Shown here: piece after piece, positions 1 through 52,788 of the stretch
Position numbering within the stretch: position 1 is the stretch's first letter
How the letters are laid out: the number at the start of each line of letters is the position of its first letter
Source: a virus
Lineage: Duplodnaviria; Caudoviricetes
Reading direction: 5' to 3' (one strand)
IMG/VR virus record: IMGVR_UViG_3300030061_000976
Coordinates: 1 to 52,788 of that record
Length of the DNA stretch: 52,788 nucleotides
Program-made: the position numbers and the translations under genes
Notes under the pieces: model-generated
Seen by the model: only the letters and a program-made list of their open reading frames with translations
The model's database searches: none
Told to the model about the DNA's origin: nothing

Positions 1-213
1 TTTGAGAGTGGAATGATATGGGCACCGGATGAACGTTGGGCGGACGAAGTCATCGATGAATGCGCGGCATTTCCGAATGGCGACTACGATGACCTTGTAG
101 ACAGCACGACGCAGGCTTTGATGCGGTATCGTCAGGGCAATTTTGTGCAACTTCCGAGCGACGATTGGGTAGATTCAGAGGAGTCCACCTACATCCGGAG
201 TTATTATGGCTGA
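1..213 (+). CDS. terL: Terminase large subunit, C-terminal fragment (phage A)
   Basis: Frame open from base 1; ECAAFPNGDYDDLVDSTTQA matches the TerL nuclease C-terminal FP..xDDxVD motif. Confidence 0.85.
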   Translation, partial: FESGMIWAPDERWADEVIDECAAFPNGDYDDLVDSTTQALMRYRQGNFVQLPSDDWVDSEESTYIRSYYG

Positions 214-2038
214 TCCCAAGATCCAGTATGAGTACGGTAGAACACCCGAAAAGACGGCCCCCGGTATATTGGGGTTCTTCAACCTGCTCAGTGGTCCGTT
301 AGTCGATGCCTTTACCCCGAAACGCCGCGAAGTCATTACACCCTCCCAAACAACGTACACCGAAGCGGACGGAATGTACTACCCGAACACCACTCCGGGT
401 GTGTATGGCCCTGTAGAGCGGGGCGTTGAGTACATGCCCGTGGTTCAAGGCGCAAAGTCCGCGTATGAGTTCCTTGGAGAACTGATATCCAGCGGCAAAA
501 AGCGCGGCGAGACGGCGGACGCCCTTGTAAAGGGTATCGGTACGTTGCTCGAAGACCAGAAACGCGCTGGTATAAACGCGGGTTTGGGTGGCGACCTACA
601 GTTTTACGACCCGAAACAGAAGCGCGTCGTAGGATATGATCCGTTGCTGGTGCCAACCCTTGCGGCAGCGGGCGCGATAGCCGCCCCCGTGAGAGGACCC
701 GGCGCAGTGGTCGGCATGTTCGCAGGCCGCAGGGCGTCCAACGCGGATCTGGATGCTCTTGAAACAGCTAAAAAGATGGAGAACAAGGGCCATTCTCGCG
801 ACGAAATCTGGGATCAAACGGGTTGGTTCCGGTTTAATGACCGCGACGGGAAACCCATGGGAGAGTGGAAGTTTGAAATACCTGACGAAGCCTCTTTTGC
901 TGTTACAGATACTGCCGCATTGAAGCCCTACTTGACACCCACCGGTCGGGTTAAAGAAGGTTCCGGAAGGACCGGTTATGGTCCTGAGATAGACAAGCTT
1001 CTTGTACATGACGAGTTGTACAAAAAAGCATACCCCGGTGTTGATCTTGCAGAAAACATTGTTTCTTTGGATGAAATAACTAGAAAAAGGGCGGCTCTTA
1101 TTCCAAAACTAACTGCGTTAAGAGCAAAGAAAAACGAAATGGATCCTTCTGAGTATCAAAAAGCGGTTGATGCTCTTGAAGAGGAAGATGCTGGTCTTTT
1201 ACGTGAACTACTAAAAAACATGCCTACAAGTGAATTTCCCGGTGGGCCTGCTAAAACCGCTCGTGAAAAGTTTCCTTTGATGGACAGACCCATAGGCGAC
1301 ACGCTTGTCGAAAGAACCACTTCAGGGGGAGAACTATCGGGAGGAACTGCTGGTTATTATCAGCCCGGTTTGAACATCATGGCTGTTCGGAGAGACAGGT
1401 ACAAAGATGCCTCGTATCAAATGGATCCAAAGTACTTTGAACTTTATGAAAAAGCTCAGAAAGATTTTGAAGATGCCGGTCTCTCGCTTCGTGCACTTTT
1501 GTTTGGAATGGAAATGCCAGACAGCGGCCTCCGTAGTGGATATAATTTAGAGTACCGTGTGCGTAAACTTGGAGAAACGGGGCCGGAAGGCGCGGTGGAC
1601 CCCAAAACCCTTCCAAAAAACTTAAAGAAGCAATTGGCTCAACTAGAAAAGTATGAACCAGAACAGAAACGCAAAGATCAACTTCGCGAATTTCGTTCAG
1701 TCGCCTTACACGAACTACAACATGCCATACAGCAAAGAGAGGGTTTTGAAAAAGGTGGCAATCCGTCGTATTTCAAAGGGAAAAAACTACCGATCAATCC
1801 AAAAACAGGAAAACGGTACACTCCTTACGAGCTTTATGAAGCTTTGGTTGGGGAGACTGAAGCTCGACTTGTTCAAGAAAGAAGAGACATGACACCGGAA
1901 GAGAGGCGGGCTACACCTCCATACTCTCAGGTTGATGAGTCCATGATGTACACCCGAAAAGACCTTGGCGTGCAGAGCAAAGCCTCCGGAGGCATGGTGG
2001 ATAAACCCTTGTACGGAAACGCAAGAGTGATAGGTTAA
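206..2038 (+). CDS. LPD23-like domain plus zincin metallopeptidase (polyvalent-protein type, probable internal virion protein)
   Basis: AKKM..G....IWDQTGWF...GEWKFEIPD (LPD23-like), LHELQHAIQQREGF (HExxH), YxxLxGETEARLVQER. Confidence 0.7.
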   Translation: MADPKIQYEYGRTPEKTAPGILGFFNLLSGPLVDAFTPKRREVITPSQTTYTEADGMYYPNTTPGVYGPVERGVEYMPVVQGAKSAYEFLGELISSGKKRGETADALVKGIGTLLEDQKRAGINAGLGGDLQFYDPKQKRVVGYDPLLVPTLAAAGAIAAPVRGPGAVVGMFAGRRASNADLDALETAKKMENKGHSRDEIWDQTGWFRFNDRDGKPMGEWKFEIPDEASFAVTDTAALKPYLTPTGRVKEGSGRTGYGPEIDKLLVHDELYKKAYPGVDLAENIVSLDEITRKRAALIPKLTALRAKKNEMDPSEYQKAVDALEEEDAGLLRELLKNMPTSEFPGGPAKTAREKFPLMDRPIGDTLVERTTSGGELSGGTAGYYQPGLNIMAVRRDRYKDASYQMDPKYFELYEKAQKDFEDAGLSLRALLFGMEMPDSGLRSGYNLEYRVRKLGETGPEGAVDPKTLPKNLKKQLAQLEKYEPEQKRKDQLREFRSVALHELQHAIQQREGFEKGGNPSYFKGKKLPINPKTGKRYTPYELYEALVGETEARLVQERRDMTPEERRATPPYSQVDESMMYTRKDLGVQSKASGGMVDKPLYGNARVIG

Positions 2039-2041
2039 ATT

Positions 2042-2920
2042 ATGGCTGACCAAGGAAAACCTGATCTAACAAAACTTTCGGCGGCAGAATACCTTCTGTT
2101 TACGTCCCGTGCTTACGAGGGCCGTGGTCGCTTAGAGGCTGGTCTTTCAAACGTGGAAGGTGCCGCTGCTCTTGTCCCCAAAGATCCAAACCTTCCTGAA
2201 GTAGCTGTGCAAGCTTCCCGAGAAATTGGACAGCCCGACAGAGCATCCTTGTCTGTTGGTTCAGATCTTCTTCGTTACTCGCGAAGATTTGAGGACGGGG
2301 ACATGGATGCCGGTGGCCCACGGACCACGGACACTGTTGAGGGTGGCGCTGGTCCTTTGAAAGGATACTATCAGCAGTCTACGCAGCCCGGTAATCAGGA
2401 CTCACGGACCACGGCCTATGGCGGTCAGCTAAATTTAGGTCCCGTAAACTTGTATGCAAACCGCAACCGCTCCAGCCAGGATGTAGTAGACCCGCGTTTC
2501 GCGCAGTATTTTCAAAACACTCGCTTCGACAATCAGACGGATAACGTAGGTCTTAATCTTCGTCTGCCCATGGGCAGTGGTGCGTTAACCGGTGGCGTTG
2601 GTCGCGAGTTTCGAACGCAATATCAACCGCAGCATTTGCGTCAGGAAACACGGCCCACGGCCCAATCTCCAAATGTAACGACGTATAGTGCGGGCTATGA
2701 GGGTAAGGTAGGTCCGGGTCGTTTGGGTTTGCAGGGCAACTTGACCGACGTTCGCAACGTCGGCACGAACAAGTCCGTTGAAGGCTCGTATAACGTAGAG
2801 GACCCCCTTGGTTTGGGCGGCAACCTTTCCGCGACGGGTTCTTACAAGAACCCGATTGGCGGAAAGAGCGCGACGGAAGCAATGCTTCGGTATAGATTGA
2901 AGTTTGGCGGCGGTAGATAG
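2042..2920 (+). CDS. Hypothetical protein, Gly-rich and beta-strand-rich (beta-barrel-like)
   Basis: 292-aa ORF tightly packed with neighbours; many alternating strands, ends AMLRYRLKFGGGR. Confidence 0.6.
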   Translation: MADQGKPDLTKLSAAEYLLFTSRAYEGRGRLEAGLSNVEGAAALVPKDPNLPEVAVQASREIGQPDRASLSVGSDLLRYSRRFEDGDMDAGGPRTTDTVEGGAGPLKGYYQQSTQPGNQDSRTTAYGGQLNLGPVNLYANRNRSSQDVVDPRFAQYFQNTRFDNQTDNVGLNLRLPMGSGALTGGVGREFRTQYQPQHLRQETRPTAQSPNVTTYSAGYEGKVGPGRLGLQGNLTDVRNVGTNKSVEGSYNVEDPLGLGGNLSATGSYKNPIGGKSATEAMLRYRLKFGGGR

Positions 2921-2952
2921 TATGATAAGAATTTCATCGAGGAGATTTTAAG

Positions 2953-3393
2953 ATGATGGGTAATATGATGGGCTTTCGTCCCCTTGGGTATGCCGACGGC
3001 GACCTTGTAATGGACGAGCAGGATCGGGTTGTTCTTATTGAGTATCTCATGGACATGACCGGCATGGGTGCGGGTACTTTCGTTGGTTTGTCCAACGCGC
3101 AACTTGAAAATGCTCGCAGGAAGGTTGACGCGGACGCCCTTGCAGCGCAGACGCAGCAAATGCAGCAGATGGCTCCCGTGCAAGGCCCTGCGGGTCTAAT
3201 GGCACCAATGCAGCAGGAGGCACCGTCTGTTGGAGCCGGTGTTGGATTTCTAAACAATCTTAGGGATTTGGACCAAGCAATGCAGCAGCCAAACATTCAG
3301 GGTTTTGTTCCTTCAATGCCGCAGGATAACATTGGCACGGGCATTCCCATGCAGATGGCAAGAGGCGGCATCATGTCCTTGGGGCGTAGATAA
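2953..3393 (+). CDS. Hypothetical Met/Gln-rich protein
   Basis: GAGGAG RBS upstream; 146 aa; ends MARGGIMSLGRR. Confidence 0.65.
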   Translation: MMGNMMGFRPLGYADGDLVMDEQDRVVLIEYLMDMTGMGAGTFVGLSNAQLENARRKVDADALAAQTQQMQQMAPVQGPAGLMAPMQQEAPSVGAGVGFLNNLRDLDQAMQQPNIQGFVPSMPQDNIGTGIPMQMARGGIMSLGRR

Positions 3394-3395
3394 CG

Positions 3396-5822
3396 ATGGC
3401 GAGGAACCCACTGCCCCGCAGTAACTTTGGAACGGCCTCCCTTGTAGAGCGCCGCGACGAAATACCCTCTGTCGATCTGGATGTTGAAGAATCTGCGGAA
3501 GTTGACGTAGCAGATTCTACCGTCATTGAGGCTCCCGGCCTTAATATCGAACTGGAGGACGACGGCGGCGTTGTAGTGGATTTCGATCCGCGCATGGAAG
3601 CGCCGGATACGGGCGACTTTTACGACAATCTAGCCGAGACCATCGAAGACCGGGTTTCGTCCATGGTTTCTTCGGAGCTTATGGAGCAGTATGAAGCCAA
3701 CAAGGACGGTCGCAAGGATTGGGAAGACGCCTATCGTACCGGACTAGAGCTTCTTGGTTTCAAATATGAAGAGCGTTCGGAGCCCTTTCGAGGCGCAACC
3801 GGCGTAACGCATCCGCTTCTTGCGGAAGCTGTGACCCAGTTTCAGGCGCAGGCTTTCGGAGAGCTTCTTCCCGCTGGTGGCCCGGTTCGCACAGAGGTTT
3901 TGGGTGAGGTTACACCGGAGGCAGACAGTCAAGCAGATCGCGTTCGCCACTTTATGAATTATCAGATTACGTGCGTGATGAAAGAGTACACGCCGGAATT
4001 TGACCAGATGCTGTTCTACTTACCGTTGTCGGGTTCTACCTTCAAAAAGGTCTACTACGACGAGTTTCTGGAACGCGCAGTCAGCAAGTTTGTGCCTGCG
4101 GAACAGTTGATTGTTCCGTACACCGCGACAGATCTGGAAACCTCCGAGAACGTTACGCACGTTATCCAGATTAGCGAGAACGAACTTCGTAAGAAACAGG
4201 TAGCTGGCTTCTATCGCGATATAGAAGTGTCTGCGTCCCAGTCGGATCCGTCCGATGTCCAAGAAGAGATGGACGATATATCCGGCATTACACCCAATCA
4301 CCTGGACCAAGAAGTCACGCTTCTGGAATGCCACGTTGACCTAGATCTGGAGGGCTACGAAGACATAGGCGATGACGGAGAGCCCACCGGCATAAAGCTT
4401 CCCTATGTTGTTACGGTATCCGAGAACAACGGAAAAATTCTAAGCATCCGTAGAAACTACAGACCGGACGATCCTGCGCGTAAGAAGAACCAGTACTTCG
4501 TGCATTTCAAGTTCCTGCCCGGATTTGGGTTCTACGGCCTTGGTCTGATACACATGATTGGTGGTCTAAGCCGTACAGCAACGGCTGCACTTCGACAGCT
4601 TATTGACGCCGGTACGCTTTCCAACCTTCCTGCGGGTTTCAAAACTCGCGGTTTACGCATACGCAATGACGATGAACCACTGTCTCCGGGCGAGTTCCGG
4701 GATGTGGATTCTCCCGGTGGTGCTATCCGCGAATCCTTGATGCTCCTGCCCTACAAGGGTGCGGATCAAACCCTGTTCCAGTTGATGGGCTTCTGTGTCG
4801 AGGCCGGTCAGCGTTTTGCAGCCGTTTCTAATCTACAAGTAGGAGACGGCAACCAACAGGCTGCGGTTGGAACAACCATAGCTATGCTGGAGCAGGGCGC
4901 AAAAGTAATGTCCGCTATACACAAGCGGCTTCACTATGCTCAAAAAGAAGAGTTTGAGCTTCTGGCTAGCGTTTTTGGAGAGTACCTGCCGCCAGAATAT
5001 CCATACAACGTTGTTGGTGCGGAACGCACTATAAAAGCGGAGGATTTCGATGATAGGGTTGATGTGGTCCCGGTGTCAGACCCAAATATCTTCTCAATGG
5101 CACAAAGAGTTACACTTGCACAAACAGAGCTACAGTTGGCTCAATCTGCGCCGGAGCTTCACAACTTGTATGAAGCGTATCGCAGGATGTATAGGGCGGT
5201 TGGTGTCAAAGACGTAGACGCTATACTCAAACCTGTAGAACAGGGGGAGCCCTCTCCTAAAGACCCGGCGCTGGAAAACTCGGAATCTTTGGAGAACATG
5301 CCACTAACCGTGTTTCAGGGTCAGAACCACGACGCCCATATCATGGCGCATCTTGTGTTCGGTTCGTCTCCGATGGTTTCTCAAATGCCTGTCGTAGCCA
5401 TGGCTTTACAGAAGCATGTCATGGAGCACGTTTCGGTAAAAGCCAAAGAACAGGTTGCGTCTCAGATGCAGCAGCAGCTTCAAGGCCAGCCTCCGAACGA
5501 GCAACAGGCCATGGAAATTGAAGGTATGGTAGCCGAACTGGTCGCTCAAGGTATGCAAGAAGTTAAATCGTTAAGCGCACAGATTAGCGGTGGCGGGGAA
5601 CCAGATCCTCTTATTGCATTGAAGCAGCAGGATCTAGAACTTCGGGCGCAACGAGATGCCGCCGAAAACCAGATAGACCAAGCTCGTCTGTCTCTTGACC
5701 AGCAGAAAGCTCAGAACACGGCTCAGTTGGGCGCAGAGAGAATACAGTCTCAGGAAGATATTGTGGCAGCGCGGATACAAGCTGCTCGCGAACGCGAACT
5801 TATGAAACAACAAAGCCAATAG
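3396..5822 (+). CDS. Portal protein, podovirus/P22-like type (phage A)
   Basis: 808 aa downstream of TerL; HPLLAEAVTQFQA, LPLSGSTFKKVYYD, FLPGFGFYGLGL; C-terminal Gln-rich coiled coil. Confidence 0.85.
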   Translation: MARNPLPRSNFGTASLVERRDEIPSVDLDVEESAEVDVADSTVIEAPGLNIELEDDGGVVVDFDPRMEAPDTGDFYDNLAETIEDRVSSMVSSELMEQYEANKDGRKDWEDAYRTGLELLGFKYEERSEPFRGATGVTHPLLAEAVTQFQAQAFGELLPAGGPVRTEVLGEVTPEADSQADRVRHFMNYQITCVMKEYTPEFDQMLFYLPLSGSTFKKVYYDEFLERAVSKFVPAEQLIVPYTATDLETSENVTHVIQISENELRKKQVAGFYRDIEVSASQSDPSDVQEEMDDISGITPNHLDQEVTLLECHVDLDLEGYEDIGDDGEPTGIKLPYVVTVSENNGKILSIRRNYRPDDPARKKNQYFVHFKFLPGFGFYGLGLIHMIGGLSRTATAALRQLIDAGTLSNLPAGFKTRGLRIRNDDEPLSPGEFRDVDSPGGAIRESLMLLPYKGADQTLFQLMGFCVEAGQRFAAVSNLQVGDGNQQAAVGTTIAMLEQGAKVMSAIHKRLHYAQKEEFELLASVFGEYLPPEYPYNVVGAERTIKAEDFDDRVDVVPVSDPNIFSMAQRVTLAQTELQLAQSAPELHNLYEAYRRMYRAVGVKDVDAILKPVEQGEPSPKDPALENSESLENMPLTVFQGQNHDAHIMAHLVFGSSPMVSQMPVVAMALQKHVMEHVSVKAKEQVASQMQQQLQGQPPNEQQAMEIEGMVAELVAQGMQEVKSLSAQISGGGEPDPLIALKQQDLELRAQRDAAENQIDQARLSLDQQKAQNTAQLGAERIQSQEDIVAARIQAARERELMKQQSQ

Positions 5823-5831
5823 GAGATCGCT

Positions 5832-6011
5832 ATGGCAAAGGAATCTTCAAACGCTACGAAGAAAGGCATTGTAGTTGAGGACCAGGGTTATGTTCCTTAC
5901 AACGATGCAAAGGATGAAAAAACTCCGAATGTTGCAAAAGCTTCCGTGGTTTCGGGTAAGAACCGTGGCATGGGTGAAGCTATTCGGGGCGGCACTTTCA
6001 AAATTTCTTAA
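5832..6011 (+). CDS. Small basic protein (59 aa, MAKESS...RGMGEAIRGGTFKIS)
   Basis: AGGAG RBS at 5821, ATG 5832, TAA 6009-6011; below the ORF-track cutoff. Confidence 0.65.
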   Translation: MAKESSNATKKGIVVEDQGYVPYNDAKDEKTPNVAKASVVSGKNRGMGEAIRGGTFKIS

Positions 6012-6030
6012 TTTTACAGGAGATCTACAG

Positions 6031-6192
6031 ATGAACTGGATTCTTAGTCGAATGAAAGAGCCTTCTAGCTATGCCGCTCTTGGCGGTGGAGTTGTAGGAA
6101 TTGGCGTTCTTATCAGCCAGCCTATTGTCATCATTATTGGCATTGTTGGCGGCGCTGCCGGTTTCCTACTGAAGGAAAAAGGCGTTATCTAG
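6031..6192 (+). CDS. Small membrane protein, holin-like (copy A)
   Basis: AGGAG RBS; MNWILSRMKEPSSYAAL plus two hydrophobic segments; homolog at 50609-50770 lies between endolysin and spanins. Confidence 0.65.
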   Translation: MNWILSRMKEPSSYAALGGGVVGIGVLISQPIVIIIGIVGGAAGFLLKEKGVI

Positions 6193-6194
6193 CT

Positions 6195-6728
6195 ATGCTA
6201 CGGTGGATTGGGCTGGCCGCTTTTGCGGTAGTTCTGTCCACCGGGGCAGCTTATGCGGCAGATACTGTAACGTCTGCTACGGTAAGCAGTTCAACAGTAG
6301 TTGACAAAACACCACCTACAGCATCCAGCCCTTCAATAGTCGTTAACAACAACGATATCTGTCAAGTTGGAACCAGTGGCGCTTTGCAGACTGGTCTTTT
6401 TGGTGTGTCCGGTGGCACCACCACTCGTGATCTAAACTGCGAGAGGATCAAGCTGGCACGGTCTGTGTTTGGTATGGGGCTGAAGGTTGCTGGCATTAGC
6501 ATTCTTTGTCAGGAAGTGCGTGTGTTCGACGGCCTTTGGATGGCCGGAACTCCTTGTCCGTTTATGGGCAAGATCGGGGACGCGGCGAGGCAAGAGTGGA
6601 TCAAGAACCCGGAGAAAGCGCCGGAAGGTTCTATTGTGCGGTTGCAGGTAAAAGCGGAAACTGTATCTTTGCAGCCTCAACAGAGTTCTGATTGGCCTGA
6701 CGAAGAAGAATGGTACGGAGGCGATTGA
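6195..6728 (+). CDS. Secreted Cys-containing conserved phage protein (module gene 1, copy A)
   Basis: Signal peptide ending AYA-A; PPTASSPS, DICQ, NCERIKL, ILCQ, GTPCP; near-identical mature region at 51741-52301. Confidence 0.8.
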   Translation: MLRWIGLAAFAVVLSTGAAYAADTVTSATVSSSTVVDKTPPTASSPSIVVNNNDICQVGTSGALQTGLFGVSGGTTTRDLNCERIKLARSVFGMGLKVAGISILCQEVRVFDGLWMAGTPCPFMGKIGDAARQEWIKNPEKAPEGSIVRLQVKAETVSLQPQQSSDWPDEEEWYGGD

Positions 6729-7215
6729 TGCGTTGGCTGATCGCATTCCTGCTTATGTCGTCTTCTGCATTAGCGGAGACAGTAACGACGACTAATGTCC
6801 TTCCAGATCTGTCTGCGTTTACGACAAGTGGATCCACGACATCTGCTGGTTCCGCAAGAGGTTGCAGTGCCGGAGAGTTTTGTACGGGTAACGCTACGGC
6901 GGGCGGCGGAACTTATACGAGCACTTTTGATGTTCCGTTAACCGAGGACGAGGTTCGCAGAGGCTTTACCCTCAACAGCGCGGTTACCGTGGACAGTCAT
7001 CCGAGTAACGCTACGCTCTCTACATGCACGAGCGTTACGCAGGTGGGGGACTGTCGCGATCTTTTTACGTTAGGGATCACACTTTTAGACGGGGGAACCG
7101 TAGCGAAAGAGTTTACTCACGAGGTAGAATTAGACTTTACTGGGGAGAGGTTGTTTTCGTTCTCGGACACGATGGTGGAGAACGACTTTGGAATTTTGAC
7201 GGGAACCTTTTCTCT
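6258..7215 (+). repeat. Diverged direct repeat, copy 1 (pairs with 51831-52788)
   Basis: Same offset (45,573) at both ends; mostly synonymous differences; last 77 nt identical. Confidence 0.95.
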
Positions 7216-8080
7216 ATTTGGAATCGACGCAGGATTTCATTCCGGGTTCTTTGGACCAAAGTTTTCTGATCCCAGCCTGACGTTTACGCATGAACGGGTT
7301 GTAGAGCAGCAGATTCTGGATCAGATCGTGCAGAACGACGTTATAGCGGCTGCGCCGCCGGTTCAGATTAACCTTCCCCCTCCTCCAGTTGACTTGCCGC
7401 CACCGCCAGCAGCGGCCCCCATCGTTGTTGCGGTTGCCCCACAGGCTCCGTCCGAGCCGCCACCGCCGCCGGAAATTGTGCCTATTCAAATTGATTTGCC
7501 TCCGCCTCCAATGGAACAGCGACAACAGGAGTCACAAGCTGAGGCAACCATTGAGGCTCAAATAGAACAGGATATAGCGCCTCCCCCTGTAGAACAGCCT
7601 CGCGCCCGAGAGCCGGAACCTGAGCCGGAACCGGAACCTGAACAACCGCAGCAGTCTTCTGAACGGGAGCCTGAACCAGAAGGACAGCCGGCAGAAGCGC
7701 GGCCAGAGCCTCAACCCTCTGAACCAGAACCGGAGCCGGAGCCTTCCGTGGAACCGCCGGCGGAGACTAGAGAGGCGCAAGCCCCTCCAAAGCCCAAGAG
7801 CCGACAGGAAAAGGTTAAAGCGGCGGCTGAAAAGGCGGTTGCAAAGATAGCTCCGTCCCAGAGATACTCAGCAGCGTCACAAACCACCACTATGGTGGCT
7901 ATGGGTATGATCTCGCCTAAAATTGTAGCCCCTGCGGCCTTAACGGATACACCCGGCTTCTTTACAGGTACAAAAGTTCCTGATGGGCCTTCTATGGTTG
8001 ATCGGATGCAGAACTATACGTTGTTCGGTACATCAAACGGGGCGCACAATGCCCTTGTAGAGCTAGATTGGAAACGTTGA
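6728..8080 (+). CDS. Secreted protein with long Pro/Glu-rich linker (module gene 2)
   Basis: TGATG coupling at 6726-6730; signal peptide MRWLIAFLLMSSSALA; Cys-containing N-domain; PPPP and EPEPEP tracts. Confidence 0.8.
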   Translation: MRWLIAFLLMSSSALAETVTTTNVLPDLSAFTTSGSTTSAGSARGCSAGEFCTGNATAGGGTYTSTFDVPLTEDEVRRGFTLNSAVTVDSHPSNATLSTCTSVTQVGDCRDLFTLGITLLDGGTVAKEFTHEVELDFTGERLFSFSDTMVENDFGILTGTFSLFGIDAGFHSGFFGPKFSDPSLTFTHERVVEQQILDQIVQNDVIAAAPPVQINLPPPPVDLPPPPAAAPIVVAVAPQAPSEPPPPPEIVPIQIDLPPPPMEQRQQESQAEATIEAQIEQDIAPPPVEQPRAREPEPEPEPEPEQPQQSSEREPEPEGQPAEARPEPQPSEPEPEPEPSVEPPAETREAQAPPKPKSRQEKVKAAAEKAVAKIAPSQRYSAASQTTTMVAMGMISPKIVAPAALTDTPGFFTGTKVPDGPSMVDRMQNYTLFGTSNGAHNALVELDWKR

Positions 8081-8081
8081 T

Positions 8082-8618
8082 ATGGCTGAAGTAGAATTTG
8101 CGGGGGTCAAGTTTAAGGGCGGCAAGATGGTTGCTGTGGTCATAGGGCTATCTACACTAGTTGGCGGTCTTTACGGAGCCTTTGAGGTCTACAAGGACTA
8201 TGAACAGATGAAAGCAAAGATAGCGAGTTACACAGCGCCAGACCTAAGTGGGATCAGGCAGGAGCAAGCTGTTCAGAATGAGACCGTAAATGCCGTTATG
8301 AAAGAAATGGAGTCTGTCCGTCTGCGGGTCAGCGAGATACAACAGATTGCGCGAGATTTACGAGAGGATCAGCGCAGTGATAGTGGAAAGCTATATAAGT
8401 CAATTGGAGCAGTGGATCGAAGGTCAAGAGAGGCTGATTCTGATACTCGCGCCGCAATGCGCCAAGCAGAAGTAACTCTGCGAGATATCACCTCTAATGC
8501 GAGTTCGCGTTTTGATAGCAAAATCAATTCAGTAGATGAAAAACTTGATGCTCTGGAATCCAGACTCAACAAGACTTTGCAACGTGCGCTTGATAACCCA
8601 CTATTGAAAGGAAAGTAA
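8082..8618 (+). CDS. Membrane-anchored coiled-coil protein (module gene 3)
   Basis: MAEVEFAGVKFKGGK, one TM segment, long heptad region, ends ALDNPLLKGK. Confidence 0.75.
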   Translation: MAEVEFAGVKFKGGKMVAVVIGLSTLVGGLYGAFEVYKDYEQMKAKIASYTAPDLSGIRQEQAVQNETVNAVMKEMESVRLRVSEIQQIARDLREDQRSDSGKLYKSIGAVDRRSREADSDTRAAMRQAEVTLRDITSNASSRFDSKINSVDEKLDALESRLNKTLQRALDNPLLKGK

Positions 8619-8619
8619 T

Positions 8620-8919
8620 ATGGCAAAGAAATTAGAAGAGAAATCAACCTTCAACGATCTAGATGTCGATGGGGACGGAGTAGTAAGCGATAGAGAGCTT
8701 GCAATCGTTGAAGCTCACGACAATCACCGGAAGTACAAGGTTCAAGAAAGAATTGTAATATCAACAGCGATATCTATGTTTGCGTTTACGCTTGCTATGT
8801 TCTTTATGGATAACTCTAAGATAAGCGCGATGTCAGGCTTGAGTAATTTATTCTACGTCTCGGGCGGGGGTATTATCGCTGCCTTCTTTGGTTTCCAAGC
8901 CATCAAACCTAAAAAGTAG
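8620..8919 (+). CDS. Small EF-hand-loop protein with two TM helices
   Basis: DVDGDGVVSDRE (Dx[DN]xDG Ca-binding loop) followed by two hydrophobic segments. Confidence 0.65.
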   Translation: MAKKLEEKSTFNDLDVDGDGVVSDRELAIVEAHDNHRKYKVQERIVISTAISMFAFTLAMFFMDNSKISAMSGLSNLFYVSGGGIIAAFFGFQAIKPKK

Positions 8920-9078
8920 TGTCTGTCGGGCCAGCATGCAGTAATATGCCGCCGCTGGCCCTTCAGATATCTCAGCTACAGCTATTAATTCTTCTAAGCC
9001 CTTTTCCAATTGATCAACGCGCTGTTGTAGCTGTCGTATCTGTTCCATTCTGCGGTACGCCATAGAGTCAATCATCAT
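8848..9078 (-). CDS. Hypothetical coiled-coil protein
   Basis: ATG overlaps the oxygenase stop (ATGA); convergent overlap with 8620-8919. Confidence 0.45.
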   Translation of the reverse strand: MMIDSMAYRRMEQIRQLQQRVDQLEKGLEELIAVAEISEGPAAAYYCMLARQTLLFRFDGLETKEGSDNTPARDVE

Positions 9079-9659
9079 CGGAAACAGGGTCCAGACACCC
9101 AAGCAACTAAAGACCACCGCTCACCTTTGGTAATCGGCGTTATCCGGTGTGGTAGGAATGATGAGAAAGCAATCACATCACCTTTTTGAAAAGATATAGA
9201 TGAAACACCCTCTGAGAACATTTCAAAATCCCCGCCTTCATATTTATCATTTAGATTGATAATTATAGATATTTTTCGAAGTGATTCAGTGCCATTGGCT
9301 ATGTCAACGTGCCAATCATATCCATGAGACGGCGAGGTGTATTTAAGCAAAGCGCAGCTTTCAATCATTCCTGTTAGATTGTAGTTGAAGGTCTCATTGG
9401 CCTCAGCGACAATCTTACTAATGATTTCATTTGATAAAGCAACCGAGGGATGGTTAGTTCCTATAGGGTAGGCCATCACGTCTCTAATAGTTGAAACGAC
9501 TTCATATGCTCCGTTTTGATTGCCGACCTTAGCAGAAATGGGCTTTATGTTTTTTCGCAGATTGTAGAGGGAGTCGCAGATTTCATTTGAGATGCTATCA
9601 AGCTGCAAAACTCCATGAACAGTAGTATCTGTATTCGGTGGGCAGAAAAAAGACATCAA
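9075..9659 (-). CDS. 2OG-Fe(II) oxygenase (prolyl 4-hydroxylase-like)
   Basis: YDWHVD (HxD), YEGGDF, LPHRITPITKGERWSLV (distal H, RxS). Confidence 0.9.
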   Translation of the reverse strand: MMSFFCPPNTDTTVHGVLQLDSISNEICDSLYNLRKNIKPISAKVGNQNGAYEVVSTIRDVMAYPIGTNHPSVALSNEIISKIVAEANETFNYNLTGMIESCALLKYTSPSHGYDWHVDIANGTESLRKISIIINLNDKYEGGDFEMFSEGVSSISFQKGDVIAFSSFLPHRITPITKGERWSLVAWVSGPCFR

Positions 9660-9684
9660 GGCTATCCCTCGTTACCTTGATGTC
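9646..9684 (-). terminator. Intrinsic terminator-like hairpin overlapping the oxygenase start
   Basis: GACATCAAGG-N13-CCTTGATGTC perfect 10-bp stem followed by T6 on the minus strand. Confidence 0.65.
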
Positions 9685-9760
9685 ATCTGTAGCACACAGG
9701 AGCGCCGCAGATGGAAATCCACGGCTAGAGCGCGATTGGAGTCGTTATGAGGGCCGCGCT
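9646..9760 (-). ncRNA. Candidate structured sRNA with anti-RBS seed CUCCUGUGUGCUAC
   Basis: Three hairpins; seed complementary to the phage's repeated CACACAGGAG leaders; ends in a terminator. Confidence 0.4.
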
Positions 9761-9906
9761 TCATCGGTTGTTTCCTTAGACCACTCTTTGATTCTTTCAA
9801 TAGAGACGTTGTGATCAAGACATAGTTGAGTTAGAAATGATATAGCTTTTTCGTCATTTCGTTTGCAAGCATCAATTAACATATCTTTTATGAGACTTTT
9901 TTGCAT
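9745..9906 (-). CDS. Hypothetical protein (53 aa, MQKSLIKDMLIDACK...)
   Basis: Translated by hand; fills the gap in the minus-strand operon. Confidence 0.5.
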   Translation of the reverse strand: MQKSLIKDMLIDACKRNDEKAISFLTQLCLDHNVSIERIKEWSKETTDEARPS

Positions 9907-10211
9907 TCCAGAATTTCTTTCATTCGTGCGTAGATGTCTTTGGCCTCTCGAACGTCTTCTAGGGCTTTGTTAGCAATCTCTTGTATAGCCGAGCGGTAAT
10001 CGTCCACCGTTTGTATGCGCCTAAAAGCGTCCTGTGCCATAAGCGCAGATGTAGAGTCGTTAATGTCATCCTCATCAATAGTACAGAAATTTATAGAATC
10101 GGCTATCTCTATAGCTAAATTGGGCCATCGTGATACTAGATGCGTTGCGAACTCATGTCGCTCATTGTGGCTCATTCTGGCTATATGCTCAACTAAGTCC
10201 TCTTTGCTCAT
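9888..10211 (-). CDS. Hypothetical protein
   Basis: Likely start MSKEDLVEH within track ORF 9888-10355. Confidence 0.55.
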   Translation of the reverse strand: MSKEDLVEHIARMSHNERHEFATHLVSRWPNLAIEIADSINFCTIDEDDINDSTSALMAQDAFRRIQTVDDYRSAIQEIANKALEDVREAKDIYARMKEILECKKVS

Positions 10212-10222
10212 ACCGCCCCCCA

Positions 10223-10339
10223 TCATACTGGAGCCGGGGCGGTCATAGCTGCCATAAACAGCCATGCAATGTAGATAGTACCAAACAGTCCGATCAGGGC
10301 CGCTAGTTCTAGGGTAAAGGTAAGTGCTTTTTTCATCAT
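10223..10339 (-). CDS. Small single-TM peptide (38 aa, MMKKALTFTLELAALIGLFGTIYIAWLFM...)
   Basis: GCACACAGGAG RBS directly upstream; hydrophobic helix. Confidence 0.6.
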   Translation of the reverse strand: MMKKALTFTLELAALIGLFGTIYIAWLFMAAMTAPAPV

Positions 10340-10461
10340 GTTCTCCTGTGTGCAAATCTTGGTGCGAGGGCTTCTAGTGAGGGCGCCTCGCAAACCCGCT
10401 AACGTCTTAGTTTAGAGCCGTTTGTTAGCCTAACCACGTTTATACTCGTTCGGCTTGAAAA

Positions 10462-10668
10462 TTAAGTTTCAGCGCAATCCTTCTCTTCCCACAGTGCGCC
10501 ATCAGATCGTAATTCTACCCACAAATCTCTGGCTTCCTGTTTAGTAAATCTGCCCTGTAAGCCAAGTTCTCCAGTTCGGGCTGTTGACCAAACCTCAACG
10601 CCATCACTATCAGGCTTGAACATCCAAAGGTTATCAGTTGTTTCAAGGGTGTGCGTTGTTCTTGCCAT
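10462..10668 (-). CDS. Hypothetical early protein
   Basis: Near-consensus promoter and CACACAGGAG RBS upstream. Confidence 0.7.
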   Translation of the reverse strand: MARTTHTLETTDNLWMFKPDSDGVEVWSTARTGELGLQGRFTKQEARDLWVELRSDGALWEEKDCAET

Positions 10669-10702
10669 CTTATTTCTCCTGTGTGTTCGTTGCTACACAA
10701 GG

Positions 10703-10731
10703 AATATAGGAGATGCCGGACACTGTGTCAA
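10703..10731 (-). promoter_or_regulatory. Sigma70-type promoter with GACA-N3-TGTC box
   Basis: TTGACA-cagtgtccggcatctcc(17)-TATATT. Confidence 0.8.
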
Positions 10732-10734
10732 TGA

Positions 10735-10989
10735 TTATTTCCCTATAAACCAAAGATATTTTTCAACATCAGCGTGACATGATTTGCACTGCAATGTTGA
10801 CCAACCGAAGTGTCGGACTAAAGTTTTTGCTCCACATTCAGGACAAAATATCTCTTTCCCTTTTTTGCCTGCATGACACCATTTCGGCACCCTCTGGAAA
10901 AATCTGAGATCAGGGTTCCATTGCTGCATCTCTGCTATGTATTTTGATTTCTTTCTCGCGCCAAGACGGCTTAACAACCACTCAAGCAT
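10735..10989 (-). CDS. Zn-ribbon protein
   Basis: CPEC...CKSC. Confidence 0.6.
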   Translation of the reverse strand: MLEWLLSRLGARKKSKYIAEMQQWNPDLRFFQRVPKWCHAGKKGKEIFCPECGAKTLVRHFGWSTLQCKSCHADVEKYLWFIGK

Positions 10990-11212
10990 TATCTTCAGCC
11001 CATTCTTTTGAGAGGATGCGTTTGCGGTCATCCCAGATTTGTTTGATGCCTCTAATGAAAATCTCGCTTTTGGTTTTGTTGGCTATGCGCCGTTCAAAGT
11101 ATGGGACAAACAGAACTGGAACGTACATTCCTGCACCATCTTGAGCATAGAACTCGCGTCCCCAGACAGGTTTCTTTCCGTAACTCTCAGATGCTTTTGT
11201 AATGTCATACAT
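10982..11212 (-). CDS. Hypothetical protein
   Basis: GGAGG RBS before MYDITK. Confidence 0.5.
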   Translation of the reverse strand: MYDITKASESYGKKPVWGREFYAQDGAGMYVPVLFVPYFERRIANKTKSEIFIRGIKQIWDDRKRILSKEWAEDNA

Positions 11213-11262
11213 AATTTCCTCCAAAATGACGACGATCCTCATTGACGGTCCCAAGCCAATGC

Positions 11263-11715
11263 TCACTCTTCAAATGAACCGAATCCGTAAGGGTGAAATA
11301 AATCAGGTGTTTTTAACACCCACAAATGATCTTCTTCGCCCCACGGGATAGCTCTGTTTTCATGTGGGTATAGCTCAACTGCTTCATGATCATTGCCGAC
11401 CACTACGTTTTTGATATCTTGCTTATCAACCCATGATATCGGCATTCCATCAAATCGACTTATAGCCAACCATATAAGGGTATCTTTGATTAAATCTAAA
11501 AATAGTGGGTTGTGTCTGTGCGGCATGTCCTTAATAGAGTCTCGCCGGATACATTGATAGTTGGCGTCAGAATAAAAGATCGCATTGCAGCGACTCTTCC
11601 ATTCCGCTTTCATCATATCGTTTGATATCTCAGGCGCTTTCATCATAACCAAGCGAACTTCTAGATCAGCCTTGAAAATATCAAAGTTTGGCGTTGGATT
11701 AGGTATTTTTTTCAT
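11263..11715 (-). CDS. Conserved phage protein (DUF7694-like)
   Basis: W.DKQDIKN..VG...EAVELYP...R......HLWVL. Confidence 0.6.
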   Translation of the reverse strand: MKKIPNPTPNFDIFKADLEVRLVMMKAPEISNDMMKAEWKSRCNAIFYSDANYQCIRRDSIKDMPHRHNPLFLDLIKDTLIWLAISRFDGMPISWVDKQDIKNVVVGNDHEAVELYPHENRAIPWGEEDHLWVLKTPDLFHPYGFGSFEE

Positions 11716-11930
11716 ATTGGGATGATGTCCAAGGCTTCAGGATAGTCTGCCCAAGCATCCACCTTTGAGTCATAAAGTTCATAATACTCTGAATGCCCAG
11801 AACCCTCACATTCATCGCAAGTTTTGTCTCTACTAGCGGGATCATTTGGGTGGCGGTCACTGACAACGCCTTGGGTGTCGCAAGCATCGCATGGTGCGAT
11901 AATTTTAAAATTGTGTATTGAATCTAACAT
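11712..11930 (-). CDS. Zn-finger protein (DnaJ-like CxxCxGxG)
   Basis: CDACDTQG and CDECEGSG; ACAGGAG RBS. Confidence 0.65.
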   Translation of the reverse strand: MLDSIHNFKIIAPCDACDTQGVVSDRHPNDPASRDKTCDECEGSGHSEYYELYDSKVDAWADYPEALDIIPI

Positions 11931-11956
11931 TAGCTTTCTCCTGTTGTGCAAAAGTT

Positions 11957-11998
11957 ATTATACACACAAATTTGATTGAATCAACCCTTATTTGGGGT
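11957..11998 (-). promoter_or_regulatory. Promoter TTGATT-16-TATAAT with upstream ACCCCAAATAAGGGT box
   Basis: Perfect -10 preceded by TGTG; leads to GCACAACAGGAG RBS. Confidence 0.6.
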
Positions 11999-12194
11999 GT
12001 ATATCAATTTCATATCCTAGCTCATTAAGCCACTTCTCGACTGTTTTGATGCTAGGGGAGCTTTTTCCTTCTTCAAAATTGTGTATTGTATTGGCTGCTG
12101 TCCCGGTAAGACCCGCCAGAGCTTTTTGCGATAGTTTTGATTCTATTCGCAATGCCTTGAACTCAACTTGCATCCAATCTTTTTGCTTGCTCAT
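11988..12194 (-). CDS. XRE-family HTH transcriptional regulator
   Basis: LRIESKLSQKALAGLTGTAANTIHNFEEGKSSPS. Confidence 0.85.
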   Translation of the reverse strand: MSKQKDWMQVEFKALRIESKLSQKALAGLTGTAANTIHNFEEGKSSPSIKTVEKWLNELGYEIDIHPK

Positions 12195-13090
12195 GCGGCT
12201 TCTAGTTCTTTCCATTTTGTTGAGCTAATCATGGATTTGACCTTTCGTTCCCGCTCTTCTTTCAATTTGAAATTACTTCTATCTTCAATGGAATCACGGC
12301 AATGAGTTGACCATGCGGTCGCGGCTTGGAAGGCGCACCACAAGGAACCCGAAGCTCCTGCGCGTCCGTAGTCACCGGACCCATGCAGTTGCTGAGCCTC
12401 AGATTGGAAGTTTTCTGTGAGATGCGATAATTGCTTGATATTATGCTGACCTTCTCCAGCCATAATCTGCGCTTCAGTTTTGGGATACTTGACCAGAGTT
12501 TTCTTAAACAAATCTAACGCTTGCTCGTCACTGACCGGTGTGTTCCACCATTTCTCAAATAACGGCTTATCAGATAATACAGCTTCAGCGGCTACTCGAA
12601 TTTTTTTAACGGCGGATGCAGAGTCAAATCTTGCTGTATGTCTGTTGGCAGAATAAGACAGTTTTTGACCGCTAACTAGCGTATTGAAGCAGACGCTATT
12701 CATCCAACCAAAAAACGATTGGTATTTCCACACCTGATTGTAACTATTTCTAGCTACATATTTTAGGTATAGATCGTGATCGCCAATCTTCATGTGATGG
12801 CTTTTGAACAACACTTCTATGGATGCCATAGCCCCATCATTGATTGAATCAACTTGCATCTCAACATTATCCATATCAATGCCGGTGCCATCTATAGCTT
12901 CCAGTGATGTCACAAACGCATCTGTGTGCGATATGGGTTTATATCTTGACTTGTGAATAGCAATTGGAGTGGCGGGGGCGCGGTCCGTCCGCACAAGCTG
13001 TCTACCCATGTGTTCGGGTATTCCTGATATATTTCTCATTTCTACAGGGAAGCGAAGCGGCTGCAATTGTTGCAATAGTTCTTGATTCAT
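12191..13090 (-). CDS. DUF932/DUF945-family phage/plasmid protein
   Basis: RTD...HKSRYKPISH, NSYN, VCFNTLV, SLWCAFQAATAWSTH. Confidence 0.7.
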   Translation of the reverse strand: MNQELLQQLQPLRFPVEMRNISGIPEHMGRQLVRTDRAPATPIAIHKSRYKPISHTDAFVTSLEAIDGTGIDMDNVEMQVDSINDGAMASIEVLFKSHHMKIGDHDLYLKYVARNSYNQVWKYQSFFGWMNSVCFNTLVSGQKLSYSANRHTARFDSASAVKKIRVAAEAVLSDKPLFEKWWNTPVSDEQALDLFKKTLVKYPKTEAQIMAGEGQHNIKQLSHLTENFQSEAQQLHGSGDYGRAGASGSLWCAFQAATAWSTHCRDSIEDRSNFKLKEERERKVKSMISSTKWKELEAA

Positions 13091-13100
13091 TTTGTCACCT

Positions 13101-13406
13101 TTACCAGTTGATAATTGAATGTCCACGATTGGACAGGCATTTGGCCATTGGATTGTATCCTTCGGGAACAGACCCCTTACCGCAATCTGTCCAGCATACA
13201 TTTATACCCAGAAAACGAAAATTATTTCTTTCGTATACTGGAGTGCCGCCGTATTCATCAGCTTTGGTTATCAGCCTTTCACACTCCATTTGATCGCGTA
13301 TGATTTCTTTTGGTTCTTTAGAGCCGCGTGGATCAACCACAGGCTCCCATTTTGAAGCGCACCCCGTTAGTGCTACGCATGCTATGATTACTAAGGGTCT
13401 TAGCAT
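13101..13406 (-). CDS. Lipoprotein
   Basis: MLRPLVIIACVALTGC lipobox; PVVD...D..EC and CL..RGH motifs. Confidence 0.7.
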   Translation of the reverse strand: MLRPLVIIACVALTGCASKWEPVVDPRGSKEPKEIIRDQMECERLITKADEYGGTPVYERNNFRFLGINVCWTDCGKGSVPEGYNPMAKCLSNRGHSIINW

Positions 13407-13741
13407 GGTGGGTCTTCTTTTAGCCGCCACACTTTGATATCCCGAGCATGGGCAGACACTTTTTTAGATTTCACATAGCTACCTGTGAAATTCCAATCAT
13501 TAGCTTTGAATATTGATCCCGCAGCATTTCCTAGATCGCTGTAAGTGTAACCCCTATCAGTCATGACCTTGGCTACATCATCAGCGGTGCAGATTCCGAA
13601 TCCTTGATGCTTCGCGTACCAAATAGCGCAATCACGCGCTACCTTTAGCAACTCATTGCGGCTATTAGCAGCGGTTGCCATGCCTTTTTCTTTTAGGTGT
13701 TTAGCTTCTATGAAATCAAAAATGTTTGGCTGTTCATTCAT
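13400..13741 (-). CDS. Hypothetical protein (possible winged helix)
   Basis: 113-aa ORF coupled to neighbours. Confidence 0.6.
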   Translation of the reverse strand: MNEQPNIFDFIEAKHLKEKGMATAANSRNELLKVARDCAIWYAKHQGFGICTADDVAKVMTDRGYTYSDLGNAAGSIFKANDWNFTGSYVKSKKVSAHARDIKVWRLKEDPPC

Positions 13742-14895
13742 TATCTATTGCTCCTGTGCTGAAGTACAAAGTCCTTGGTTATGGTTCCTAGCTTGGGGTC
13801 TCCTCTTAAATGTGAATTAATCCATACTCTTTCGCCAGTTTTGTAGCGTCTCCAGTGACCTCTAACGCTATGCTGCCGGCGGCTACTTTCATTCATTTCT
13901 CCAAAGCCTTTGGGCGTTATCGTTACGCCCTGCCATTTAGGAAGATCAAGCGCCACTTCGATATGAGAGTGTCCTTTGTTGAACTTCCCGTATTTGTAAA
14001 GTCTGCCGCTTGACTCACGCGGTGTTTTTACAACCCAATCGTAGTTCAAGAGCGCCATAACGGTTATCAGGAAACGAGAGTCACCTCTTGTCATGGCCAT
14101 TCCGGTTTTGCTCAGATTTCTTATTCCATCTTCTGTCCAAGGCATATGGAACTGTGGGTAGAAAACGGCCCCGGCTCCTTGAATTAGCCTAATGTGGTTC
14201 AACAGCTTTTCTAGTGATGGTTTGTCATTATATCCTTCTTTTTTTACCCACCATTCACCAAGACCATCAATTGTGGCTAAGATTTCTTGCGTGCGTGCGC
14301 TCTCTGCTTCTTCATTAGTTGCTTCAGTGCCAGTGTAATCTTTTAAGAATCTCCTGTGATCTTCTAGGGTAAAGCCACTTGTCTCAGATAACACAGCAAA
14401 TTGAATCGAGAGCGGCGATGTCGTTGTGAGATTTTTATATTGTCCGTCAAACCCAATGAACGGGTTGGCTATAATTGATTCTTGTGTGTGCGGAGTATAA
14501 CCCTCGTCATAATGCAAGAGGTATCCGACGTTATCAGCAAGGTTTTCCCAATCAGGCTCTCGCACCTTTACCTCAAAATCACTTCTTCCTCCGATTTCTA
14601 CCATTGCTTTTTGTCTGGCAACTTCATTCCATTCAACCCAAACGAAATCATGCGGCAAGCGGAAAAGCTCATATTGTGATAGCAAGTCTGATGCACTTGC
14701 CCTCATAGATGCTTCCAAAGCAAAGGCGGTGAAATCATCATCCAGAACAAACCGGCTAGATGATCTCATCGTTTTTTTCAAATCTGCACTATGTTTAGAT
14801 AGCTTGGAGTTGTGTTTTAGGCTTTTGGCGCTATGTATCCCCTTAGTTGGATTACCAAGGGCTGCTATTACATCATCTGCAAAATGAAAGGTCAT
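13741..14895 (-). CDS. Conserved phage protein with C-terminal HxVRGHWR motif
   Basis: RQHSVRGHWRRY...VWINSHLRGDPKLG; has its own promoter and RBS. Confidence 0.75.
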   Translation of the reverse strand: MTFHFADDVIAALGNPTKGIHSAKSLKHNSKLSKHSADLKKTMRSSSRFVLDDDFTAFALEASMRASASDLLSQYELFRLPHDFVWVEWNEVARQKAMVEIGGRSDFEVKVREPDWENLADNVGYLLHYDEGYTPHTQESIIANPFIGFDGQYKNLTTTSPLSIQFAVLSETSGFTLEDHRRFLKDYTGTEATNEEAESARTQEILATIDGLGEWWVKKEGYNDKPSLEKLLNHIRLIQGAGAVFYPQFHMPWTEDGIRNLSKTGMAMTRGDSRFLITVMALLNYDWVVKTPRESSGRLYKYGKFNKGHSHIEVALDLPKWQGVTITPKGFGEMNESSRRQHSVRGHWRRYKTGERVWINSHLRGDPKLGTITKDFVLQHRSNR

Positions 14896-14923
14896 AACTG
14901 TGTTCTCCTGCTGTGCAATTGTG

Positions 14924-14967
14924 CTTATAAAACAGAAGAGGACAGGGTGTCAACCCCTTTTTGTGGT
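14924..14967 (-). promoter_or_regulatory. Promoter carrying both the GACA-N3-TGTC and ACCACAAAAAGGGGT boxes
   Basis: ACCACAAAAAGGGG-TTGACA-ccctgtcc...TTATAAG. Confidence 0.7.
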
Positions 14968-14968
14968 T

Positions 14969-16711
14969 TTAGTCTGAATATGGCATTGGGGTTCTAACCG
15001 CAGCAGGGTTGTATTCGCGGTAACATTTGCGATTAGTGTCATACTCAAAAACAGCCTCGCCAAGGTTGCCGTAGTATCCTTGCTCTCGCACCTTCTTTGT
15101 GCAAACCACCGTCTTGCCTTCATCAAACAATCGATGAACAACAAGCCCAACATCAGCCATATTGTTCCAATGGGCGGCACCGCTGATGTCATACATACCC
15201 GGCACTGGGTAGCTACCATCGTCCTTTCGCATCATCTTGGCCGGGTGCGCCACAACCCACATAATAATCCCTTGGTTTCTACAGAACGCCTTACACGCTG
15301 AGATCAAATCTCTTATATGCTCGTCTTCGCGTTTTCCGGCGCTTCTGTTGGCGCTTATCTCATTATAGGGGTCTATAACCACCCCATTGATGCCATGCCG
15401 TATACAGGCCGCTCTAGCCTTTTCTAGGAGCCAATCAATCGTAGGCACACGGTCCTTACTCTCTATGAACTTGAAATGCTCATCTATAAAACTAACTGCG
15501 CCTTGCAAATCCTCTGGAGTCATGCGTTCAGATGGCCCCATATCAAAAGGTTTCTCTGTGTAAATCTCTGCCAGCCGCCTAATGTGATAGGTGCTGGAAT
15601 GCTCCGGTGAAAACAGAGCAAACTTCCAATTGTGTAGCTTGGCGGTGTTTATCAAAAGCTGGTCAATAAAATTAGACTTGCCGTGATTTGGTATCCCGGT
15701 CACTACATGGAAGGTAGCGGGTAGAAGGCGGTATATCGTATCAAGTTGCTCAAACCCGGTGCTAAAAGGTTTGACCTGTTTTCCGGCATACAAATCCCAT
15801 ACATCAGTAATGTAATCATTCGCCCTGTACACGCCGTCAATGGGGTAGTGCGTGGCGTTGTCTAAGCACTCGCGCAGCACCACCGCTCCGTGGTCAACTA
15901 AACATTCGTTGGCATCCTTGCACTGCACATCGTTGAGCGAAGGCCATTGAACCTTTAGGCACTTATCTTTGCCAAATCTGTGCGCCAGTTCAGCCGCTAG
16001 GGCTTGCCCTGCCTCATCCATATCTACAGCAATATAAACGCTTTTCATTTTTTCTAGCTTATCGCACTCCGCTAGAGCAGCAAATCGCTTGTCATCTTCA
16101 CGGTACTTCGCTTCCTTGGGAGCGCCGTCAGGTAAGGACACAGCATTTTTTATTCCAGCTTCCCAACAAGCCAGTACATCCATCTCACCCTCTACAAAGA
16201 TAATGCTGTCGCCTTCCACCGCATCAATGTTGAAAAGGGTTCGTTGGGCGTTAGCCTCTTGCTGAAACTGTTTGCTATGGGATCGGTATTTTACGTTTAC
16301 CACTTCGCCATCTAAGTGATACGGAAAGGCTACCGTTTCTTCTGGTCCATTGCCATAATTCTTCATGGCGGTAAAAATTCGGAAGGCTTCGGTGGTATCC
16401 TTGCTTATTTTGCGGTCAGCAAAAAAACTATCCATTTGGCTAGTTACCTTTAGCGCGTCAGGAACCCTTGGTTTTTTATAGGTCACTTTGATCTCCTGTG
16501 TGCGTTGGGAGCTTGGTATATTTCCGGCGTGTTCGCAGTTATGGCATAGCCACACCGCGCCGCCATCATTATCAATGGTAACAGAAAGGGGCTTGTCTAG
16601 CTTGTTTCTGCTCTTGCGAGTATATCGGCAGTTTGGGCAATATGTTTTGTAGTTGCCCGGTGTCGTGGTTCTAAGCTCAATGCCGTTCTCGCGCAGCTTC
16701 TCTGAAATCAT
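14969..16711 (-). CDS. T7 gp4/Twinkle-like DNA primase-helicase
   Basis: CPNC/CHNC Zn domain; TOPRIM (VEGEMD, DMD, KDANE); Walker A GIPNHGKS; VIDP; VAHP. Confidence 0.92.
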   Translation of the reverse strand: MISEKLRENGIELRTTTPGNYKTYCPNCRYTRKSRNKLDKPLSVTIDNDGGAVWLCHNCEHAGNIPSSQRTQEIKVTYKKPRVPDALKVTSQMDSFFADRKISKDTTEAFRIFTAMKNYGNGPEETVAFPYHLDGEVVNVKYRSHSKQFQQEANAQRTLFNIDAVEGDSIIFVEGEMDVLACWEAGIKNAVSLPDGAPKEAKYREDDKRFAALAECDKLEKMKSVYIAVDMDEAGQALAAELAHRFGKDKCLKVQWPSLNDVQCKDANECLVDHGAVVLRECLDNATHYPIDGVYRANDYITDVWDLYAGKQVKPFSTGFEQLDTIYRLLPATFHVVTGIPNHGKSNFIDQLLINTAKLHNWKFALFSPEHSSTYHIRRLAEIYTEKPFDMGPSERMTPEDLQGAVSFIDEHFKFIESKDRVPTIDWLLEKARAACIRHGINGVVIDPYNEISANRSAGKREDEHIRDLISACKAFCRNQGIIMWVVAHPAKMMRKDDGSYPVPGMYDISGAAHWNNMADVGLVVHRLFDEGKTVVCTKKVREQGYYGNLGEAVFEYDTNRKCYREYNPAAVRTPMPYSD

Positions 16712-17115
16712 CCAGCAAGTTCAGTGAGGCTTTTAGCGGTCGTATAGCTTGTATCAGATTGCGTGACACTATGGCCATGTAAACTAGTATTATTATTAGT
16801 TTCATCGGCCACCCTGTCATTAATGCCAGCAAGTCCTTTAATGTTGGGTAAATCAAGAGAGTACACGTTCTTTTTTTTCCTTCTATCTTGAGTGTCGTGT
16901 TGTTGTGTCCAGCCTAATAGACCCATTTCTTGAAGATCGCAAAGACATCTGTAAACGTGCCGCTTTGAGAGGCCAGTATCCTTGGCTATTGTATCCTGTG
17001 AAGGGAAACAAACGCCTTTATCACTTGCCCTGTTAGCTAATGCAATCAAGGTAATCTTTTGCGCCGAAGAAATCCCCTTAGCCTCAATTGAAGATATAAC
17101 AAATGGAAATGACAT
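16708..17115 (-). CDS. Winged-HTH protein (HTH_36, replication-initiator-like N-terminus)
   Basis: LIALANRA...CFPSQDTIAKDTGLSKRHVYR...L...GLL. Confidence 0.75.
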   Translation of the reverse strand: MSFPFVISSIEAKGISSAQKITLIALANRASDKGVCFPSQDTIAKDTGLSKRHVYRCLCDLQEMGLLGWTQQHDTQDRRKKKNVYSLDLPNIKGLAGINDRVADETNNNTSLHGHSVTQSDTSYTTAKSLTELAG

Positions 17116-17166
17116 TTTTTACTCCTTTGTGCCATGTTGTCATGTACCACTACATAAAGGGGAGCG

Positions 17167-17526
17167 CTAAGTCAACGGTTTTATGAAAATCAGAACTTTA
17201 GATTTCAGGTTATAATTCCAAGCGGCGGATAAGCTGTGAACAAGGTTGTCATCTTCTAAGACTGAAGATATCTGCAACAGATCAAGGCACGGTTTAATTC
17301 TATTATCTAAATCCCGTTTGCGTTTGTCTGGAACCCCAATGGAAAGGGTCACATGAACGGGGCAGTCAATAGTAGGGCGTTTCCACTCATAACGTATCTT
17401 AGCGGAGCATTCAGCAAGCCAAATTCTGTAATCATTAGATTTAACCGGGCGGGATTTATAATATCGCCATAACCGATTAGCTGATGGCGGATACGGTATC
17501 TCTATGATGCCGCTTTGTGACTGCAT
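17167..17526 (-). CDS. rusA: RusA-family Holliday junction resolvase
   Basis: PYPPSANRLWR, PDKRKRDLDNRIK..LD, EDD. Confidence 0.9.
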   Translation of the reverse strand: MQSQSGIIEIPYPPSANRLWRYYKSRPVKSNDYRIWLAECSAKIRYEWKRPTIDCPVHVTLSIGVPDKRKRDLDNRIKPCLDLLQISSVLEDDNLVHSLSAAWNYNLKSKVLIFIKPLT

Positions 17527-17707
17527 TGTAATGATCCTCGGCAGTTACCTGATGTTTGGTAGCTGTCTTGATACGTTCAGTGGCGATGTAGCCGGCGTAA
17601 CGCTCACCTCTTGCCCACTTCTCAACTGAGCGCACGGAAAAGCCCACCTCAGACGCAAAATCAGCATAGGTCATTCCGTTTTCATTAAGGTAATCAAACA
17701 AAAGCAT
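17477..17707 (-). CDS. Cro-like HTH regulator
   Basis: LFDYLNENGMTYADFASEVGFS...VEKWARGER; divergent from the recombination operon. Confidence 0.75.
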   Translation of the reverse strand: MLLFDYLNENGMTYADFASEVGFSVRSVEKWARGERYAGYIATERIKTATKHQVTAEDHYNAVTKRHHRDTVSAIS

Positions 17708-17717
17708 TCCAGACAAT

Positions 17718-17760
17718 ACCACAGAATGGGGTTGTAACAAACTGAAACATATATTATAAA
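17718..17760 (+). promoter_or_regulatory. Promoter in divergent control region with ACCACAGAATGGGGT box
   Basis: TTGTAA-17-TATAAA upstream of 17782. Confidence 0.5.
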
Positions 17761-17781
17761 ACCAGAAGAAAGGCGGAATGT

Positions 17782-18528
17782 ATGACGAATAACGCATTTG
17801 AAACCCACGGAATAACCTATTTAAGCCCATCTTTTATAAATTCTTGGGTATCTACGCCGTGGGCGGCGATTGGCAAACTAGCGGGCCTTGAAAGCTCTAG
17901 CGGACCGGCAGCGTATCGCGGACATTCAACAGAGGCGGGTCTGGAGCTTGCTCTTAAAACAGGCAACCTTGATGCCGGTATATTTAAGGCGCAATCAAAA
18001 TTTGATGAGTTCGTGCATGGTAATCCAGCAGGGGATAAAGAAAGATCAACGCTTCCAGCGTATGTAGAAAATGCTTACACAGTTTATAGAGGGCTAGGAG
18101 AGCCAGAAGAATATCAGCAGAAAATTGTTTTTCAGCATGAGGATTTGCCGATCCCCTTCGTGGGGTACATAGACTTTATTTATAAAGGTCAGATACGAGA
18201 CCTTAAAACTGTGGCCAGAAATATGTATTCAAGAGGGCCATCAATCGCGCATTGCCGACAGTTGGCAGTTTATGGGTTTGCCTACCCAGAGAATGACTTG
18301 TGGTTAGACTATGTTACTCCACGGGAAGCAGTCTCACATAGGGTAGCGAACAAAAAAGCTCATCAAGAAACGGTTATGAAGATCATTTTTGGTCTTGAGA
18401 AATTTCTCTCACTTAGCAGAGACACACAGGAACTCGCGTCAATTCTGACGCCAGATACAGATGATTGGAGATTTAATAATGGAATACGAAACCAAGCAGA
18501 TGACATATGGCCGGATGTCCTTATTTGA
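17782..18528 (+). CDS. PD-(D/E)XK exonuclease
   Basis: LSPS, RG...E, GYIDF...IRDLKT, QLAVY; adjacent to ERF. Confidence 0.8.
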   Translation: MTNNAFETHGITYLSPSFINSWVSTPWAAIGKLAGLESSSGPAAYRGHSTEAGLELALKTGNLDAGIFKAQSKFDEFVHGNPAGDKERSTLPAYVENAYTVYRGLGEPEEYQQKIVFQHEDLPIPFVGYIDFIYKGQIRDLKTVARNMYSRGPSIAHCRQLAVYGFAYPENDLWLDYVTPREAVSHRVANKKAHQETVMKIIFGLEKFLSLSRDTQELASILTPDTDDWRFNNGIRNQADDIWPDVLI

Positions 18529-19252
18529 TTTAGTTGAGTCATCATCAGGAGCGAAGCTACATGCTGCAATGATGACCGCCCGTTCAAATTTTGATCCGCT
18601 GGCAAAATCTGGAGTTAACGCATACTTCAAGTCAGGCAACAAAGAGCATAGATTCTCAACTCTTAAAGATATTGAAGATGCAATAATGGGTGCATATACA
18701 GACCTGAACCTTTCAGTAAGGCATCAAGTTTTAGCGGTTCCAGTAAATGGAGAGCTAGCAAATGTATTGCGAACAACTATTGAGCATGCACCATCTGGCG
18801 AGTTTATCAGTAGCATCATAGCAATGGAAAATGCAGGGGGTCCGCAGAACACAGGATCACAGATCACCTATTACCGGCGCTATAATTTGATTTCGCTGCT
18901 AAACCTTGAATCAGATGACGAAGATGATGGAAACGCGGCGCAGGGGAACAAGGGAGATAAAGCAGTACCCAAGACTAAAACGCCGTCGCGAAGCTACGAG
19001 GTGTTTGGGTTGGATGGTAAGGTAGATAAGACCTTTACTGATTGGAACTCATTTACGAAAGCAATACAGCCCATCGACAAGTTTTCTCATAGCGAGGCAT
19101 GGGTTACTGAACAATGCAAGATGCTGAAAGAGGTGTCAGCTTGGGCTAAGAGTCAAACTAAAGGTCAGGACGACAAGGTTGCTGCCTTGCTTGGAAAACT
19201 CTCAGATGCCGCTGGTAAATTGAAAACAGAAATAGAAGGGCAGGATGCATAA
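18515..19252 (+). CDS. ERF-family single-strand annealing protein
   Basis: N.YFK, T.IEH..SGE, QNTGSQITYYRRYNL...DDDGN. Confidence 0.85.
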   Translation: MSLFDLVESSSGAKLHAAMMTARSNFDPLAKSGVNAYFKSGNKEHRFSTLKDIEDAIMGAYTDLNLSVRHQVLAVPVNGELANVLRTTIEHAPSGEFISSIIAMENAGGPQNTGSQITYYRRYNLISLLNLESDDEDDGNAAQGNKGDKAVPKTKTPSRSYEVFGLDGKVDKTFTDWNSFTKAIQPIDKFSHSEAWVTEQCKMLKEVSAWAKSQTKGQDDKVAALLGKLSDAAGKLKTEIEGQDA

Positions 19253-19443
19253 TGGCTAAAAGAAATCTTGACGCGGCAATAATTGAAGCCGTGAAAACAC
19301 GAAACGCTGAAGCCGTTGATGTAATAGCCGAGAGCATGATGTTTGTTAATGGCTGGACCTATGAACGTCTTTATCGAAAGGCAAATGAGCTAACAGGGAT
19401 AAGCTCTGGAGATTGGCACGAATTAATTCAAGAAGGGGGTTAG
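19252..19443 (+). CDS. Hypothetical protein
   Basis: TAATG-coupled 63-aa ORF. Confidence 0.6.
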   Translation: MAKRNLDAAIIEAVKTRNAEAVDVIAESMMFVNGWTYERLYRKANELTGISSGDWHELIQEGG

Positions 19444-19444
19444 T

Positions 19445-19648
19445 GTGACCAAACGACAATCTGAAGCATTGGCTTTTATTAAAGCGTTCTGGAAAGAAAA
19501 CAATCACTCGCCTTCATACGCTGAAATAGCCGCTGATTTAGGAGTAGCGCTCTCTCGAAGTTGGGAGCTTGTACATCAGTTGCATTTGCGAGGTTATGTC
19601 AAAGTTATGCCGGGAAGGCACAGATCAATCACAATTGAGGAAGTATAA
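19445..19648 (+). CDS. LexA DNA-binding-domain-only protein
   Basis: TKRQ..AL.FI.......SPSYAEIA..LG......V..L..RGY.......RSI; no peptidase domain. Confidence 0.8.
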   Translation: MTKRQSEALAFIKAFWKENNHSPSYAEIAADLGVALSRSWELVHQLHLRGYVKVMPGRHRSITIEEV

Positions 19649-20040
19649 TGGCTGAGTACGACAACACTAATAGCGGCGCTCTATACCCTATGAGGGACCA
19701 CTATGAAGTTATCCGACAGGGTGCTGTCAATATGGATGGAACCGATCACCGCATCATAGCGGTTAAACGAAACAATAAAGAAGGACAGCCTATTATTGAG
19801 CTATATCGGGCAATCGGTACGATTAAAAAAAATGACAATAAATCATCTGATAAGCACCCAGATAGCAAGGGTATGGTGGAGGCTATCTCAGTTGATTCTG
19901 TAAAATCAATCGCGGCTTGGAAGAAAACGAGCAAGGCTGGCAATGAATATACGTCACTTGCTGTATCTGATATCCAGCCGAGAACCGATCAACCTCAACC
20001 AGAAAACAATAATTCGCTAGATGACGAGATACCATTTTGA
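19648..20040 (+). CDS. Probable single-stranded DNA-binding protein
   Basis: MAEYDNTNSGAL...AAWKK...GNEY; acidic tail LDDEIPF. Confidence 0.65.
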   Translation: MAEYDNTNSGALYPMRDHYEVIRQGAVNMDGTDHRIIAVKRNNKEGQPIIELYRAIGTIKKNDNKSSDKHPDSKGMVEAISVDSVKSIAAWKKTSKAGNEYTSLAVSDIQPRTDQPQPENNNSLDDEIPF

Positions 20041-20348
20041 AATCACAAAAGCATCTGGCTCATGTCCGTGAGAAAGATTGCGCTGTGGGCATAAATTCAA
20101 AAACGGATTGCAACGGTGGAGTTCAAGCACATCATTTGATGCGTCCGTGGTCTGGGTTTCGAGGCATGGGGATGAAGGCGGGAGATGAAAACGCAATACC
20201 TTTATGCGCCGCGCATCATTCTGAGCTTCACCATAGAGGTGATGAATTGGCCTTTTTTTCAGAGTCAGGATACAGCCCCAATTATGGCAAGGCTCTGGCA
20301 TGTGGTCTTTGGCTGGCATCTCCACATTATAAGGAGTTAGATAAATGA
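20037..20348 (+). CDS. DUF968-like HNH-type Zn-binding protein
   Basis: C...C....AHH.....GMGMK..D...IPLC..HH.ELH. Confidence 0.7.
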   Translation: MKSQKHLAHVREKDCAVGINSKTDCNGGVQAHHLMRPWSGFRGMGMKAGDENAIPLCAAHHSELHHRGDELAFFSESGYSPNYGKALACGLWLASPHYKELDK

Positions 20349-20773
20349 ATGATGAAAGAGTTATCACCGGCACCTATGCAGATTTTAAGATTATAAAAAC
20401 ACGCAAGGTTGCACAGATGGTAGTGGAGTTTCCAATAGAGCAAGCTGAAAGTTTTGTCAGCAAGCTAGGACTTCCTAAGCCGCATGAAGAAATGTGGGTC
20501 GCGGTAGCGATGTTGAAGTCTGTATCAGTTCAGACAAGTGGTAAGGCGACCAGTGCTATTCAGCAAGCCGGTATACTTTGTAAGGATGTCTCTTTCGGAA
20601 CGTGGCTTCGTGATTCCAAAAAAATGGAAATCAATCCGGCTAATGAGGTCGAAGTACAAGATGCCTTAAGGACTATCTTGGGTGTTTCCTCAAGGGCAGA
20701 GATGAGAGATAACGATCAAGCGTTAGCTGTATGGGAGAGGTTGTATGATCAGTATCGTGATTCAAGTCGGTAG
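20345..20773 (+). CDS. Conserved hypothetical phage protein
   Basis: 142 aa, ATGA-coupled; YADFKIIKTR...QAGILC.D..F..WL. Confidence 0.65.
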   Translation: MNDERVITGTYADFKIIKTRKVAQMVVEFPIEQAESFVSKLGLPKPHEEMWVAVAMLKSVSVQTSGKATSAIQQAGILCKDVSFGTWLRDSKKMEINPANEVEVQDALRTILGVSSRAEMRDNDQALAVWERLYDQYRDSSR

Positions 20774-21171
20774 AAAATGTGATTGCCAATTATGGCAGTC
20801 GGGTTTTTACCCTCGGCCCAAAAAGGCAGAACTTGCAGGGTGTGATAATGCGTGGCCCCATTCGTAATATCACTAACATTAGATTTCATCAGATAGATCG
20901 TGATCTGCATCGCTCTCTCAAAAGCAGCCTTGTCTGTAGGCTTGTCCGATTTGCCATCGCAGTACCACGAAAACTGACACTGATGGCGCTTGGGAAATCC
21001 AGATGAGTATGTCCTCGCATCGTAAACGACCTCACATAGAGTGTCTGGATACCTATTATCTATGGTGCGATTTACCACGACTTGAGCAACAGCAAGCTGT
21101 CCTTCAAGGCTCTGGTTTCTAGCCTCAAAATAAACATTTAGCGCAAGGCACATCAAAGCATCAACTAACAT
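20749..21171 (-). CDS. SleB-like cell wall hydrolase (Hydrolase_2)
   Basis: CLALNVYFEAR, VVVNR, CQFSWYCDG, GATHYH, IGNHIFY. Confidence 0.9.
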   Translation of the reverse strand: MLVDALMCLALNVYFEARNQSLEGQLAVAQVVVNRTIDNRYPDTLCEVVYDARTYSSGFPKRHQCQFSWYCDGKSDKPTDKAAFERAMQITIYLMKSNVSDITNGATHYHTLQVLPFWAEGKNPTAIIGNHIFYRLESRY

Positions 21172-21218
21172 GCTGAATTATAAGCACAATTATTTTTTAA
21201 AAAAAAGCAATATAATAG

Positions 21219-21247
21219 TTGACACCATGTCACGCATTTCGTACTCT
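21219..21247 (+). promoter_or_regulatory. Sigma70-type promoter with GACA-N3-TGTC box
   Basis: TTGACA-ccatgtcacgcatttcg(17)-TACTCT. Confidence 0.75.
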
Positions 21248-21284
21248 CTTTGTGTAGCAACAAATAAGCACACGGAGTTAAAAA

Positions 21285-22280
21285 ATGTTTTTAGGAACGC
21301 AACGTAGGTTTGGAGTTGAAATTGAGTTCGTAGGTGTTAACCGCGATGAACTCGCACGGGCTATTTCTGCACAGGGCATTGATTGCGTAGTTGAGGGTTA
21401 CAACCACCGGACGCAGAGCCATTGGAAAATTGTTACCGATGCCTCATGTGGCTATGAGATGGTTAGCCCAATCCTTCAGGGCGAAAGCGGTTTCTTCGAT
21501 CTAAAAGTTGTTATGGACACCATGGCCGGGATGGGTTGTGTGGTTAACCGCCAGACTGGGGTTCACGTTCACCTTGAAGCGATTGACCTTACCGCGCTGG
21601 ATGTAAAAAACATTGTGAAGCGTTACAAAGACAATGAGGCGGAAATTGACTCTTGGTTCCCGCGCAGCCGCCGTGCAAACAACAACACATATTGCAGAAG
21701 TGTAGCTAGCTGCATTTCCGAGATACACGGAACAGATGAATACTTGGATGCCCAGCAAGCAAGGGTGACCACTCAGTTTCTTAATACGCGATTTACTAAA
21801 CTGAACCTCGCCAGCTTGAACCGTTATAATACGATTGAGTTTCGCCAGCATGCCGGTTCTACAGATTACGTTAAGGTCTCAAACTGGATTTTGTTTCTTC
21901 AGCATTTCATGGACCAGAGCGCCAAGATGAAAAACGCGGGTGGCCCTAACATGAATGTGCGCCGCTCAAAAAACCGGGTTTACGACGAAGTGAGAACACA
22001 GATTGAAGCGGCGGGTGGCCAGATGCGCCATGCCGGCGCACAGAATTGGAAAGTAACAAGCCCTGATGGTGCTGTTCATATTTTCACTATTGAGCAGTTG
22101 GATGCGCTTTATGTTGGCAATCCATATCGAGGGCGGCGTGTTCTGGATGTGAATACAATGAGGGATTTTTGGAGCGTAGTAATCGGTACGGCAGAAGTAA
22201 TTGACGATTCTCTAAATGCAGAGATACCGAATAGCGTAGTAGAGTTTTTTGAAACCCGCCGCGAAGCACTCGCGGCGTAG
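21285..22280 (+). CDS. Putative amidoligase (Amidoligase_2, COOH-NH2 ligase fold)
   Basis: FGVEIE, WKIVTDAS, EMVSPIL, TGVHVH, LN...TIEFRQH. Confidence 0.9.
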   Translation: MFLGTQRRFGVEIEFVGVNRDELARAISAQGIDCVVEGYNHRTQSHWKIVTDASCGYEMVSPILQGESGFFDLKVVMDTMAGMGCVVNRQTGVHVHLEAIDLTALDVKNIVKRYKDNEAEIDSWFPRSRRANNNTYCRSVASCISEIHGTDEYLDAQQARVTTQFLNTRFTKLNLASLNRYNTIEFRQHAGSTDYVKVSNWILFLQHFMDQSAKMKNAGGPNMNVRRSKNRVYDEVRTQIEAAGGQMRHAGAQNWKVTSPDGAVHIFTIEQLDALYVGNPYRGRRVLDVNTMRDFWSVVIGTAEVIDDSLNAEIPNSVVEFFETRREALAA

Positions 22281-22298
22281 CACACAGGAGAAAAGCAG

Positions 22299-22727
22299 AT
22301 GTTATATTTAGCATACGGATCAAACCTTAATCTTGATCAGATGGCTGTAAGATGCCCAGACGCGGAGCCGCTTCACGGGATACAGTTAAACCACTTCAAG
22401 CTGATATTTCGCAATGTGGCGGATATCACAGAAGAAGAAGGGGCGTTAATAAATCTTGGAGTATTTAGCATAACGGATGCGTGCGAAGAGGCGCTTGATA
22501 GATATGAGGGATTCCCAACCCTCTATACCAAAATGTATCTGACTATGGATGGTGAGGAGTACATGACTTACACGATGCATAGAGATGCTATAGCGCCGCC
22601 TTCGTCTGGATATTACGACTGCATAAAACAGGGCTATCAGCATTGGGGGTTTGAAACAGACTTACTTGAAGCCGCGCAAAGAAACAGTTTCGCCATGCGT
22701 TGGGGGCTTGGAGAAATGAGAGCGTAA
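22299..22727 (+). CDS. Gamma-glutamylcyclotransferase (AIG2-like)
   Basis: YLAYGSNL, RCPDA, LDRYEGFP.LY. Confidence 0.9.
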   Translation: MLYLAYGSNLNLDQMAVRCPDAEPLHGIQLNHFKLIFRNVADITEEEGALINLGVFSITDACEEALDRYEGFPTLYTKMYLTMDGEEYMTYTMHRDAIAPPSSGYYDCIKQGYQHWGFETDLLEAAQRNSFAMRWGLGEMRA

Positions 22728-22768
22728 CCACAAAAAGGGGTGACAATAAAAAGCGGGACGGTTATGAT
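22727..22768 (+). promoter_or_regulatory. Promoter GTGACA-17-TATGAT for the modification/packaging operon, with ACCACAAAAAGGGGT box
   Basis: -35 at 22740-22745, -10 at 22763-22768. Confidence 0.55.
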
Positions 22769-22786
22769 AAGCCGTTCCGTTTTTTT
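22748..22786 (+). terminator. Intrinsic terminator after the amidoligase-GGCT pair
   Basis: A5-GCGGGACGGTT-ATGATA-AGCCGTTCCGT followed by a T run. Confidence 0.7.
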
Positions 22787-22808
22787 ATGACTGAGGCTCA
22801 AGATAGCA

Positions 22809-22946
22809 ATGGCTACAAAAGCAAAGGGGTTAAACAAGATTGAGTCAATCAAGAAGAAGACATCAATAGGCCAAAGCGTTCGATCTAGACCTTCAAACAA
22901 ATCTAAAAGACGCAGCTTCAAAAGATATAGAGGCCAAGGAAAATGA
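22809..22946 (+). CDS. Small very basic protein (45 aa, ends RSFKRYRGQGK)
   Basis: Translated by hand; ATGA-coupled to the ParB gene; YRGQG C-terminus seen in small marine phage proteins. Confidence 0.7.
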   Translation: MATKAKGLNKIESIKKKTSIGQSVRSRPSNKSKRRSFKRYRGQGK

Positions 22947-23518
22947 GCGATCCAGCCAGCAAAGTTGATAGCCGTCCGATTGAGTCGTTGGTTCCGTATG
23001 ACCGCAACCCAAGGATGCACCCTGACTCTCAGATTGAGCAGTTAGCGAATAGCATCAGGCAGTGGGGCTGGACTGTTCCAATCTTAATTGATGACGCTAG
23101 CAACGTGATAGCGGGTCATGGAAGGCTTGAGGCGGCAAAGAGGCTAGGGATGGAAGCAGTCCCTTGTGTCGTTGCTTCTGGGTGGACTGAGGACCAGCGC
23201 AGGGCATATGTCATTGCGGATAACAAGCTAAGTGAGAACTCCGCTTGGGATGACGGGTTGTTCTATAGGGAATTGACGGCGCTAAGTGAGGCAAATTTTG
23301 ATTTGAGTCTTACTGGCGTTGAGGGTTTTGAGGTTGTTGATTTCCAACCAAACGTAGACCCCTCATTTAGTCCATATAATGTTGATGATGTAAGTCTGGA
23401 CCGTGCATCAGATAATATGACTTCTCAGATTAACGGCATACAAAATGGCAAGGCTGAACAAGGAACAGAGGTGATGTGTCCGCATTGCGCTGAAACTTTC
23501 ATATTTACGGGATCATGA
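22943..23518 (+). CDS. ParB/Srx-like N-terminal domain protein
   Basis: PYDRNPR.H, SIRQWGWTVPILID, IAGHGRLEAA, IADNK; C-terminal CPHC. Confidence 0.88.
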   Translation: MSDPASKVDSRPIESLVPYDRNPRMHPDSQIEQLANSIRQWGWTVPILIDDASNVIAGHGRLEAAKRLGMEAVPCVVASGWTEDQRRAYVIADNKLSENSAWDDGLFYRELTALSEANFDLSLTGVEGFEVVDFQPNVDPSFSPYNVDDVSLDRASDNMTSQINGIQNGKAEQGTEVMCPHCAETFIFTGS

Positions 23519-23790
23519 CTCCAGATCAATTTCAAGAGTGCGTGTCTGGCAAGAAGTGGCGCTTTGCCAAAAGCATGCCCTCAATACCGCATGAATACAC
23601 ACGGGTATCTGAATGGGCATCAAAATCAGATTTTGAAAATGCCGTGATGTGTATCAGAGAACACGGAATCACTGAGGCATTTTATAAGCGTAAATATATC
23701 TATCTATATGTGGGCGGCTACAAATACTGGACTATGGGCGCTTCAGCTCATGAAACGGAGATCATAAACAGGGCCGCAGTGAATGGATGA
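23515..23790 (+). CDS. Conserved hypothetical protein
   Basis: WRFAKSMP..PHEY, YLY..GYKYWTMG, IINRA; coupled on both sides. Confidence 0.7.
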   Translation: MTPDQFQECVSGKKWRFAKSMPSIPHEYTRVSEWASKSDFENAVMCIREHGITEAFYKRKYIYLYVGGYKYWTMGASAHETEIINRAAVNG

Positions 23791-24364
23791 AATGTATCAC
23801 ACTGCTTTGAAAAGTAAGTTTGATACAAAGGATGTTGCTGTATCAACTAGAGTGAGCGGTGATAGATATCTTTTTCTTCAAAGTGATCTGATGGTTAACG
23901 GCATCCCTGACGAGGTGACTGATTGTGATGTTATCTATGGTGAGCCACCGTGGCCTCATGGGTTTAAGGTTTTCAATGACAGAGCAGAAGTCAGTGACAG
24001 GCGTACATACCAAGAATTTGCTAGTGTTCTAGGTTCTGAGATAAAGCGCATCAGAAAGCCGTTCTATATGACGCTAGGCAAGACCTTAATGAAAATGCTT
24101 CCATCTCACTCTGGGAGTCTTCCTGTGAAGCTAAACGGTGCAGATGCTTTCATGGTCTGGTGGTTTGATAAGTATGATGGCCCACATGATACCAATATAT
24201 CCATCTGTAAGGCGCTAGGGGCGCGGTACAGAAGCATGGGTGATTGGTGCTGCGGTTATGCCACCCCATTGCTGGCCTTTAGTGAGGGGGGCGGAAAACG
24301 CATTGTAGGGTCTGATTATGATGGGAAGTGCATAACTGTTTGCGGTGAAAGGATGAGACGTTGA
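23783..24364 (+). CDS. Divergent SAM-dependent amino-methyltransferase-like protein
   Basis: DVIYGEPPW (motif IV-like) precedes DWCCGYA...GSDYD (motif I/II-like), beta-class order. Confidence 0.55.
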   Translation: MDEMYHTALKSKFDTKDVAVSTRVSGDRYLFLQSDLMVNGIPDEVTDCDVIYGEPPWPHGFKVFNDRAEVSDRRTYQEFASVLGSEIKRIRKPFYMTLGKTLMKMLPSHSGSLPVKLNGADAFMVWWFDKYDGPHDTNISICKALGARYRSMGDWCCGYATPLLAFSEGGGKRIVGSDYDGKCITVCGERMRR

Positions 24365-25533
24365 AAATATACTTAAAAAACAACGTATGGGACGCCGCGC
24401 TAAGTAGAATGAACAGGGTGTTTGATGAATTTGACAATGTAGTTATCTCAACGTCCGGAGGCAAAGACAGCACTGTGACTATGCAGTTGGCTTTGATGGT
24501 CGCGGAACAGCGCGGGAAGCTTCCCTTGAAAATGCTGTTCTTGGATCAGGAAGCAGAATACGGCATGACCATTGAGTATATGCGTTTGGCTATGGCGGAC
24601 CCTCGCGTTGAGCCATTGTGGATACAGGCACCCATAAAGCTGTTCAACGCAACCTCTATGGATGAGCCGTGGCTAATGTGTTGGGACGAGGATGAAGAGT
24701 GGATGCGTCCTAAAGAAGACATAAGCATTAAAGAGAACGTGTTCGGCACTGATAGGTTTCATGATATTTTCCCTAAAATGCTGGCGCATTGGTTTCCAGA
24801 TCAGAAGGCTTGTTATCTGGCCGGGGTAAGGGCAGAGGAAAGCCCGCAGCGTTTAGCGGGCCTGACCACAGGTCAAACCTATAAAGAGATCACATGGGGA
24901 AAGGTGCTGGATAAAAAGAAAGACCACTATACGTTTTATCCGCTCTACGATTGGTGTCTCAGTGATGTTTGGAAATCTATACATGATGGTGAATGGCCGT
25001 ATTGTCGTATCTATGATGAGTTATACCGTTACGGACAAGCGCCTCACAAAATGAGGGTGTCAAACCTTCACCATGAAACAGCAGTACACAGTCTCTTCTT
25101 TTTGCATGAGGTCGAGCCTGATACATGGGGCGCTCTTACTAAGAGACTTAAAGGCGTCAATCAGGCAAAGCATATGCAGAAGCATGAGATGTTAGCGGTT
25201 AAGAAGCTGCCGCCTATGTTCAAAGATTGGAAGGAATACAGGGATTATCTTACAGATAATTTGATAACTTTAGAGGATCACAAAGCAAGGTTTAAAAAGC
25301 AGTGGTCGCGTATGGACGATCTATATGACGAATTACGCAAGCCGGATGAAATGTACCAGAAGCAAATAGGGTCACTTCTCGTCAATGATTGGGAGTTTGT
25401 AAAAATTGCAGGGTATTTGAATAGTCCATCAATCATAGCTTACAGGGATTGGAAAAAAGGTAATTTGCATGCTCGCAAACGACCCCCTCAAAATTTAGTG
25501 CAGATAAAAGAGAGATACTTAAATGTCGGATAG
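24361..25533 (+). CDS. ibrA: IbrA-like PAPS-reductase/PP-loop protein (DUF3440-type)
   Basis: NVWDAAL.R...VF.EFD, SGGKDS, FLDQEAE, GVRAEES..R, YPLYDW...DVW, MRVS. Confidence 0.85.
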   Translation: MKIYLKNNVWDAALSRMNRVFDEFDNVVISTSGGKDSTVTMQLALMVAEQRGKLPLKMLFLDQEAEYGMTIEYMRLAMADPRVEPLWIQAPIKLFNATSMDEPWLMCWDEDEEWMRPKEDISIKENVFGTDRFHDIFPKMLAHWFPDQKACYLAGVRAEESPQRLAGLTTGQTYKEITWGKVLDKKKDHYTFYPLYDWCLSDVWKSIHDGEWPYCRIYDELYRYGQAPHKMRVSNLHHETAVHSLFFLHEVEPDTWGALTKRLKGVNQAKHMQKHEMLAVKKLPPMFKDWKEYRDYLTDNLITLEDHKARFKKQWSRMDDLYDELRKPDEMYQKQIGSLLVNDWEFVKIAGYLNSPSIIAYRDWKKGNLHARKRPPQNLVQIKERYLNVG

Positions 25534-26089
25534 TCCAGACTTCTCACATCATCCCATCAATGATGTAAAGTGGGTTCCAATTGAGAAGGTTGAGGCCAAT
25601 GATTACAATCCTAATTCCGTGGCGGGTAAGGAGATGGGGTTATTGCATACCTCAATTAAGCATGATGGTTACACCCAGCCAATTGTTACGGTCTATGATC
25701 CGGATAGAGATGTGTACGTTATCGTGGATGGTTTCCATAGATACTTTACCTGTAAAAATAACAAGGACATAAAAGACAGCACCCACGGTCATTTGCCCGT
25801 AGTGGTTCTGGACAAAAGCATAAATGACAGGATGGCATCTACTGTTAGACATAACAGGGCGCGAGGCGCTCATAGCGTTACGGGCATGTCTAATATGGTG
25901 TTCACTATGCTAGAGAATGGATGGGCAGATGCAGATATATGCAACAAGTTGGGCATGGATGCTGATGAACTATTGAGGCTTAAACACATCACGGGATTCA
26001 GCAAGCTATTCAAGGATGCAGAATACAACAAATCGTGGGTATCAAAACATCAGATATTGTTGGCTAAAGAAAATGGTGTTAAAGCATAG
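25523..26089 (+). CDS. ibrB: IbrB-like ParB-domain protein
   Basis: ANDYNPNSVA..EM.LL..SI..DGYTQPIV, IVDGFHR, MASTVRHNRARG.H. Confidence 0.88.
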   Translation: MSDSPDFSHHPINDVKWVPIEKVEANDYNPNSVAGKEMGLLHTSIKHDGYTQPIVTVYDPDRDVYVIVDGFHRYFTCKNNKDIKDSTHGHLPVVVLDKSINDRMASTVRHNRARGAHSVTGMSNMVFTMLENGWADADICNKLGMDADELLRLKHITGFSKLFKDAEYNKSWVSKHQILLAKENGVKA

Positions 26090-26101
26090 TAGAGGTACAA
26101 A

Positions 26102-26689
26102 ATGGAACAGAGTGATAACGAAGAAACTAAATCCCTTAAGCTGACTGAGGCTATAAAAGAGGATATACGCCGTGAGTTCATACACGGCCATACTGATGAA
26201 AGCGGTGCTTTTGACTACCCAAGCATTGACTCGTTAGTTCAAAAGTACGGCGTTTCTCGTACCACTCTATATCGTTACGCCAGTAAAGAGGATTGGCAGG
26301 GGCAGAGAAACCACGTCCAAACCGAGATTGATGAGAGAATCAGGGCTACGCGGTTGAAGGATTACGTTGAGCATAGCAACCGCCTAGATGATAACGCTCT
26401 AAGGCTGGCGCAGAGCTTGATGGCCAAAGTGGCGCGAAAGATCACACAAGATGAAGAACAGCTTAGAAATGATCCTGATTATGAGGGCATGGCAGCAGGG
26501 GTGCTAGACAGGCTGGCATCTGTTGTGGGTCAGGCGCAGAAAATAGGCAAACTAGCCCTTGGTGAGGCTCAAGAGATATCAAAGGTGTCAACTAATGTTG
26601 CGATCCCCGAGTCGTTCCGAGAAATTGCTGACGAATTGGACGCGATTGCCGCAGCCAAGTCACAGAGCGGCAACCACACTTTACAGTGA
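26102..26689 (+). CDS. terS: Probable terminase small subunit
   Basis: HTH (SIDSLVQKYGVSRTTLYR) directly upstream of TerL. Confidence 0.65.
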   Translation: MEQSDNEETKSLKLTEAIKEDIRREFIHGHTDESGAFDYPSIDSLVQKYGVSRTTLYRYASKEDWQGQRNHVQTEIDERIRATRLKDYVEHSNRLDDNALRLAQSLMAKVARKITQDEEQLRNDPDYEGMAAGVLDRLASVVGQAQKIGKLALGEAQEISKVSTNVAIPESFREIADELDAIAAAKSQSGNHTLQ

Positions 26690-27890
26690 TTGGATAAGAA
26701 ATATCTCACGCCCCGAACAGGTTACGCCACCGGGGGATTGGGATGTGTGGCTTATACTTGCCGGCAGAGGGTGGGGTAAGACTCTTACTGGAGCAATGGA
26801 TGCGTTGATATACGCGCTTAAAAATCCAGAATCACAGGTGGCCGTTGTTACTCCTACCTTTGGGGATATACGAAGGGTAGCCTTCGGTGGCGTTTCCGGC
26901 ATGCTCAAGCACCTTCCTCGTGAGTGCCTTAAGTCAGGGCGTGGTCAAGGATACAACGCTTCAGCAAGCGAAATAAGGCTATACAACGGCAGCAAGATCA
27001 TGGGCTTTAGTGCAACCGAGCCGGATAGGCTACGAGGGCCGCAGTTTCATAGAGCGTGGTGTGATGAGTTGGCCGCTTGGCAGTATCCAGATACATTTGA
27101 TCAATTGCAGTTTGGGCTGCGTCTTGGGGATAAGCCTCAGTGCGTTATTACTACCACTCCTAAACCAATCCCAATGATAAGAGATTTAGCAAAACGAGCT
27201 AACATATGTATCACAAGAGGTAGCACTTTTGAGAACGCCGCTAATCTAGCTCCATCAGCGTTGGCCATGCTAGAAGAAAAATACTCCAATACAAGGCTAG
27301 GACGCCAAGAACTGTACGCTGAAATCATAGATGACATTGAAGGCGCGTTGTGGTCTCATTCTATAATAGAGGACCAGAGGGTTACAGAAGCACCGGAAAT
27401 GCAGCGCATTGTGGTTAGTATTGACCCCGCCGTCACATCTGGAGAAAACAGCGACGAAACCGGAATAATTATATCTGGAAGAGGCGTTGATAATCGATAT
27501 TATGTAATTGATGATATCTCTGGTAGGATGTCACCAGATGCGTGGGCGCAGAAAGCAGTAAATGCGTACCATGAGCATGACGCTGATAAAATTGTAGCTG
27601 AAGTTAATAACGGCGGCGATCTTGTAGAGCGTCTGATTAGAACGGTTGAATCGGGAGTGCCGTATAAAGCTATAAGATCATCCCGTGGAAAGTTACTTAG
27701 GGCAGAGCCTATATCTGCTCTATATGAGCAAGGCAAGGTCAGTCACTTGGGCGTATTTAGTGAGTTAGAGCAGCAGATGTGCGGCTACACACCGGAAACA
27801 GCCAAATCACCAGATAGGCTAGATGCCTTGGTTTTCGGTATCACTGAATTAAGCGCCTCAAGCGGGCAAGCGATGTGGAGGGTATCATAA
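26559..27890 (+). CDS. terL: Terminase large subunit (phage B); start codon uncertain
   Basis: AGRGWGKT, LRGPQF, WCDE, TTTP, SIDPA, AEVNNGG, SPDRLDA. Confidence 0.93.
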   Translation: MVRLKRYQRCQLMLRSPSRSEKLLTNWTRLPQPSHRAATTLYSDWIRNISRPEQVTPPGDWDVWLILAGRGWGKTLTGAMDALIYALKNPESQVAVVTPTFGDIRRVAFGGVSGMLKHLPRECLKSGRGQGYNASASEIRLYNGSKIMGFSATEPDRLRGPQFHRAWCDELAAWQYPDTFDQLQFGLRLGDKPQCVITTTPKPIPMIRDLAKRANICITRGSTFENAANLAPSALAMLEEKYSNTRLGRQELYAEIIDDIEGALWSHSIIEDQRVTEAPEMQRIVVSIDPAVTSGENSDETGIIISGRGVDNRYYVIDDISGRMSPDAWAQKAVNAYHEHDADKIVAEVNNGGDLVERLIRTVESGVPYKAIRSSRGKLLRAEPISALYEQGKVSHLGVFSELEQQMCGYTPETAKSPDRLDALVFGITELSASSGQAMWRVS

Positions 27891-29815
27891 TGGGCCTTAA
27901 AGAAGCATGGGGTGCGCTATTTAACGCTCCTCAAAATCAACCTAGGCAAATCAAAGAGGGGCCGGTTGTTGCATATGCGAATGTAGGCACAAGGGTGGCC
28001 CCTAAAGAACGGTATGACCAACTTGCTACAGATGGGTATATCCAGAACGCTATTGTCTATCGTTGTGTTAATGAGATAGCGCAGGGTTCGGCGGCTGTTA
28101 AGTTTCAGCTAATGCGTGGAGATCAACCTATTGAAGATAGCGCAATACTGGACTTACTGAACCGGCCTAATCCTATGGCCAACGGGTCAGAGTTCTTTCA
28201 AGAGGTCTATAGCTACCTTCTGTTGTCAGGCAACTCGTTTGTTATGAAGAGCGGTCCAGATCAGGGAAATCCAAGGGAACTTTACACGCTGCGTCCTGAC
28301 AGGGTTCAAGTTGTACCCGGCAAAAGAGAAATACCAGATCGTTACGATTATGTAGTCAACGGTAAGACCGCAGCTACATATCCGGTAGATTCTACAACGG
28401 GTGAATCAGATATAAAGCAAATTAAGCTGTTCAATCCGTTGAATGACTTTTATGGGCTTAGTCCGGTCATGCCCGCCGCCGTGGATATTGACCAGCACAA
28501 TTTGAGCAATCGCCATAACGTGGCTCTGCTGATGAATGGTGCGCGTCCATCAGGTGCAGTGGTTTACAAGCCGAAAGACGAAAGCGGCAGCATGACGATG
28601 CTGACAGAAGCCCAACGTGACCAGCTAAGATCAGACCTTACACAGCGTTTTGAAAAGACGGAAAATGCTGGCCGTACAATGATATTAGAAGGGGATTTTG
28701 ATTATAAAGAGATGGGTATGACACCCAAGGACATGGACTTCAGTTCAATGAAGAATATGTCAGCGCGTGATATCGCCCTGTGCTTTGGTGTTCCGGGTCA
28801 GCTTGTCGGCATACCTGACTCCCAAACATACGCGAACATGGCAGAAGCTAGGCTGGCGCTGTATGAAGAAACAATCATTCCGATGCTGCGTCATATTGAA
28901 AGCGATATGAATGAATGGCTAGTGCCATCATTTGGAGATGATAGCATTAAGTTGACTTATAACATTGACGATATCCCGGCTATCGCAGAACGGCGACGCA
29001 TGGTCTATGATAATGTTATACGGGCGGTTGATACTGGCATTATTACTCGAAATGAAGCTAGGGAGCGTTTGAATCTGGAGCCGTTACAGGGCGGGGATGA
29101 TGCCTATATACCAGCTAATTTATTTCCTTTGGGACAGCCAGAACCCGCACCATCGCAGCCAGCTAATGAAGAAGAAGCAGAGAAACTGGCGGAAGAGGCT
29201 TATGGCTCTCAATCTGATGGTACAGAGAAGAGCATGGAGCTTCATTTCACGCAAGAACAGGCAGAAGCCAGAGCGCAGCAAATTGGATGCGTAGGCAGTC
29301 ACACCCACGATATTAATGGCATGACCTATTATATGCCCTGCGGATCACATGATGCCTATCATGAAGCTATGGGTATAAAAATACCATCCAAGTCAGACAG
29401 CGTTGTACAGCCGCTTTTCAAGGCAATTGACACCAAGCCTACCGCTGGCATGGCTGAAGCCGCTGAGCGGGCGTTAAAATGGCGTGAAGAGTACAATAGG
29501 GGCGGCACAGGGGTCGGAGTGAGGCGGGCAAGGCAGCTTGTGGCCAGAGATAGCCTAAGTGACCGAGATGTGCTGGATATGTTTAGTTTCTTTTCACGGC
29601 ATGAGGTTGATAAGCAAGCGGAAGGGTTTAGTGAGGGAGAAGATGGCTTTCCATCCGCTGGCCGAATTGCTTGGGACTTGTGGGGTGGGGATGGTGGTTT
29701 CCGCTGGTCTAGTCGCAAGCGGGATCAGATTATGAAGGAACGGGAGAAGTCATCTAATGGTGGCCCTGAAAAAGAAAAGAGCGATACGCCTATCCCCGTT
29801 GCGGGAATATCGTGA
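27890..29815 (+). CDS. HK97-family portal protein with C-terminal extension
   Basis: VYRCVN.IA, LLNRPNP, YGLSP, NGARPSG, IALCFGVP, ITRNEAR; about 220 extra C-terminal residues. Confidence 0.92.
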   Translation: MGLKEAWGALFNAPQNQPRQIKEGPVVAYANVGTRVAPKERYDQLATDGYIQNAIVYRCVNEIAQGSAAVKFQLMRGDQPIEDSAILDLLNRPNPMANGSEFFQEVYSYLLLSGNSFVMKSGPDQGNPRELYTLRPDRVQVVPGKREIPDRYDYVVNGKTAATYPVDSTTGESDIKQIKLFNPLNDFYGLSPVMPAAVDIDQHNLSNRHNVALLMNGARPSGAVVYKPKDESGSMTMLTEAQRDQLRSDLTQRFEKTENAGRTMILEGDFDYKEMGMTPKDMDFSSMKNMSARDIALCFGVPGQLVGIPDSQTYANMAEARLALYEETIIPMLRHIESDMNEWLVPSFGDDSIKLTYNIDDIPAIAERRRMVYDNVIRAVDTGIITRNEARERLNLEPLQGGDDAYIPANLFPLGQPEPAPSQPANEEEAEKLAEEAYGSQSDGTEKSMELHFTQEQAEARAQQIGCVGSHTHDINGMTYYMPCGSHDAYHEAMGIKIPSKSDSVVQPLFKAIDTKPTAGMAEAAERALKWREEYNRGGTGVGVRRARQLVARDSLSDRDVLDMFSFFSRHEVDKQAEGFSEGEDGFPSAGRIAWDLWGGDGGFRWSSRKRDQIMKEREKSSNGGPEKEKSDTPIPVAGIS

Positions 29816-31577
29816 GGTAAATCGGTTAAGGTCAGGGCTAGAACGCTCTTACACTTTTCGTTTAATACGGCTGTTCTCTGAAATTGGCAATCAAGCGGCT
29901 GACGCAGTTGAGTCGGGCGGTGTATCGGGGGCTAGAGGTCTCTATCCTGATATATTTAGACGTATGGATTCAACTCTTGGGCAGCTATACGAGGAGACCA
30001 TCAAAGTTTTCTCTGACCGCGCAATTGCGAATAGACGATCTGCAAAAGCGGTTGCATCATTTGAGGACATCTTTGCCGCCTTCATACGAACGCGGGGGGC
30101 GCAGAGGGTTACGGAAATAAGCACCACCACTCAGCGCATCATACAAAGCACCATTGAGAGGAACAGCACGGCGGGGGTTGACGTAATTGCTAGGGCAATA
30201 CGGGATAGGTTTGAGCCAAGGTTTAGCAGGGCAAGAGCAACCACTATAGCCAGAACAGAAATACACAACGCATCATCTTTTGCCACGCATGAGCAACAAA
30301 AATCTTTCGGTGTCCCTGAGATGCAAAAGCAGTGGATGGCTAACACAGATGGCAGGACACGGGGAACACATGCGGCGGCTAGTGGCCAGCAAGTAGGTAT
30401 TGACGAGGATTTCATAGTAGGCGGTCGCAAGATGGCTTACCCCGGCGATCCAAGAGGGGGGCCGGCAGAGGTAATAAATTGTCGTTGTGTCCTGTTATAT
30501 GTTGAGCCGGAAGAAGAGGTAGAAGAAGCCCCGACTGTGGTAGTAGCGGCCAACCCTAAGCGCAAGCCTAAGATGGTAGGCATTGATGAGATACAGATCA
30601 TAGCCAAGGCGTTGGCTGTTGATCGTATGGTTGAGCGCTTTGGGGTGGCGCAGTCTAGGTTTTTAGAGCGCGATCCAGATGGGCTTTCTGGTATAACGAG
30701 CAGATTTAGAGGCCGCGCTGCCACAGATTTTGGCAAAGCTAAAGCGGGAACGCTATCCAAAGAGGCTACATCCATAGTTAATGCCTTGCTGGAGGAGACT
30801 GATCAGTTAGCCGACATCACGGGGGTTTTGCCTTTGCGCGGCTTGAAGGGCATCAGGGGGGATGGTGCTCTAGCGGATATGGGTGATGCAGTCATTGGCA
30901 TCAAAGGCAAGCAGTTCAGTGCGCTGGCAGATAAGGCGGTAAAAGGTAAAGATAAGGATGTTGCACTAGCATCAACTAATCGACGTATTGACGAACTTAC
31001 GAAAGAAAAGACTGATATCGTAATTGATACGGATAAAAGACTAGGCGGTCTTGAGGTAGCTTTTCCCAAGTATGTTAAGACCAGAGACGGTCAGTCCGGC
31101 GGTCTGAACCAAGAAGATTTTGACTTCTTCGTATTCTCAAGACGTAGACATGCAGAGATTGATGATGAACTGTATGAACTTCGCAGACAAAAATCACTTA
31201 CAGAAGGCGTTCCGCCAGACGGATGGAAGTGGGGGGATGAGATATCCGGTAGACCTTGGACATCAGATGCTTATTTTTCTGATCCATTAGATAAGATTCG
31301 AAGCACTATCTACCATGAGTTTGGTCACAATGTTCATCAACAGTATTTGGTGATCAACAGGGGTACTTACTTCGCGCCGGAAGTTGAGAAGTGGATGAAG
31401 TCCAATGCCAAGCGCGGTACTCGCAAGTCAGCGACTCGATACGGTGACAAGAATGAACGGGAATGGTTTGCTGAGAACTTCAGTATGTACTTTATGGATC
31501 GTGAGGATTTAGTAGACCCACTTTTTATACGTCTCATAGAATCTATTATAAACAAGAGGCCATTCCCAGATGTCTAA
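29757..31577 (+). CDS. MuF/SPP1 gp7 head morphogenesis protein fused to a zincin metallopeptidase
   Basis: IARTE, KQW...DGRTR.TH, PGDP...EVINCRC; C-terminal YHEFGHNVH and RYG..NEREWFAENF. Confidence 0.85.
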   Translation: MVALKKKRAIRLSPLREYREVNRLRSGLERSYTFRLIRLFSEIGNQAADAVESGGVSGARGLYPDIFRRMDSTLGQLYEETIKVFSDRAIANRRSAKAVASFEDIFAAFIRTRGAQRVTEISTTTQRIIQSTIERNSTAGVDVIARAIRDRFEPRFSRARATTIARTEIHNASSFATHEQQKSFGVPEMQKQWMANTDGRTRGTHAAASGQQVGIDEDFIVGGRKMAYPGDPRGGPAEVINCRCVLLYVEPEEEVEEAPTVVVAANPKRKPKMVGIDEIQIIAKALAVDRMVERFGVAQSRFLERDPDGLSGITSRFRGRAATDFGKAKAGTLSKEATSIVNALLEETDQLADITGVLPLRGLKGIRGDGALADMGDAVIGIKGKQFSALADKAVKGKDKDVALASTNRRIDELTKEKTDIVIDTDKRLGGLEVAFPKYVKTRDGQSGGLNQEDFDFFVFSRRRHAEIDDELYELRRQKSLTEGVPPDGWKWGDEISGRPWTSDAYFSDPLDKIRSTIYHEFGHNVHQQYLVINRGTYFAPEVEKWMKSNAKRGTRKSATRYGDKNEREWFAENFSMYFMDREDLVDPLFIRLIESIINKRPFPDV

Positions 31578-31752
31578 GCAGTCAGAGGCGCAACTGAAAA
31601 TGGAAGGTATCGCGGATACGATACTCAACAAATCTACGCTGTCTGATTTAGATCGTGAAATCTTAGATGAATATAAGCGGTGGAATCCATCTCAAGCTGA
31701 ATGGATTGATGAGGCTCTGTTCCTCTTTGATACAAAAGAACCGCCAGCGTGA
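31570..31752 (+). CDS. Small protein downstream of MuF toxin (candidate immunity)
   Basis: 60 aa; overlaps the MuF stop; AGAGG RBS. Confidence 0.5.
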   Translation: MSKQSEAQLKMEGIADTILNKSTLSDLDREILDEYKRWNPSQAEWIDEALFLFDTKEPPA

Positions 31753-31783
31753 ACTGACGGCTCTTATTGAACTTTGGATTTTT

Positions 31784-32164
31784 TTAAGAGTGGAGCAACA
31801 TATCATCATCTGTTGCGGTGTAAGGAATATTTTTCCTCACATGAAGGTCCGCTTGATCTCTAGTCATTTGATTACGGCCTTCAAGAGTTTGTGGATAACC
31901 GCGTTTTTTGAGGATTTTGCAAGCGTTGGGGGAAACGTAACCCTTGCTTTCAAGAATCTTCAAAGGTGCGTAAGAACATGAAATAGAATTTTGACTGCCA
32001 AGTAAGTCAAAGTATTCCTCAACGGTGAAGTTCTCACGAAGGAACTTCTTGAAGGCAACCACGCCGCCGTTTTTGAATCGAGCAACGAAGCGGCGGTCAA
32101 TGCCTTCACCGTAATGAAGGTACATTCCACTGTAGTCAAAATTTTTGTTTACGAATTTAGTCAT
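31784..32164 (-). CDS. Hypothetical early protein
   Basis: Own promoter and CACACAGGAG RBS. Confidence 0.75.
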   Translation of the reverse strand: MTKFVNKNFDYSGMYLHYGEGIDRRFVARFKNGGVVAFKKFLRENFTVEEYFDLLGSQNSISCSYAPLKILESKGYVSPNACKILKKRGYPQTLEGRNQMTRDQADLHVRKNIPYTATDDDMLLHS

Positions 32165-32197
32165 TGGTTTCTCCTGTGTGTGTGTGCTTACTCATCT

Positions 32198-32226
32198 AAT
32201 ATAGGAAATGCTGGACATGGTGTCAA
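32198..32226 (-). promoter_or_regulatory. Sigma70-type promoter with GACA-N3-TGTC box
   Basis: TTGACA-ccatgtccagcatttcc(17)-TATATT. Confidence 0.8.
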
Positions 32227-32247
32227 CTATTTATTATGATTTTAGGC

Positions 32248-32309
32248 AAAAAAAATCGCCACCCGAAAGTGGCGAAGTTTCAACAGGGAGGAGTAGTCAG
32301 AAACGCATT
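32248..32309 (-). ncRNA. suhB/alpha-r8 (MmgR)-like 3'-UTR RNA with terminator
   Basis: CUCCUCCCUGUUGAAACU-UCGCCAC-UUUCGG-GUGGCGA-U8. Confidence 0.45.
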
Positions 32310-32627
32310 TTACGAAACCCTGTTCCAGTTAGCAAGGGCTTGCACCTGTGTAAGGTAATCAGACAGCGCATCACAGCCCTCTAGGTTGTGCGCCCCAACA
32401 TACCAATCATATTGCCCTTTGGGGGTGGAGTCCTGATGGCGGTCATATACGCAGACCGTGTGCAGAGTATCGTAATCATCTTCAATCTCTACACGCCACT
32501 CAACAGTGGAGCCATCAAGCCCTTCGGTTATTGGCTCGCCTAGCGCATCGACTAGGTCATAGTAGGTGGAAGCGATACGCCCCTTTAGGGACGTACCAGC
32601 CACATCATCAATTTGCTCAATATGCAT
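32310..32627 (-). CDS. Hypothetical protein
   Basis: GTSLKG.I...Y.DLV..LGEP...VEW...VYD..W.VG; AGGAG RBS. Confidence 0.7.
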   Translation of the reverse strand: MHIEQIDDVAGTSLKGRIASTYYDLVDALGEPITEGLDGSTVEWRVEIEDDYDTLHTVCVYDRHQDSTPKGQYDWYVGAHNLEGCDALSDYLTQVQALANWNRVS

Positions 32628-32653
32628 AGGTCACCATCTCCTTCTCCTGTTAA

Positions 32654-32869
32654 TTATTTAGCTGATTTAGCCAATTCATTATATTTAAGATAGGTGTTTA
32701 GCAGCTTCATGTACCGCTTGTATTCTGCGCTGTCGCGACCGGCTCGTTTTGCGCGGCGCTCAAGGCCAATGGCAATCTTTAGATATCCGTTGGCTTTGCC
32801 GCTGTAGTAGTGGACGGGGCGCCGGTTAGCGGGTGCCGGTTCAATCTGATATCCGTTGTATGTGGTCAT
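32654..32869 (-). CDS. Hypothetical basic early protein
   Basis: Start MTTYNG after CACACAGGAG RBS and promoter. Confidence 0.65.
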   Translation of the reverse strand: MTTYNGYQIEPAPANRRPVHYYSGKANGYLKIAIGLERRAKRAGRDSAEYKRYMKLLNTYLKYNELAKSAK

Positions 32870-32897
32870 CGGTTTCTCCTGTGTGTTTGCTACCCAT

Positions 32898-32928
32898 AAG
32901 ATATAGCAAATAACGGACACCTTGTCAA
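32898..32928 (-). promoter_or_regulatory. Sigma70-type promoter with GACA-N3-TGTC box
   Basis: TTGACA-aggtgtccgttatttgc(17)-TATATC. Confidence 0.75.
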
Positions 32929-32992
32929 CTATTATTTTTACAGGGTATAAAAAACTTTACACTAAAGATGTACAGCTACATTTTTTAGGCTG

Positions 32993-33020
32993 TTGACAGG
33001 ATATGATCTAATGATAGACT
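32993..33020 (+). promoter_or_regulatory. Candidate promoter restarting the head operon
   Basis: TTGACA-16-TAGACT upstream of the protease; lacks the TGTC half-site. Confidence 0.5.
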
Positions 33021-33044
33021 GTTGACTGTCTAAAGGACTGTTGT

Positions 33045-33911
33045 ATGCCGATTTTGAAGCCATCTCCCGGTGAGGGTGAACAGGATTTTATGAGTCGTTG
33101 TATGGGCGATGATAAAATGGCCTCAGAGTTTCCAAGCAGGAACCAACGAGCGGCAGTGTGTTCTTCCAGCTATCAAGAGGGTTCAAAAATGTCCGATGAG
33201 GTCATTGAGTCAGTGGAAACTGATGAGGTTGTTGGTGAATTTGAAAGCAAGTTCATTCAATTTGATCTGAAGGCGTACAATGATGAAGATGACGAAGAGA
33301 AGGGCGGCTTCTCTGGATACGGATCAATTTTTGGAAATAAAGATTTAGGCAATGATGTTGTAGAGGCGGGAGCCTTTGCTAAGTCATTACGGCGGCGTAA
33401 GCCCAAGGAAGTCAAACTTCTTTGGCAGCACAAGCAGGATATGCCGATAGGCGTATTCGATACAATTTCAGAGGACGGAGATGGACTTGCGGTTAAGGGC
33501 CGCTTGGCTCTCGGTACTCAACAGGGCCGTGAGGCTTATGAGCTAATGAAGATGGGCGCACTTGATGGCCTATCTATCGGTTACAGGGCTGACCCCAACA
33601 AGCAGGAATACGATAGCCGTCGTAGGCGTCGTATGCTTAAAGAGGTTGACCTTATGGAGATTAGTCTAGTCACCTTCCCAATGAACCCTAAAGCTAGGGT
33701 TTCAGCGGTTAAGGGCGAAGATTGGACTATTCGCGAATGGGAGGGTTTCCTTCGGGATGAAGGCAACTTGAGCCGTTCAGATTCTAAGGCTTGTGCGAAA
33801 GCAATCATTACCACAATCACACAACAGCGGGATGCTGGTGGAAGTGACACAGAGATTGTTTCCCTTTTGGGAGGTCTCGCAAGCATCATTCAACCCACAT
33901 CTTCTGATTAA
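33045..33911 (+). CDS. HK97-family prohead protease with short N-terminal extra domain
   Basis: FSGYGS.FG, LLWQH, GLSIGY, L.EISLVTFPMN; N-terminal P....E..FMSRCM...QR.AVC. Confidence 0.92.
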   Translation: MPILKPSPGEGEQDFMSRCMGDDKMASEFPSRNQRAAVCSSSYQEGSKMSDEVIESVETDEVVGEFESKFIQFDLKAYNDEDDEEKGGFSGYGSIFGNKDLGNDVVEAGAFAKSLRRRKPKEVKLLWQHKQDMPIGVFDTISEDGDGLAVKGRLALGTQQGREAYELMKMGALDGLSIGYRADPNKQEYDSRRRRRMLKEVDLMEISLVTFPMNPKARVSAVKGEDWTIREWEGFLRDEGNLSRSDSKACAKAIITTITQQRDAGGSDTEIVSLLGGLASIIQPTSSD

Positions 33912-33922
33912 AGGAGGACAAA

Positions 33923-35146
33923 ATGTCCGATGCTACAGAAGTCCGGGAGGCTGTTGAGTCAATTGGTAAGGCATTTGAAGAGTTCAAATCCACCAACGAC
34001 GAGCGCCTCGCCGGTATTGAGAAGAAGGGTGCTTCTGATACGCTAGTTGATGAAAAGCTAGATCGTATTGAGAAGTCACTTGATTCGCTGGAAGATATGA
34101 ACCAGCGTCTTACTAAAGCGGCTCTTGCTGCTGACACCGTTTCCGAGCGTGTTGACGAAATGGAAACTGCACTCAAGCGTCCAGAGGTCGGTCTTGAATC
34201 CAAGGCGATTGATCAGCGCATGGCTGCTTATGACACCTATCTCCGTAAGGGCAAAGATGCTCTTGATGAGATGGAAGTCAAAGTGCTTACCGTATCCAAT
34301 GATACGGGCGGCGGCTACCTTGCTCCTCCTGAGTATGTGGCAGAAATCGTTAAGAAGGTTACGGAAATCTCCCCTGTTCGCTCAGCGGCCCGTATTCGTC
34401 AGACTTCTGCTCGTAGTGTCCAAGTTCCTAGTCGCACAGGGCAGTTCGCTGCCCAGTGGGTTGCAGAAGTTGGTACTCGCTCAGAAACCACGGGTCTCAC
34501 CTATGGAATGGAAGAAATCAGCGCACACGAACAGTATGCACTGGTGGATATCTCTGAGCAGGAAGTAGAAGATTCTGCGTTCAACATGGAATCGGAACTT
34601 TCCACGGAGTTTGCCGAGCAGTTTGCTAAAGCTGAAGGCACTGCCTTTGTCAATGGTACCGCTGCAGGTCAGCCTGAAGGCTTCATGGTCAACGCTTCGG
34701 TTGCAGAGACCAATTCTGGAAACGGAACGGCATTACTTGCAAACGGCCTAATTGACCTGTATTCCGGAGTCAAAACAGAATATGCCCGCAACGGCATCTT
34801 TATGTTTAATCGCTCGACTCTTGGCGCAATCCGTAAGCTGGTAGACTCAAATGGTTCCTATGTGTTCCAAGCCGGGTTTAGCTTGCAAGCGGGCGTCCCT
34901 AATACGATCTTGGGACAGCCTTATGTCGAGGCACCGGACATGGCCGACGTTGGTGCGGGCGCTTTTCCCGTAGCTTTCGGTGATTTCAACCGAGCCTACA
35001 TGATTATTGACCGTATTCAGCTTGCAATTCTGCGTGATCCTTTCACTCAGGCTACAAGCGGAACGATTCGCTACATTGCGCGTCGTCGGGTCGGTGGTCA
35101 AGTCGTGCTTGCGGAAGCTATCCGTAAGCAAAAAGTCTCAGCATAA
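33923..35146 (+). CDS. HK97-family major capsid protein
   Basis: Coiled-coil delta domain; GGYLAP, EG.AFVNG....QP.G, FGDF..AY.I.DR, RRRVGG. Confidence 0.95.
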   Translation: MSDATEVREAVESIGKAFEEFKSTNDERLAGIEKKGASDTLVDEKLDRIEKSLDSLEDMNQRLTKAALAADTVSERVDEMETALKRPEVGLESKAIDQRMAAYDTYLRKGKDALDEMEVKVLTVSNDTGGGYLAPPEYVAEIVKKVTEISPVRSAARIRQTSARSVQVPSRTGQFAAQWVAEVGTRSETTGLTYGMEEISAHEQYALVDISEQEVEDSAFNMESELSTEFAEQFAKAEGTAFVNGTAAGQPEGFMVNASVAETNSGNGTALLANGLIDLYSGVKTEYARNGIFMFNRSTLGAIRKLVDSNGSYVFQAGFSLQAGVPNTILGQPYVEAPDMADVGAGAFPVAFGDFNRAYMIIDRIQLAILRDPFTQATSGTIRYIARRRVGGQVVLAEAIRKQKVSA

Positions 35147-35160
35147 GGAGGGCTTAGAAA

Positions 35161-35622
35161 ATGACCTATGATCTAGCTAATAGCCTTTCAGCAACTCAGT
35201 TGCTTGATCCGGCTACGAGTACGGCAACAGTGACAAGTGCAACGCTTGATCGAAACTTCACTATTGGGGCAGCAATGTTGATGCTCACGATGGGTGAAAG
35301 TGGAGACACGCTTTCCAGTTCCGTCAAATGGGATATCTCTATTCAGGATTCCCCAGATGACTCAACTTGGACAAACGTGACAAGCTCCTCGCGTGTGTCA
35401 TATGCCGCTGTAGATTCCAGTGGAATTTACGCTACTGTTGATGCTGCCGCTGAAGATGACGCTGTTTACCCGATTGGGTACACGGGGCCAGAGCGGTATG
35501 TTCGTATTGTCTGCACGAAAACAGGCACTCACAGCAACGGAACGCCGATTGGCATTCTTGCGTTGACGAACAACATCCACAAGCCTAGCGGAAGTTCTGA
35601 TAACGGAACATCCACTGGTTAA
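35161..35622 (+). CDS. Probable capsid decoration protein
   Basis: Follows MCP; beta-rich; IQDSPD...W..V and GY.G..RYVR. Confidence 0.6.
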   Translation: MTYDLANSLSATQLLDPATSTATVTSATLDRNFTIGAAMLMLTMGESGDTLSSSVKWDISIQDSPDDSTWTNVTSSSRVSYAAVDSSGIYATVDAAAEDDAVYPIGYTGPERYVRIVCTKTGTHSNGTPIGILALTNNIHKPSGSSDNGTSTG

Positions 35623-35629
35623 ATAGGTT

Positions 35630-35663
35630 GGGGGCGGGTTAACGCTCGTCCCCTTCTTTATTT
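35630..35663 (+). terminator. Intrinsic terminator after the capsid genes
   Basis: GGGGGCGGGT-TAAC-GCTCGTCCCC followed by a T-rich tract. Confidence 0.65.
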
Positions 35664-35678
35664 ATTGGGAGATTTAAG

Positions 35679-35888
35679 ATGAAGATTGTAATGAAGCAAT
35701 CGACTAGAGGTTCCTCAAACCTTCACGGCACAGAGACCATGATGTATGAGGCGGCAGTTGAGTATGATATGTCTGCGCCTTGGCAAGCTGAGATCGGTCA
35801 GGTTTTTATTGATAATGATCTAGCGGACTCTGTTTCTGAAAAGAAAAAAGTTGCGCCTAAGAAACGCACCGCTAAGAAGTCAGATTGA
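35679..35888 (+). CDS. Small head-associated protein
   Basis: GGAGA RBS; Lys-rich tail; position between capsid and connector genes. Confidence 0.6.
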   Translation: MKIVMKQSTRGSSNLHGTETMMYEAAVEYDMSAPWQAEIGQVFIDNDLADSVSEKKKVAPKKRTAKKSD

Positions 35889-35897
35889 TAACGTTCT

Positions 35898-36560
35898 ATG
35901 TCAGGGGTTACTGTCCACACAGCGGAAACGGCTGATCTTATCTCTTTAAATGAGGTAAAGGATCAGCTACGCATCGCAAATAGCGATAGCACCCACAATA
36001 CTATTTTGGGCGTTTGTCAATCAGCGGCCACTGAGATCGCAAAAAACTATTTGCAGCGGTCTCTCGTCAACCGGACGCTTATTCTGTTTCTTGATAATAT
36101 ACCCTATGCTGATGATGTGCTGCCTGATATTGAAGGCATTACAACCGGGCCTTATCTTACTTACCGAAAGAGAGAGGTAAGGCTTCCATTCTCTCCGCTT
36201 GGCAGTGTATCTCACGTTAAGACTTACGATGATGATGATACCGCTTCAACGCTGGCCACATCTAAATACTATGTGGATACAGCGGGAGATATGGGCCGTG
36301 TGGTACTTAGAACAGGCGAGACTTGGCCCGACATGCTTCGAGTGGCCAATGCCCTTGAAATCAAGTATGTGGCCGGTTATGGCAGTGCAGCAAGTTCTGT
36401 TCCTGACCCAATACGTCAAGGCGCACTTGTTATGGCGGCTCACTTGTTTGAAAATCCAGACTTGGTAGTGAAAGGGGAGGGCGTGGCCATTGTGCCATCC
36501 CTTGTTGCAGCTTGCTGGAATCCATATAGGATTTCGCGCTTTGGGGTGGGGTATGGCTGA
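35898..36560 (+). CDS. Head-tail connector (gp6-like)
   Basis: SLNEVKDQLRI, YVAGYG...VP..IRQ....AAHLFEN. Confidence 0.85.
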   Translation: MSGVTVHTAETADLISLNEVKDQLRIANSDSTHNTILGVCQSAATEIAKNYLQRSLVNRTLILFLDNIPYADDVLPDIEGITTGPYLTYRKREVRLPFSPLGSVSHVKTYDDDDTASTLATSKYYVDTAGDMGRVVLRTGETWPDMLRVANALEIKYVAGYGSAASSVPDPIRQGALVMAAHLFENPDLVVKGEGVAIVPSLVAACWNPYRISRFGVGYG

Positions 36561-36934
36561 TGGCAAAGACACCCTATGCCGGCAACTTACGTCATTCGGT
36601 AAATCTACAGTCGCGAAGTGCTAGTACGGATACGGGCGGCGGGTTCACATCAAGCTGGTCTACAACTAGGTCCGTTTTTGCTGATATTGTTCCTGTTTCC
36701 GGTAATCAGTCTTTTTCTGATGGCGCTACTAGGCACGATATCACTCATGATGTTTATATACGTTATTATGCGAACCTCAACTTCAGCGCTGGCGGCGCTA
36801 AGATGCGCTTGCAGTGGAATGACTCAGGTACAACGCGCACATTTTCCATAAGATCAGTGCTAAACATGGGAACGCGAGACAGGTTCCTACAGTTGCGATG
36901 CACGGAGGGTGGGATCAATGACGCTACGGCTTAA
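36560..36934 (+). CDS. Head closure protein (SPP1 gp16-like)
   Basis: GNLRHSV.LQ....D.GGG....W, TH.V.IRY, L.L.C.E. Confidence 0.85.
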   Translation: MAKTPYAGNLRHSVNLQSRSASTDTGGGFTSSWSTTRSVFADIVPVSGNQSFSDGATRHDITHDVYIRYYANLNFSAGGAKMRLQWNDSGTTRTFSIRSVLNMGTRDRFLQLRCTEGGINDATA

Positions 36935-37358
36935 AGTGGTTAATAAGGCGGATTTTGACGCTTCACTTGAGAGGCAATCAAGGGCAGTTCTAAATAATCT
37001 TAAGGCAGCGGTTCGAGTTGCGGGTAACGAAACGCGCAATGAAGCTATAACAAGCATATTGCAGAATCCTCGTTCTGGTCCGCAATCAACACGATATAAC
37101 CCCAAAAGAACCATCAATGTTTCGGCTCCCGGTGATGCGCCAGCGGGTGATACGGGGTTCTTGGCTAATAACATACACCTAGTCTTTGATGGGGATGCTA
37201 TGGGCGCTGATGTGGAGAGCAGGGCTGATTATTCCGCTGCATTAGAGTTCGGCACTCGTAATATGGCAGCTAGACCTTTCCTACAGCCCGCCCTTGAACA
37301 GGGCAGGGCTAAATATAAACGCTTGTTCTCTAAGGCCGTGAAAGATGGGATCAAATGA
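36918..37358 (+). CDS. HK97 gp10-like neck/tail completion protein
   Basis: SAPGDAPA.DTG.L, LEFGT.NMAARPFLQPA. Confidence 0.85.
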   Translation: MTLRLKVVNKADFDASLERQSRAVLNNLKAAVRVAGNETRNEAITSILQNPRSGPQSTRYNPKRTINVSAPGDAPAGDTGFLANNIHLVFDGDAMGADVESRADYSAALEFGTRNMAARPFLQPALEQGRAKYKRLFSKAVKDGIK

Positions 37359-37852
37359 CTGATAAGCAAGACCCCCGTATGGGTGAGGGGCGCGATGTGT
37401 TCCGTTCCGTCTCTGGTGCATTGCGTAGGGCTGATCAGCTTGGTTGTGACGGCACACATACGCTTAAAACCCCTGACGGCAACTACTATATGCCGTGTTC
37501 AAGCCATTCTATATATCTTAGGGCCACCGGGCAGTCCAAGGCGGTGAGTGCGCGGGTTGAGTCGGCTCTTAAAGAAAAAATGAAAGAGCATAATGATGAA
37601 CACGGAGACAAAACGGGTAAACGTGTCAACATGCGTAGTCTGCGGGCAGTCTTTGAGCGCGGCGTCGGTGCTTACAGGACAAACCCTGAAAGTGTACGCA
37701 GAAATGTAAGCGGGCCTGATCAATGGGCTTATGCGAGGGTAAACGCATTTCTGTACGCCGTGCGAAACAACAGATATCGCAGTGGGCAGTTTGATAGAGA
37801 TTTATTGCCGAAAGATCACCCGCTGTATCGCGCTAAAGGTAAAGAGGATTAA
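37355..37852 (+). CDS. Two-domain protein: Cys/His module plus DUF5824-like domain
   Basis: GCDGTH...YYMPCSSH; LRAVFERG.GAY......R......QWAYARVNAF. Confidence 0.6.
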   Translation: MTDKQDPRMGEGRDVFRSVSGALRRADQLGCDGTHTLKTPDGNYYMPCSSHSIYLRATGQSKAVSARVESALKEKMKEHNDEHGDKTGKRVNMRSLRAVFERGVGAYRTNPESVRRNVSGPDQWAYARVNAFLYAVRNNRYRSGQFDRDLLPKDHPLYRAKGKED

Positions 37853-38254
37853 ATGGCCCTGCATGGCTTCACCTTACAAGAGGCACTGTATAGCCGCCTA
37901 AATGGTGATAGTGCGCTTGGAGACTTAGTTACGGGCGTTTATGACGCGGTTCCTGACGACACTGCCCTGCCTGTTGTAGTGATAGGGCCGACAACTACAT
38001 CTGACGATGGTTCTAAGACCCTTGATGCAAGGGATTATATATTCAACGTGGATGTATATTCTGATTACAGGGGCATGAAAGAGACTAAAAATATAGCTGC
38101 AAGAATATATACGCTGCTCCACGAACATGGCCTTTCCGTTAGCGGAGCAAACCTGATAGACTTGCGGTGTGAATTTTCCAGCGAGGTGCTGGAGAATGAT
38201 GGCGTAACCCGCCACGGTGTAATGCGCTTTCGGGCGTTTATCACAGACAGCTAG
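37853..38254 (+). CDS. Tail terminator (DUF3168 / GTA-like)
   Basis: LQ.ALY.RL..D..L, VYD.VP, HGVMRFRA. Confidence 0.85.
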   Translation: MALHGFTLQEALYSRLNGDSALGDLVTGVYDAVPDDTALPVVVIGPTTTSDDGSKTLDARDYIFNVDVYSDYRGMKETKNIAARIYTLLHEHGLSVSGANLIDLRCEFSSEVLENDGVTRHGVMRFRAFITDS

Positions 38255-38268
38255 AAGGAGATAACATT

Positions 38269-38685
38269 ATGGCTGCTCAAAAGGGTCGCGCATTACTGAT
38301 GAAGATAGGAAATGCTGCCTCGCCAGAGGTATTCACTACTATCGGCGGTATGCGTTCAACCTCAATTACCCTCAATGATGAGGCGGTAGATATCACTAAC
38401 AAGGACTCTACCAATGATGCTCGAAGTTTACTGGCTGCTGCTGGTGTCAAGAGCATGTCGGTATCTGGTAACGGCGTCTTCACGGATTCCGCTTCAGAGA
38501 CGACACTATACGGGAAGTGGCATGCGGCGGCTAACGCCAATTACCAGTTTCTTGTCCCTGACCTAATCACTCTTACCGGCGCGTTTATGCTTGAGACTCT
38601 TGAGTATGCGGGCGAGTACAACGGCGAAGTGACTTACAGCTTCTCGTTCCAGAGTGCTGGCGATATTACGATAGCTACGGTGTAA
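38269..38685 (+). CDS. Major tail tube protein (TP901-1/GTA family)
   Basis: MAAQKGR.LL.K, GGMRS...LN.E.VDITNKDS, LEYAGEYNGE. Confidence 0.92.
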   Translation: MAAQKGRALLMKIGNAASPEVFTTIGGMRSTSITLNDEAVDITNKDSTNDARSLLAAAGVKSMSVSGNGVFTDSASETTLYGKWHAAANANYQFLVPDLITLTGAFMLETLEYAGEYNGEVTYSFSFQSAGDITIATV

Positions 38686-38686
38686 T

Positions 38687-38941
38687 ATGGCTTGGGTTGA
38701 TAAAGAAATCGCTGTCTCAGACGAGACTGTGCAAGGAAGCATAAACGCTTCCGGCGATGTAACACGGATTGAGGTGCCGTTCGATAAAGGCATTTCAGTG
38801 GGTGATAGCGTTACAGTCGATAGCAGCGAGTATAAAATTACAAATGTCATCAATGTTGGTGGCCGTGATGAAACGCTGCAATTGGAGGTAACAAATGGCA
38901 AATCCGTTTCGCGGAGAGCTTCAAGTAAGTCTGGGGGGTAA
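38687..38941 (+). CDS. Hypothetical tail-region protein
   Basis: 84-aa beta-rich ORF between tube and chaperone genes. Confidence 0.6.
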   Translation: MAWVDKEIAVSDETVQGSINASGDVTRIEVPFDKGISVGDSVTVDSSEYKITNVINVGGRDETLQLEVTNGKSVSRRASSKSGG

Positions 38942-39266
38942 AGCCTACAAGACTAGGATGACTGTAGACGGGTGCATGCAAGCTGAATCGGCTTGCGGGA
39001 CAAGTTTGGTGCGGATAGCTACTAAACTATCAGAAGGTGATCTGACCGTCATGGACATCGCAAATGTTTTGACCCCAGCGTTTAAGGGGGGCGGTAATGA
39101 TGTTGACCAGACTAAAGTAGCTAAAATTATTTATGAGGCGGGCCTCGCGGCGGGTATGCGTGTCTGTGGGGAAATTTTAGCAAATGTTCTTATGGCTGGT
39201 AAATCAGACGATGAGGATAACGACGAAGAAGGTGTGGAAAAAAACGAACTAGAAACGACGGAATAG
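38895..39266 (+). CDS. Tail assembly chaperone (gpG-like)
   Basis: MANPFRGE; GTA-gp10-like; slippery site near the 3' end. Confidence 0.8.
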   Translation: MANPFRGELQVSLGGKAYKTRMTVDGCMQAESACGTSLVRIATKLSEGDLTVMDIANVLTPAFKGGGNDVDQTKVAKIIYEAGLAAGMRVCGEILANVLMAGKSDDEDNDEEGVEKNELETTE

Positions 39267-39469
39267 AAGAAATCCCGTGGCGTCGTTTCGTAAGTGTAGG
39301 GATAGGAATGATTGGTATACCTCCCTCAGAGTTTTGGGATATGGGTATGCCGGAATTGATGATGGCGATTGATGGTTTCTCTGAGTTCCATGGTGGTGGC
39401 GAAGATAAGAAGGATGGTCCACTAACCAGATCAGAGCTAGACGATATGATGGAAAGGTATCCTGACTGA
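39239..39469 (+). CDS. -1 frameshift extension of the tail chaperone (gpGT-like)
   Basis: A AAA AAC at 39239-39245; -1 frame open through IPWRRF...PSEFWDM...LTRSELDDMMERYPD to TGA at 39467-39469. Confidence 0.8.
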   Translation, partial: KKRTRNDGIEEIPWRRFVSVGIGMIGIPPSEFWDMGMPELMMAIDGFSEFHGGGEDKKDGPLTRSELDDMMERYPD

Positions 39470-41775
39470 TGGCTACTGTTGACACACTACTGGTTCGCAT
39501 AGAAGCGGATATGCGTGGGTTGCGCCGTGATTTGGCTAGTGTGCAGCGGCAAACTACTTCCGCTACTAACCGTATGAGTCAAGGATTTAATTCCACAAAA
39601 GCTAGCACAGTAGCTTTAGGATCGTCACTGGGGCGTTTGAAAGGTGTATTAGCGGGCCTTGGGCTTGCTGTGTTCGGAAGGTCTGTAATCAAGGCTAACG
39701 CTGAGATGGAGGACTTACGATCAACGCTTGCCGCTGTGTTCGGCACAGCAGAAAGAGGCGAGGCGGCATTTAAGTTTATCAATAACTTTGCCCAAAGAAC
39801 GCCATTTGATATTCAAACCCTTTCAAGAGCATTTATTCAACTGCGAGGCGCCGGCATTGCCCCAACGGAAAAAATGCTTACGACGCTTGGTAACGCTGCA
39901 TCTACCACCACTGATGTAGTCCGGTCATTTGAGGCAATGGTTCAATTGCTTCAAAGATCAATGAGCGGCGGTCTTGGCATTGAACAACTTGAAATACTTC
40001 AGAATGCAGGATTGCCAGTATTTGCCATCCTTGAAGAAAAGTTGAATATTACCCGCTTACAGGTAAGCGAGTTTGGTAAGACTACTGAAGGGTCTTCCAA
40101 AATGGTTCAGGCACTTATGGATCATTTTGATAACGCCGCGCCTGACGCTATGGCTCAAAGAACAGGTAATTTAAGCACTGGTCTTTCAAACCTTGGGATT
40201 GCCGCAAACAACGCTCTTTTGCAGATAGGAGATTCTGGTCTCAATGATGCGCTCAAAACAATGGTCAATGAGCTTTCATCTGTCATAACAGCATCAAAAC
40301 CAGCCCTTGAAGCGATAGGTAAGGGATTAGGAGTTGCTGTAAAGTTTTTAGCTAACAACCTTAGAACAGCAACTATAGCACTCGCGGCCTTCTTAGCCAC
40401 ACTTGTTGCAACAAAATTTGTAGTCGCCGCCGTGGCTGTAATGAAGCTGGCAAGGTCTTTTATTGCATTGGGCGCAACAATTGGGATCGTTAATAAACTT
40501 TTAAGAAGAACACCTCTTGGTTTATTAGTCGTTGGCGCATTGATTGCAGCCGATAAGTTAGGCGCCCTAGATAAAGTTTTTGAAAAACTGGGGTTTGATG
40601 TTAGCGAGACAACAGATGAATTACTTGCCGCAAACGAAAATTTAAAAAATCTTGAAGCAACAATGAACTCTGGAACTGTTGCTACTAGTAAAAACAAAGC
40701 TGGTCTTTCATCCTTCGCAGAGACCATGAAAAATTTGAAAGAAGAAACTCTTGATGCAAAGTTAGAGTTGCGAGGACTAGGCGCGGAACAAAGGGCGGCT
40801 TTCAAAGAAGGTCTTGGGTCAGGCAAAATAAAATTTATTGATGAAGGTACAGATAGAGAAGTCGTATCAATGGAGCCGGAAACGGCTACCCAAATTGATA
40901 AAATCAACGCACAAATTGAGGCAAGGGATGCGTTAAGGGCGCAGTTAGAAGAGCAAGCTAGGGCAACAGAAAACGTAAAAGGTGCCATCGCTGATCTTGT
41001 AACTGAGGAAGAAAAACTTTTACAGCTACAAGGTGATTTAAAAGCCGCTATACAGTCAGGAACCGGGGATCAAGAAAAGCTGAAAGAAGCGTTAGAAGCA
41101 ACAAGCCAAGAAATGTTTAAGCAATCAGAAGCTGGTCAAGCAGTTATGGGTGCTATAGGAACGGTAAGTGAAAGCGTTTCATCTGGTATTGCTGATGTTA
41201 TCACGAACAGCGGTAAAGGGCTAAAGAGCTTCAAAGAGATGTTCCGTGACATTACAAATCAAATTATCCAACAGCTAATAAAAACCAAGATACAAGCCGC
41301 TTTGACATCAGCGGCTCTTAGCTTAGGTGGTAGTGCGTTTGGAGGCGGCGGCGGCGGCTTTAGCTTGGGCGGCATATTCAGTGGAATTGGTAAGTTCTTT
41401 GGATTTGGCGGCGGTGGAGGAGCGGCTCCCACTAGAGCCGTATCAACTTTTGGGTTTGCAGCTACAGGTTCTTCCGCTGCGGCGGGCCAGAGTTTTCTTG
41501 TTGGTGAACGCGGGCCGGAACTGTTCACTCCACGGTCATCGGGCATGATCTCGCCTAACAACATGATGAACATAGCTATGAGTGGTGGTCAAAGACTTAA
41601 CGGCGGCGGCGGTGGGCCTAACATCACACAGAACTTCAATGTCTCAACGGGTGTTCAGCAGACTGTACGAGCCGAAGTATTAAATTTAATGCCACTAATC
41701 AAACAAGAGTCAATAAGCGCCGTTATTGATGCAAGGCAGCGCGGCGGCTCACTTGCTTCTGGGTTAGGTGCATAA
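39469..41775 (+). CDS. Tape measure protein
   Basis: LLVRIEAD, FAQRTPF, Ala-rich helices, C-terminal LVGERGPELF.P. Confidence 0.92.
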   Translation: MATVDTLLVRIEADMRGLRRDLASVQRQTTSATNRMSQGFNSTKASTVALGSSLGRLKGVLAGLGLAVFGRSVIKANAEMEDLRSTLAAVFGTAERGEAAFKFINNFAQRTPFDIQTLSRAFIQLRGAGIAPTEKMLTTLGNAASTTTDVVRSFEAMVQLLQRSMSGGLGIEQLEILQNAGLPVFAILEEKLNITRLQVSEFGKTTEGSSKMVQALMDHFDNAAPDAMAQRTGNLSTGLSNLGIAANNALLQIGDSGLNDALKTMVNELSSVITASKPALEAIGKGLGVAVKFLANNLRTATIALAAFLATLVATKFVVAAVAVMKLARSFIALGATIGIVNKLLRRTPLGLLVVGALIAADKLGALDKVFEKLGFDVSETTDELLAANENLKNLEATMNSGTVATSKNKAGLSSFAETMKNLKEETLDAKLELRGLGAEQRAAFKEGLGSGKIKFIDEGTDREVVSMEPETATQIDKINAQIEARDALRAQLEEQARATENVKGAIADLVTEEEKLLQLQGDLKAAIQSGTGDQEKLKEALEATSQEMFKQSEAGQAVMGAIGTVSESVSSGIADVITNSGKGLKSFKEMFRDITNQIIQQLIKTKIQAALTSAALSLGGSAFGGGGGGFSLGGIFSGIGKFFGFGGGGGAAPTRAVSTFGFAATGSSAAAGQSFLVGERGPELFTPRSSGMISPNNMMNIAMSGGQRLNGGGGGPNITQNFNVSTGVQQTVRAEVLNLMPLIKQESISAVIDARQRGGSLASGLGA

Positions 41776-42410
41776 TGGCCATAACGTATCCAATAACACT
41801 GCCTACTGATTCAACAGCGCAACCCACCTCTACCACCTTCCGGTTAGTGCGTATTGTTGCTCAATCGCAATCCGTTTTTACCGGGGCGCAGCAAGTCTAT
41901 CAGTATCCCGGTGAGTGGTGGGAAGCAGAGATAACGCTTCCGCCAATGAAACACGCCGTAGCAAGGGAGTGGGTGGCCGCTCTGGCATCGTTAAGGGGTC
42001 CAGTGGGCCAGATGTACCTTGGGGACTGGGATGGCCGCACAGCGCGAGGTACAGCCGCTTCAAGCGCGGGTACTCCGTTAGTCAATGGGGCTAGCCAAAC
42101 GGGAAACAGCCTTATCATTGATGGGGCTACAGCCAGCCAAACGGGATATTTAAAAAAGGGAGATTACATTCAGATAGGAAGCGGCATCACGCAACGGCTG
42201 CATATGGTCGTAGAGGACGCAAACACAGATGGCAGCGGCAACGCTACTTTGAGCATTGAACCGGCTATACGGACAAGCCCTGATAACAATACAGCTATAA
42301 CAGTCGCAAACACGAAAGGCATCTTTCGCTTGGTGGGAGATGTGGAGTGGAGCGCGAACGCTATCAGCGTTTATGGCCTTAGTTTCGCGGTGAAGGAATA
42401 CTTGCGTTGA
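41775..42410 (+). CDS. Distal tail protein-like
   Basis: Follows TMP; S.FTG.QQ....GEWW.A.ITLPP, L..GDYIQ, I.PA.R. Confidence 0.7.
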   Translation: MAITYPITLPTDSTAQPTSTTFRLVRIVAQSQSVFTGAQQVYQYPGEWWEAEITLPPMKHAVAREWVAALASLRGPVGQMYLGDWDGRTARGTAASSAGTPLVNGASQTGNSLIIDGATASQTGYLKKGDYIQIGSGITQRLHMVVEDANTDGSGNATLSIEPAIRTSPDNNTAITVANTKGIFRLVGDVEWSANAISVYGLSFAVKEYLR

Positions 42411-43309
42411 ATAGAGGGTTGGACAGCACTTATCGCGCCCTTGCTAGATCAGATTTAATTGCCCCTGCTGTTCTAGTTGAGGCGCTATTTGATAGCGGCC
42501 AGATTAGGTTTTGGACCGGATTAGGAGATTTGGTAGTTGGGGGCGTTACTTATAACGGCGCAGGGGAGCTTCTATCGATATCACCTACCTCAGAAACTCA
42601 AAATGTTAGAGCCAATGGCGCACAAATTGGTCTGACAGGTATATCTTCGGCATTGGTTTCGATTGCCTTAAATGAGCCATGCCAAGGGAGACCTGTATCC
42701 ATTAAAATGATCTTTTTACCATCAGACGCTATACCGTACATTGATTTGCAAGTGACGGTGGCATCAGGAAAATTTGTAATTGAAAAAGTTTCCCAAGATG
42801 TAATTTATGTCAATGATGGAGAAACTTATAGGTTTGATCAAAGCGATTCTTCGTTTAGTGGCCACAATTTGAGAATTTCAACTACCTCTGATGGAACCTT
42901 CACGGGCGGAAGCCAATACACAAATGGATGGACTGAGGTAGGGACGCCGGGGACAGCGGGCGCATATAATCAGTGGGTTGTTCCGGCGGGAGTGTCAGCT
43001 TCAACTCCTACTATGTATTATTATTGCCAAAACCATAGTGGCATGGGTGGAACTGTCAAAGTTACAGGGGATAGGCCGTACTTAAACCCGTTTATATTGT
43101 TTGATGGTTTTATGGATAAAATGACCATACAGGATTCAGGCGAGAAAGCGGATATCACTATAGCGTGTGAAAGCGCATTGATTGCCCTGCAAAAGGCAAA
43201 AGTTAGAAGATACACGGCTGAAGATCAGAAAATTGATAACCCATTAGATTTAGGGTTTGATTTTGTGCCAGATATACAAGACTTGGTTATCGTGTGGGGG
43301 CGCAGTTGA
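42407..43309 (+). CDS. Tail tip/hub protein with inserted cupredoxin-like domain
   Basis: R.WTG.G.L, Y.GAG.L, F.G.MD.M, RYT.EDQ....P.D.GF; insert ends YYYCQNHSGMGG. Confidence 0.75.
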   Translation: MNRGLDSTYRALARSDLIAPAVLVEALFDSGQIRFWTGLGDLVVGGVTYNGAGELLSISPTSETQNVRANGAQIGLTGISSALVSIALNEPCQGRPVSIKMIFLPSDAIPYIDLQVTVASGKFVIEKVSQDVIYVNDGETYRFDQSDSSFSGHNLRISTTSDGTFTGGSQYTNGWTEVGTPGTAGAYNQWVVPAGVSASTPTMYYYCQNHSGMGGTVKVTGDRPYLNPFILFDGFMDKMTIQDSGEKADITIACESALIALQKAKVRRYTAEDQKIDNPLDLGFDFVPDIQDLVIVWGRS

Positions 43310-43728
43310 TGCCTCTACGAATTGATAACTGGCAGATGACCTTTTCCTTAGAGCTAGAAAAGCCTCGTTATTTTCTGTGGGGTAAGGATGATTGCTGTTT
43401 GTTTGCTTGCGATATAATAAAGGCAATAACCAAGGTTGACCCTGCTTATAGCTTTCGCGGCAAATATAAGTCAGCACTAGGAGCTTACAGAGAGATAAGA
43501 AAACAAGGCTTTACGGGCGTTATGGATGTCGCTGAAAAGCGTTGTGCTGAAAACAATTGGCCGGAAATACCCATTCTAACTGCTCAACGTGGGGATGTGG
43601 TGTGCGCTCTTTTTAATAATCAAGAATCTCTAGGCATAATTACAGGTGATAGCGCCGCGTTTGTTGGCGGTGCGGGATATGTCTATATAGCTCCTGAATC
43701 TGCCCTTAAAGCGTGGAGGATCGGCTAA
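43309..43728 (+). CDS. NlpC/P60-like tail protein (DUF6950-like)
   Basis: WGKDDCCLFA, RG.Y, AQRGD, AWR. Confidence 0.75.
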   Translation: MPLRIDNWQMTFSLELEKPRYFLWGKDDCCLFACDIIKAITKVDPAYSFRGKYKSALGAYREIRKQGFTGVMDVAEKRCAENNWPEIPILTAQRGDVVCALFNNQESLGIITGDSAAFVGGAGYVYIAPESALKAWRIG

Positions 43729-46361
43729 TGCCAGCGGCAGTACCAGTAGTGCTTGCCGGTGTTGCCTCTGGCGTAACTATATCAGGAACGTTAGCGGCAG
43801 GGATCACAATTGGGTTTAGCGTTGGCTCCGCCTTAGTGGGTGCAGCTTTGGCCGCTGTATCTATCGCCCTTACCCCGAAACCAAAGCAACCTTCATTTGA
43901 TGTAAGCGCGTTTCAAACAGCGGCACAAGATAGAGAGCGATCCTTTCGACAGCCTATAACTACAAGAAAACTAGCTTACGGAGAGATTAAAGCCGGTGGT
44001 CCGTTAATAAACGTAGCGGCTACTGAGTCAGACGGCAAAGACAACAATCTATTGCATCTTTTTGTTGTACACGCCGCTCATGAGGTTGATAGCATAATAT
44101 CATGGTTTCTTGATGCTGAAGAGATACCGATAGCCAGTGTGTCCGGTGGGGCGTCTGGAGGTGCTGTAAATGCAGGGGAGTATAGCGGTCTTGTGACCGT
44201 AAATCCGCATTTAGGCACAAATCCCCAATCCGCTGATGCCGATGCCGTTTCATTAATAGATGGATGGACTTCAAACCACACTTTAAACGGAGTTTTCTAT
44301 AATTATTGGCGGTTTACGTTTGATAATGATAAGTTTCATCAAGTGCCAGAAATAGGTTGTTTATTTAAGGGTAAGAAGGTTTATGACCCTAGAACAGGTG
44401 GGACGGCGTACTCAGCCAATGCTGCTTTGGTTTTGTATGACTATTTAAGGGATGATCTTGGGCTTTCAGTAAACGCTGATAAAATAGATGCGGCCTCATT
44501 TATAGCAGCAGCCAATATATGTGACGAAGATGTTTCCCTTGCGGAAGGCGGCACTGAAAAAAGATATGAAGCACACGGGGTAATTGATACCGGGTTGCCG
44601 CCGGGAAGTAATATCGAAGACATACTTACGGCAATGTCAGGTTCATTGGTTTACGTTAATGGTCGGTTTTACGTTTATGCTGGTGCTACCAAAACATCAA
44701 AGTTAAGTTTTGATGAGGGGGATATTACTTCAGAAATCAACATTATTCCCCGCATGTCGCGGCGAGATAACTTTAATGCGGTCAAGGGACAGTTTATATC
44801 CCCATTAAATAATTTCCAATTGAGTGATTATCCAGCAGTAACTAGCTCAGTTTTTGAAGAGGAAGACAATGGGGAGCGCATATTTAATGATTTAGAGCTT
44901 CCGTTCACATCATCCCCTTCCGCCGCGCAGCGTATAGCCAAGATTGCTCTTTATAGGAATAGACAGCCGCTAGCGTTTGAGGCGACTTTTTCATTGGCTG
45001 CTCTAGGGTTGATACCGGGTGATGTGTTTGAGGTTTCGTTTGAAAGATATGGGTGGTCATCAAAGAAATTTGAAGTCATCGAATGGAATTTCGTTATTAA
45101 TAACGGGATTCTACAAGTCAGCATAAAAGCGAAAGAATACTCTGATGATGTTTATTCATTCTCAGTTAGCGAACAGCAGATTGTAACATCAGCGCCTAAC
45201 ACCACAATCCCCAACGTATTGACCCTACAGCCTGTTAACAACTTGGTAGCTTCAGAAGAGCTTGTAGTCACCCGTGATGGCAGAGGCGTTCAATCCGTTC
45301 TTACAGTATCTTACACCCCAGCAACGGATGCTTTCGCTTATTTTTCTGAGATGGAATATAAGGCTACTAGCTCCTCAACTTACATTACGGGTGGAACAAC
45401 TACTGGCGTTTCCTTTGAGATACTAGATTTAGCACCGGGCAGCTATGATATACGAGTGCGGGCTACATCTCTTATAGGAACTCGATCTGAGTATGTTTCT
45501 ATTGTTAAAGATGTCACCGGATTGTTGACTGCGCCTAGCGCGATGACAGGATTGAGTGTGCAACAAGTCGGAGGTATGGCGTTACTGCAATGGGATCAGT
45601 CAACCGATCTTGATGTGCGAGTAGGCGGGAAAGTGGAAATAAGATTCCAAAATGCCACATCTAGCATTGAATGGCCGAAAAGCCTCTTAGTAGATAATTC
45701 AGTACCGGGCGAAGCTACCAGTGCAATGGTGCCGTTGAGATCAGGGACTTATCTTCTTAAATTCGTTGACGGCTCTGGAGTAAAGCAAACAAATCCTACG
45801 GTTGTGACATCAGTAGGCGCTACAATCCTAGCCTTTACTAATCAAACCACAGTCACAGAAAGCACTGCTTTTGCCGGGACTAAGACAAACCTTTTCGTTG
45901 ATTCAAATCAATTGCAATTAAGCGGAGGGGGATTGTTAGATGCAGCATCAGATTTTGATCTCATACCCAATTTTGATTTCTTAGGCGGGATATCTTCAAC
46001 CGGCACATATGATTTCGCTAGTAACATTGACATGACATCAAAAACGAGAGTGCGGCTTACAGCCAATCTCACGGCTCTCACATCTATTGTGTTGGATAAC
46101 ATTGATGCCAGAACAGCAAACATTGACACATGGGAAGATTTTGATGGTACGGCGGGAGCTAACCCAACTAATATAGCTATGTATTACGCATCAACGGATG
46201 ACAATCCTTCATCAGGCAGTCCTACGTTCACGGCGTATAAATTATTCACGCAAGCCGAAGAGCATGCAAGAGCATTTAAATTCAGGGCAATATTCACTTC
46301 ATCCGATCCCGCTTATACGGTAAGGTGCAGTGCTTTGGCCGTAACTGCCGCGACTATTTAG
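43728..46361 (+). CDS. Central tail fibre / host-specificity protein (gpJ-like, FN3)
   Basis: YGE...GG, KG.KVYDPR, N.AL...DYL, FN.VKG, AQR.AKI.L, YDIRVRA. Confidence 0.85.
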   Translation: MPAAVPVVLAGVASGVTISGTLAAGITIGFSVGSALVGAALAAVSIALTPKPKQPSFDVSAFQTAAQDRERSFRQPITTRKLAYGEIKAGGPLINVAATESDGKDNNLLHLFVVHAAHEVDSIISWFLDAEEIPIASVSGGASGGAVNAGEYSGLVTVNPHLGTNPQSADADAVSLIDGWTSNHTLNGVFYNYWRFTFDNDKFHQVPEIGCLFKGKKVYDPRTGGTAYSANAALVLYDYLRDDLGLSVNADKIDAASFIAAANICDEDVSLAEGGTEKRYEAHGVIDTGLPPGSNIEDILTAMSGSLVYVNGRFYVYAGATKTSKLSFDEGDITSEINIIPRMSRRDNFNAVKGQFISPLNNFQLSDYPAVTSSVFEEEDNGERIFNDLELPFTSSPSAAQRIAKIALYRNRQPLAFEATFSLAALGLIPGDVFEVSFERYGWSSKKFEVIEWNFVINNGILQVSIKAKEYSDDVYSFSVSEQQIVTSAPNTTIPNVLTLQPVNNLVASEELVVTRDGRGVQSVLTVSYTPATDAFAYFSEMEYKATSSSTYITGGTTTGVSFEILDLAPGSYDIRVRATSLIGTRSEYVSIVKDVTGLLTAPSAMTGLSVQQVGGMALLQWDQSTDLDVRVGGKVEIRFQNATSSIEWPKSLLVDNSVPGEATSAMVPLRSGTYLLKFVDGSGVKQTNPTVVTSVGATILAFTNQTTVTESTAFAGTKTNLFVDSNQLQLSGGGLLDAASDFDLIPNFDFLGGISSTGTYDFASNIDMTSKTRVRLTANLTALTSIVLDNIDARTANIDTWEDFDGTAGANPTNIAMYYASTDDNPSSGSPTFTAYKLFTQAEEHARAFKFRAIFTSSDPAYTVRCSALAVTAATI

Positions 46362-46372
46362 GAGCATAAAAG

Positions 46373-47008
46373 ATGGCCCAACATGATTATGTAATTGCAA
46401 ATGCTGACGGTGCTACCGTAAGAGCGGATATCAATAGTGTCCTGTCAGCTATAGCGTCAAACAACTCCGGTGGCTCTGATCCAAGCACAAAATACTCTTA
46501 TCAGTTCTACTATGACACTGGAGACAACAAGCTGAAACTGCGGAACGCCGCGAATGATGCTTATATTACTCTTGGTACGTTTACTCACGGGTCTGGGACC
46601 GGCACGACAACAATTGTTCAAAGTGATGTAAACCAAACCTTCAGCAAGGCTCAAAGGGGCAGCATAACCACGACTAATTCGACCACTGGTGGAGCTATCA
46701 CGCTTGATATGGCTAACAACAATTACTTCAAGCTGAGTAATAATGCCGGTGCGGGTACGTTGGGAAGTGATAACAGTGGTGCATACACATTGGCCAACCC
46801 AAGCAATTTAACAGCGGGACAATCAGGATCAATTATAATTACACAAGATGGTACGGGCGGAAGAACTCTCTCATACGGCACCAACTGGGATTTTCCCGGC
46901 GGGACCGCCCCTACCCTAAGCACTGCTGCATCAGCGGTTGATAGAATTGACTACATAGTAGTAAGCGCATCATCCATCCATTCTGTGATTTCGTTGGATG
47001 TAAAATAA
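46373..47008 (+). CDS. Tail fibre/adaptor protein
   Basis: MAQHDYVIAN..GA.VR.DIN; QDGTGGRT.....W.F.GGTAPTLST. Confidence 0.75.
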   Translation: MAQHDYVIANADGATVRADINSVLSAIASNNSGGSDPSTKYSYQFYYDTGDNKLKLRNAANDAYITLGTFTHGSGTGTTTIVQSDVNQTFSKAQRGSITTTNSTTGGAITLDMANNNYFKLSNNAGAGTLGSDNSGAYTLANPSNLTAGQSGSIIITQDGTGGRTLSYGTNWDFPGGTAPTLSTAASAVDRIDYIVVSASSIHSVISLDVK

Positions 47009-49308
47009 TGTCTGGGCCTCTTAACTCAGATACAATAAGGGCTGGAGCAGCGGGGGCTTCTGGCAGCGCTGGCTACCAAATAGATCAGTCTATTCGTTTC
47101 AACAAAAATGATGACGCCAAACTAACCAGAACATTTGGCACAGCTACAAACCGTAGAAAATTTACTTTGTCCGTGTGGCAAAAAAACGGAAGCAGTGCAG
47201 GCTCAATGCTAGAGTATAATCAATCTGGTGGAAGCACATGGGCTAACATTACCATAGGTGCAAATGGTCGTGTAGATATTTTTGATTATTCTAGCGGAAG
47301 TGCTAGAATTGATTTGCGAACTACGAGACTTTTTCGTGATTTCTCTGCTTGGGTTCATCTAGTTGTTGCTTTTGATACCACACAAGGGACTGCCGCTAAT
47401 CGTATTAAAGTATATATAAATGGAACCCAAGAAACTAGTTTTGGAACGGAGACATATCCTAGTCAAAACTTTGATGGGTTTCTTAACTCCGCTGTAGAGC
47501 ATTTAATTGGTGAAGGTGTTAATGGTCCATTTGATGGGTACATTGCAGAGTATTATTTTATTGATGGTCAACAATTAGGACCAGATAGCTTTGGCGAAAC
47601 TAACGACGATGGCGTTTGGATACCGAAGGATGCGTCAAGCCTGACGTTTGGAAACACCGGCTATTACCTAGACGGCAGCGATAGCTCTGATCTTGGTGAA
47701 GACTTCTCAGGAAACAATAATGATTGGTCCAGCAGTGGCTTGACCGCAGCGGATCAGATGTCGGATACCCCGACTAACAACCACTGCACTTTAAATCCTC
47801 TTAACAAAGATACTGACTGCACTCTAACAGATGGAAATTTGCAAGTTGGTTGGACTAGCGGAACTGATCCAATCATTTGCGGAACAATGGGTGTATCTAG
47901 CGGCAAGTGGTATTATGAAGCTACCTTTACAGGAACTTTTAATTTTCCGGGCGTTGGCATAGCACCAGCAGAATTATCTTTTGGTGGCAGTGCTTTTTCT
48001 TCTGGCACTGGTACGATCTTTTACTACGCACCTTCTGGCAATTACCGAGGAAACGGCGACAACACATCTTACGGTGCGGAATACTTTGTAAGTAGCAAAA
48101 TTGGTGTGGCTCTTAATTTAGATGACAATCAAATAACTTTTTATAAAGATAATTCGTCACAGGGAACCTTGAACTTAGCAAGTATACGTTCTGGATATAG
48201 CACATGGGTGCCACTTGTAACTGGCGGCGGATCTATTGAAAATATCATTGTTAATTTTGGACAGTCAGACTTTCAATACACACCACCGACAGGTTTCAAG
48301 GCATGGAACACTAGCAACCTTCCCGCACTAACAATCGCAGATGGCTCAGAGTATTTTCACACTCAGCCATACACGGGCAACGGTTCCAGTGGACTTGCAA
48401 TTACAAACGACGCAAACGCCGGAGATTTTGAACCGGACCTTCTCATTCTCGCACCCCGATCTAACGGCGATAATAAAGTCTGGTTTGATGATGTACGAGG
48501 CACAACAAAGCGAATAAAGTCAAATAGCGCCGATGCCGGTGATACGGACAGTACCGCGCAGCTTACGTTTGAGAGTGACGGATTTGATCTAGACACGACA
48601 GATGTAAACTTCAACGGCTCAGGCAGAACCTATGTCACGTGGCAATGGAAAAAAGGAGCAACCCCCGGCTTTGATATTGTTGAGTACACGGGCAACAAAA
48701 CCAACCGCACAATTTCGCATTCGTTAGGAGTTGCTCCAGAGTGGATTGTTATTAAAGACTACTCAAACACTGAGAGTTGGGTCGTTGGTCACAATTCGAT
48801 TGGCTGGACAAAAAACCTTTTTCTCAATCTGACTAATGCCCAGCAAACCAGTTCATCAATCTGGCAAGACACTGCGCCAACAAGTTCTGTTTTCTCAATC
48901 GGAACAAGCGACGGTGTAAACAAAGTTGGATCGCACATAGCGTATCTTTGGGCACCGGTTGCTGGATTTTCAAAGTTTGGTTCCTACACAGGAAATGGAA
49001 ATGTAGACGGGCCTTTTGTGGCGACCGAATTTCGTCCCGCCTTTGTGATGCTGAAACGAGCGGATAGTGCCGATAACTGGGTGATTGTTGACAGTGCGCG
49101 GAACCCTTTCAACGTCGCAAATCTTCGTCAGCTCTTGGACACTAATAACGCTGACATAACCTCTACGACCCACGATTTTCTTTCAAATGGATTTAAACTT
49201 CGTGCGAGCGATGGGGGAGTAAATGCGTCGGGCGGTACGTTTGTATACATGGCATTCGCTGAAAACCCATTCGGCGGCGACGGTATAGCGGCAGTCACAG
49301 CAAGATAA
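47008..49308 (+). CDS. Receptor-binding protein with LamG/ConA, SPRY and repeated YTGNG domains
   Basis: FRD.SAW.H.VVA.DTT (LamG); SSGKWYYE...IGVALNLD...NFGQ (SPRY); YTGNG, HSLGVAP, YMAFAE.PF. Confidence 0.8.
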   Translation: MSGPLNSDTIRAGAAGASGSAGYQIDQSIRFNKNDDAKLTRTFGTATNRRKFTLSVWQKNGSSAGSMLEYNQSGGSTWANITIGANGRVDIFDYSSGSARIDLRTTRLFRDFSAWVHLVVAFDTTQGTAANRIKVYINGTQETSFGTETYPSQNFDGFLNSAVEHLIGEGVNGPFDGYIAEYYFIDGQQLGPDSFGETNDDGVWIPKDASSLTFGNTGYYLDGSDSSDLGEDFSGNNNDWSSSGLTAADQMSDTPTNNHCTLNPLNKDTDCTLTDGNLQVGWTSGTDPIICGTMGVSSGKWYYEATFTGTFNFPGVGIAPAELSFGGSAFSSGTGTIFYYAPSGNYRGNGDNTSYGAEYFVSSKIGVALNLDDNQITFYKDNSSQGTLNLASIRSGYSTWVPLVTGGGSIENIIVNFGQSDFQYTPPTGFKAWNTSNLPALTIADGSEYFHTQPYTGNGSSGLAITNDANAGDFEPDLLILAPRSNGDNKVWFDDVRGTTKRIKSNSADAGDTDSTAQLTFESDGFDLDTTDVNFNGSGRTYVTWQWKKGATPGFDIVEYTGNKTNRTISHSLGVAPEWIVIKDYSNTESWVVGHNSIGWTKNLFLNLTNAQQTSSSIWQDTAPTSSVFSIGTSDGVNKVGSHIAYLWAPVAGFSKFGSYTGNGNVDGPFVATEFRPAFVMLKRADSADNWVIVDSARNPFNVANLRQLLDTNNADITSTTHDFLSNGFKLRASDGGVNASGGTFVYMAFAENPFGGDGIAAVTAR

Positions 49309-49318
49309 GGATAGTGAA

Positions 49319-49864
49319 ATGTTTGTATTGAATAATGAAAAGATATTAAGGCCGGGTAGACCTTGGACTGCAAGCAATGGAGTTAAGCATCCTAGCAATT
49401 GGGCGTCATGGTCGTCTGATCTTTTGGCAAGTCACGGTATTGTTGAAGTAGCAGAGCAAACCAAGCCAGATAGCAAGTTTTACACAATCTCAAGTCTTAA
49501 TCTTGATGGAACATGGTCTGCGACGGCAAAGCCGGTTGAAGATGTTACTGAGACTATTGACGGCAAAGATTATGTCTCTAGAGGATTAAAATTTGAATGG
49601 ACAGAAAAGACTAATGAGACAGCCAACAGTCTTTTACAGCCCTTTGATTGGCAGATAATAGCAAACGCGGAGAGAGATCGAGCCGTTGACTCTAATGTTG
49701 CCACTTACAGAGCAGCTATTATAAGTAAATGCACCACAATCAAAGCGGCTATTGCAGATTGCTCTAATCTTGACGCTTTCAAGGCTCTATTTGTTACTCC
49801 GGTTGATAGTGATGGGATAGCAACAGGAAATCCGCCTATTCATGATTGGCCGAAGTTAGGGTAA
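49319..49864 (+). CDS. Tail-fibre-associated protein
   Basis: HP.NW, A.SLL...DW, YRAA, C-terminal WP. Confidence 0.65.
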   Translation: MFVLNNEKILRPGRPWTASNGVKHPSNWASWSSDLLASHGIVEVAEQTKPDSKFYTISSLNLDGTWSATAKPVEDVTETIDGKDYVSRGLKFEWTEKTNETANSLLQPFDWQIIANAERDRAVDSNVATYRAAIISKCTTIKAAIADCSNLDAFKALFVTPVDSDGIATGNPPIHDWPKLG

Positions 49865-49869
49865 TTATA

Positions 49870-50034
49870 ATGACAACGGCTAAGGAAATTGATGCAAAGC
49901 TACAGACTCATGAGGCGGTGTGCGCGGAACGATGGAAAGAGACCATTGAGCGTATAAAGAGGCTTGAGTTGATTTTGATAACATCTGCCGGGGCTGTCAT
50001 AATGCTTATGGCTGGTATGCTGTGGAAGTTCTGA
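49870..50034 (+). CDS. Small membrane protein (coiled coil plus C-terminal TM)
   Basis: HEAVCAERW...RLE plus hydrophobic tail; precedes the endolysin. Confidence 0.65.
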   Translation: MTTAKEIDAKLQTHEAVCAERWKETIERIKRLELILITSAGAVIMLMAGMLWKF

Positions 50035-50035
50035 T

Positions 50036-50506
50036 ATGACTACAAAATTAACAGATCACTTTACACTTCAAGAGATGTGCAGGAGCGATACCGCTACGCG
50101 CCTTGGAATTGATAACATACCTACAGACGATGTAATCATTGCGAATCTGCGGGCGGTGTGTGTCCATGTTCTTGAGCCGGTTCGCACTCATTTTGATACG
50201 CCATTTTCACCTAACAGTGGATACAGGTGTTCTGCTTTAAACAAAGCAATTGGGTCTTCATCAAAGAGCCAGCACACAAAGGGGCAAGCGGCGGATATTG
50301 AAGTACCGGGTGTAGATAATTCTGTTCTTGCTGAATGGATCAAGGAAAATTGCACTTTTGATCAACTAATCTTGGAGTTCTATAAATCAGGTGAACCGGC
50401 ATCGGGGTGGGTACACGCATCATTTATTTTGCCGGATTACGGTGTAAATCGCGCTCAGTGCATAACCTTTGATGGTAATGCGTATATGCAGGGTTTACAG
50501 CCCTAA
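50036..50506 (+). CDS. Peptidase M15A endolysin
   Basis: HFTL.E, SGYRC..LN.AIG, SQH..G.AAD, FDQLILE, WVH. Confidence 0.9.
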   Translation: MTTKLTDHFTLQEMCRSDTATRLGIDNIPTDDVIIANLRAVCVHVLEPVRTHFDTPFSPNSGYRCSALNKAIGSSSKSQHTKGQAADIEVPGVDNSVLAEWIKENCTFDQLILEFYKSGEPASGWVHASFILPDYGVNRAQCITFDGNAYMQGLQP

Positions 50507-50608
50507 AGCTCGCCAGCGGCGCTTATAAGGCGTTCTAGAGGGTATTATGATAGGCTTTCTAGGTGAGATGTAGGGTTAAGACGTTAACTGAACCTAACGG
50601 AGGAAGAA

Positions 50609-50770
50609 ATGAAATATATTAAAGATCGAATGACTGAGCCATCCAGCTATGCAGCGGCGGGTGCTGCCGTGGTTGGTATCGGGGTATTGATTAATCAACC
50701 GATTGTTATCCTGATTGGTGTTGTCGGTGGTGCGCTTGGCTTTATCCTGAAAGAAAAAGGCGTCATCTAA
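50609..50770 (+). CDS. Small membrane protein, holin-like (copy B)
   Basis: GGAGG RBS; MKYIKDRMTEPSSYAAAGAAVVGIGVLINQPIVILIGVVGGALGFILKEKGVI; between endolysin and spanins. Confidence 0.7.
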   Translation: MKYIKDRMTEPSSYAAAGAAVVGIGVLINQPIVILIGVVGGALGFILKEKGVI

Positions 50771-51169
50771 GTGCTAAAAATCTATCTACTTGTTGTAGTG
50801 GTGGGTCTCGTAGGCGGTTCGGTTTATGGGGCTTACTACTACTACAAGGATAGCCAGCAGCGCATCCAGACACTAACTGAAAACACGGCTAAGTTAGAGA
50901 CTGCTAAGAAGATGCAAGATGACACGATCACCGCTATGATTGAGGATCGAGAAAAGTTTGATGAGTTAAATAAGGAATTGCAGAGCAAACTCAACGCCGC
51001 CAACGAATATAAGGATGTACTTATCGGTAAGCTACGCAAGCATGATCTTGCAAAACTTTCCATGAAGAAACCCGGCCTAGTAGAAAAGAGGATAAACAAT
51101 GGCACGAATAAATTGTTACGTTCGCTCGAAGCTATTTCCGGCGCTGTTGCTCCTGCCCCTGCTAAGTAG
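50771..51169 (+). CDS. Inner-membrane spanin (i-spanin)
   Basis: N-terminal TM plus coiled coil; KPGLVEKRIN.GT; overlaps the lipoprotein gene. Confidence 0.75.
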   Translation: MLKIYLLVVVVGLVGGSVYGAYYYYKDSQQRIQTLTENTAKLETAKKMQDDTITAMIEDREKFDELNKELQSKLNAANEYKDVLIGKLRKHDLAKLSMKKPGLVEKRINNGTNKLLRSLEAISGAVAPAPAK

Positions 51170-51494
51170 TGGTTGCACCAACTTTAAGGAAATCTTGCCG
51201 GTAGAGATTAAGACGGTAGAGGTAGAGCGTAAGATACCAACTCAAAATCGCCCTCGTCCTGTATCGTTGAATAAGTTGCATTTCTATGTAGTTACAGAAG
51301 ACACGTTCGCATCTTTCAAGCAGCGTTTTGAGAAAGAGAACGGCGATCTGTTGTTCTACGCAATAAGCGTCAGAGACTACGAAACGCTTGCTTTGAACAT
51401 GGCTGAAATAAAGCGATTTATTGAGCAGCAAAAGCAGATTATCATCTATTATGAGAACGCGGTTAAGCCCAAGCCTAAGAAGCCAAGCGAATGA
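51099..51494 (+). CDS. Outer-membrane spanin lipoprotein (o-spanin)
   Basis: Lipobox LSSGC; DYE.LALN..EI.RFI.QQ...I.YYE. Confidence 0.75.
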   Translation: MARINCYVRSKLFPALLLLPLLSSGCTNFKEILPVEIKTVEVERKIPTQNRPRPVSLNKLHFYVVTEDTFASFKQRFEKENGDLLFYAISVRDYETLALNMAEIKRFIEQQKQIIIYYENAVKPKPKKPSE

Positions 51495-51760
51495 ACTTGA
51501 AAGGAAAAGTTTACAAACTAACAAACTTACAGAGTCGTAGGTTTCTGGCTCTTAGTTTTGTTGGGTTTCATCAGCATCACCATCAAGGGGTTGCCCTGTG
51601 CGCTGACGTTGAGGAAGAATTGTTGAAAACCAAGATGATCCAAAATGCTGGTGATTACGTTGAAATCACTGAGCGGGGTCTTAAAGAGATAGCTCGTCTT
51701 GCTACGCTGGCTGGAATAGTCATGCCGTGGGAAGATAGCAATGAAAAATCAGTTCAATAA
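51491..51760 (+). CDS. Hypothetical protein
   Basis: 89 aa, coupled on both sides. Confidence 0.5.
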   Translation: MNLKGKVYKLTNLQSRRFLALSFVGFHQHHHQGVALCADVEEELLKTKMIQNAGDYVEITERGLKEIARLATLAGIVMPWEDSNEKSVQ

Positions 51761-52301
51761 TTTAGCTGTATGCCTGCTTCTAGCGTTCTGCTTGTTTCTG
51801 GCGTTTTCTTTTGTTTCTCCATCATATTCTGCTGATACAGTAACATCAGCAACGGTGTCTAGTTCAACCGTAGTTGACAAAACACCACCTACAGCATCTA
51901 GCCCTTCAATAGTCGTTAACAACAACGATATCTGTCAAGTCGGAACCAGTGGCGCTTTGCAAACTGGTCTTTTTGGTGTGTCCGGTGGCACAACCACGCG
52001 AGACTTAAACTGCGAGAGGATCAAGCTGGCACGGTCTGTGTTTGGTATGGGGCTAAAGGTTGCTGGCATTAGCATTCTTTGTCAGGAAGTGCGTGTGTTC
52101 GACGGCCTTTGGATGGCTGGAACGCCCTGCCCGTTTATGGGCAAGATTGGGGACGCGGCGAGACAGGAGTGGGTCAATAATCCTGAGAAATCGCCGGAAG
52201 GTTCTATTGTGCGGTTGCAGCTAAAAGCGGAAACGGTATCTTCGCAGCCTCAACAGAGTTCTGATTGGCCTAACGAAGAAGAATGGTACGGAGGCGACTG
52301 A
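51741..52301 (+). CDS. Secreted Cys-containing conserved phage protein (module gene 1, copy B)
   Basis: Different signal peptide; mature part differs from 6195-6728 at 6 residues. Confidence 0.8.
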   Translation: MKNQFNNLAVCLLLAFCLFLAFSFVSPSYSADTVTSATVSSSTVVDKTPPTASSPSIVVNNNDICQVGTSGALQTGLFGVSGGTTTRDLNCERIKLARSVFGMGLKVAGISILCQEVRVFDGLWMAGTPCPFMGKIGDAARQEWVNNPEKSPEGSIVRLQLKAETVSSQPQQSSDWPNEEEWYGGD

Positions 52302-52788
52302 TGCGTTGGCTGATCGCATTCCTGCTTATGTCGTCTTCTGCGTTGGCGGAAACTGTAACGACGACCGATGTTCTTCCCAATCTGTCCGCGTTTACGACAA
52401 GTGGGTCAACGACATCTGCTGGTTCTGCGAGAGGCTGTAGCTCCGGCGAGTTTTGCACGGGCAACGCTACGGCGGGTGGCGGAACTTATACAAGCACTTT
52501 TGATGTTCCATTGACCGAGGATGAGGTTCGCAGAGGCTTTACCCTCAACAGCGCGGTTACCGTGGACAGTCATCCGAGTAACGCTACGCTTGCTACATGC
52601 ACGAGCGTTACGCAAGTGGGGGACTGCCGCGATCTTTTTACGTTAGGCATCACGCTTTTGGACGGGGGAACCGTAGCGAAGGCGTTTACTCACGAGGTAG
52701 AATTAGATTTCACTGGGGAGAGGTTGTTTTCGTTCTCGGACACGATGGTGGAGAACGACTTTGGAATTTTGACGGGAACCTTTTCTCT
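51831..52788 (+). repeat. Diverged direct repeat, copy 2 (pairs with 6258-7215)
   Basis: Direct comparison with copy 1. Confidence 0.95.
52301..52788 (+). CDS. Module gene 2, 5' part (copy B; continues at 7216 on the circle)
   Basis: MRWLIAFLLMSSSALAETV... open to the window end, colinear with 6728 onward. Confidence 0.8.
   Translation, partial: MRWLIAFLLMSSSALAETVTTTDVLPNLSAFTTSGSTTSAGSARGCSSGEFCTGNATAGGGTYTSTFDVPLTEDEVRRGFTLNSAVTVDSHPSNATLATCTSVTQVGDCRDLFTLGITLLDGGTVAKAFTHEVELDFTGERLFSFSDTMVENDFGILTGTFS

Follow-up and report, generated by a model that had tools for sequence, protein, structure and literature searches.

The record analysed here is very probably not a single DNA molecule: the data point to a lasso-shaped path through a de Bruijn graph, made up of a siphovirus loop and a podovirus stem. 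The window, by which we mean the whole 52,788-nt stretch that was analysed, is free of N and is filed in IMG/VR as one linear genome, rated 100% complete by CheckV.

An exact 77-mer links the contig end to an internal position

Comparison of the window with itself revealed that its last 77 nt are repeated exactly at an internal position, and that this 77-mer occurs at exactly two places in the window. To its left the match ends in a mismatch (C at 52711 vs T at 7138), and to its right it is cut off by the end of the contig. The earlier note had described this repeat, the differing preceding base, and a colinear but diverged pair of copies upstream, and all three descriptions proved correct. 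The elements of the arrangement, as we read them, are the following.

6247-7138, + strand: copy A of the shared module (stem-phage allele), covering most of the 177-aa gene and the 5′ portion of the 456-aa gene; colinear with 51820-52711 at about 92% identity
7139-7215, + strand: merge node, the first 77-mer common to both paths; exact copy of 52712-52788
51820-52711, + strand: siphovirus allele of the module (copy B), with the gene for the 186-aa secreted protein and the 5′ portion of that for the 456-aa protein
52712-52788, + strand: terminal 77-mer, a redundant second copy marking circle closure; identical to 7139-7215

The genes for the two secreted proteins lie at 6195-6728 (177 aa) and 51741-52301 (186 aa), and the copy-B 456-aa gene starts at 52283. 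The copies are separated by a fixed offset of 45,573 nt, which equals 3 x 15,191, and reading frames are therefore preserved between them. Moving upstream, ungapped identity per 100 nt was 98, 91, 96, 88, 89, 95, 89, 94 and 97, and farther upstream it fell to 64 and then to the random level of 13-35. Across 6247-7215 (969 nt) the copies show 77 differences, and the codon differences between A and B are mainly synonymous (33 synonymous and 5 non-synonymous, and 28 and 8, respectively). The longest exact runs ahead of the 77-mer measure 68, 62, 49, 43 and 41 nt; since no earlier run exceeds 68 nt, 7139-7215 is the first 77-mer that the copies share. Such a pattern would arise when a path in a k = 77 graph runs back into itself. 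A k of 77 is a usual value and a SPAdes default, and the assembler was presumably run with it. By our own estimate, the probability of a chance exact repeat of 77 nt in 52.8 kb is negligible (~1e-37).

The loop carries the full gene set of a siphovirus

Annotation of 7139-52711 revealed the following features.

7139-52711, + strand: complete circular (or circularly permuted) siphovirus genome of 45,573 bp, with a full gene set and closure bridged by a related contig (L252)
9075-9659: 2OG-Fe(II) oxygenase region
14969-16711, - strand: siphovirus primase/helicase (phrog_239 at 2.6e-87)
16708-17115, 17167-17526, 18461-19252 and 19648-20040: genes adjoining the primase/helicase, namely replication initiator, RusA, Erf and SSB, respectively
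26559-27890, + strand: complete siphovirus TerL (PF03237, PF17289; phrog_979 at 8e-45)
27875-29815, + strand: siphovirus portal of 646 aa (PF04860 at 1.5e-75; phrog_12 at 6.9e-82)
33045-35146, + strand: head maturation protease and HK97-type major capsid protein (phrog_80 at 1.4e-55; phrog_10 at 1.7e-66; PF05065 at 5.6e-71)
38269-49308, + strand: tail module with major tail protein, tape measure (39469-41775), Dit, tail proteins, J-like protein (43713-46361) and fibre (47008-49308)
50036-51494, + strand: lysis genes for M15 endolysin, a small holin-like ORF, i-spanin and o-spanin (PF08291 at 2e-21; phrog_894, phrog_739, phrog_812)

Terminase, portal, protease, major capsid, connector, tail tube, tape measure, baseplate/fibre, lysis and replication functions are present once each in the loop, and recombination genes are also present. 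The best cultured matches of the loop TerL were those of Mae-JY09 (47%) and CRP-6 (44%). Its closest relatives are uncultured contigs only, L123 (portal 96% identical at the amino acid level) and L252 (~90% at the nucleotide level), and megablast of window positions 1-9000 and 28000-52788 against 50,697 phage records returned no match.

The closure of the circle was checked in metagenome loci carrying an 89-aa ORF specific to the siphovirus. Four such loci were found; the same ORF had no relatives in viral_contigs. L252, a metagenome contig of 33,030 bp, aligned in order with 41634-47103 (91.6%), 49219-52788 (85%), 6252-8225, 8578-9907, 10056-10995 and 11266-16503 (about 90%). From this order it follows that L252 crosses the closure without the stem, passing from the tail and lysis genes into 8225-16503. 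The two loop ends are thus truly adjacent in a relative of 85-92% identity, which is not the same genome. L249 likewise spans the region from the spanins through the entire 456-aa gene. The gene set and the adjacency in L252 bear out the proposal in the earlier note that 7139-52711 is one complete genome. An exact 60-mer across the boundary between copy B and the 77-mer had 0 matches in viral_contigs and 0 in metagenome_contigs, from which the window's own records are possibly excluded, and no same-strain read or contig was found to run from 52711 to 7139 and past 7215. Among the best 80 of 95 relatives of the oxygenase in viral_contigs, only L169 was close (83% at the amino acid level), and this contig is silent on the junction because it ends 113 nt beyond the oxygenase gene.

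The stem belongs to an HTVC023P-type podovirus

Analysis of the first 7.1 kb of the window revealed part of a different packaging module.

1-7138, + strand: stem (lasso tail), a fragment of an HTVC023P-type podovirus packaging module outside the circular genome, as judged from colinearity with contig G002, depth in run X1 and tetranucleotides
1-207, + strand: 3′ end (last 69 aa) of an HTVC023P-type TerL (tblastn)
206-2038, + strand: 610-aa protein with an LPD23 domain (PF18838 at 1.8e-17)
3396-5822, + strand: 808-aa SU10-like portal of the second phage (PF23899 at 1.3e-14; phrog_1216 at 1.5e-58)
5875-6192, + strand: ORF whose C-terminal ~53 aa correspond to a small holin-like membrane protein (hydrophobic segment in the translation)

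The gene order of the stem is the end of TerL, the LPD23 protein, two small ORFs, the 808-aa portal, the holin-like ORF, and the 177-aa and 456-aa genes. The contig start falls inside the conserved TerL gene: in tblastn the fragment was 62% identical to residues 421-489 of the DSL-LC04 TerL and 57% identical to residues 424-492 of the HTVC027P TerL, and positions 1-213 were matched by many IMG/VR loci at 72-91%. The gene at 206-2038 was considered as a terminase and rejected, as it carries the LPD23 domain and no terminase family from Pfam or PHROGs. The stem portal was 51-54% identical at the amino acid level to the portals of DSL-LC04, 023Pt_psg01, HTVC027P and HTVC023P. Positions 6048-6191, in the holin-like ORF, match 50626-50769 at 69% nucleotide identity, and a homologous unannotated small ORF lies at about 50620-50770. 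A tRNA scan found none.

Two unrelated portals and two terminases had been reported for this DNA. The portals belong to different families (PF23899/phrog_1216 vs PF04860), and BLASTP of one against the other gave E = 0.87, in agreement with that report. The statement on terminases held for the complete siphovirus TerL, while the second terminase amounts to a C-terminal fragment of 69 aa. The composition of the two parts also differs: GC content is 0.512 in the stem vs 0.458 in the loop, and tetranucleotide correlations (r) are 0.31-0.40 between the stem and loop chunks vs 0.59-0.88 among loop chunks.

The 26-kb contig G002, the nearest relative of the stem, encodes a portal 100% identical in amino acid sequence to that of the stem, with a complete TerL upstream. 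It is colinear with window positions 1-8200, from TerL to the 456-aa gene, and then diverges; identity falls to 51-59% from 8200, and the spanin genes of G002 follow. Over 6300-7138 this contig does not resemble copy A more than copy B, and no drop in identity towards it was seen at 7139, the cassette being too mosaic for such a test. Depth, composition and G002 support the earlier assignment of 1-7138 to a second phage entering through a shared gene, and to the label "unrelated" given to that phage can be added the more specific one of HTVC023P-type podovirus.

Depth and allele phasing separate the two parts

To quantify both parts, we used run X1, which contains 0.95 of the sampled words and was the only one of four runs compared that contains both parts nearly identically; a few stem positions differ between X1 and the window, so that X1 is possibly not the source sample. 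The depths quoted are means over k-mers for each Logan contig of this one run and do not come from read pile-ups. The four stem contigs had depths of 10.3, 6.77, 7.25 and 9.54, and a contig of 20,104 nt that covers 7837-15000 with 0 differences had a depth of 18.4. Total depth over 8001-15000 was 18.4-19.1, not ~29. At 7018-7108 the B letters accounted for 18.7 of a depth of 28.9 and the A letters for about 10, and, of 13 "other letters" in the list for 6482 to 7108, 12 were B letters. The A and B alleles therefore carry the stem and circle depths, respectively, with a difference of about two-fold, as expected of a lasso. Comparison of coverage and allele phasing on either side of 7139, which had been put forward as a check of the lasso, agreed with it (6.8-10.3 for the stem vs 18.4 for the loop).

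Past the node, the minor X1 variant had the G002 letter at 14 of the 16 listed sites. All 12 sites at depth 7.94-8.02 match G002, the other two matches being 7387 and 7396; around these two positions more than two alleles are present, with a depth of 20.9 summed over three contigs. The 77-mer is still best read as the merge node, as had been supposed, but the switch between genomes lies between 7139 and about 7387 and not at one base. Runs X4, X20 and X6, from other studies, contained relatives of both parts at differing identity; no contig joins the parts, a result that carries no weight because the contigs have holes. A link from about 6000 to beyond 9000, which the earlier note had proposed to look for, did not appear: none of the 80 portal loci or 43 cassette loci connects the 808-aa portal to window positions 8600-9700.

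A graph path best explains the record

Altogether, the data favour the following course of events. The loop would be a complete marine siphovirus, circular or circularly permuted, and the stem a fragment of a co-occurring HTVC023P-type podovirus with its own 177-aa and 456-aa alleles. Where the alleles become identical for at least 77 nt, the two graph paths would merge, the assembler would leave the podovirus path and continue along that of the siphovirus, and the contig would end on reaching the first 77-mer already used. Unrelated phages would thus be stuck together because they have a near-identical gene in common. We infer that the true continuation of the podovirus is the G002-like allele.

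A real linear molecule of at least 52.8 kb, with two diverged cassette copies and an assembly that stopped at the second, would also leave a contig ending on an internal k-mer, as a repeat alone is enough for that, and would agree with the CheckV completeness and the linear class in IMG/VR. Such a molecule would need two portals unrelated to each other and a terminase fragment besides a complete terminase, and its stem is unlike the loop in composition; moreover, X1 shows a two-fold difference in depth, the depth over 8001-15000 is that of the B allele alone, and L252 joins both loop ends directly. We regard this explanation as the least probable of those weighed here. Hardly more credible is a genuine recombinant, with podovirus packaging genes joined at the cassette to a siphovirus backbone and coexisting with the circular siphovirus. 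The cassette does behave as a recombination hot spot, with at least four contexts and mosaic alleles (e.g. that of L006), but X1 depth over 8001-15000 would then be ~29 instead of 18.4, and a G002-like allele at depth 8 is on hand as the stem's own continuation. The survey of portal and cassette loci is also against it, and a podovirus portal in a backbone that has its own portal would offer no obvious viability.

It could also be argued that the loop is incomplete, and that the match at 7139 joins two siphovirus strains, in which case 45,573 bp would not be the true length. Several cassette alleles coexist in the runs compared, and the search for a same-strain contig across the closure gave none, both of which would be compatible with this argument. 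However, the gene set is complete and syntenic, L252 has the same adjacency and spacing, the X1 depth of the B allele (18.7) equals that of the loop (18.4), and the reading frame of the 456-aa ORF is kept across the closure owing to the offset of 3 x 15,191. An incomplete loop is accordingly very improbable, and the lasso formed by a siphovirus loop and a podovirus stem remains by far the preferred reading.

The shared cassette and the 456-aa protein

The module common to both parts is a cassette of ~2 kb for putative envelope proteins. Its products are a holin-like membrane protein of small size, a secreted protein of 177-186 aa rich in Cys, and the 456-aa secreted protein. The gene for the last of these is chimeric in the window.

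6710-8080, + strand: 456-aa gene as it stands in the window, chimeric, with its 5′ part from the stem allele and its 3′ part from the siphovirus allele

The translation of this gene shows a signal peptide and a beta-sandwich domain, with a linker rich in Pro and Glu and a conserved domain at the C-terminus. The protein has at least 454 homologues, none of known function, and gave no Pfam or PHROG family and no PDB sequence match (E 0.78). The AF2 model of residues 1-215 had a pLDDT of 82.7, and Foldseek with the model retrieved Fbs1 sugar-binding domains and CBMs (E 4e-7, TM 0.41-0.51); its Atlas matches all score below 0.9 and serve as leads only. The model suggests a sugar-binding-like beta-sandwich followed by a predicted TonB-like Pro/Glu-rich spacer.

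In related contigs the cassette was found at no fewer than four genome positions: after the portal, in the gap between TerL and portal, after a tail fibre gene, and after the spanins. Its alleles are mosaic, as illustrated by L006, which matches copy A at 100% over 6300-6799 yet lies in another context. A fibre segment is also shared, at 88% nucleotide identity. One tentative reading, to which we give not quite even weight, is that the cassette (~92% nucleotide identity in a siphovirus and a podovirus from the same water), taken together with the fibre segment, is mobile between phage families infecting one host, and that it may act at the envelope, in lysis or in the exclusion of other phages. 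Such sharing fits the cross-family multigene transfers already described for the HTVC023P-type podovirus group in PMC9599517.

Consequences for the database record

The record would thus consist of a complete circular genome of 45,573 bp and 7.1 kb of contaminating sequence that belongs to another phage. Unless corrected, it would mislead estimates of genome length and completeness, host prediction, and gene-sharing networks, where a siphovirus and an HTVC023P-type podovirus sit in one entry, and it would invite the false conclusion that one phage has two portals. The remedy is to remove 1-7138 and the terminal 77 nt and to label the record as circular. The mosaic cassette and the fibre segment common across phage families are the only biological point of some interest; the rest is database curation.

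Comparison with known systems

As in circular contigs from de Bruijn assemblies, the window has at its end an exact repeat of plausible k length, and the loop length equals the distance between the copies. Unlike in those contigs, the overlap is internal instead of involving the first bases of the contig, and a foreign stem of 7,138 nt is attached, so that checks for end repeats class the record as linear.

The GC content of SAR11 phages is far below 51%. Since that of the stem is 51%, the host of the stem phage is probably different from SAR11. The HTVC023P-type members compared were the Pelagibacter phages HTVC023P and HTVC027P, the 023Pt environmental genomes, DSL-LC04, and Roseobacter phages CRP-901/902. 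The stem resembles them in its portal (51-54% amino acid identity to DSL-LC04 and others, about 45% to CRP-901/902), in the TerL fragment (57-62%), and in the order TerL, large protein, portal, as in DSL-LC04 and HTVC027P. It differs in that it comprises only 7.1 kb with moderate identities, and the group hallmarks PolA, helicase and capsid lie outside it; PolA, DEAD/DEAH helicase, primase and capsid are the markers used for phylogeny of the group in PMC9599517.

The loop differs from Roseobacter phage CRP-6 (44.9 kb) and Microcystis phage Mae-JY09 in being without a nucleotide-level match in the phage records searched. On the other hand, its TerL is 44-47% identical to theirs at the amino acid level over 89-95% of the length, the genome size is similar, and the loop shares with marine siphoviruses of the CRP-6/Mae-JY09 type the HK97-type capsid, the PF04860 portal and a Mu-F-like head protein.

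The contig end and the shared 77-mer

The final 77 nt of the window (52712-52788) exactly repeat 7139-7215, and the base preceding them differs between the copies (C at 52711, T at 7138), as the earlier note had described; the window has no third copy. Upstream of this point the copies are colinear yet diverged, as also claimed there, over about 890 nt at an offset of 45,573 nt (88-98% identity per 100 nt), beyond which identity at that fixed offset drops to random. Comparison of the copies along 6247-7215 revealed 77 differences, and the longest exact runs preceding the 77-mer were 68, 62 and 49 nt. The 77-mer at 7139-7215 (hereafter the node) is the first one that the contig end has in common with an earlier stretch, and the contig terminates exactly on its completion, which is the signature of a de Bruijn path with k = 77 re-entering itself; 77 is a usual k in SPAdes. 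A biological 77-nt repeat was rejected, since the match is limited by a mismatch on the left and by the contig end alone on the right, and the contig ends as the k-mer completes.

Depth, phasing and closure

Depths were averages over each Logan contig of a single run, X1, which contains both parts of the window nearly identically (0.95 of sampled words); X1 is possibly a sibling of the source sample, and departs from the window at a few sites of the stem (1-7138), e.g. 614, 3692 and 5234. Depth was unequal on either side of 7139: the stem was recovered in four contigs with depths of 10.3, 6.77, 7.25 and 9.54, whereas a single 20,104-nt contig covered 7837-15000 of the loop (7139-52711) with 0 differences at a depth of 18.4. 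At 7018-7108, non-window letters accounted for 18.7 of 28.9, leaving about 10.2 for the letters of copy A (6247-7138), and 12 of the 13 non-window letters listed in 6482-7108 were those of copy B (51820-52711). These data indicate that B carries the loop depth and A the stem depth. Furthermore, the summed depth in 8001-15000 was 18.4-19.1, and not the value of about 29 expected if the stem also took the window path.

Alleles were also phased past the node. In 7316-7933 the window letters were present at about 15-18 and a minor variant at about 8; the latter had the letter of G002, an uncultured IMG/VR contig, at 14 of 16 listed sites (12 of 12 at depth 7.94-8.02), and the continuation of the stem phage is thus most likely a G002-like allele absent from the window. 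In this run, three or more alleles occur together near 7387-7396. The switch between genomes falls between 7139 and about 7387. Composition differed as well, with a GC content of 0.512 in the stem vs 0.458 in the loop, and tetranucleotide correlations of 0.31-0.40 for the stem against six chunks of the loop vs 0.59-0.88 among those chunks.

A siphovirus-specific 89-aa ORF matched four metagenome loci. One of the relatives, the 33,030-bp metagenome contig L252, aligns in order with 41634-47103 (91.6%), 49219-52788 (85%), 6252-8225 (77%), 8578-9907, 10056-10995 and 11266-16503 (about 90%), passing straight from the window end to the region beyond 7215 and then into replication genes, without any counterpart of 1-6246 along the way. 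Another, L249, runs from the spanins across the entire 456-aa gene that spans the node. An exact 60-mer of the B junction, representing the same strain, had no match in viral and metagenome contig collections, which possibly lack the window's own records; in three runs of other studies, relatives of both parts were present in contigs with holes, from which no linkage could be drawn.

Altogether, the lasso observation is confirmed, and its interpretation as a two-genome assembly artefact is supported as very probable. Being an artefact of assembly, the lasso is no real feature of any genome, and the consequence is curation of the record: 1-7138 and the terminal 77 nt are to be removed, leaving the 45,573-bp circle as the true genome. 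The two phages themselves represent new members of kinds already known.

The stem belongs to a second phage

The stem is another kind of phage than the loop. Of the two unrelated terminases proposed earlier, the loop TerL (26559-27890) is present, whereas the second consists only of the last 69 residues of a TerL (1-207), with 62% identity to the TerL of phage DSL-LC04 and 57% to its counterpart in Pelagibacter phage HTVC027P. The next ORF (610 aa), which contains an LPD23 domain, was discarded as a terminase. The claim of two unrelated portals held: the 808-aa stem protein is an SU10-type portal (PF23899; phrog_1216 at 1.5e-58) unrelated to the loop portal (BLASTP E = 0.87). Its identity with the portals of DSL-LC04, 023Pt_psg01, HTVC027P and HTVC023P is 51-54%, against about 45% with the portals of Roseobacter phages CRP-901/902; DSL-LC04 and HTVC027P have the same gene order (TerL, large protein, portal). 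A relative of this portal was encoded in 389 of 390 IMG/VR pattern matches. The closest stem relative, G002 (26,368 bp; portal 100% identical in amino acids), starts its colinearity with the window at a complete TerL and keeps it to about 8200; beyond that point similarity is down to 51-59%, and the contig continues with spanin genes of its own. The first 213 nt of the window are conserved in many stem-relative contigs and reached summed depths of 513 and 400 in other runs vs 9-13 in the adjacent bin, indicating that the 5′ end of the contig also lies at a graph tangle.

The loop is a complete siphovirus genome

That 7139-52711 is one complete genome was borne out by its full gene set and by the closure bridged in L252, which define a self-sufficient siphovirus of 45,573 bp with the following features:

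9075-9659, leftward: 2OG-Fe(II) oxygenase
loop, leftward: DUF932 gene
14969-16711, leftward: primase/helicase
loop, leftward: O-like replication initiator and RusA
early/accessory, rightward: Erf, SSB, amidoligase, gamma-glutamyl cyclotransferase-like, two ParB-like and PAPS-reductase-like proteins
26559-27890, rightward, packaging/head set: TerL
27875-29815, packaging/head set: portal
head set: Mu-F-like head protein, protease, HK97-type capsid protein
connector and tail: adaptor, tail completion protein, major tail protein, tape measure, Dit, J-like protein, fibre
lysis: M15 endolysin, two spanins; then the 89-aa ORF and a 186-aa secreted protein
10673-10736, 32168-32231, 32155-32184, 32860-32889 and 21189-21243 (inverted): copies of an intergenic repeat

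The 456-aa secreted protein starts at the loop end and reads in frame across the closure. No cultured phage matched the loop at nucleotide level (megablast of 1-9000 and 28000-52788 against 50,697 phage records); its TerL shares 44-47% identity with the TerL proteins of Microcystis phage Mae-JY09 and Roseobacter phage CRP-6.

Several other features were observed in this genome. The cluster at 21285-26089 (amidoligase, gamma-glutamyl cyclotransferase-like protein, two proteins with ParB-like nuclease domains and a DUF3440-containing PAPS-reductase-like protein) possibly functions in DNA modification or anti-defence. The intergenic element (about 30-65 nt, copies 73-87% alike) occurs in several places on both strands, and the relative G004 has three similar copies; the element probably represents a promoter or leader present in several copies. 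Segments 9907-10056 and 10997-11266, skipped by relatives (a contig of run X6, the viral contig L169 and L252), are small indels of the early leftward region. The long C-terminal extension of the Mu-F-like head protein (29757-31577, 606 aa) matches the ATLF domain family of Pfam below threshold (22.7 bits against a cut-off of 27.4), and the protein may therefore be a polyvalent one packaged in the head. Directly downstream of the shared cassette, 8082-8919 contains a 178-aa ORF that resembles an i-spanin in having a membrane anchor at its N terminus followed by a long region of coiled-coil type, and a 99-aa ORF in which two segments are hydrophobic and a weak EF-hand-like match falls under the cut-off (20.9 bits).

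A shared cassette and apparent exchange between phage families

The second phage enters the graph through a shared gene, as had been proposed, with the merge stretch belonging to a cassette common to both phages:

C-terminal part of 5875-6192, homologue at about 50620-50770: small holin-like membrane protein
177-186 aa: Cys-rich secreted protein
6710-8080 (and 52283-52788): 456-aa protein

The 456-aa protein comprises a signal peptide, a beta-sandwich, a long TonB-like Pro/Glu-rich spacer and a conserved C-terminal domain. The best Foldseek matches of the beta-sandwich (AF2 model, pLDDT 82.7) were Fbs1 sugar-binding domains and carbohydrate-binding modules (E 4e-7), with only moderate TM values of 0.41-0.51. 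At least 454 homologues (E <= 0.001 among the candidates scored) were found, none of known function, placing the protein in a large, uncharacterised marine phage family; 'TonB' in two source names presumably stems from the spacer.

Codon differences between copies A and B are mostly synonymous (33 against 5; 28 against 8), so that both are functional alleles rather than errors. The cassette looks imported in the siphovirus, judging from its GC content (0.52 in each copy and 0.56 in 7216-8080) above that of the loop. In related contigs it was found in four contexts: it follows the portal in G002 and others, a fibre gene in G001 and the spanins in the loop and L252, and in G003 it lies between TerL and the spanins/portal. 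Its alleles are mosaics.

In addition, the fibre segment at 48279-49019 is 88% identical in nucleotides to 18500-19240 of G001, and 72-75% identical to 24008-24384 of G002 and 22369-22773 of G003 (both reverse complement), all three contigs having an HTVC023P-type TerL. From these sequences, the sharing looks like an exchange of receptor-binding parts between phage families, and, together with the cassette, would point to a shared host. Cross-family module exchange is described for the HTVC023P-type podovirus group in PMC9599517, and the mosaic cassette and the shared fibre segment fit the exchange described there.

What the first reader, a model, noticed from the sequence alone, without database searches (positions are those of the whole stretch)
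6195..8919. Uncharacterised trans-envelope module recently shared between a podovirus-like phage and a siphovirus
Seen: tightly coupled genes encoding (1) a secreted 4-Cys protein with a Gly-rich hairpin between two Cys, (2) a secreted protein with a roughly 150-aa Pro/Glu linker resembling the TonB periplasm-spanning tract, (3) a membrane-anchored coiled coil and (4) an EF-hand 2-TM protein. Gene 1 and the 5' part of gene 2 occur in both phage contexts with mostly synonymous changes (6 aa differences in mature gene 1). In phage B the module follows endolysin-holin-spanin. Inference: a mobile periplasm-spanning complex under purifying selection. Since spanins are already present, it probably does something else, such as superinfection exclusion, receptor/TonB jamming, lysis timing, or forming an oligomeric outer-membrane pore. 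This is a leading candidate for an undescribed system.
Basis: partly seen in the sequence, partly recalled or inferred. Interest (0 to 1): 0.8.

Follow-up and report, generated by a model that had tools for sequence, protein, structure and literature searches.

The report
Phage envelope gene trio near lysis
Three tightly linked genes for exported cell-envelope proteins recur in hundreds of ocean phage genomes, often beside the genes that burst the host cell; their job is untested but probably concerns breaking or controlling the envelope at the end of infection.

Summary
The genes are real and as described. The 6 amino-acid differences in mature g1 and the mostly synonymous changes are confirmed (dN/dS 0.08 and 0.04).

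The window is a chimeric "lariat" assembly. Its last 77 nt equal 7139-7215 exactly. Contig depths in three runs show that 1-7138 and 7342 onward belong to two genomes, with a shared piece at the summed depth. Independent contigs still show both contexts.

The conserved unit is a trio; g4 is optional.
- g1: Sec signal plus a 4-Cys domain.
- g2: Sec signal, a carbohydrate-binding-module-like head, an acidic/Pro-rich spacer and a conserved tail.
- g3: an inner-membrane coiled coil ending in ALDNPL.

All 48 g3-seeded loci with enough upstream DNA carry g1. Cultured pelagiphages carry the trio. No cellular homologues, Pfam family or paper were found.

The trio lies in the late operon. In 23-25 of 47 dereplicated loci it is within 3.5 kb of a recognised lysis gene, sometimes between a holin-like gene and Rz/Rz1. 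The g3 anchor resembles the neighbouring Rz i-spanin (hhalign 85%, controls under 1%).

Best reading (0.4): a spanin-like or spanin-accessory complex spanning the periplasm. Rivals: receptor masking or superinfection exclusion, and lysis timing.

The parts
6034..6192 (+). TM53: a 52-53 aa protein with two hydrophobic segments and a conserved (K/T)EPSSYAA motif. Holin candidate in the phage A context.
   Evidence: Sequence. A homologue sits between the endolysin and Rz in phage B. It is found immediately upstream of g1 or of Rz in 30 of 80 loci. The PHROG holin hit has E 0.37 only, so the holin role is inferred from position and topology.
6195..6728 (+). g1 (copy A): a Sec-signal protein with a Thr/Ser-rich spacer, a roughly 95-aa conserved 4-Cys domain (hairpin plus helices) and an acidic tail.
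   Evidence: phrog_20531 (unknown function), E 2.7e-8. 2036 relatives. 1823 50%-identity clusters at E<=1e-3. No fold match.
6710..8080 (+). g2: probable start at 6728. Signal peptide, beta-sandwich head (residues 22-197), Pro/Glu-rich disordered spacer (about 215-365) and a conserved C-terminal domain (about 362-456). In this contig the 5' part (up to 7138) comes from phage A and the rest from phage B or shared sequence.
   Evidence: Chimera evidence.
8082..8618 (+). g3: a bitopic inner-membrane protein. It has a conserved N-terminus MAEVEFxGxKFKGGK, a TM segment, the motifs FEVYKDY and APDLSG, a coiled coil of variable length, and a C-terminal ALDNPL motif.
   Evidence: NPL lies in the last 15 aa in 65 of 68 homologues. 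hhalign against the Rz family gives 85% probability, E 6e-6, over the TM and juxtamembrane region. Weak PHROG Rz-like hits, best E 0.0085.
8620..8919 (+). g4: an optional fourth gene with an N-terminal EF-hand-like Ca-binding loop and two TM segments. It is the last gene of phage B's late operon.
   Evidence: (phrog_27150, E 4.8e-6). Present in 29 of 80 loci. The genes after it run on the opposite strand and are early or replication genes.
50036..50506 (+). Phage B endolysin (peptidase M15).
   Evidence: PF08291 2e-21; phrog_894 3.8e-42.
50609..50770 (+). Phage B homologue of TM53 (holin candidate).
   Evidence: Sequence. Aligned with the TM53 family.
50771..51169 (+). Phage B Rz-like i-spanin.
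   Evidence: phrog_739, E 3.1e-16.
51099..51494 (+). Phage B Rz1-like o-spanin (lipobox LSSGC), overlapping the Rz gene.
   Evidence: phrog_812, E 1.3e-11. Sequence.
51741..52301 (+). g1' (copy B): a different signal peptide; the mature part differs from copy A at 6 residues.
52283..52788 (+). g2' 5' part (copy B), running off the contig end. It continues at 7216 in the phage B circle.
52712..52788 (.). Terminal 77-mer identical to 7139-7215: the assembly overlap that closes the phage B circle.
   Evidence: A unitig starting at 7139 has depth equal to the sum of the A-side and B-side depths.

Best explanation
g1-g2-g3, with g4 as an optional fourth gene, is a virus-only, co-inherited late-gene module. 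I read it as building a complex across the periplasm of the infected Gram-negative host, acting in or on the envelope-disruption phase of lysis as a spanin-like or spanin-accessory device.

Shown:
- All three proteins are exported or membrane-inserted.
- g3 is an N-in bitopic inner-membrane protein. Its anchor and juxtamembrane segment resemble those of the co-resident Rz i-spanin. It carries a coiled coil of variable length and an almost invariant C-terminal ALDNPL motif.
- g2 has a carbohydrate-binding-module-like beta-sandwich head, a long acidic/Pro-rich disordered spacer and a conserved C-terminal domain.
- g1 is a conserved 4-Cys periplasmic domain. In a third of homologues it is tethered by a C-terminal hydrophobic tail.
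- The genes are translationally coupled.
- They travel together with holin-like, spanin and endolysin genes.

Inferred:
- g3 is the inner-membrane subunit.
- The conserved C-terminal domain of g2, and/or g1, docks on g3.
- The g2 spacer crosses the periplasm and its lectin-like head engages a wall or outer-membrane glycan.
- Once endolysin has removed the wall, the complex helps destroy the outer membrane, or gates the step that does.
- In phages with no Rz/Rz1 it may be the only such device.
For: 1. Co-inheritance.
- g1 relatives occur in 272 viral-contig stretches and g3 relatives in at least 563.
- Of 80 g3-seeded loci, 48 have at least 3 kb upstream. g1 is present in 48 of 48 and the g2 C-domain in 38 of 48.
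- The trio is present in cultured pelagiphages HTVC115P, HTVC023P, HTVC202P, Baldr and Mosig.

2. Lysis context.
- Recurrent orders are TM53-g1-g2-g3-g4-Rz-Rz1(-lysozyme), g1-g2-g3-holin-lysozyme and g1-g2-g3-M15.
- The block TM53...Rz1 is found either between terminase and portal or after the portal, so it moves as one cassette.
- In 68 dereplicated loci the commonest downstream families are g4 (22 loci), lysozyme (18), Rz1 (13), Rz (12) and GTA-type holin (11).
- 25 of 47 loci with at least 3 kb downstream have a recognised lysis gene within 3.5 kb. The figure is 23 of 47 if the unannotated f40 family is left out.

3. g3 resembles Rz.
- hhalign of g3 against the Rz family gives 85% probability, E 6e-6, over 30 columns covering the TM and juxtamembrane region.
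- Controls with other TM families give 0.6% and 0.7%.
- There are four weak PHROG Rz-like hits.

4. g2 head fold.
- AF2 pLDDT is about 90.
- VIA Z is 14.1 to the Fbs1 sugar-binding domain, 11.7 to CBM16 and about 11 to phage tail-fibre tips. Foldseek E is 3e-7.

5. Selection and coupling.
- dN/dS is 0.04-0.08.
- Start and stop codons overlap or are 1 nt apart.

6. A genome without lipoprotein spanins.
- The complete 32-kb HTVC202P genome has no lipobox ORF by my regular expression. Its N-terminally anchored coiled-coil protein carrying the APDLSG motif is the g3 homologue gp26.

7. Background. About 13% of phages of Gram-negative hosts have no identifiable spanin (PMC6139136, passages read).
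Against: - Phage B and 12-13 of 59 dereplicated loci carry a regular Rz/Rz1 pair as well, so the trio cannot simply replace spanins there.
- g1 and g2 are not lipoproteins: 1 of 68 g1 homologues has a lipobox-like motif.
- No o-spanin-like ORF is embedded in or follows g3.
- In 22 of 47 loci no lysis gene was recognised nearby. Their downstream ORFs are DNA-metabolism genes.
- In HTVC202P and Baldr the trio lies just before the terminase. In HTVC202P it is about 20 kb from the M15 endolysin.
- The g3-Rz similarity covers only 30 columns that include a TM segment.
- g3 has no Pfam or PHROG hit above threshold.
- A lectin-like head fits receptor-related roles equally well.
- No expression timing, localisation or phenotype is known.
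Confidence: 0.4

Rival explanations
1. Receptor masking or superinfection exclusion. The complex displays or positions the lectin-like g2 head so that it covers or alters a surface or periplasmic glycan used by phages. This would keep out competitors and stop progeny from adsorbing to debris of the lysed cell.
For: - In siphovirus contexts the trio directly follows tail-fibre genes.
- The g2 head has the fold of carbohydrate-binding modules and of phage receptor-binding tips.
- The head is the most variable part of the module. At least four unrelated head types share one conserved C-domain.
- All the proteins locate to the envelope.
Against: - The g2-head HMM hits no tail-fibre ORF in any held locus or in the window.
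- Nearly the same g1 and g2 head occur in phages with unrelated virion modules. The head therefore tracks the host rather than the phage's own tail.
- The genes sit at the late or lysis end of the genome, whereas known exclusion genes of lytic phages are early (recalled, not tested).
- No PADLOC hit.
- No route across the outer membrane is evident.
Confidence: 0.23
2. Lysis-timing control. g3 is a single-pass protein with a large periplasmic domain, like the T4 holin T. With periplasmic g1 and g2 (compare the antiholin RI) and the Ca-binding two-TM g4, it would sense the state of the envelope or superinfection and delay or trigger the holin.
For: - The position is next to holin-like genes (TM53, GTA-type holin).
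- The cytoplasmic N-terminus of g3 is conserved.
- g4 has an EF-hand-like loop on a holin-like two-TM body.
- The T4 RI/T precedent comes from abstracts listed.
Against: - No sequence or fold similarity to T, RI or RIII was seen.
- g4 is missing from most loci.
- In HTVC202P the trio is far from the lysis genes.
Confidence: 0.12
3. g1 oligomerises through its Gly-rich hairpin into an outer-membrane beta-barrel pore, as CsgG or beta-pore-forming toxins do. g2 and g3 would be its periplasmic partners.
For: A Gly/Ser/Thr-rich hairpin of 2 x 10 residues lies between the invariant Cys56 and Cys82. As a precedent, pelagiphages carry a CsgG-based T8SS module (PMC9599517, passages read).
Against: - 23 of 68 g1 homologues end in a C-terminal hydrophobic anchor that would retain them at the inner membrane.
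- Hairpin pLDDT is only 51-74.
- No fold match to pore formers.
- No Pfam CsgG/CsgF hit.
Confidence: 0.05
4. The proteins are ordinary virion or assembly proteins whose hydrophobic N-termini only look like signal peptides.
For: They lie within or next to structural gene blocks (portal, terminase, tail fibres).
Against: - 65 of 68 g1 homologues have a signal-like N-terminus.
- g2 has an n-h-c region with an AxA site and g3 has a positive-inside TM segment.
- No PHROG structural family matches.
- The position relative to structural genes varies, whereas linkage to lysis genes recurs.
Confidence: 0.03

Closest known systems
Two-component spanins (lambda Rz/Rz1, T4 PseT.3/PseT.2)
   Same: - A late gene set within the lysis cassette.
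- An N-in bitopic inner-membrane protein with a periplasmic coiled coil (g3), whose anchor segment resembles the neighbouring Rz.
- A partner carrying conserved Cys while the inner-membrane subunit has none. This is the T4 arrangement according to PMC6139136.
- A presumed reach across the periplasm.
   Different: - Three proteins rather than two.
- No outer-membrane lipoprotein.
- The partner genes precede the inner-membrane subunit gene and are not embedded in it.
- One partner has a lectin-like head and a 150-aa disordered spacer.
- It coexists with a bona fide Rz/Rz1 pair in some phages.
TonB / TolA periplasm-spanning proteins
   Same: The g2 spacer has (Glu-Pro)n and Pro-rich tracts of about 150 aa between two folded parts. 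One deposited record annotates a g2 homologue as 'transport protein tonB'.
   Different: - g2 has a cleavable signal peptide rather than an N-terminal anchor.
- No TonB_C or TolA Pfam match at E<=1.
- No ExbB/D or TolQ/R genes.
- In other lineages the spacer is acidic and not Pro-rich.
T4 holin T with antiholin RI (lysis inhibition)
   Same: A single-pass membrane protein with a large periplasmic domain, together with small secreted periplasmic partner(s), encoded with lysis genes.
   Different: No detectable sequence or fold similarity. Recognisable holin candidates exist separately in these cassettes.
Pelagiphage type VIII (curli) secretion module (Wittmers et al. 2022, PMC9599517)
   Same: A multigene envelope module shared between pelagiphages of different morphotypes and abundant in ocean viromes (passages read).
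   Different: The genes are entirely different (CsgG, CsgF, CsgA/B, HK, FecR, AC). Those have cellular (alphaproteobacterial) homologues, whereas g1 was found only on viral or MAG/SAG contigs.
Receptor-blocking proteins next to tail-fibre genes (T5 Llp, phi80/N15 Cor). Recalled; not tested here.
   Same: Envelope proteins encoded beside receptor-binding genes.
   Different: Those are single small outer-membrane lipoproteins. Here there are three non-lipoproteins with an inner-membrane anchor.

Membership tests
Two-component spanin | i-spanin: an N-terminal TM anchor (N-in) with a periplasmic coiled-coil domain | tested here: met
   g3 has a Lys-rich N-terminus, one TM segment and then a coiled coil. 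This is met for topology only.
Two-component spanin | Sequence homology of the inner-membrane subunit to a known i-spanin family | tested here: inconclusive
   The best PHROG Rz-like hit has E 0.0085. hhalign against the neighbouring Rz family gives 85% probability over 30 columns, and controls give under 1%.
Two-component spanin | o-spanin: an outer-membrane lipoprotein with a lipobox Cys | tested here: not met
   g1 and g2 have Sec-type signals with AxA sites. A lipobox-like motif occurs in 1 of 68 g1 homologues.
Two-component spanin | o-spanin gene embedded in, overlapping or directly following the i-spanin gene | tested here: not met
   g1 and g2 precede g3. No lipoprotein ORF lies in the other frames of g3.
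Two-component spanin | C-terminal interaction of the two subunits, and membrane fusion activity | not testable with these tools
   This needs pull-down, complementation of lambda Rzam Rz1am, or a spheroplast fusion assay.
TonB | N-terminal membrane anchor, Pro-rich spacer, TonB_C domain, and ExbB/ExbD partners | tested here: not met
   Only the spacer is present. g2 has a cleavable signal, no Pfam TonB_C hit at E<=1, and no ExbB/D-like genes nearby.
Carbohydrate-binding-module-like / galactose-binding-domain-like beta-sandwich (g2 head) | Jelly-roll beta-sandwich fold | tested here: met
   AF2 pLDDT is about 90 for residues 22-197. VIA Z is 14.1 (rmsd 3.0, 147 aligned) to the Fbs1 sugar-binding domain and 11.7 to CBM16. 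Foldseek E is 3.3e-7.
Carbohydrate-binding-module-like / galactose-binding-domain-like beta-sandwich (g2 head) | Actual glycan binding, and its ligand | not testable with these tools
   This needs a glycan array or a peptidoglycan/LPS pull-down.
EF-hand (g4) | 12-residue Ca-binding loop DxDxDGxxxxxE scoring above the Pfam threshold | tested here: inconclusive
   The loop DVDGDGVVSDRE is present, and D15, D17, D19, G20 and E26 are invariant in 18 homologues. PF13202 scores 20.9 bits against a cut-off of 25.9.
Holin (TM53) | A small membrane protein in a lysis cassette that matches a holin family | tested here: inconclusive
   It has two hydrophobic segments and lies between the endolysin and Rz in phage B. 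The phrog_20 holin hit has E 0.37 only.
Curli / T8SS module of pelagiphages | CsgG, CsgF and CsgA/B domains | tested here: not met
   No Pfam hit for g1-g4 at E<=1 apart from the EF-hand and coiled-coil noise.
Known anti-phage defence or exclusion systems (PADLOC) | Match to a PADLOC model | tested here: inconclusive
   Only coiled-coil noise for g3 (E>=0.01), and nothing for g1, g2, g4 or TM53. The library dates from 2023 and covers few phage-borne exclusion genes.

The most novel reading that the evidence does not exclude
The trio is a third, lipoprotein-free class of outer-membrane disruption machinery. An i-spanin-like inner-membrane coiled coil (g3) is coupled, through the conserved tail of g2 and the Cys domain of g1, to a lectin head that grips wall or outer-membrane glycan. 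It would be the device by which many 'spanin-less' marine phages, including the most abundant pelagiphages, complete lysis.
Probability: 0.18. Interest if true: 0.85.

Novelty: new variant of a known kind. Interest (0 to 1): 0.66.

Why it matters
The g1 family alone comprises 1823 clusters at 50% identity. It occurs in cultured phages of SAR11 and Roseobacter, hosts of some of the most abundant viruses in the sea. It has no name, no Pfam family and, in my searches, no paper.

How phages without recognisable spanins breach the outer membrane is an open question; about 13% of phages of Gram-negative hosts lack them (PMC6139136). This trio is a concrete, testable candidate for that step, or for a new layer of lysis control.

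If it instead masks receptors, it would be a new kind of exclusion device carried by lytic ocean phages.

In either case the module shows that a block of envelope genes is exchanged between podo-, sipho- and myovirus backbones that share a host.

The case also shows that such shared modules cause chimeric metagenome contigs that CheckV rates as 100% complete.

Tried and rejected
- Complex prediction on the g1 core, the g3 periplasmic part and the g2 C-domain returned 'no answer' (score 0.00). This is neither support nor evidence against binding.
- The g1 model was searched with Foldseek/PDB and VIA-wide. There was no match at E<=0.001 and the best Z was 3.4. The model is only moderately confident (pLDDT 67.6), so I make no claim of a new fold.
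- Profile searches of g1, g2 and g3 against PDB sequences gave the following. g1 gave nothing. g2 gave only low-complexity noise (E>=0.34). g3 gave weak hits to apolipoproteins and influenza HA2 (E 1e-4 to 1e-2), which I take as coiled-coil composition rather than homology.
- ESM Atlas returned only unnamed viral clusters and no named cluster.
- NCBIfam and PADLOC gave nothing usable.
- The search for longer fused forms of g1 found 3 proteins of 337-341 aa, none with a Pfam domain.
- The 'OmpA family protein' label on CRP-810 gp53 (a g1 homologue) is not backed by Pfam.
- The idea that the g2 head is a decoy copy of the phage's own receptor-binding protein is rejected. The g2-head HMM hits only proteins in the g2 position.
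- The idea that g1 is an endolysin finds no support. There was no lysozyme or peptidase match by sequence or fold.
- Megablast of window 1-12000 against cultured phages found no match.
- The first g3 alignment was too divergent to seed a scan. A narrower one worked.
- Supplementary Table S3 of PMC12753301 gives the temporal classes of HTVC027P genes and could show whether the trio is late.

Full report
**1. What is in the window**

The window is a whole IMG/VR record, rated 'linear' and 100% complete by CheckV. Positions 6195-8919 hold four co-directional, translationally coupled ORFs.

- g1 (6195-6728, 177 aa) has a Sec-type signal ending AYA|AD and a Thr/Ser-rich spacer. A conserved domain of about 95 aa with four Cys follows.
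- g2 (ORF 6710-8080) most likely starts at the ATG at 6728. That ATG overlaps the g1 stop as TGATG behind a GGAGG, and most homologues begin MRW. It has a signal peptide, a folded head, a Pro/Glu-rich stretch of about 150 aa and a conserved tail of about 95 aa.
- g3 (8082-8618) is a single-pass membrane protein with a coiled coil.
- g4 (8620-8919) has a canonical DxDxDG...E loop and two hydrophobic segments. The Pfam EF-hand score is below threshold (20.9 against 25.9 bits).

A second copy of g1 and of the first 168 codons of g2 lies at 51741-52788.

- The copies are 92.2% identical over 961 nt.
- Mature g1 differs at 6 of 154 residues (dN/dS 0.078, dS 0.30).
- The g2 5' part differs at 5 of 163 residues (dN/dS 0.041).
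- The two signal peptides of g1 are unrelated, so homology starts at the junction between signal and mature protein.

**2. The contig is a chimera**

The longest suffix of the window that recurs elsewhere is exactly 77 nt. Positions 52712-52788 equal 7139-7215, with a mismatch immediately before. This is what a de Bruijn assembler with k=77 leaves when a path runs back into a node already used. That reading of k is from my own knowledge.

I laid Logan contigs of three runs from one study on 5000-9600.

- The part 5000-6096 has depth 9.5 / 13.2 / 8.3 in runs X1 / X2 / X3.
- The part from 7837 on, which belongs to a 20,104-nt contig, has depth 18.4 / 10.7 / 18.9.
- A unitig starting exactly at 7139 (7139-7371; in X3 7162-7371) has depth 31.3 / 19 / 29.5, roughly the sum of the two.
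- The A:B ratio changes between runs (0.5, 1.2, 0.4).
- The stretch 6100-7850 is broken into unitigs of 150-260 nt, which indicates many co-occurring variants.

So 1-7138 is a fragment of phage A. It carries an LPD23-domain protein and an SU10-type portal.

Positions 7139-52711 are the 45,573-bp circle of phage B. B is a siphovirus with terminase, portal, HK97-type capsid, tape measure, J-like fibre and tail fibre. It also has a leftward early region with primase-helicase, ERF and a 2OG oxygenase.

In phage B the gene order is: tail fibre, a 62-aa TM protein, M15 endolysin, TM53, Rz, Rz1, an 89-aa ORF, g1', g2', g3, g4, then the strand switch.

The window's g3 and g4 therefore belong to B. In line with this, they are only 66% and 46% identical to those of contigs L006/L007, whose portal is 100% identical to A's. 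Nucleotide identity to L007 falls from 86-97% in g2 to 53-62% from about 8170 onward.

**3. Both contexts are nevertheless real**

Ten independent loci show portal, a 59-aa ORF, (TM53), g1 and onward. Others show tail fibre, the B181-like gene, g1 and onward.

Copy A of g1 is 98-100% identical in nucleotide sequence to the g1 of L005, which lies behind tail-fibre genes.

In runs X1-X3 one contig each joins B-type upstream sequence to the A-type g1 allele at 6288 (table 7).

Exchange of the g1/g2 block between backbones is thus supported. One caution applies: this region is prone to assembly chimeras, as the window itself shows.

**4. The conserved unit is a trio**

- g1 relatives occur in 272 viral-contig stretches.
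- There are 2036 g1-like proteins in the 90% clusters, all unnamed, and 1823 clusters at 50% identity.
- In the genome collection g1 appears only on MAG/SAG contigs (30 loci).
- In the ESM Atlas the nearest clusters are 100% viral.

By tblastn with the window's proteins on 80 g1-seeded loci, many of them truncated, I found g3 in 59, g2 in 54 and g4 in 29. ORF maps show a protein of 410-810 aa and then a g3-like protein of 148-251 aa after g1 wherever the DNA extends far enough.

As an independent test I seeded on g3 (at least 563 stretches). Of 80 loci, 48 have at least 3 kb upstream. All 48 have g1 upstream on the same strand, and 38 have the g2 C-domain directly upstream.

Cultured phages carry the trio in the same order:
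- HTVC115P gp54-53-52;
- HTVC023P gp45-46-(47)-48, followed by an M15 peptidase;
- HTVC202P gp24-26;
- Baldr 001-004;
- the myovirus Mosig 00202-00200.

Roseophages CRP-810 and CRP-207 have a g1-like gene two genes upstream of their lysozyme.

**5. Anatomy**

g1:
- Eighteen columns are invariant in 47 sequences, including C56 and C82, and the DLNCERIKL motif is conserved.
- AF2 (pLDDT 67.6) gives a hairpin at 57-78 and a helical bundle at 80-137, with pLDDT about 90 for residues 100-150.
- No structural neighbour was found.
- 65 of 68 dereplicated homologues have a signal-like N-terminus and 1 of 68 has a lipobox-like motif.
- 23 of 68 end in a hydrophobic tail of 12-15 residues. That places the domain at the periplasmic face of the inner membrane rather than in the outer membrane.

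g2:
- The head (residues 22-197, pLDDT about 90) is a jelly-roll beta-sandwich.
- The best matches are the Fbs1 sugar-binding domain (Z 14.1, rmsd 3.0, 147 aligned), CBM16 (Z 11.7), CBM61, CBM4, and the tips of phage tail fibres and tailspikes (Z about 11).
- Other lineages have unrelated heads, one with Cys-rich tandem repeats, and acidic rather than Pro-rich spacers. All share the C-terminal domain.

g3:
- The N-terminus M(A)E(V/I)E..G.K..GGK is conserved, followed by a TM segment.
- The motifs FEVYKDY and APDLSG lie just outside the membrane.
- The coiled coil varies in length.
- The C-terminal ALDNPL motif is present in 65 of 68 homologues.
- g3 has no Cys.

**6. Context**

I dereplicated the two sets of fetched loci to 68. 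Of these, 59 have at least 1.5 kb downstream and 46 have at least 1.5 kb upstream. The commonest neighbouring families are as follows.

| Side | Family | Loci |
|---|---|---|
| Downstream | g4 | 22 |
| Downstream | phage lysozyme | 18 |
| Downstream | Rz1-like | 13 |
| Downstream | Rz-like | 12 |
| Downstream | GTA-type 3-TM holin | 11 |
| Upstream | TM53 | 11 |
| Upstream | B181-like gene | 9 |
| Upstream | portal | 8 |
| Upstream | tail fibre | 7 |
| Upstream | terminase | 6 |

The family labels rest.

Of 47 loci with at least 3 kb downstream, 25 have a recognised lysis gene within 3.5 kb. Without the unannotated f40 family, which I only suspect to be a holin, the figure is 23. For a 40-60 kb genome with one lysis cassette I would expect roughly one in five by chance. 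That is my estimate and was not computed.

In the remaining 22 loci, a PHROG scan of 95 downstream ORFs found DNA-metabolism families and no lysis family among the 25 listed of 47. There the trio ends the late operon, as in phage B, where the lysis genes are upstream.

The block TM53-g1-g2-g3-g4-Rz-Rz1 occurs between terminase and portal in some phages and after the portal in others. It therefore moves as one cassette.

Against a strict link to lysis: in HTVC202P and Baldr the trio lies immediately before the terminase. In HTVC202P that is about 20 kb from the M15 endolysin.

**7. A link to spanins**

g3 gives four weak PHROG hits to Rz-like families (E 0.0085-0.29).

A profile-profile comparison of the g3 family with the Rz family of the same cassettes aligns the TM and juxtamembrane segment. 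VGGLYGAFEVYKDY aligns with VGGSVYGAYYYYKDS at 85% probability and E 6e-6 over 30 columns.

The same test against two other membrane families of the cassette gives 0.6% and 0.7%. Rz against TM53 gives 5%.

This is short and includes a TM helix, so I count it as a lead rather than proof.

The complete HTVC202P genome has no ORF matching my lipoprotein-signal pattern. Its N-terminally anchored coiled-coil protein carrying the APDLSG motif is the g3 homologue gp26. This is a crude test on a single genome.

**8. Interpretation**

The evidence best fits a periplasm-spanning complex tied to the lysis programme. g3 would be the inner-membrane subunit. The conserved g2 tail and g1 would be its partners. 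The g2 spacer would cross the periplasm, and the lectin-like head would hold a wall or outer-membrane glycan.

I cannot decide whether the complex itself ruptures the outer membrane, assists or gates Rz/Rz1, or times the holin. I put 0.4 on the spanin-like or accessory reading.

The coexistence with Rz/Rz1 in phage B and in 12-13 of 59 loci is the main argument against simple substitution.

Receptor masking or exclusion (0.23) is favoured by the tail-fibre neighbourhood and by the variable, receptor-binding-like head. It is disfavoured by three points:
- the late position;
- the lack of any similarity between the head and the phages' own fibres;
- the sharing of one head by phages with unrelated tails.

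Lysis timing (0.12), an outer-membrane pore (0.05) and virion proteins (0.03) follow.

**9. Novelty**

No curated family matches: Pfam, PHROG function, NCBIfam or PADLOC.

Four full-text searches found no description:
- 'pelagiphage' with 'spanin';
- 'pelagiphages', 'lysis', 'signal peptide', 'endolysin';
- 'HTVC023P', 'HTVC115P';
- 'spanin', 'roseophage', 'lysis cassette', 'SAR11'.

The nearest published parallel is the pelagiphage curli/T8SS module exchanged between myo- and podoviruses (PMC9599517; passages read). It consists of different genes.

Kongari et al. [quoted passage not shown]

I read only passages of these papers and of PMC12753301.

Noticed in passing
window 1-7138 versus 7139-52788: The record is a lariat-type chimera: a 7.1-kb fragment of one phage joined to the complete 45,573-bp circle of another through a shared stretch in g2. 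It is nevertheless rated 100% complete. Shared modules like this one may cause many such chimeras in virome assemblies.
   Followed up: yes
window 10673-10738, 21189-21264, 32168-32256: A 53-64 nt element (core TTGACACCATGTC...TATA-like) occurs three times, at 73-77% identity. Two copies are direct and one inverted, in stretches without a long ORF in phage B. They may be phage promoters or operator sites.
   Followed up: no
window 6288 (runs X1-X3, table 7): One contig in each of three runs carries the B-type sequence upstream of g1 but continues at >=97% identity with the A-type g1 allele. This is either a natural recombinant or a further variant of the module in the same community.
   Followed up: partly
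L011:3938-4364, L012:1968-2396, L022 (between g2 and g3): In a few loci an ORF of 126-148 aa is inserted between g2 and g3. By eye it looks like a staphylococcal-nuclease-type domain (DGDT...LYGVDTPE). It was not checked with a family search.
   Followed up: no
L067:8810-10540 and relatives (L064, L066, L068, L069, L072): One lineage of g2 homologues has five to six tandem Cys-rich repeats (CPGY..AY..QQCS...LY) in place of the Pro/Glu spacer. Pfam finds no family.
   Followed up: partly
window 206-2035: The 610-aa protein upstream of phage A's portal is not a terminase. It carries an LPD23 domain (large polyvalent protein-associated domain 23; PF18838, 1.8e-17).
   Followed up: partly
window 9075-9659 (-), 21285-22280, 24361-25533: Phage B carries a 2OG-Fe(II) oxygenase, a putative amidoligase, and a PAPS-reductase/DUF3440 protein. 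These may be DNA- or protein-modification genes.
   Followed up: no
L201 (HTVC202P, complete genome): No ORF in this 32-kb pelagiphage matches a lipoprotein-signal pattern. Its M15 endolysin is followed by small Lys/Arg-rich ORFs and a 64-aa tail-anchored protein. It appears to lack classical spanins.
   Followed up: partly
L084:4818-5573 (CRP-810 gp53): The deposited annotation 'OmpA family protein' for this g1 homologue has no Pfam support. Likewise 'transport protein tonB' in MW202481 (L085:5269-6375) marks a g2-like protein with no TonB domain.
   Followed up: yes

Follow-up and report, generated by a model that had tools for sequence, protein, structure and literature searches.

Class-wide shut-off of early genes in lytic phages is known to work through proteins, for example RegA and RegB of T4, of which RegA is a translational repressor and RegB an endoribonuclease that cuts GGAG in early Shine-Dalgarno (SD) sequences. 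The phage antisense RNAs known so far mainly have single targets and come from temperate phages. One of them, c4 RNA, is co-transcribed with the ribosome-binding site (RBS) that it targets, and its seed and target covary between P1 and P7. T4 also has cis-acting anti-SD hairpins, which silence genes e, soc, 49, and I-TevI on read-through early transcripts. The c4 RNA of P1 and P7 pairs around the RBS of ant in a structure-dependent manner (PMC12197685). A brief literature search, which does not establish absence, turned up no description of a phage RNA that targets a whole class of early RBSs in its own genome.

The locus described here occupies positions 9646-9760, between a 53-aa open reading frame (9906-9745) and an oxygenase gene in a minus-strand early operon. 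It belongs to an uncultivated, siphovirus-like phage represented by a complete IMG/VR virus record of 52,788 bp, all of which was analysed and is called the window below. The best match of the capsid protein in the phage collection is to a Rhizobium phage (53.5% identity), with none closer. A nucleotide search of the phage collection with positions 8900-10500 returned no match, and a tRNA scan found no tRNA. To judge from its sequence, 9761-9646 on the minus strand is a conserved, structured stretch of an early polycistronic mRNA. Our best reading, to which we give somewhat less than an even chance, is that this structured leader carries a co-transcribed anti-RBS element that exerts antisense control over a tagged class of early genes.

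The early operon and its tagged ribosome-binding sites

The operon, the leader and the putative partners of the leader elsewhere in the window comprise the following features.

10703..10731, minus strand: early promoter, sigma-70-like (TTGACA-17-TATATT), 11/12 matches
10676..10685, minus strand: RBS motif copy of a 68-aa gene, proposed partner (predicted ddG -15.8)
10343..10352, minus strand: RBS motif copy of the gene for a 38-aa hydrophobic protein, proposed partner (predicted ddG -17.2)
9745..9906, minus strand: upstream ORF of 53 aa in the early operon, with its stop codon TAA (9747-9745) in the P1 loop
9729..9760, minus strand: hairpin P1, 5' arm 9760-9754 (coding), 3' arm 9735-9729
9704..9725, minus strand: hairpin P2, 8 bp with a 6-nt loop
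9689..9702, minus strand: anti-RBS motif CUCCUGUGUGCUAC, between P2 and P3, reverse complement of the early leader/RBS motif
9647..9684, minus strand: hairpin P3, arms 9684-9674 and 9662-9652, 11-nt loop 9673-9663
9075..9656, minus strand: 2OG-Fe(II) oxygenase gene, 193 aa (PHROG_61, E 7e-27)
22277..22290, plus strand: amidoligase TAG stop and RBS of a GGCT-like gene, the only 14/14 partner (predicted ddG -23.5)
32171..32180, minus strand: RBS motif copy of a 126-aa gene (motif scan, start-codon position, cofold)
32876..32885, minus strand: RBS motif copy of a 71-aa gene (motif scan, start-codon position, cofold)

Promoter 10731-10703 heads an operon that contains both the anti-motif and two motif-type RBSs (10676 and 10343), all on the minus strand, and we infer that these three elements share one transcript. 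The promoter falls within repeat families D2/D3/I1/I2, which have copies near 32198-32231, 32891-32933, and 21212-21264. Taken with its leader, the repeat spans ~55-65 nt and occurs four times (near 10673-10738, 32168-32231, 32891-32933, and 21212-21264). In each promoter-plus-leader repeat, the -10 box is followed by 6 nt, then by GTAGCAAC, and then by the RBS motif.

The RBS motif itself, CACACAGGAG, has seven exact copies in the window and nine at up to one mismatch, compared with 2.62 +/- 1.58 in shuffled sequences, and none of 100 shuffles reached nine. Six of the seven exact copies (10343, 10676, 16493, 22281, 32171, and 32876) run in the direction of the local genes and are followed by a start codon after 3-8 nt; their ORFs, ordered by size, have 38, 68, 71, 126, 142, and 505 aa. 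The initial annotation had assigned such RBSs to many promoter-proximal genes, and these six copies, which precede real starts, bear it out; the variants that it placed at 11938, 14905, and 21268 are likewise real RBS variants. The seventh exact copy (9693-9702, plus strand) lies inside the minus-strand operon and is followed only by a five-codon ORF, MEIHG. Late structural genes have AAGGAGG-type SDs instead, as read from the sequence around start codons with a simple gene caller that fragments genes and was used for that reading only. Hence, CACACAGGAG marks an early class.

Read on the minus strand, the seventh copy becomes the anti-motif. The 14-nt complement that had been proposed for it is confirmed, as 9689-9702 is identical to 22277-22290, and the similarity extends to 21 of 25 nt between 9689-9713 and 22277-22301 (repeat family D18). 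The anti-motif is complementary at 14 of 14 positions to 22277-22290 and over 10-11 nt to five other initiation regions. Exact inverted 14-mer pairs are not rare by chance, with 20 in the 52.8-kb window versus a mean of 8.8 in Markov-1 random sequences, so the significance of this match rests on its identity with the RBS motif and on its conservation, not on its length.

We computed net cofold energies for the 116-nt RNA (9761-9646) with initiation regions. The 11 motif-type sites have a median of -15.7 kcal/mol (range -12.2 to -23.5), against -4.3 for 10 other early sites, -6.4 for 35 plus-strand, mostly late, sites, and -6.4 when the motif was shuffled 20 times; because the motif class was chosen by the motif itself, this comparison is partly circular and shows only that the seed is usable after unfolding costs. 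Two of the late initiation regions also reach -17 to -18. The seed is predicted to be only moderately accessible, with a mean probability of being unpaired of 0.59-0.60 for the short RNA, 9761-9646 itself having 0.59, and of 0.38-0.49 for the long RNA. A genome-wide duplex scan returned 767 sites at or below -14 kcal/mol, the best non-self site (24202) being inside a coding region, and is therefore too noisy for ranking targets.

Hairpins of the leader and the oxygenase start

The relatives used, with their aa identities, were L002 among viral contigs (83%) and, among metagenome contigs, L103 and L104 (81%), L105 (69%), and L106-L109 (48-51%). L109 is the same record as L003, and the upstream sequence of L106 is too short to judge the anti-motif. 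A structure alignment of four sequences (the window, L002, L104, and L105) gave a model with P1, P2, P3, and an outer helix, P3b. In this model 99.2% of cells pair, and both bases have changed in four pairs, of which three belong to P2 and the fourth to P3. Of 500 shuffles, only 3 gave as many as four double-sided changes, and sliding the partners by 1-3 columns gives none; with four sequences that form two effective groups, the covariation is supportive rather than strong as statistics. P1 has seven pairs, all of them paired in every sequence, with two altered on one side and none compensatory, and its loop has an 11-nt indel in L105. P2, the hairpin noticed at the outset at 9704-9725, is indeed present, and comparison of the window group with L105 shows three of its eight pairs altered at both positions, with all cells paired. 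Among the 11 pairs of P3 there is one compensatory change from A-U to G-C and one change from C-G to U.G. The structure belongs to a minus-strand RNA, since the U.G and G.U positions could not pair on the plus strand.

The initial annotation had also described an alternative stem that displays the seed in its loop. This stem exists in the window, but it carries two uncompensated changes in L002, and display of the seed in its loop was rejected because the stem is not conserved. No Rfam family, C4 included, matched the whole window at the gathering score, and a search of 9500-9900 at E values up to 10 gave only a snoRNA-like chance match (E 3.9).

P3 coincides with the beginning of the oxygenase gene, whose true start codon is ATG 9656 (MSFFCPPN...); homologues, which range from 38 to 83% identity, all have their first residue at the matching position (MSIAIPPN, MALAI(N)P(P)K). 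It follows that the P3 loop contains the oxygenase SD (GAGGGA, 9670-9665) and that the start AUG (9656-9654) is part of the 3' arm. The run of six U residues after P3 (9651-9646) corresponds to oxygenase codons 2-4 (Ser-Phe-Phe). A tract of U6-U8 follows the 11-bp hairpin in four of the five window-clade sequences (the window, L002, L103, and L104) and is absent in L105, where the codons at this position read Ser-Phe-Ile. At P3 a terminator scan flagged only an inner 5-bp stem, and P3, with 11 bp and an 11-nt loop, is unlike the canonical terminator of this phage (32275-32256), which has an 8-bp GC-rich stem, a tetraloop, and U8. The terminator originally assigned to 9646-9684 is therefore a real hairpin with six U residues, but it is the initiation hairpin of the oxygenase and its U-tract is absent in L105. 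Closing the oxygenase start is the conserved role to which the P3 alignment points, and in the window subclade (the window, L002, L103, and L104) P3 may terminate part of the transcripts.

Conservation of the anti-motif and its matching with the RBS

The anti-motif segment (GC + 14 nt + AG) is identical at 16 of 17 positions between the window and L105 and is the best-conserved part of the leader. Elsewhere in the leader, 12 of 22 positions agree in P2 and 4 of 21 in the loop of P1, and neighbouring non-coding segments show 19-55% identity. The single change in L105, C to U, keeps the pairing with the RBS motif through a G.U pair and turns the plus-strand SD into AAGAG. From this pattern we conclude that the anti-motif is under selection, and the seed conservation that the initial annotation had named as a check is found at a distance of 69% protein identity. 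L002, L103, and L104 are so close to the window as to be uninformative on chance retention. An added 7-nt match (GCAGAUG) to the GGCT start codon was discarded, since it is lost in L002, L103, L104, and L105; the counterpart of 22277..22290 in locus L083 has its last G changed to A. On the target side, L105 retains all 11 nt of the RBS motif that precedes the 38-aa gene, amid an otherwise unrelated leader, and this exceeds the requirement for an SD, which needs only five or six bases to function. The C-terminus of the 53-aa ORF (...ARPS, then stop) is kept in L002 and L105.

The more distant relatives L107, L108, and L109 have CUCCUGUGC(AAC) upstream of the oxygenase gene. Their leaders contain CUCCUGUGCAAC, and the rest of these leaders cannot be aligned with the window. 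In this lineage the RBS of the upstream same-strand genes is GCACAGGAG, without CA (three of three motif RBSs in L003/L109 and three of four in L107, the fourth being ACAGGAG), whereas the window group and L105 have GCACACAGGAG as their early RBS form. The two RBS forms, GCACACAGGAG and GCACAGGAG, parallel the forms of the anti-motif, so that CA/UG is present or absent in both elements jointly. This indel divides the window/L105 lineage from the L107/L108/L109 lineage; as the relatives fall into three lineages only, the co-occurrence counts as a single evolutionary event.

Coding potential does not account for the conserved segment. No conserved ORF was found over the leader on either strand, as the 11-nt indel in the P1 loop and single-base indels exclude one and the plus-strand ATG is lost. 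Structure, complementarity, conservation, and the matching CA/UG indel are, like this lack of coding potential, direct observations.

The distribution of the element is narrow. A covariance model of P2, the motif, and P3, based on the window group, recovered the five places from which it was made and no others in 915,773 bases from 92 sources; the best non-member match had an E value of 0.38, and the L107-L109 leaders were not recovered. An exact-pattern scan of the viral contigs found the L002 contig only. Among 64 loci anchored on the primase (most at 49-60% primase identity) there was neither enrichment of the motif nor an anti-motif, and apart from the L002 contig each held at most one RBS-like copy; the anti-motif was found upstream of none of the eight oxygenase homologues in these loci, where they are sited elsewhere. 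Of the 17 viral-contig loci related to the L107 oxygenase, the eight inspected (L247-L254) all lacked both the leader and the motif RBSs. The anti-motif is also absent from L004-L007, L110, and L111.

Proposed antisense control of an early class and its alternatives

The proposed antisense control would proceed as follows. P3 locks the oxygenase start, with the SD looped and the AUG in the stem, and the largely unpaired CUCCUGUGUGCUAC between P2 and P3 would pair with the extended early RBS and leader, (GUAG)CACACAGGAG. The partners could be other molecules or the two motif-type RBSs on its own transcript. Pairing of seed and RBS would occlude the ribosome and possibly create RNase targets, so that translation of the early genes would be under negative feedback. 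P3 with U6-U8, as found in the window subclade, could also stop part of the transcripts and yield a 3'-end RNA of ~115 nt in which the seed is more exposed. We infer the pairing itself, its direction and effect, any processing or termination, and the timing. Since the element and its proposed targets are served by the same early promoter, a temporal switch would presumably need differential stability.

The initial annotation had envisaged a free-standing sRNA running from promoter to terminator. We found no sigma-70-like promoter for a separate RNA on the minus strand in 9700-9900, and its terminator is the initiation hairpin of the next gene, so this idea is abandoned. Its broader proposal, shut-off of sequence-tagged early mRNAs, survives in part: the seed is conserved and tracks the RBS form of the clade, but the separate sRNA form falls away. 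A bolder version of our reading, which we consider doubtful, is that uncultivated marine siphoviruses of this clade tag their early genes with (GUAG)CAC(AC)AGGAG and encode, at the 3' end of an early operon, one anti-RBS RNA that accumulates in attenuated or processed form, titrates the whole class by pairing, and serves at the same time as the oxygenase's locked leader.

The leader might instead act only in cis, the anti-motif being an anti-SD or structural strand that closes the oxygenase initiation region together with P3 and P3b and has no effect in trans; oxygenase would then be made at a low level, or when the region is opened by mini-ORF coupling, by processing, or on a different transcript. 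We take this to be a serious possibility, although an unlikely one on balance. The initiation region is sequestered in every lineage, in the window group by enclosing the AUG in P3. L109 has a 12-bp helix between the anti-motif and the oxygenase RBS (UUGCAUAGGAG), which encloses an internal hairpin (z -3.9, probability unpaired 0.00), so the ancestral role may be cis alone. A different but likewise locked arrangement occurs in L107 and L108, where a hairpin that shows compensatory changes presents a strong SD in the loop and encloses a uORF's AUG in the 3' arm, and these uORFs (7-8 codons; MTGLPLWL and MGLFSWH, each then stop) overlap the oxygenase AUG at their stop codons. In L002, L104, and L105 the GUGUGC half of the anti-motif pairs with oxygenase codons 5-6 (GCACAC) in read-through RNA, extending P3. 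The window group fits this less well: the anti-motif has no complement in its SD, GAGGGA (inspection gives 4 bp at most, and MFE or centroid folds show no such helix), P3b is mismatched in the window itself, and the anti-motif still matches the general early leader at 14 of 14 positions, among them the UG specific to the clade and the GUAG from the region where the transcripts start. Moreover, L107 and L108 have at most 5 bp with the local SD, yet an invariant stretch of 18 nt surrounds the motif. The same inspection led us to discard a pseudoknot joining the anti-motif to the SD in the P3 loop, as it gave at most 4 bp in the window and at most 5 bp in L107/L108.

The conserved tract could also be a platform for a protein or the ribosome, namely an S1 or standby site for the locked P3, an RNase III substrate formed by P3 and P3b, or a boxA-like antitermination signal for NusB/NusE. 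A single-stranded pyrimidine-rich tract does adjoin the closed initiation region, the P3+P3b helix is long in L105 (z -6.5), and GCUCUU/GCUCCU followed by a hairpin presumably resembles, if loosely, the layout of a nut site. We nevertheless consider a platform improbable, as it leaves the exact complementarity to the RBS motif and the matching CA/UG indel unexplained, the boxA-like part is without its leading GC in L107 and L108, and no Rfam family matched; the boxA/nut-like form leaves the conserved core uncovered and was rejected on that ground. A functionless chance match retained by shared ancestry is less probable still. The excess of exact inverted 14-mers would allow for it and the closest relatives are too similar to bear on it, but the anti-motif is kept in L105 while the neighbouring non-coding segments diverge, and it is found again in relatives at 48-51% protein identity, although the leader around it no longer aligns. 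Least credible of all is a feature of the plus strand, either a relic or working RBS of a (mini-)ORF or a point at which an antisense transcript begins. ATG 9711 does fall within the 25 nt that resemble the GGCT initiation region, and GTAGCA is also the conserved start region of early transcripts. However, the ATG is lost in L002 and L103 (AGG) and in L104 (ACG), L107, L108, and L109 have no RBS-spaced start or ORF, and the L105 change degrades the plus-strand SD but retains the minus-strand pairing. Neither a promoter scan nor inspection found -10 and -35 elements upstream, and the wobble pairs of the hairpins suit the minus strand only. The relic plus-strand RBS that the initial annotation had itself raised as a refutation, with MEIHG at 9711, is accordingly not upheld, as the mini-ORF is not conserved in relatives.

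For antisense control of the tagged early class, the nearest known mechanism would by analogy be that of c4 RNA in the immI operon of P1/P7, with sar of P22 a looser parallel (PMC12197685). As in c4, an antisense element would come from the transcript of its target RBS, the complementary bases would be exposed in a folded RNA, and seed and target may differ jointly between lineages, here by a single CA/UG event. Unlike c4, the phage element has no similarity to the Rfam C4 family and doubles as the leader of the next gene, and its proposed targets are a whole early RBS class in a lytic-looking marine siphovirus rather than one immunity operon. The locus also resembles sRNAs with anti-SD seeds, 3'UTR-derived ones included, and P22 sar (PMC12197685): its C/U-rich seed is flanked by hairpins, the last of which is followed by U residues in the window subclade. 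It departs from anti-SD sRNAs in having no promoter of its own, a terminator that contains the SD and AUG of the next gene, and a U-tract that is missing in L105. The T4 cis hairpins have a counterpart in L109, where an upstream strand complementary to the SD closes the initiation region in a polycistronic early mRNA. In the window, unlike in those T4 genes, the gene's own SD is not the complement, and the leaders of the window, L003, and L107 have no internal sigma-70-like promoter between anti-SD and SD, a feature of the T4 type.

Even if it acts in cis, the locus would be a clean, covariation-supported example of a locked initiation region on a widespread marine phage oxygenase gene. If the antisense reading is true, the 9-14 conserved bases at early start sites would be explained, an RNA co-transcribed with early genes would offer a simple and portable way to time gene expression, and a mechanism would have been found purely in metagenomic data. 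As with RegA and RegB, a phage product would recognise a sequence common to early initiation regions and turn the class down. RegA and RegB are proteins, whereas here the recognising agent would be an RNA, and the element would then be an RNA counterpart of T4 RegA/RegB.

Small reading frames at the oxygenase start

The hairpin P3 (9647-9684, minus strand), which displays the Shine-Dalgarno (SD) sequence of the 2OG-Fe(II) oxygenase gene in its loop and carries the AUG in its 3' arm, also contains a 4-codon mini-ORF within its 5' arm and loop (9672-9686, minus strand). The encoded peptide, followed in each case by a stop codon, is MTSR in the window, MTSG in the relatives L002 and L104 (83% and 81% amino acid identity in the oxygenase), and MISG, initiated from GUG, in L105 (69%). 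The positions of start and stop are conserved across all four. The mini-ORF itself has no SD, and the oxygenase SD lies directly 3' of its stop codon. This arrangement could couple translation to the opening of P3, or else be a coincidence.

In the more distant relatives L107 and L108 (48-51% identity), a uORF is conserved upstream of the oxygenase gene (2984-3010, MTGLPLWL, and 466-489, MGLFSWH, respectively, each ending in a stop). There, a hairpin loop holds a strong SD and the uORF stop overlaps the oxygenase AUG; the uORF and the oxygenase are probably translationally coupled.

Early promoters and associated genes

An early promoter-plus-leader module occurs in four copies in the window, laid out 5' to 3' as a TTGACA-17-TATATT-like promoter, GTAGCAAC, and the early RBS motif, the extended ribosome-binding sequence that tags the early genes of this phage.

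Copies of the early promoter-plus-leader module
10673-10738, minus strand
21212-21264, plus strand
32168-32231, minus strand
32891-32933, minus strand

An early promoter drives a gene pair at 21285-22727 (plus strand). The first gene encodes an amidoligase (PHROG_2443) and the second a protein resembling gamma-glutamyl cyclotransferase (GGCT; PHROG_2520). In the relative L083, the GGCT RBS ends in GGAA, not GGAG.

An exact early RBS motif with a GTG also lies in frame within the primase/helicase gene (16484-16502, minus strand). The full gene (14969-16711) encodes 580 aa; the internal GTG, which would yield 505 aa, may start a shorter isoform.

A terminator, hairpins and a long repeat

Further structured elements
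8929-8965, GC-rich inverted repeat GGCCAGC ... GCTGGCC
10355-10395, minus strand, conserved hairpin GCGAGG...CCCTCGC
32256-32275, minus strand, intrinsic terminator

The intrinsic terminator has the canonical form, an 8-bp GC-rich stem capped by a tetraloop and followed by U8, and lies directly upstream of the promoter at 32226. The inverted repeat separates convergent genes, with plus-strand genes ending at 8919 and the oxygenase gene at 9075, and may be a bidirectional terminator. The conserved hairpin, found in L002 too, is directly 5' of the RBS motif of a gene for a 38-aa hydrophobic protein.

A 300-nt direct repeat (92% identity) links 6247-6546 with 51820-52119, and positions 6720 and 52293 additionally share a 21-mer. 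Judged by this similarity, the 6.2-6.7 kb region and the region near the end of the record look like paralogous genes.
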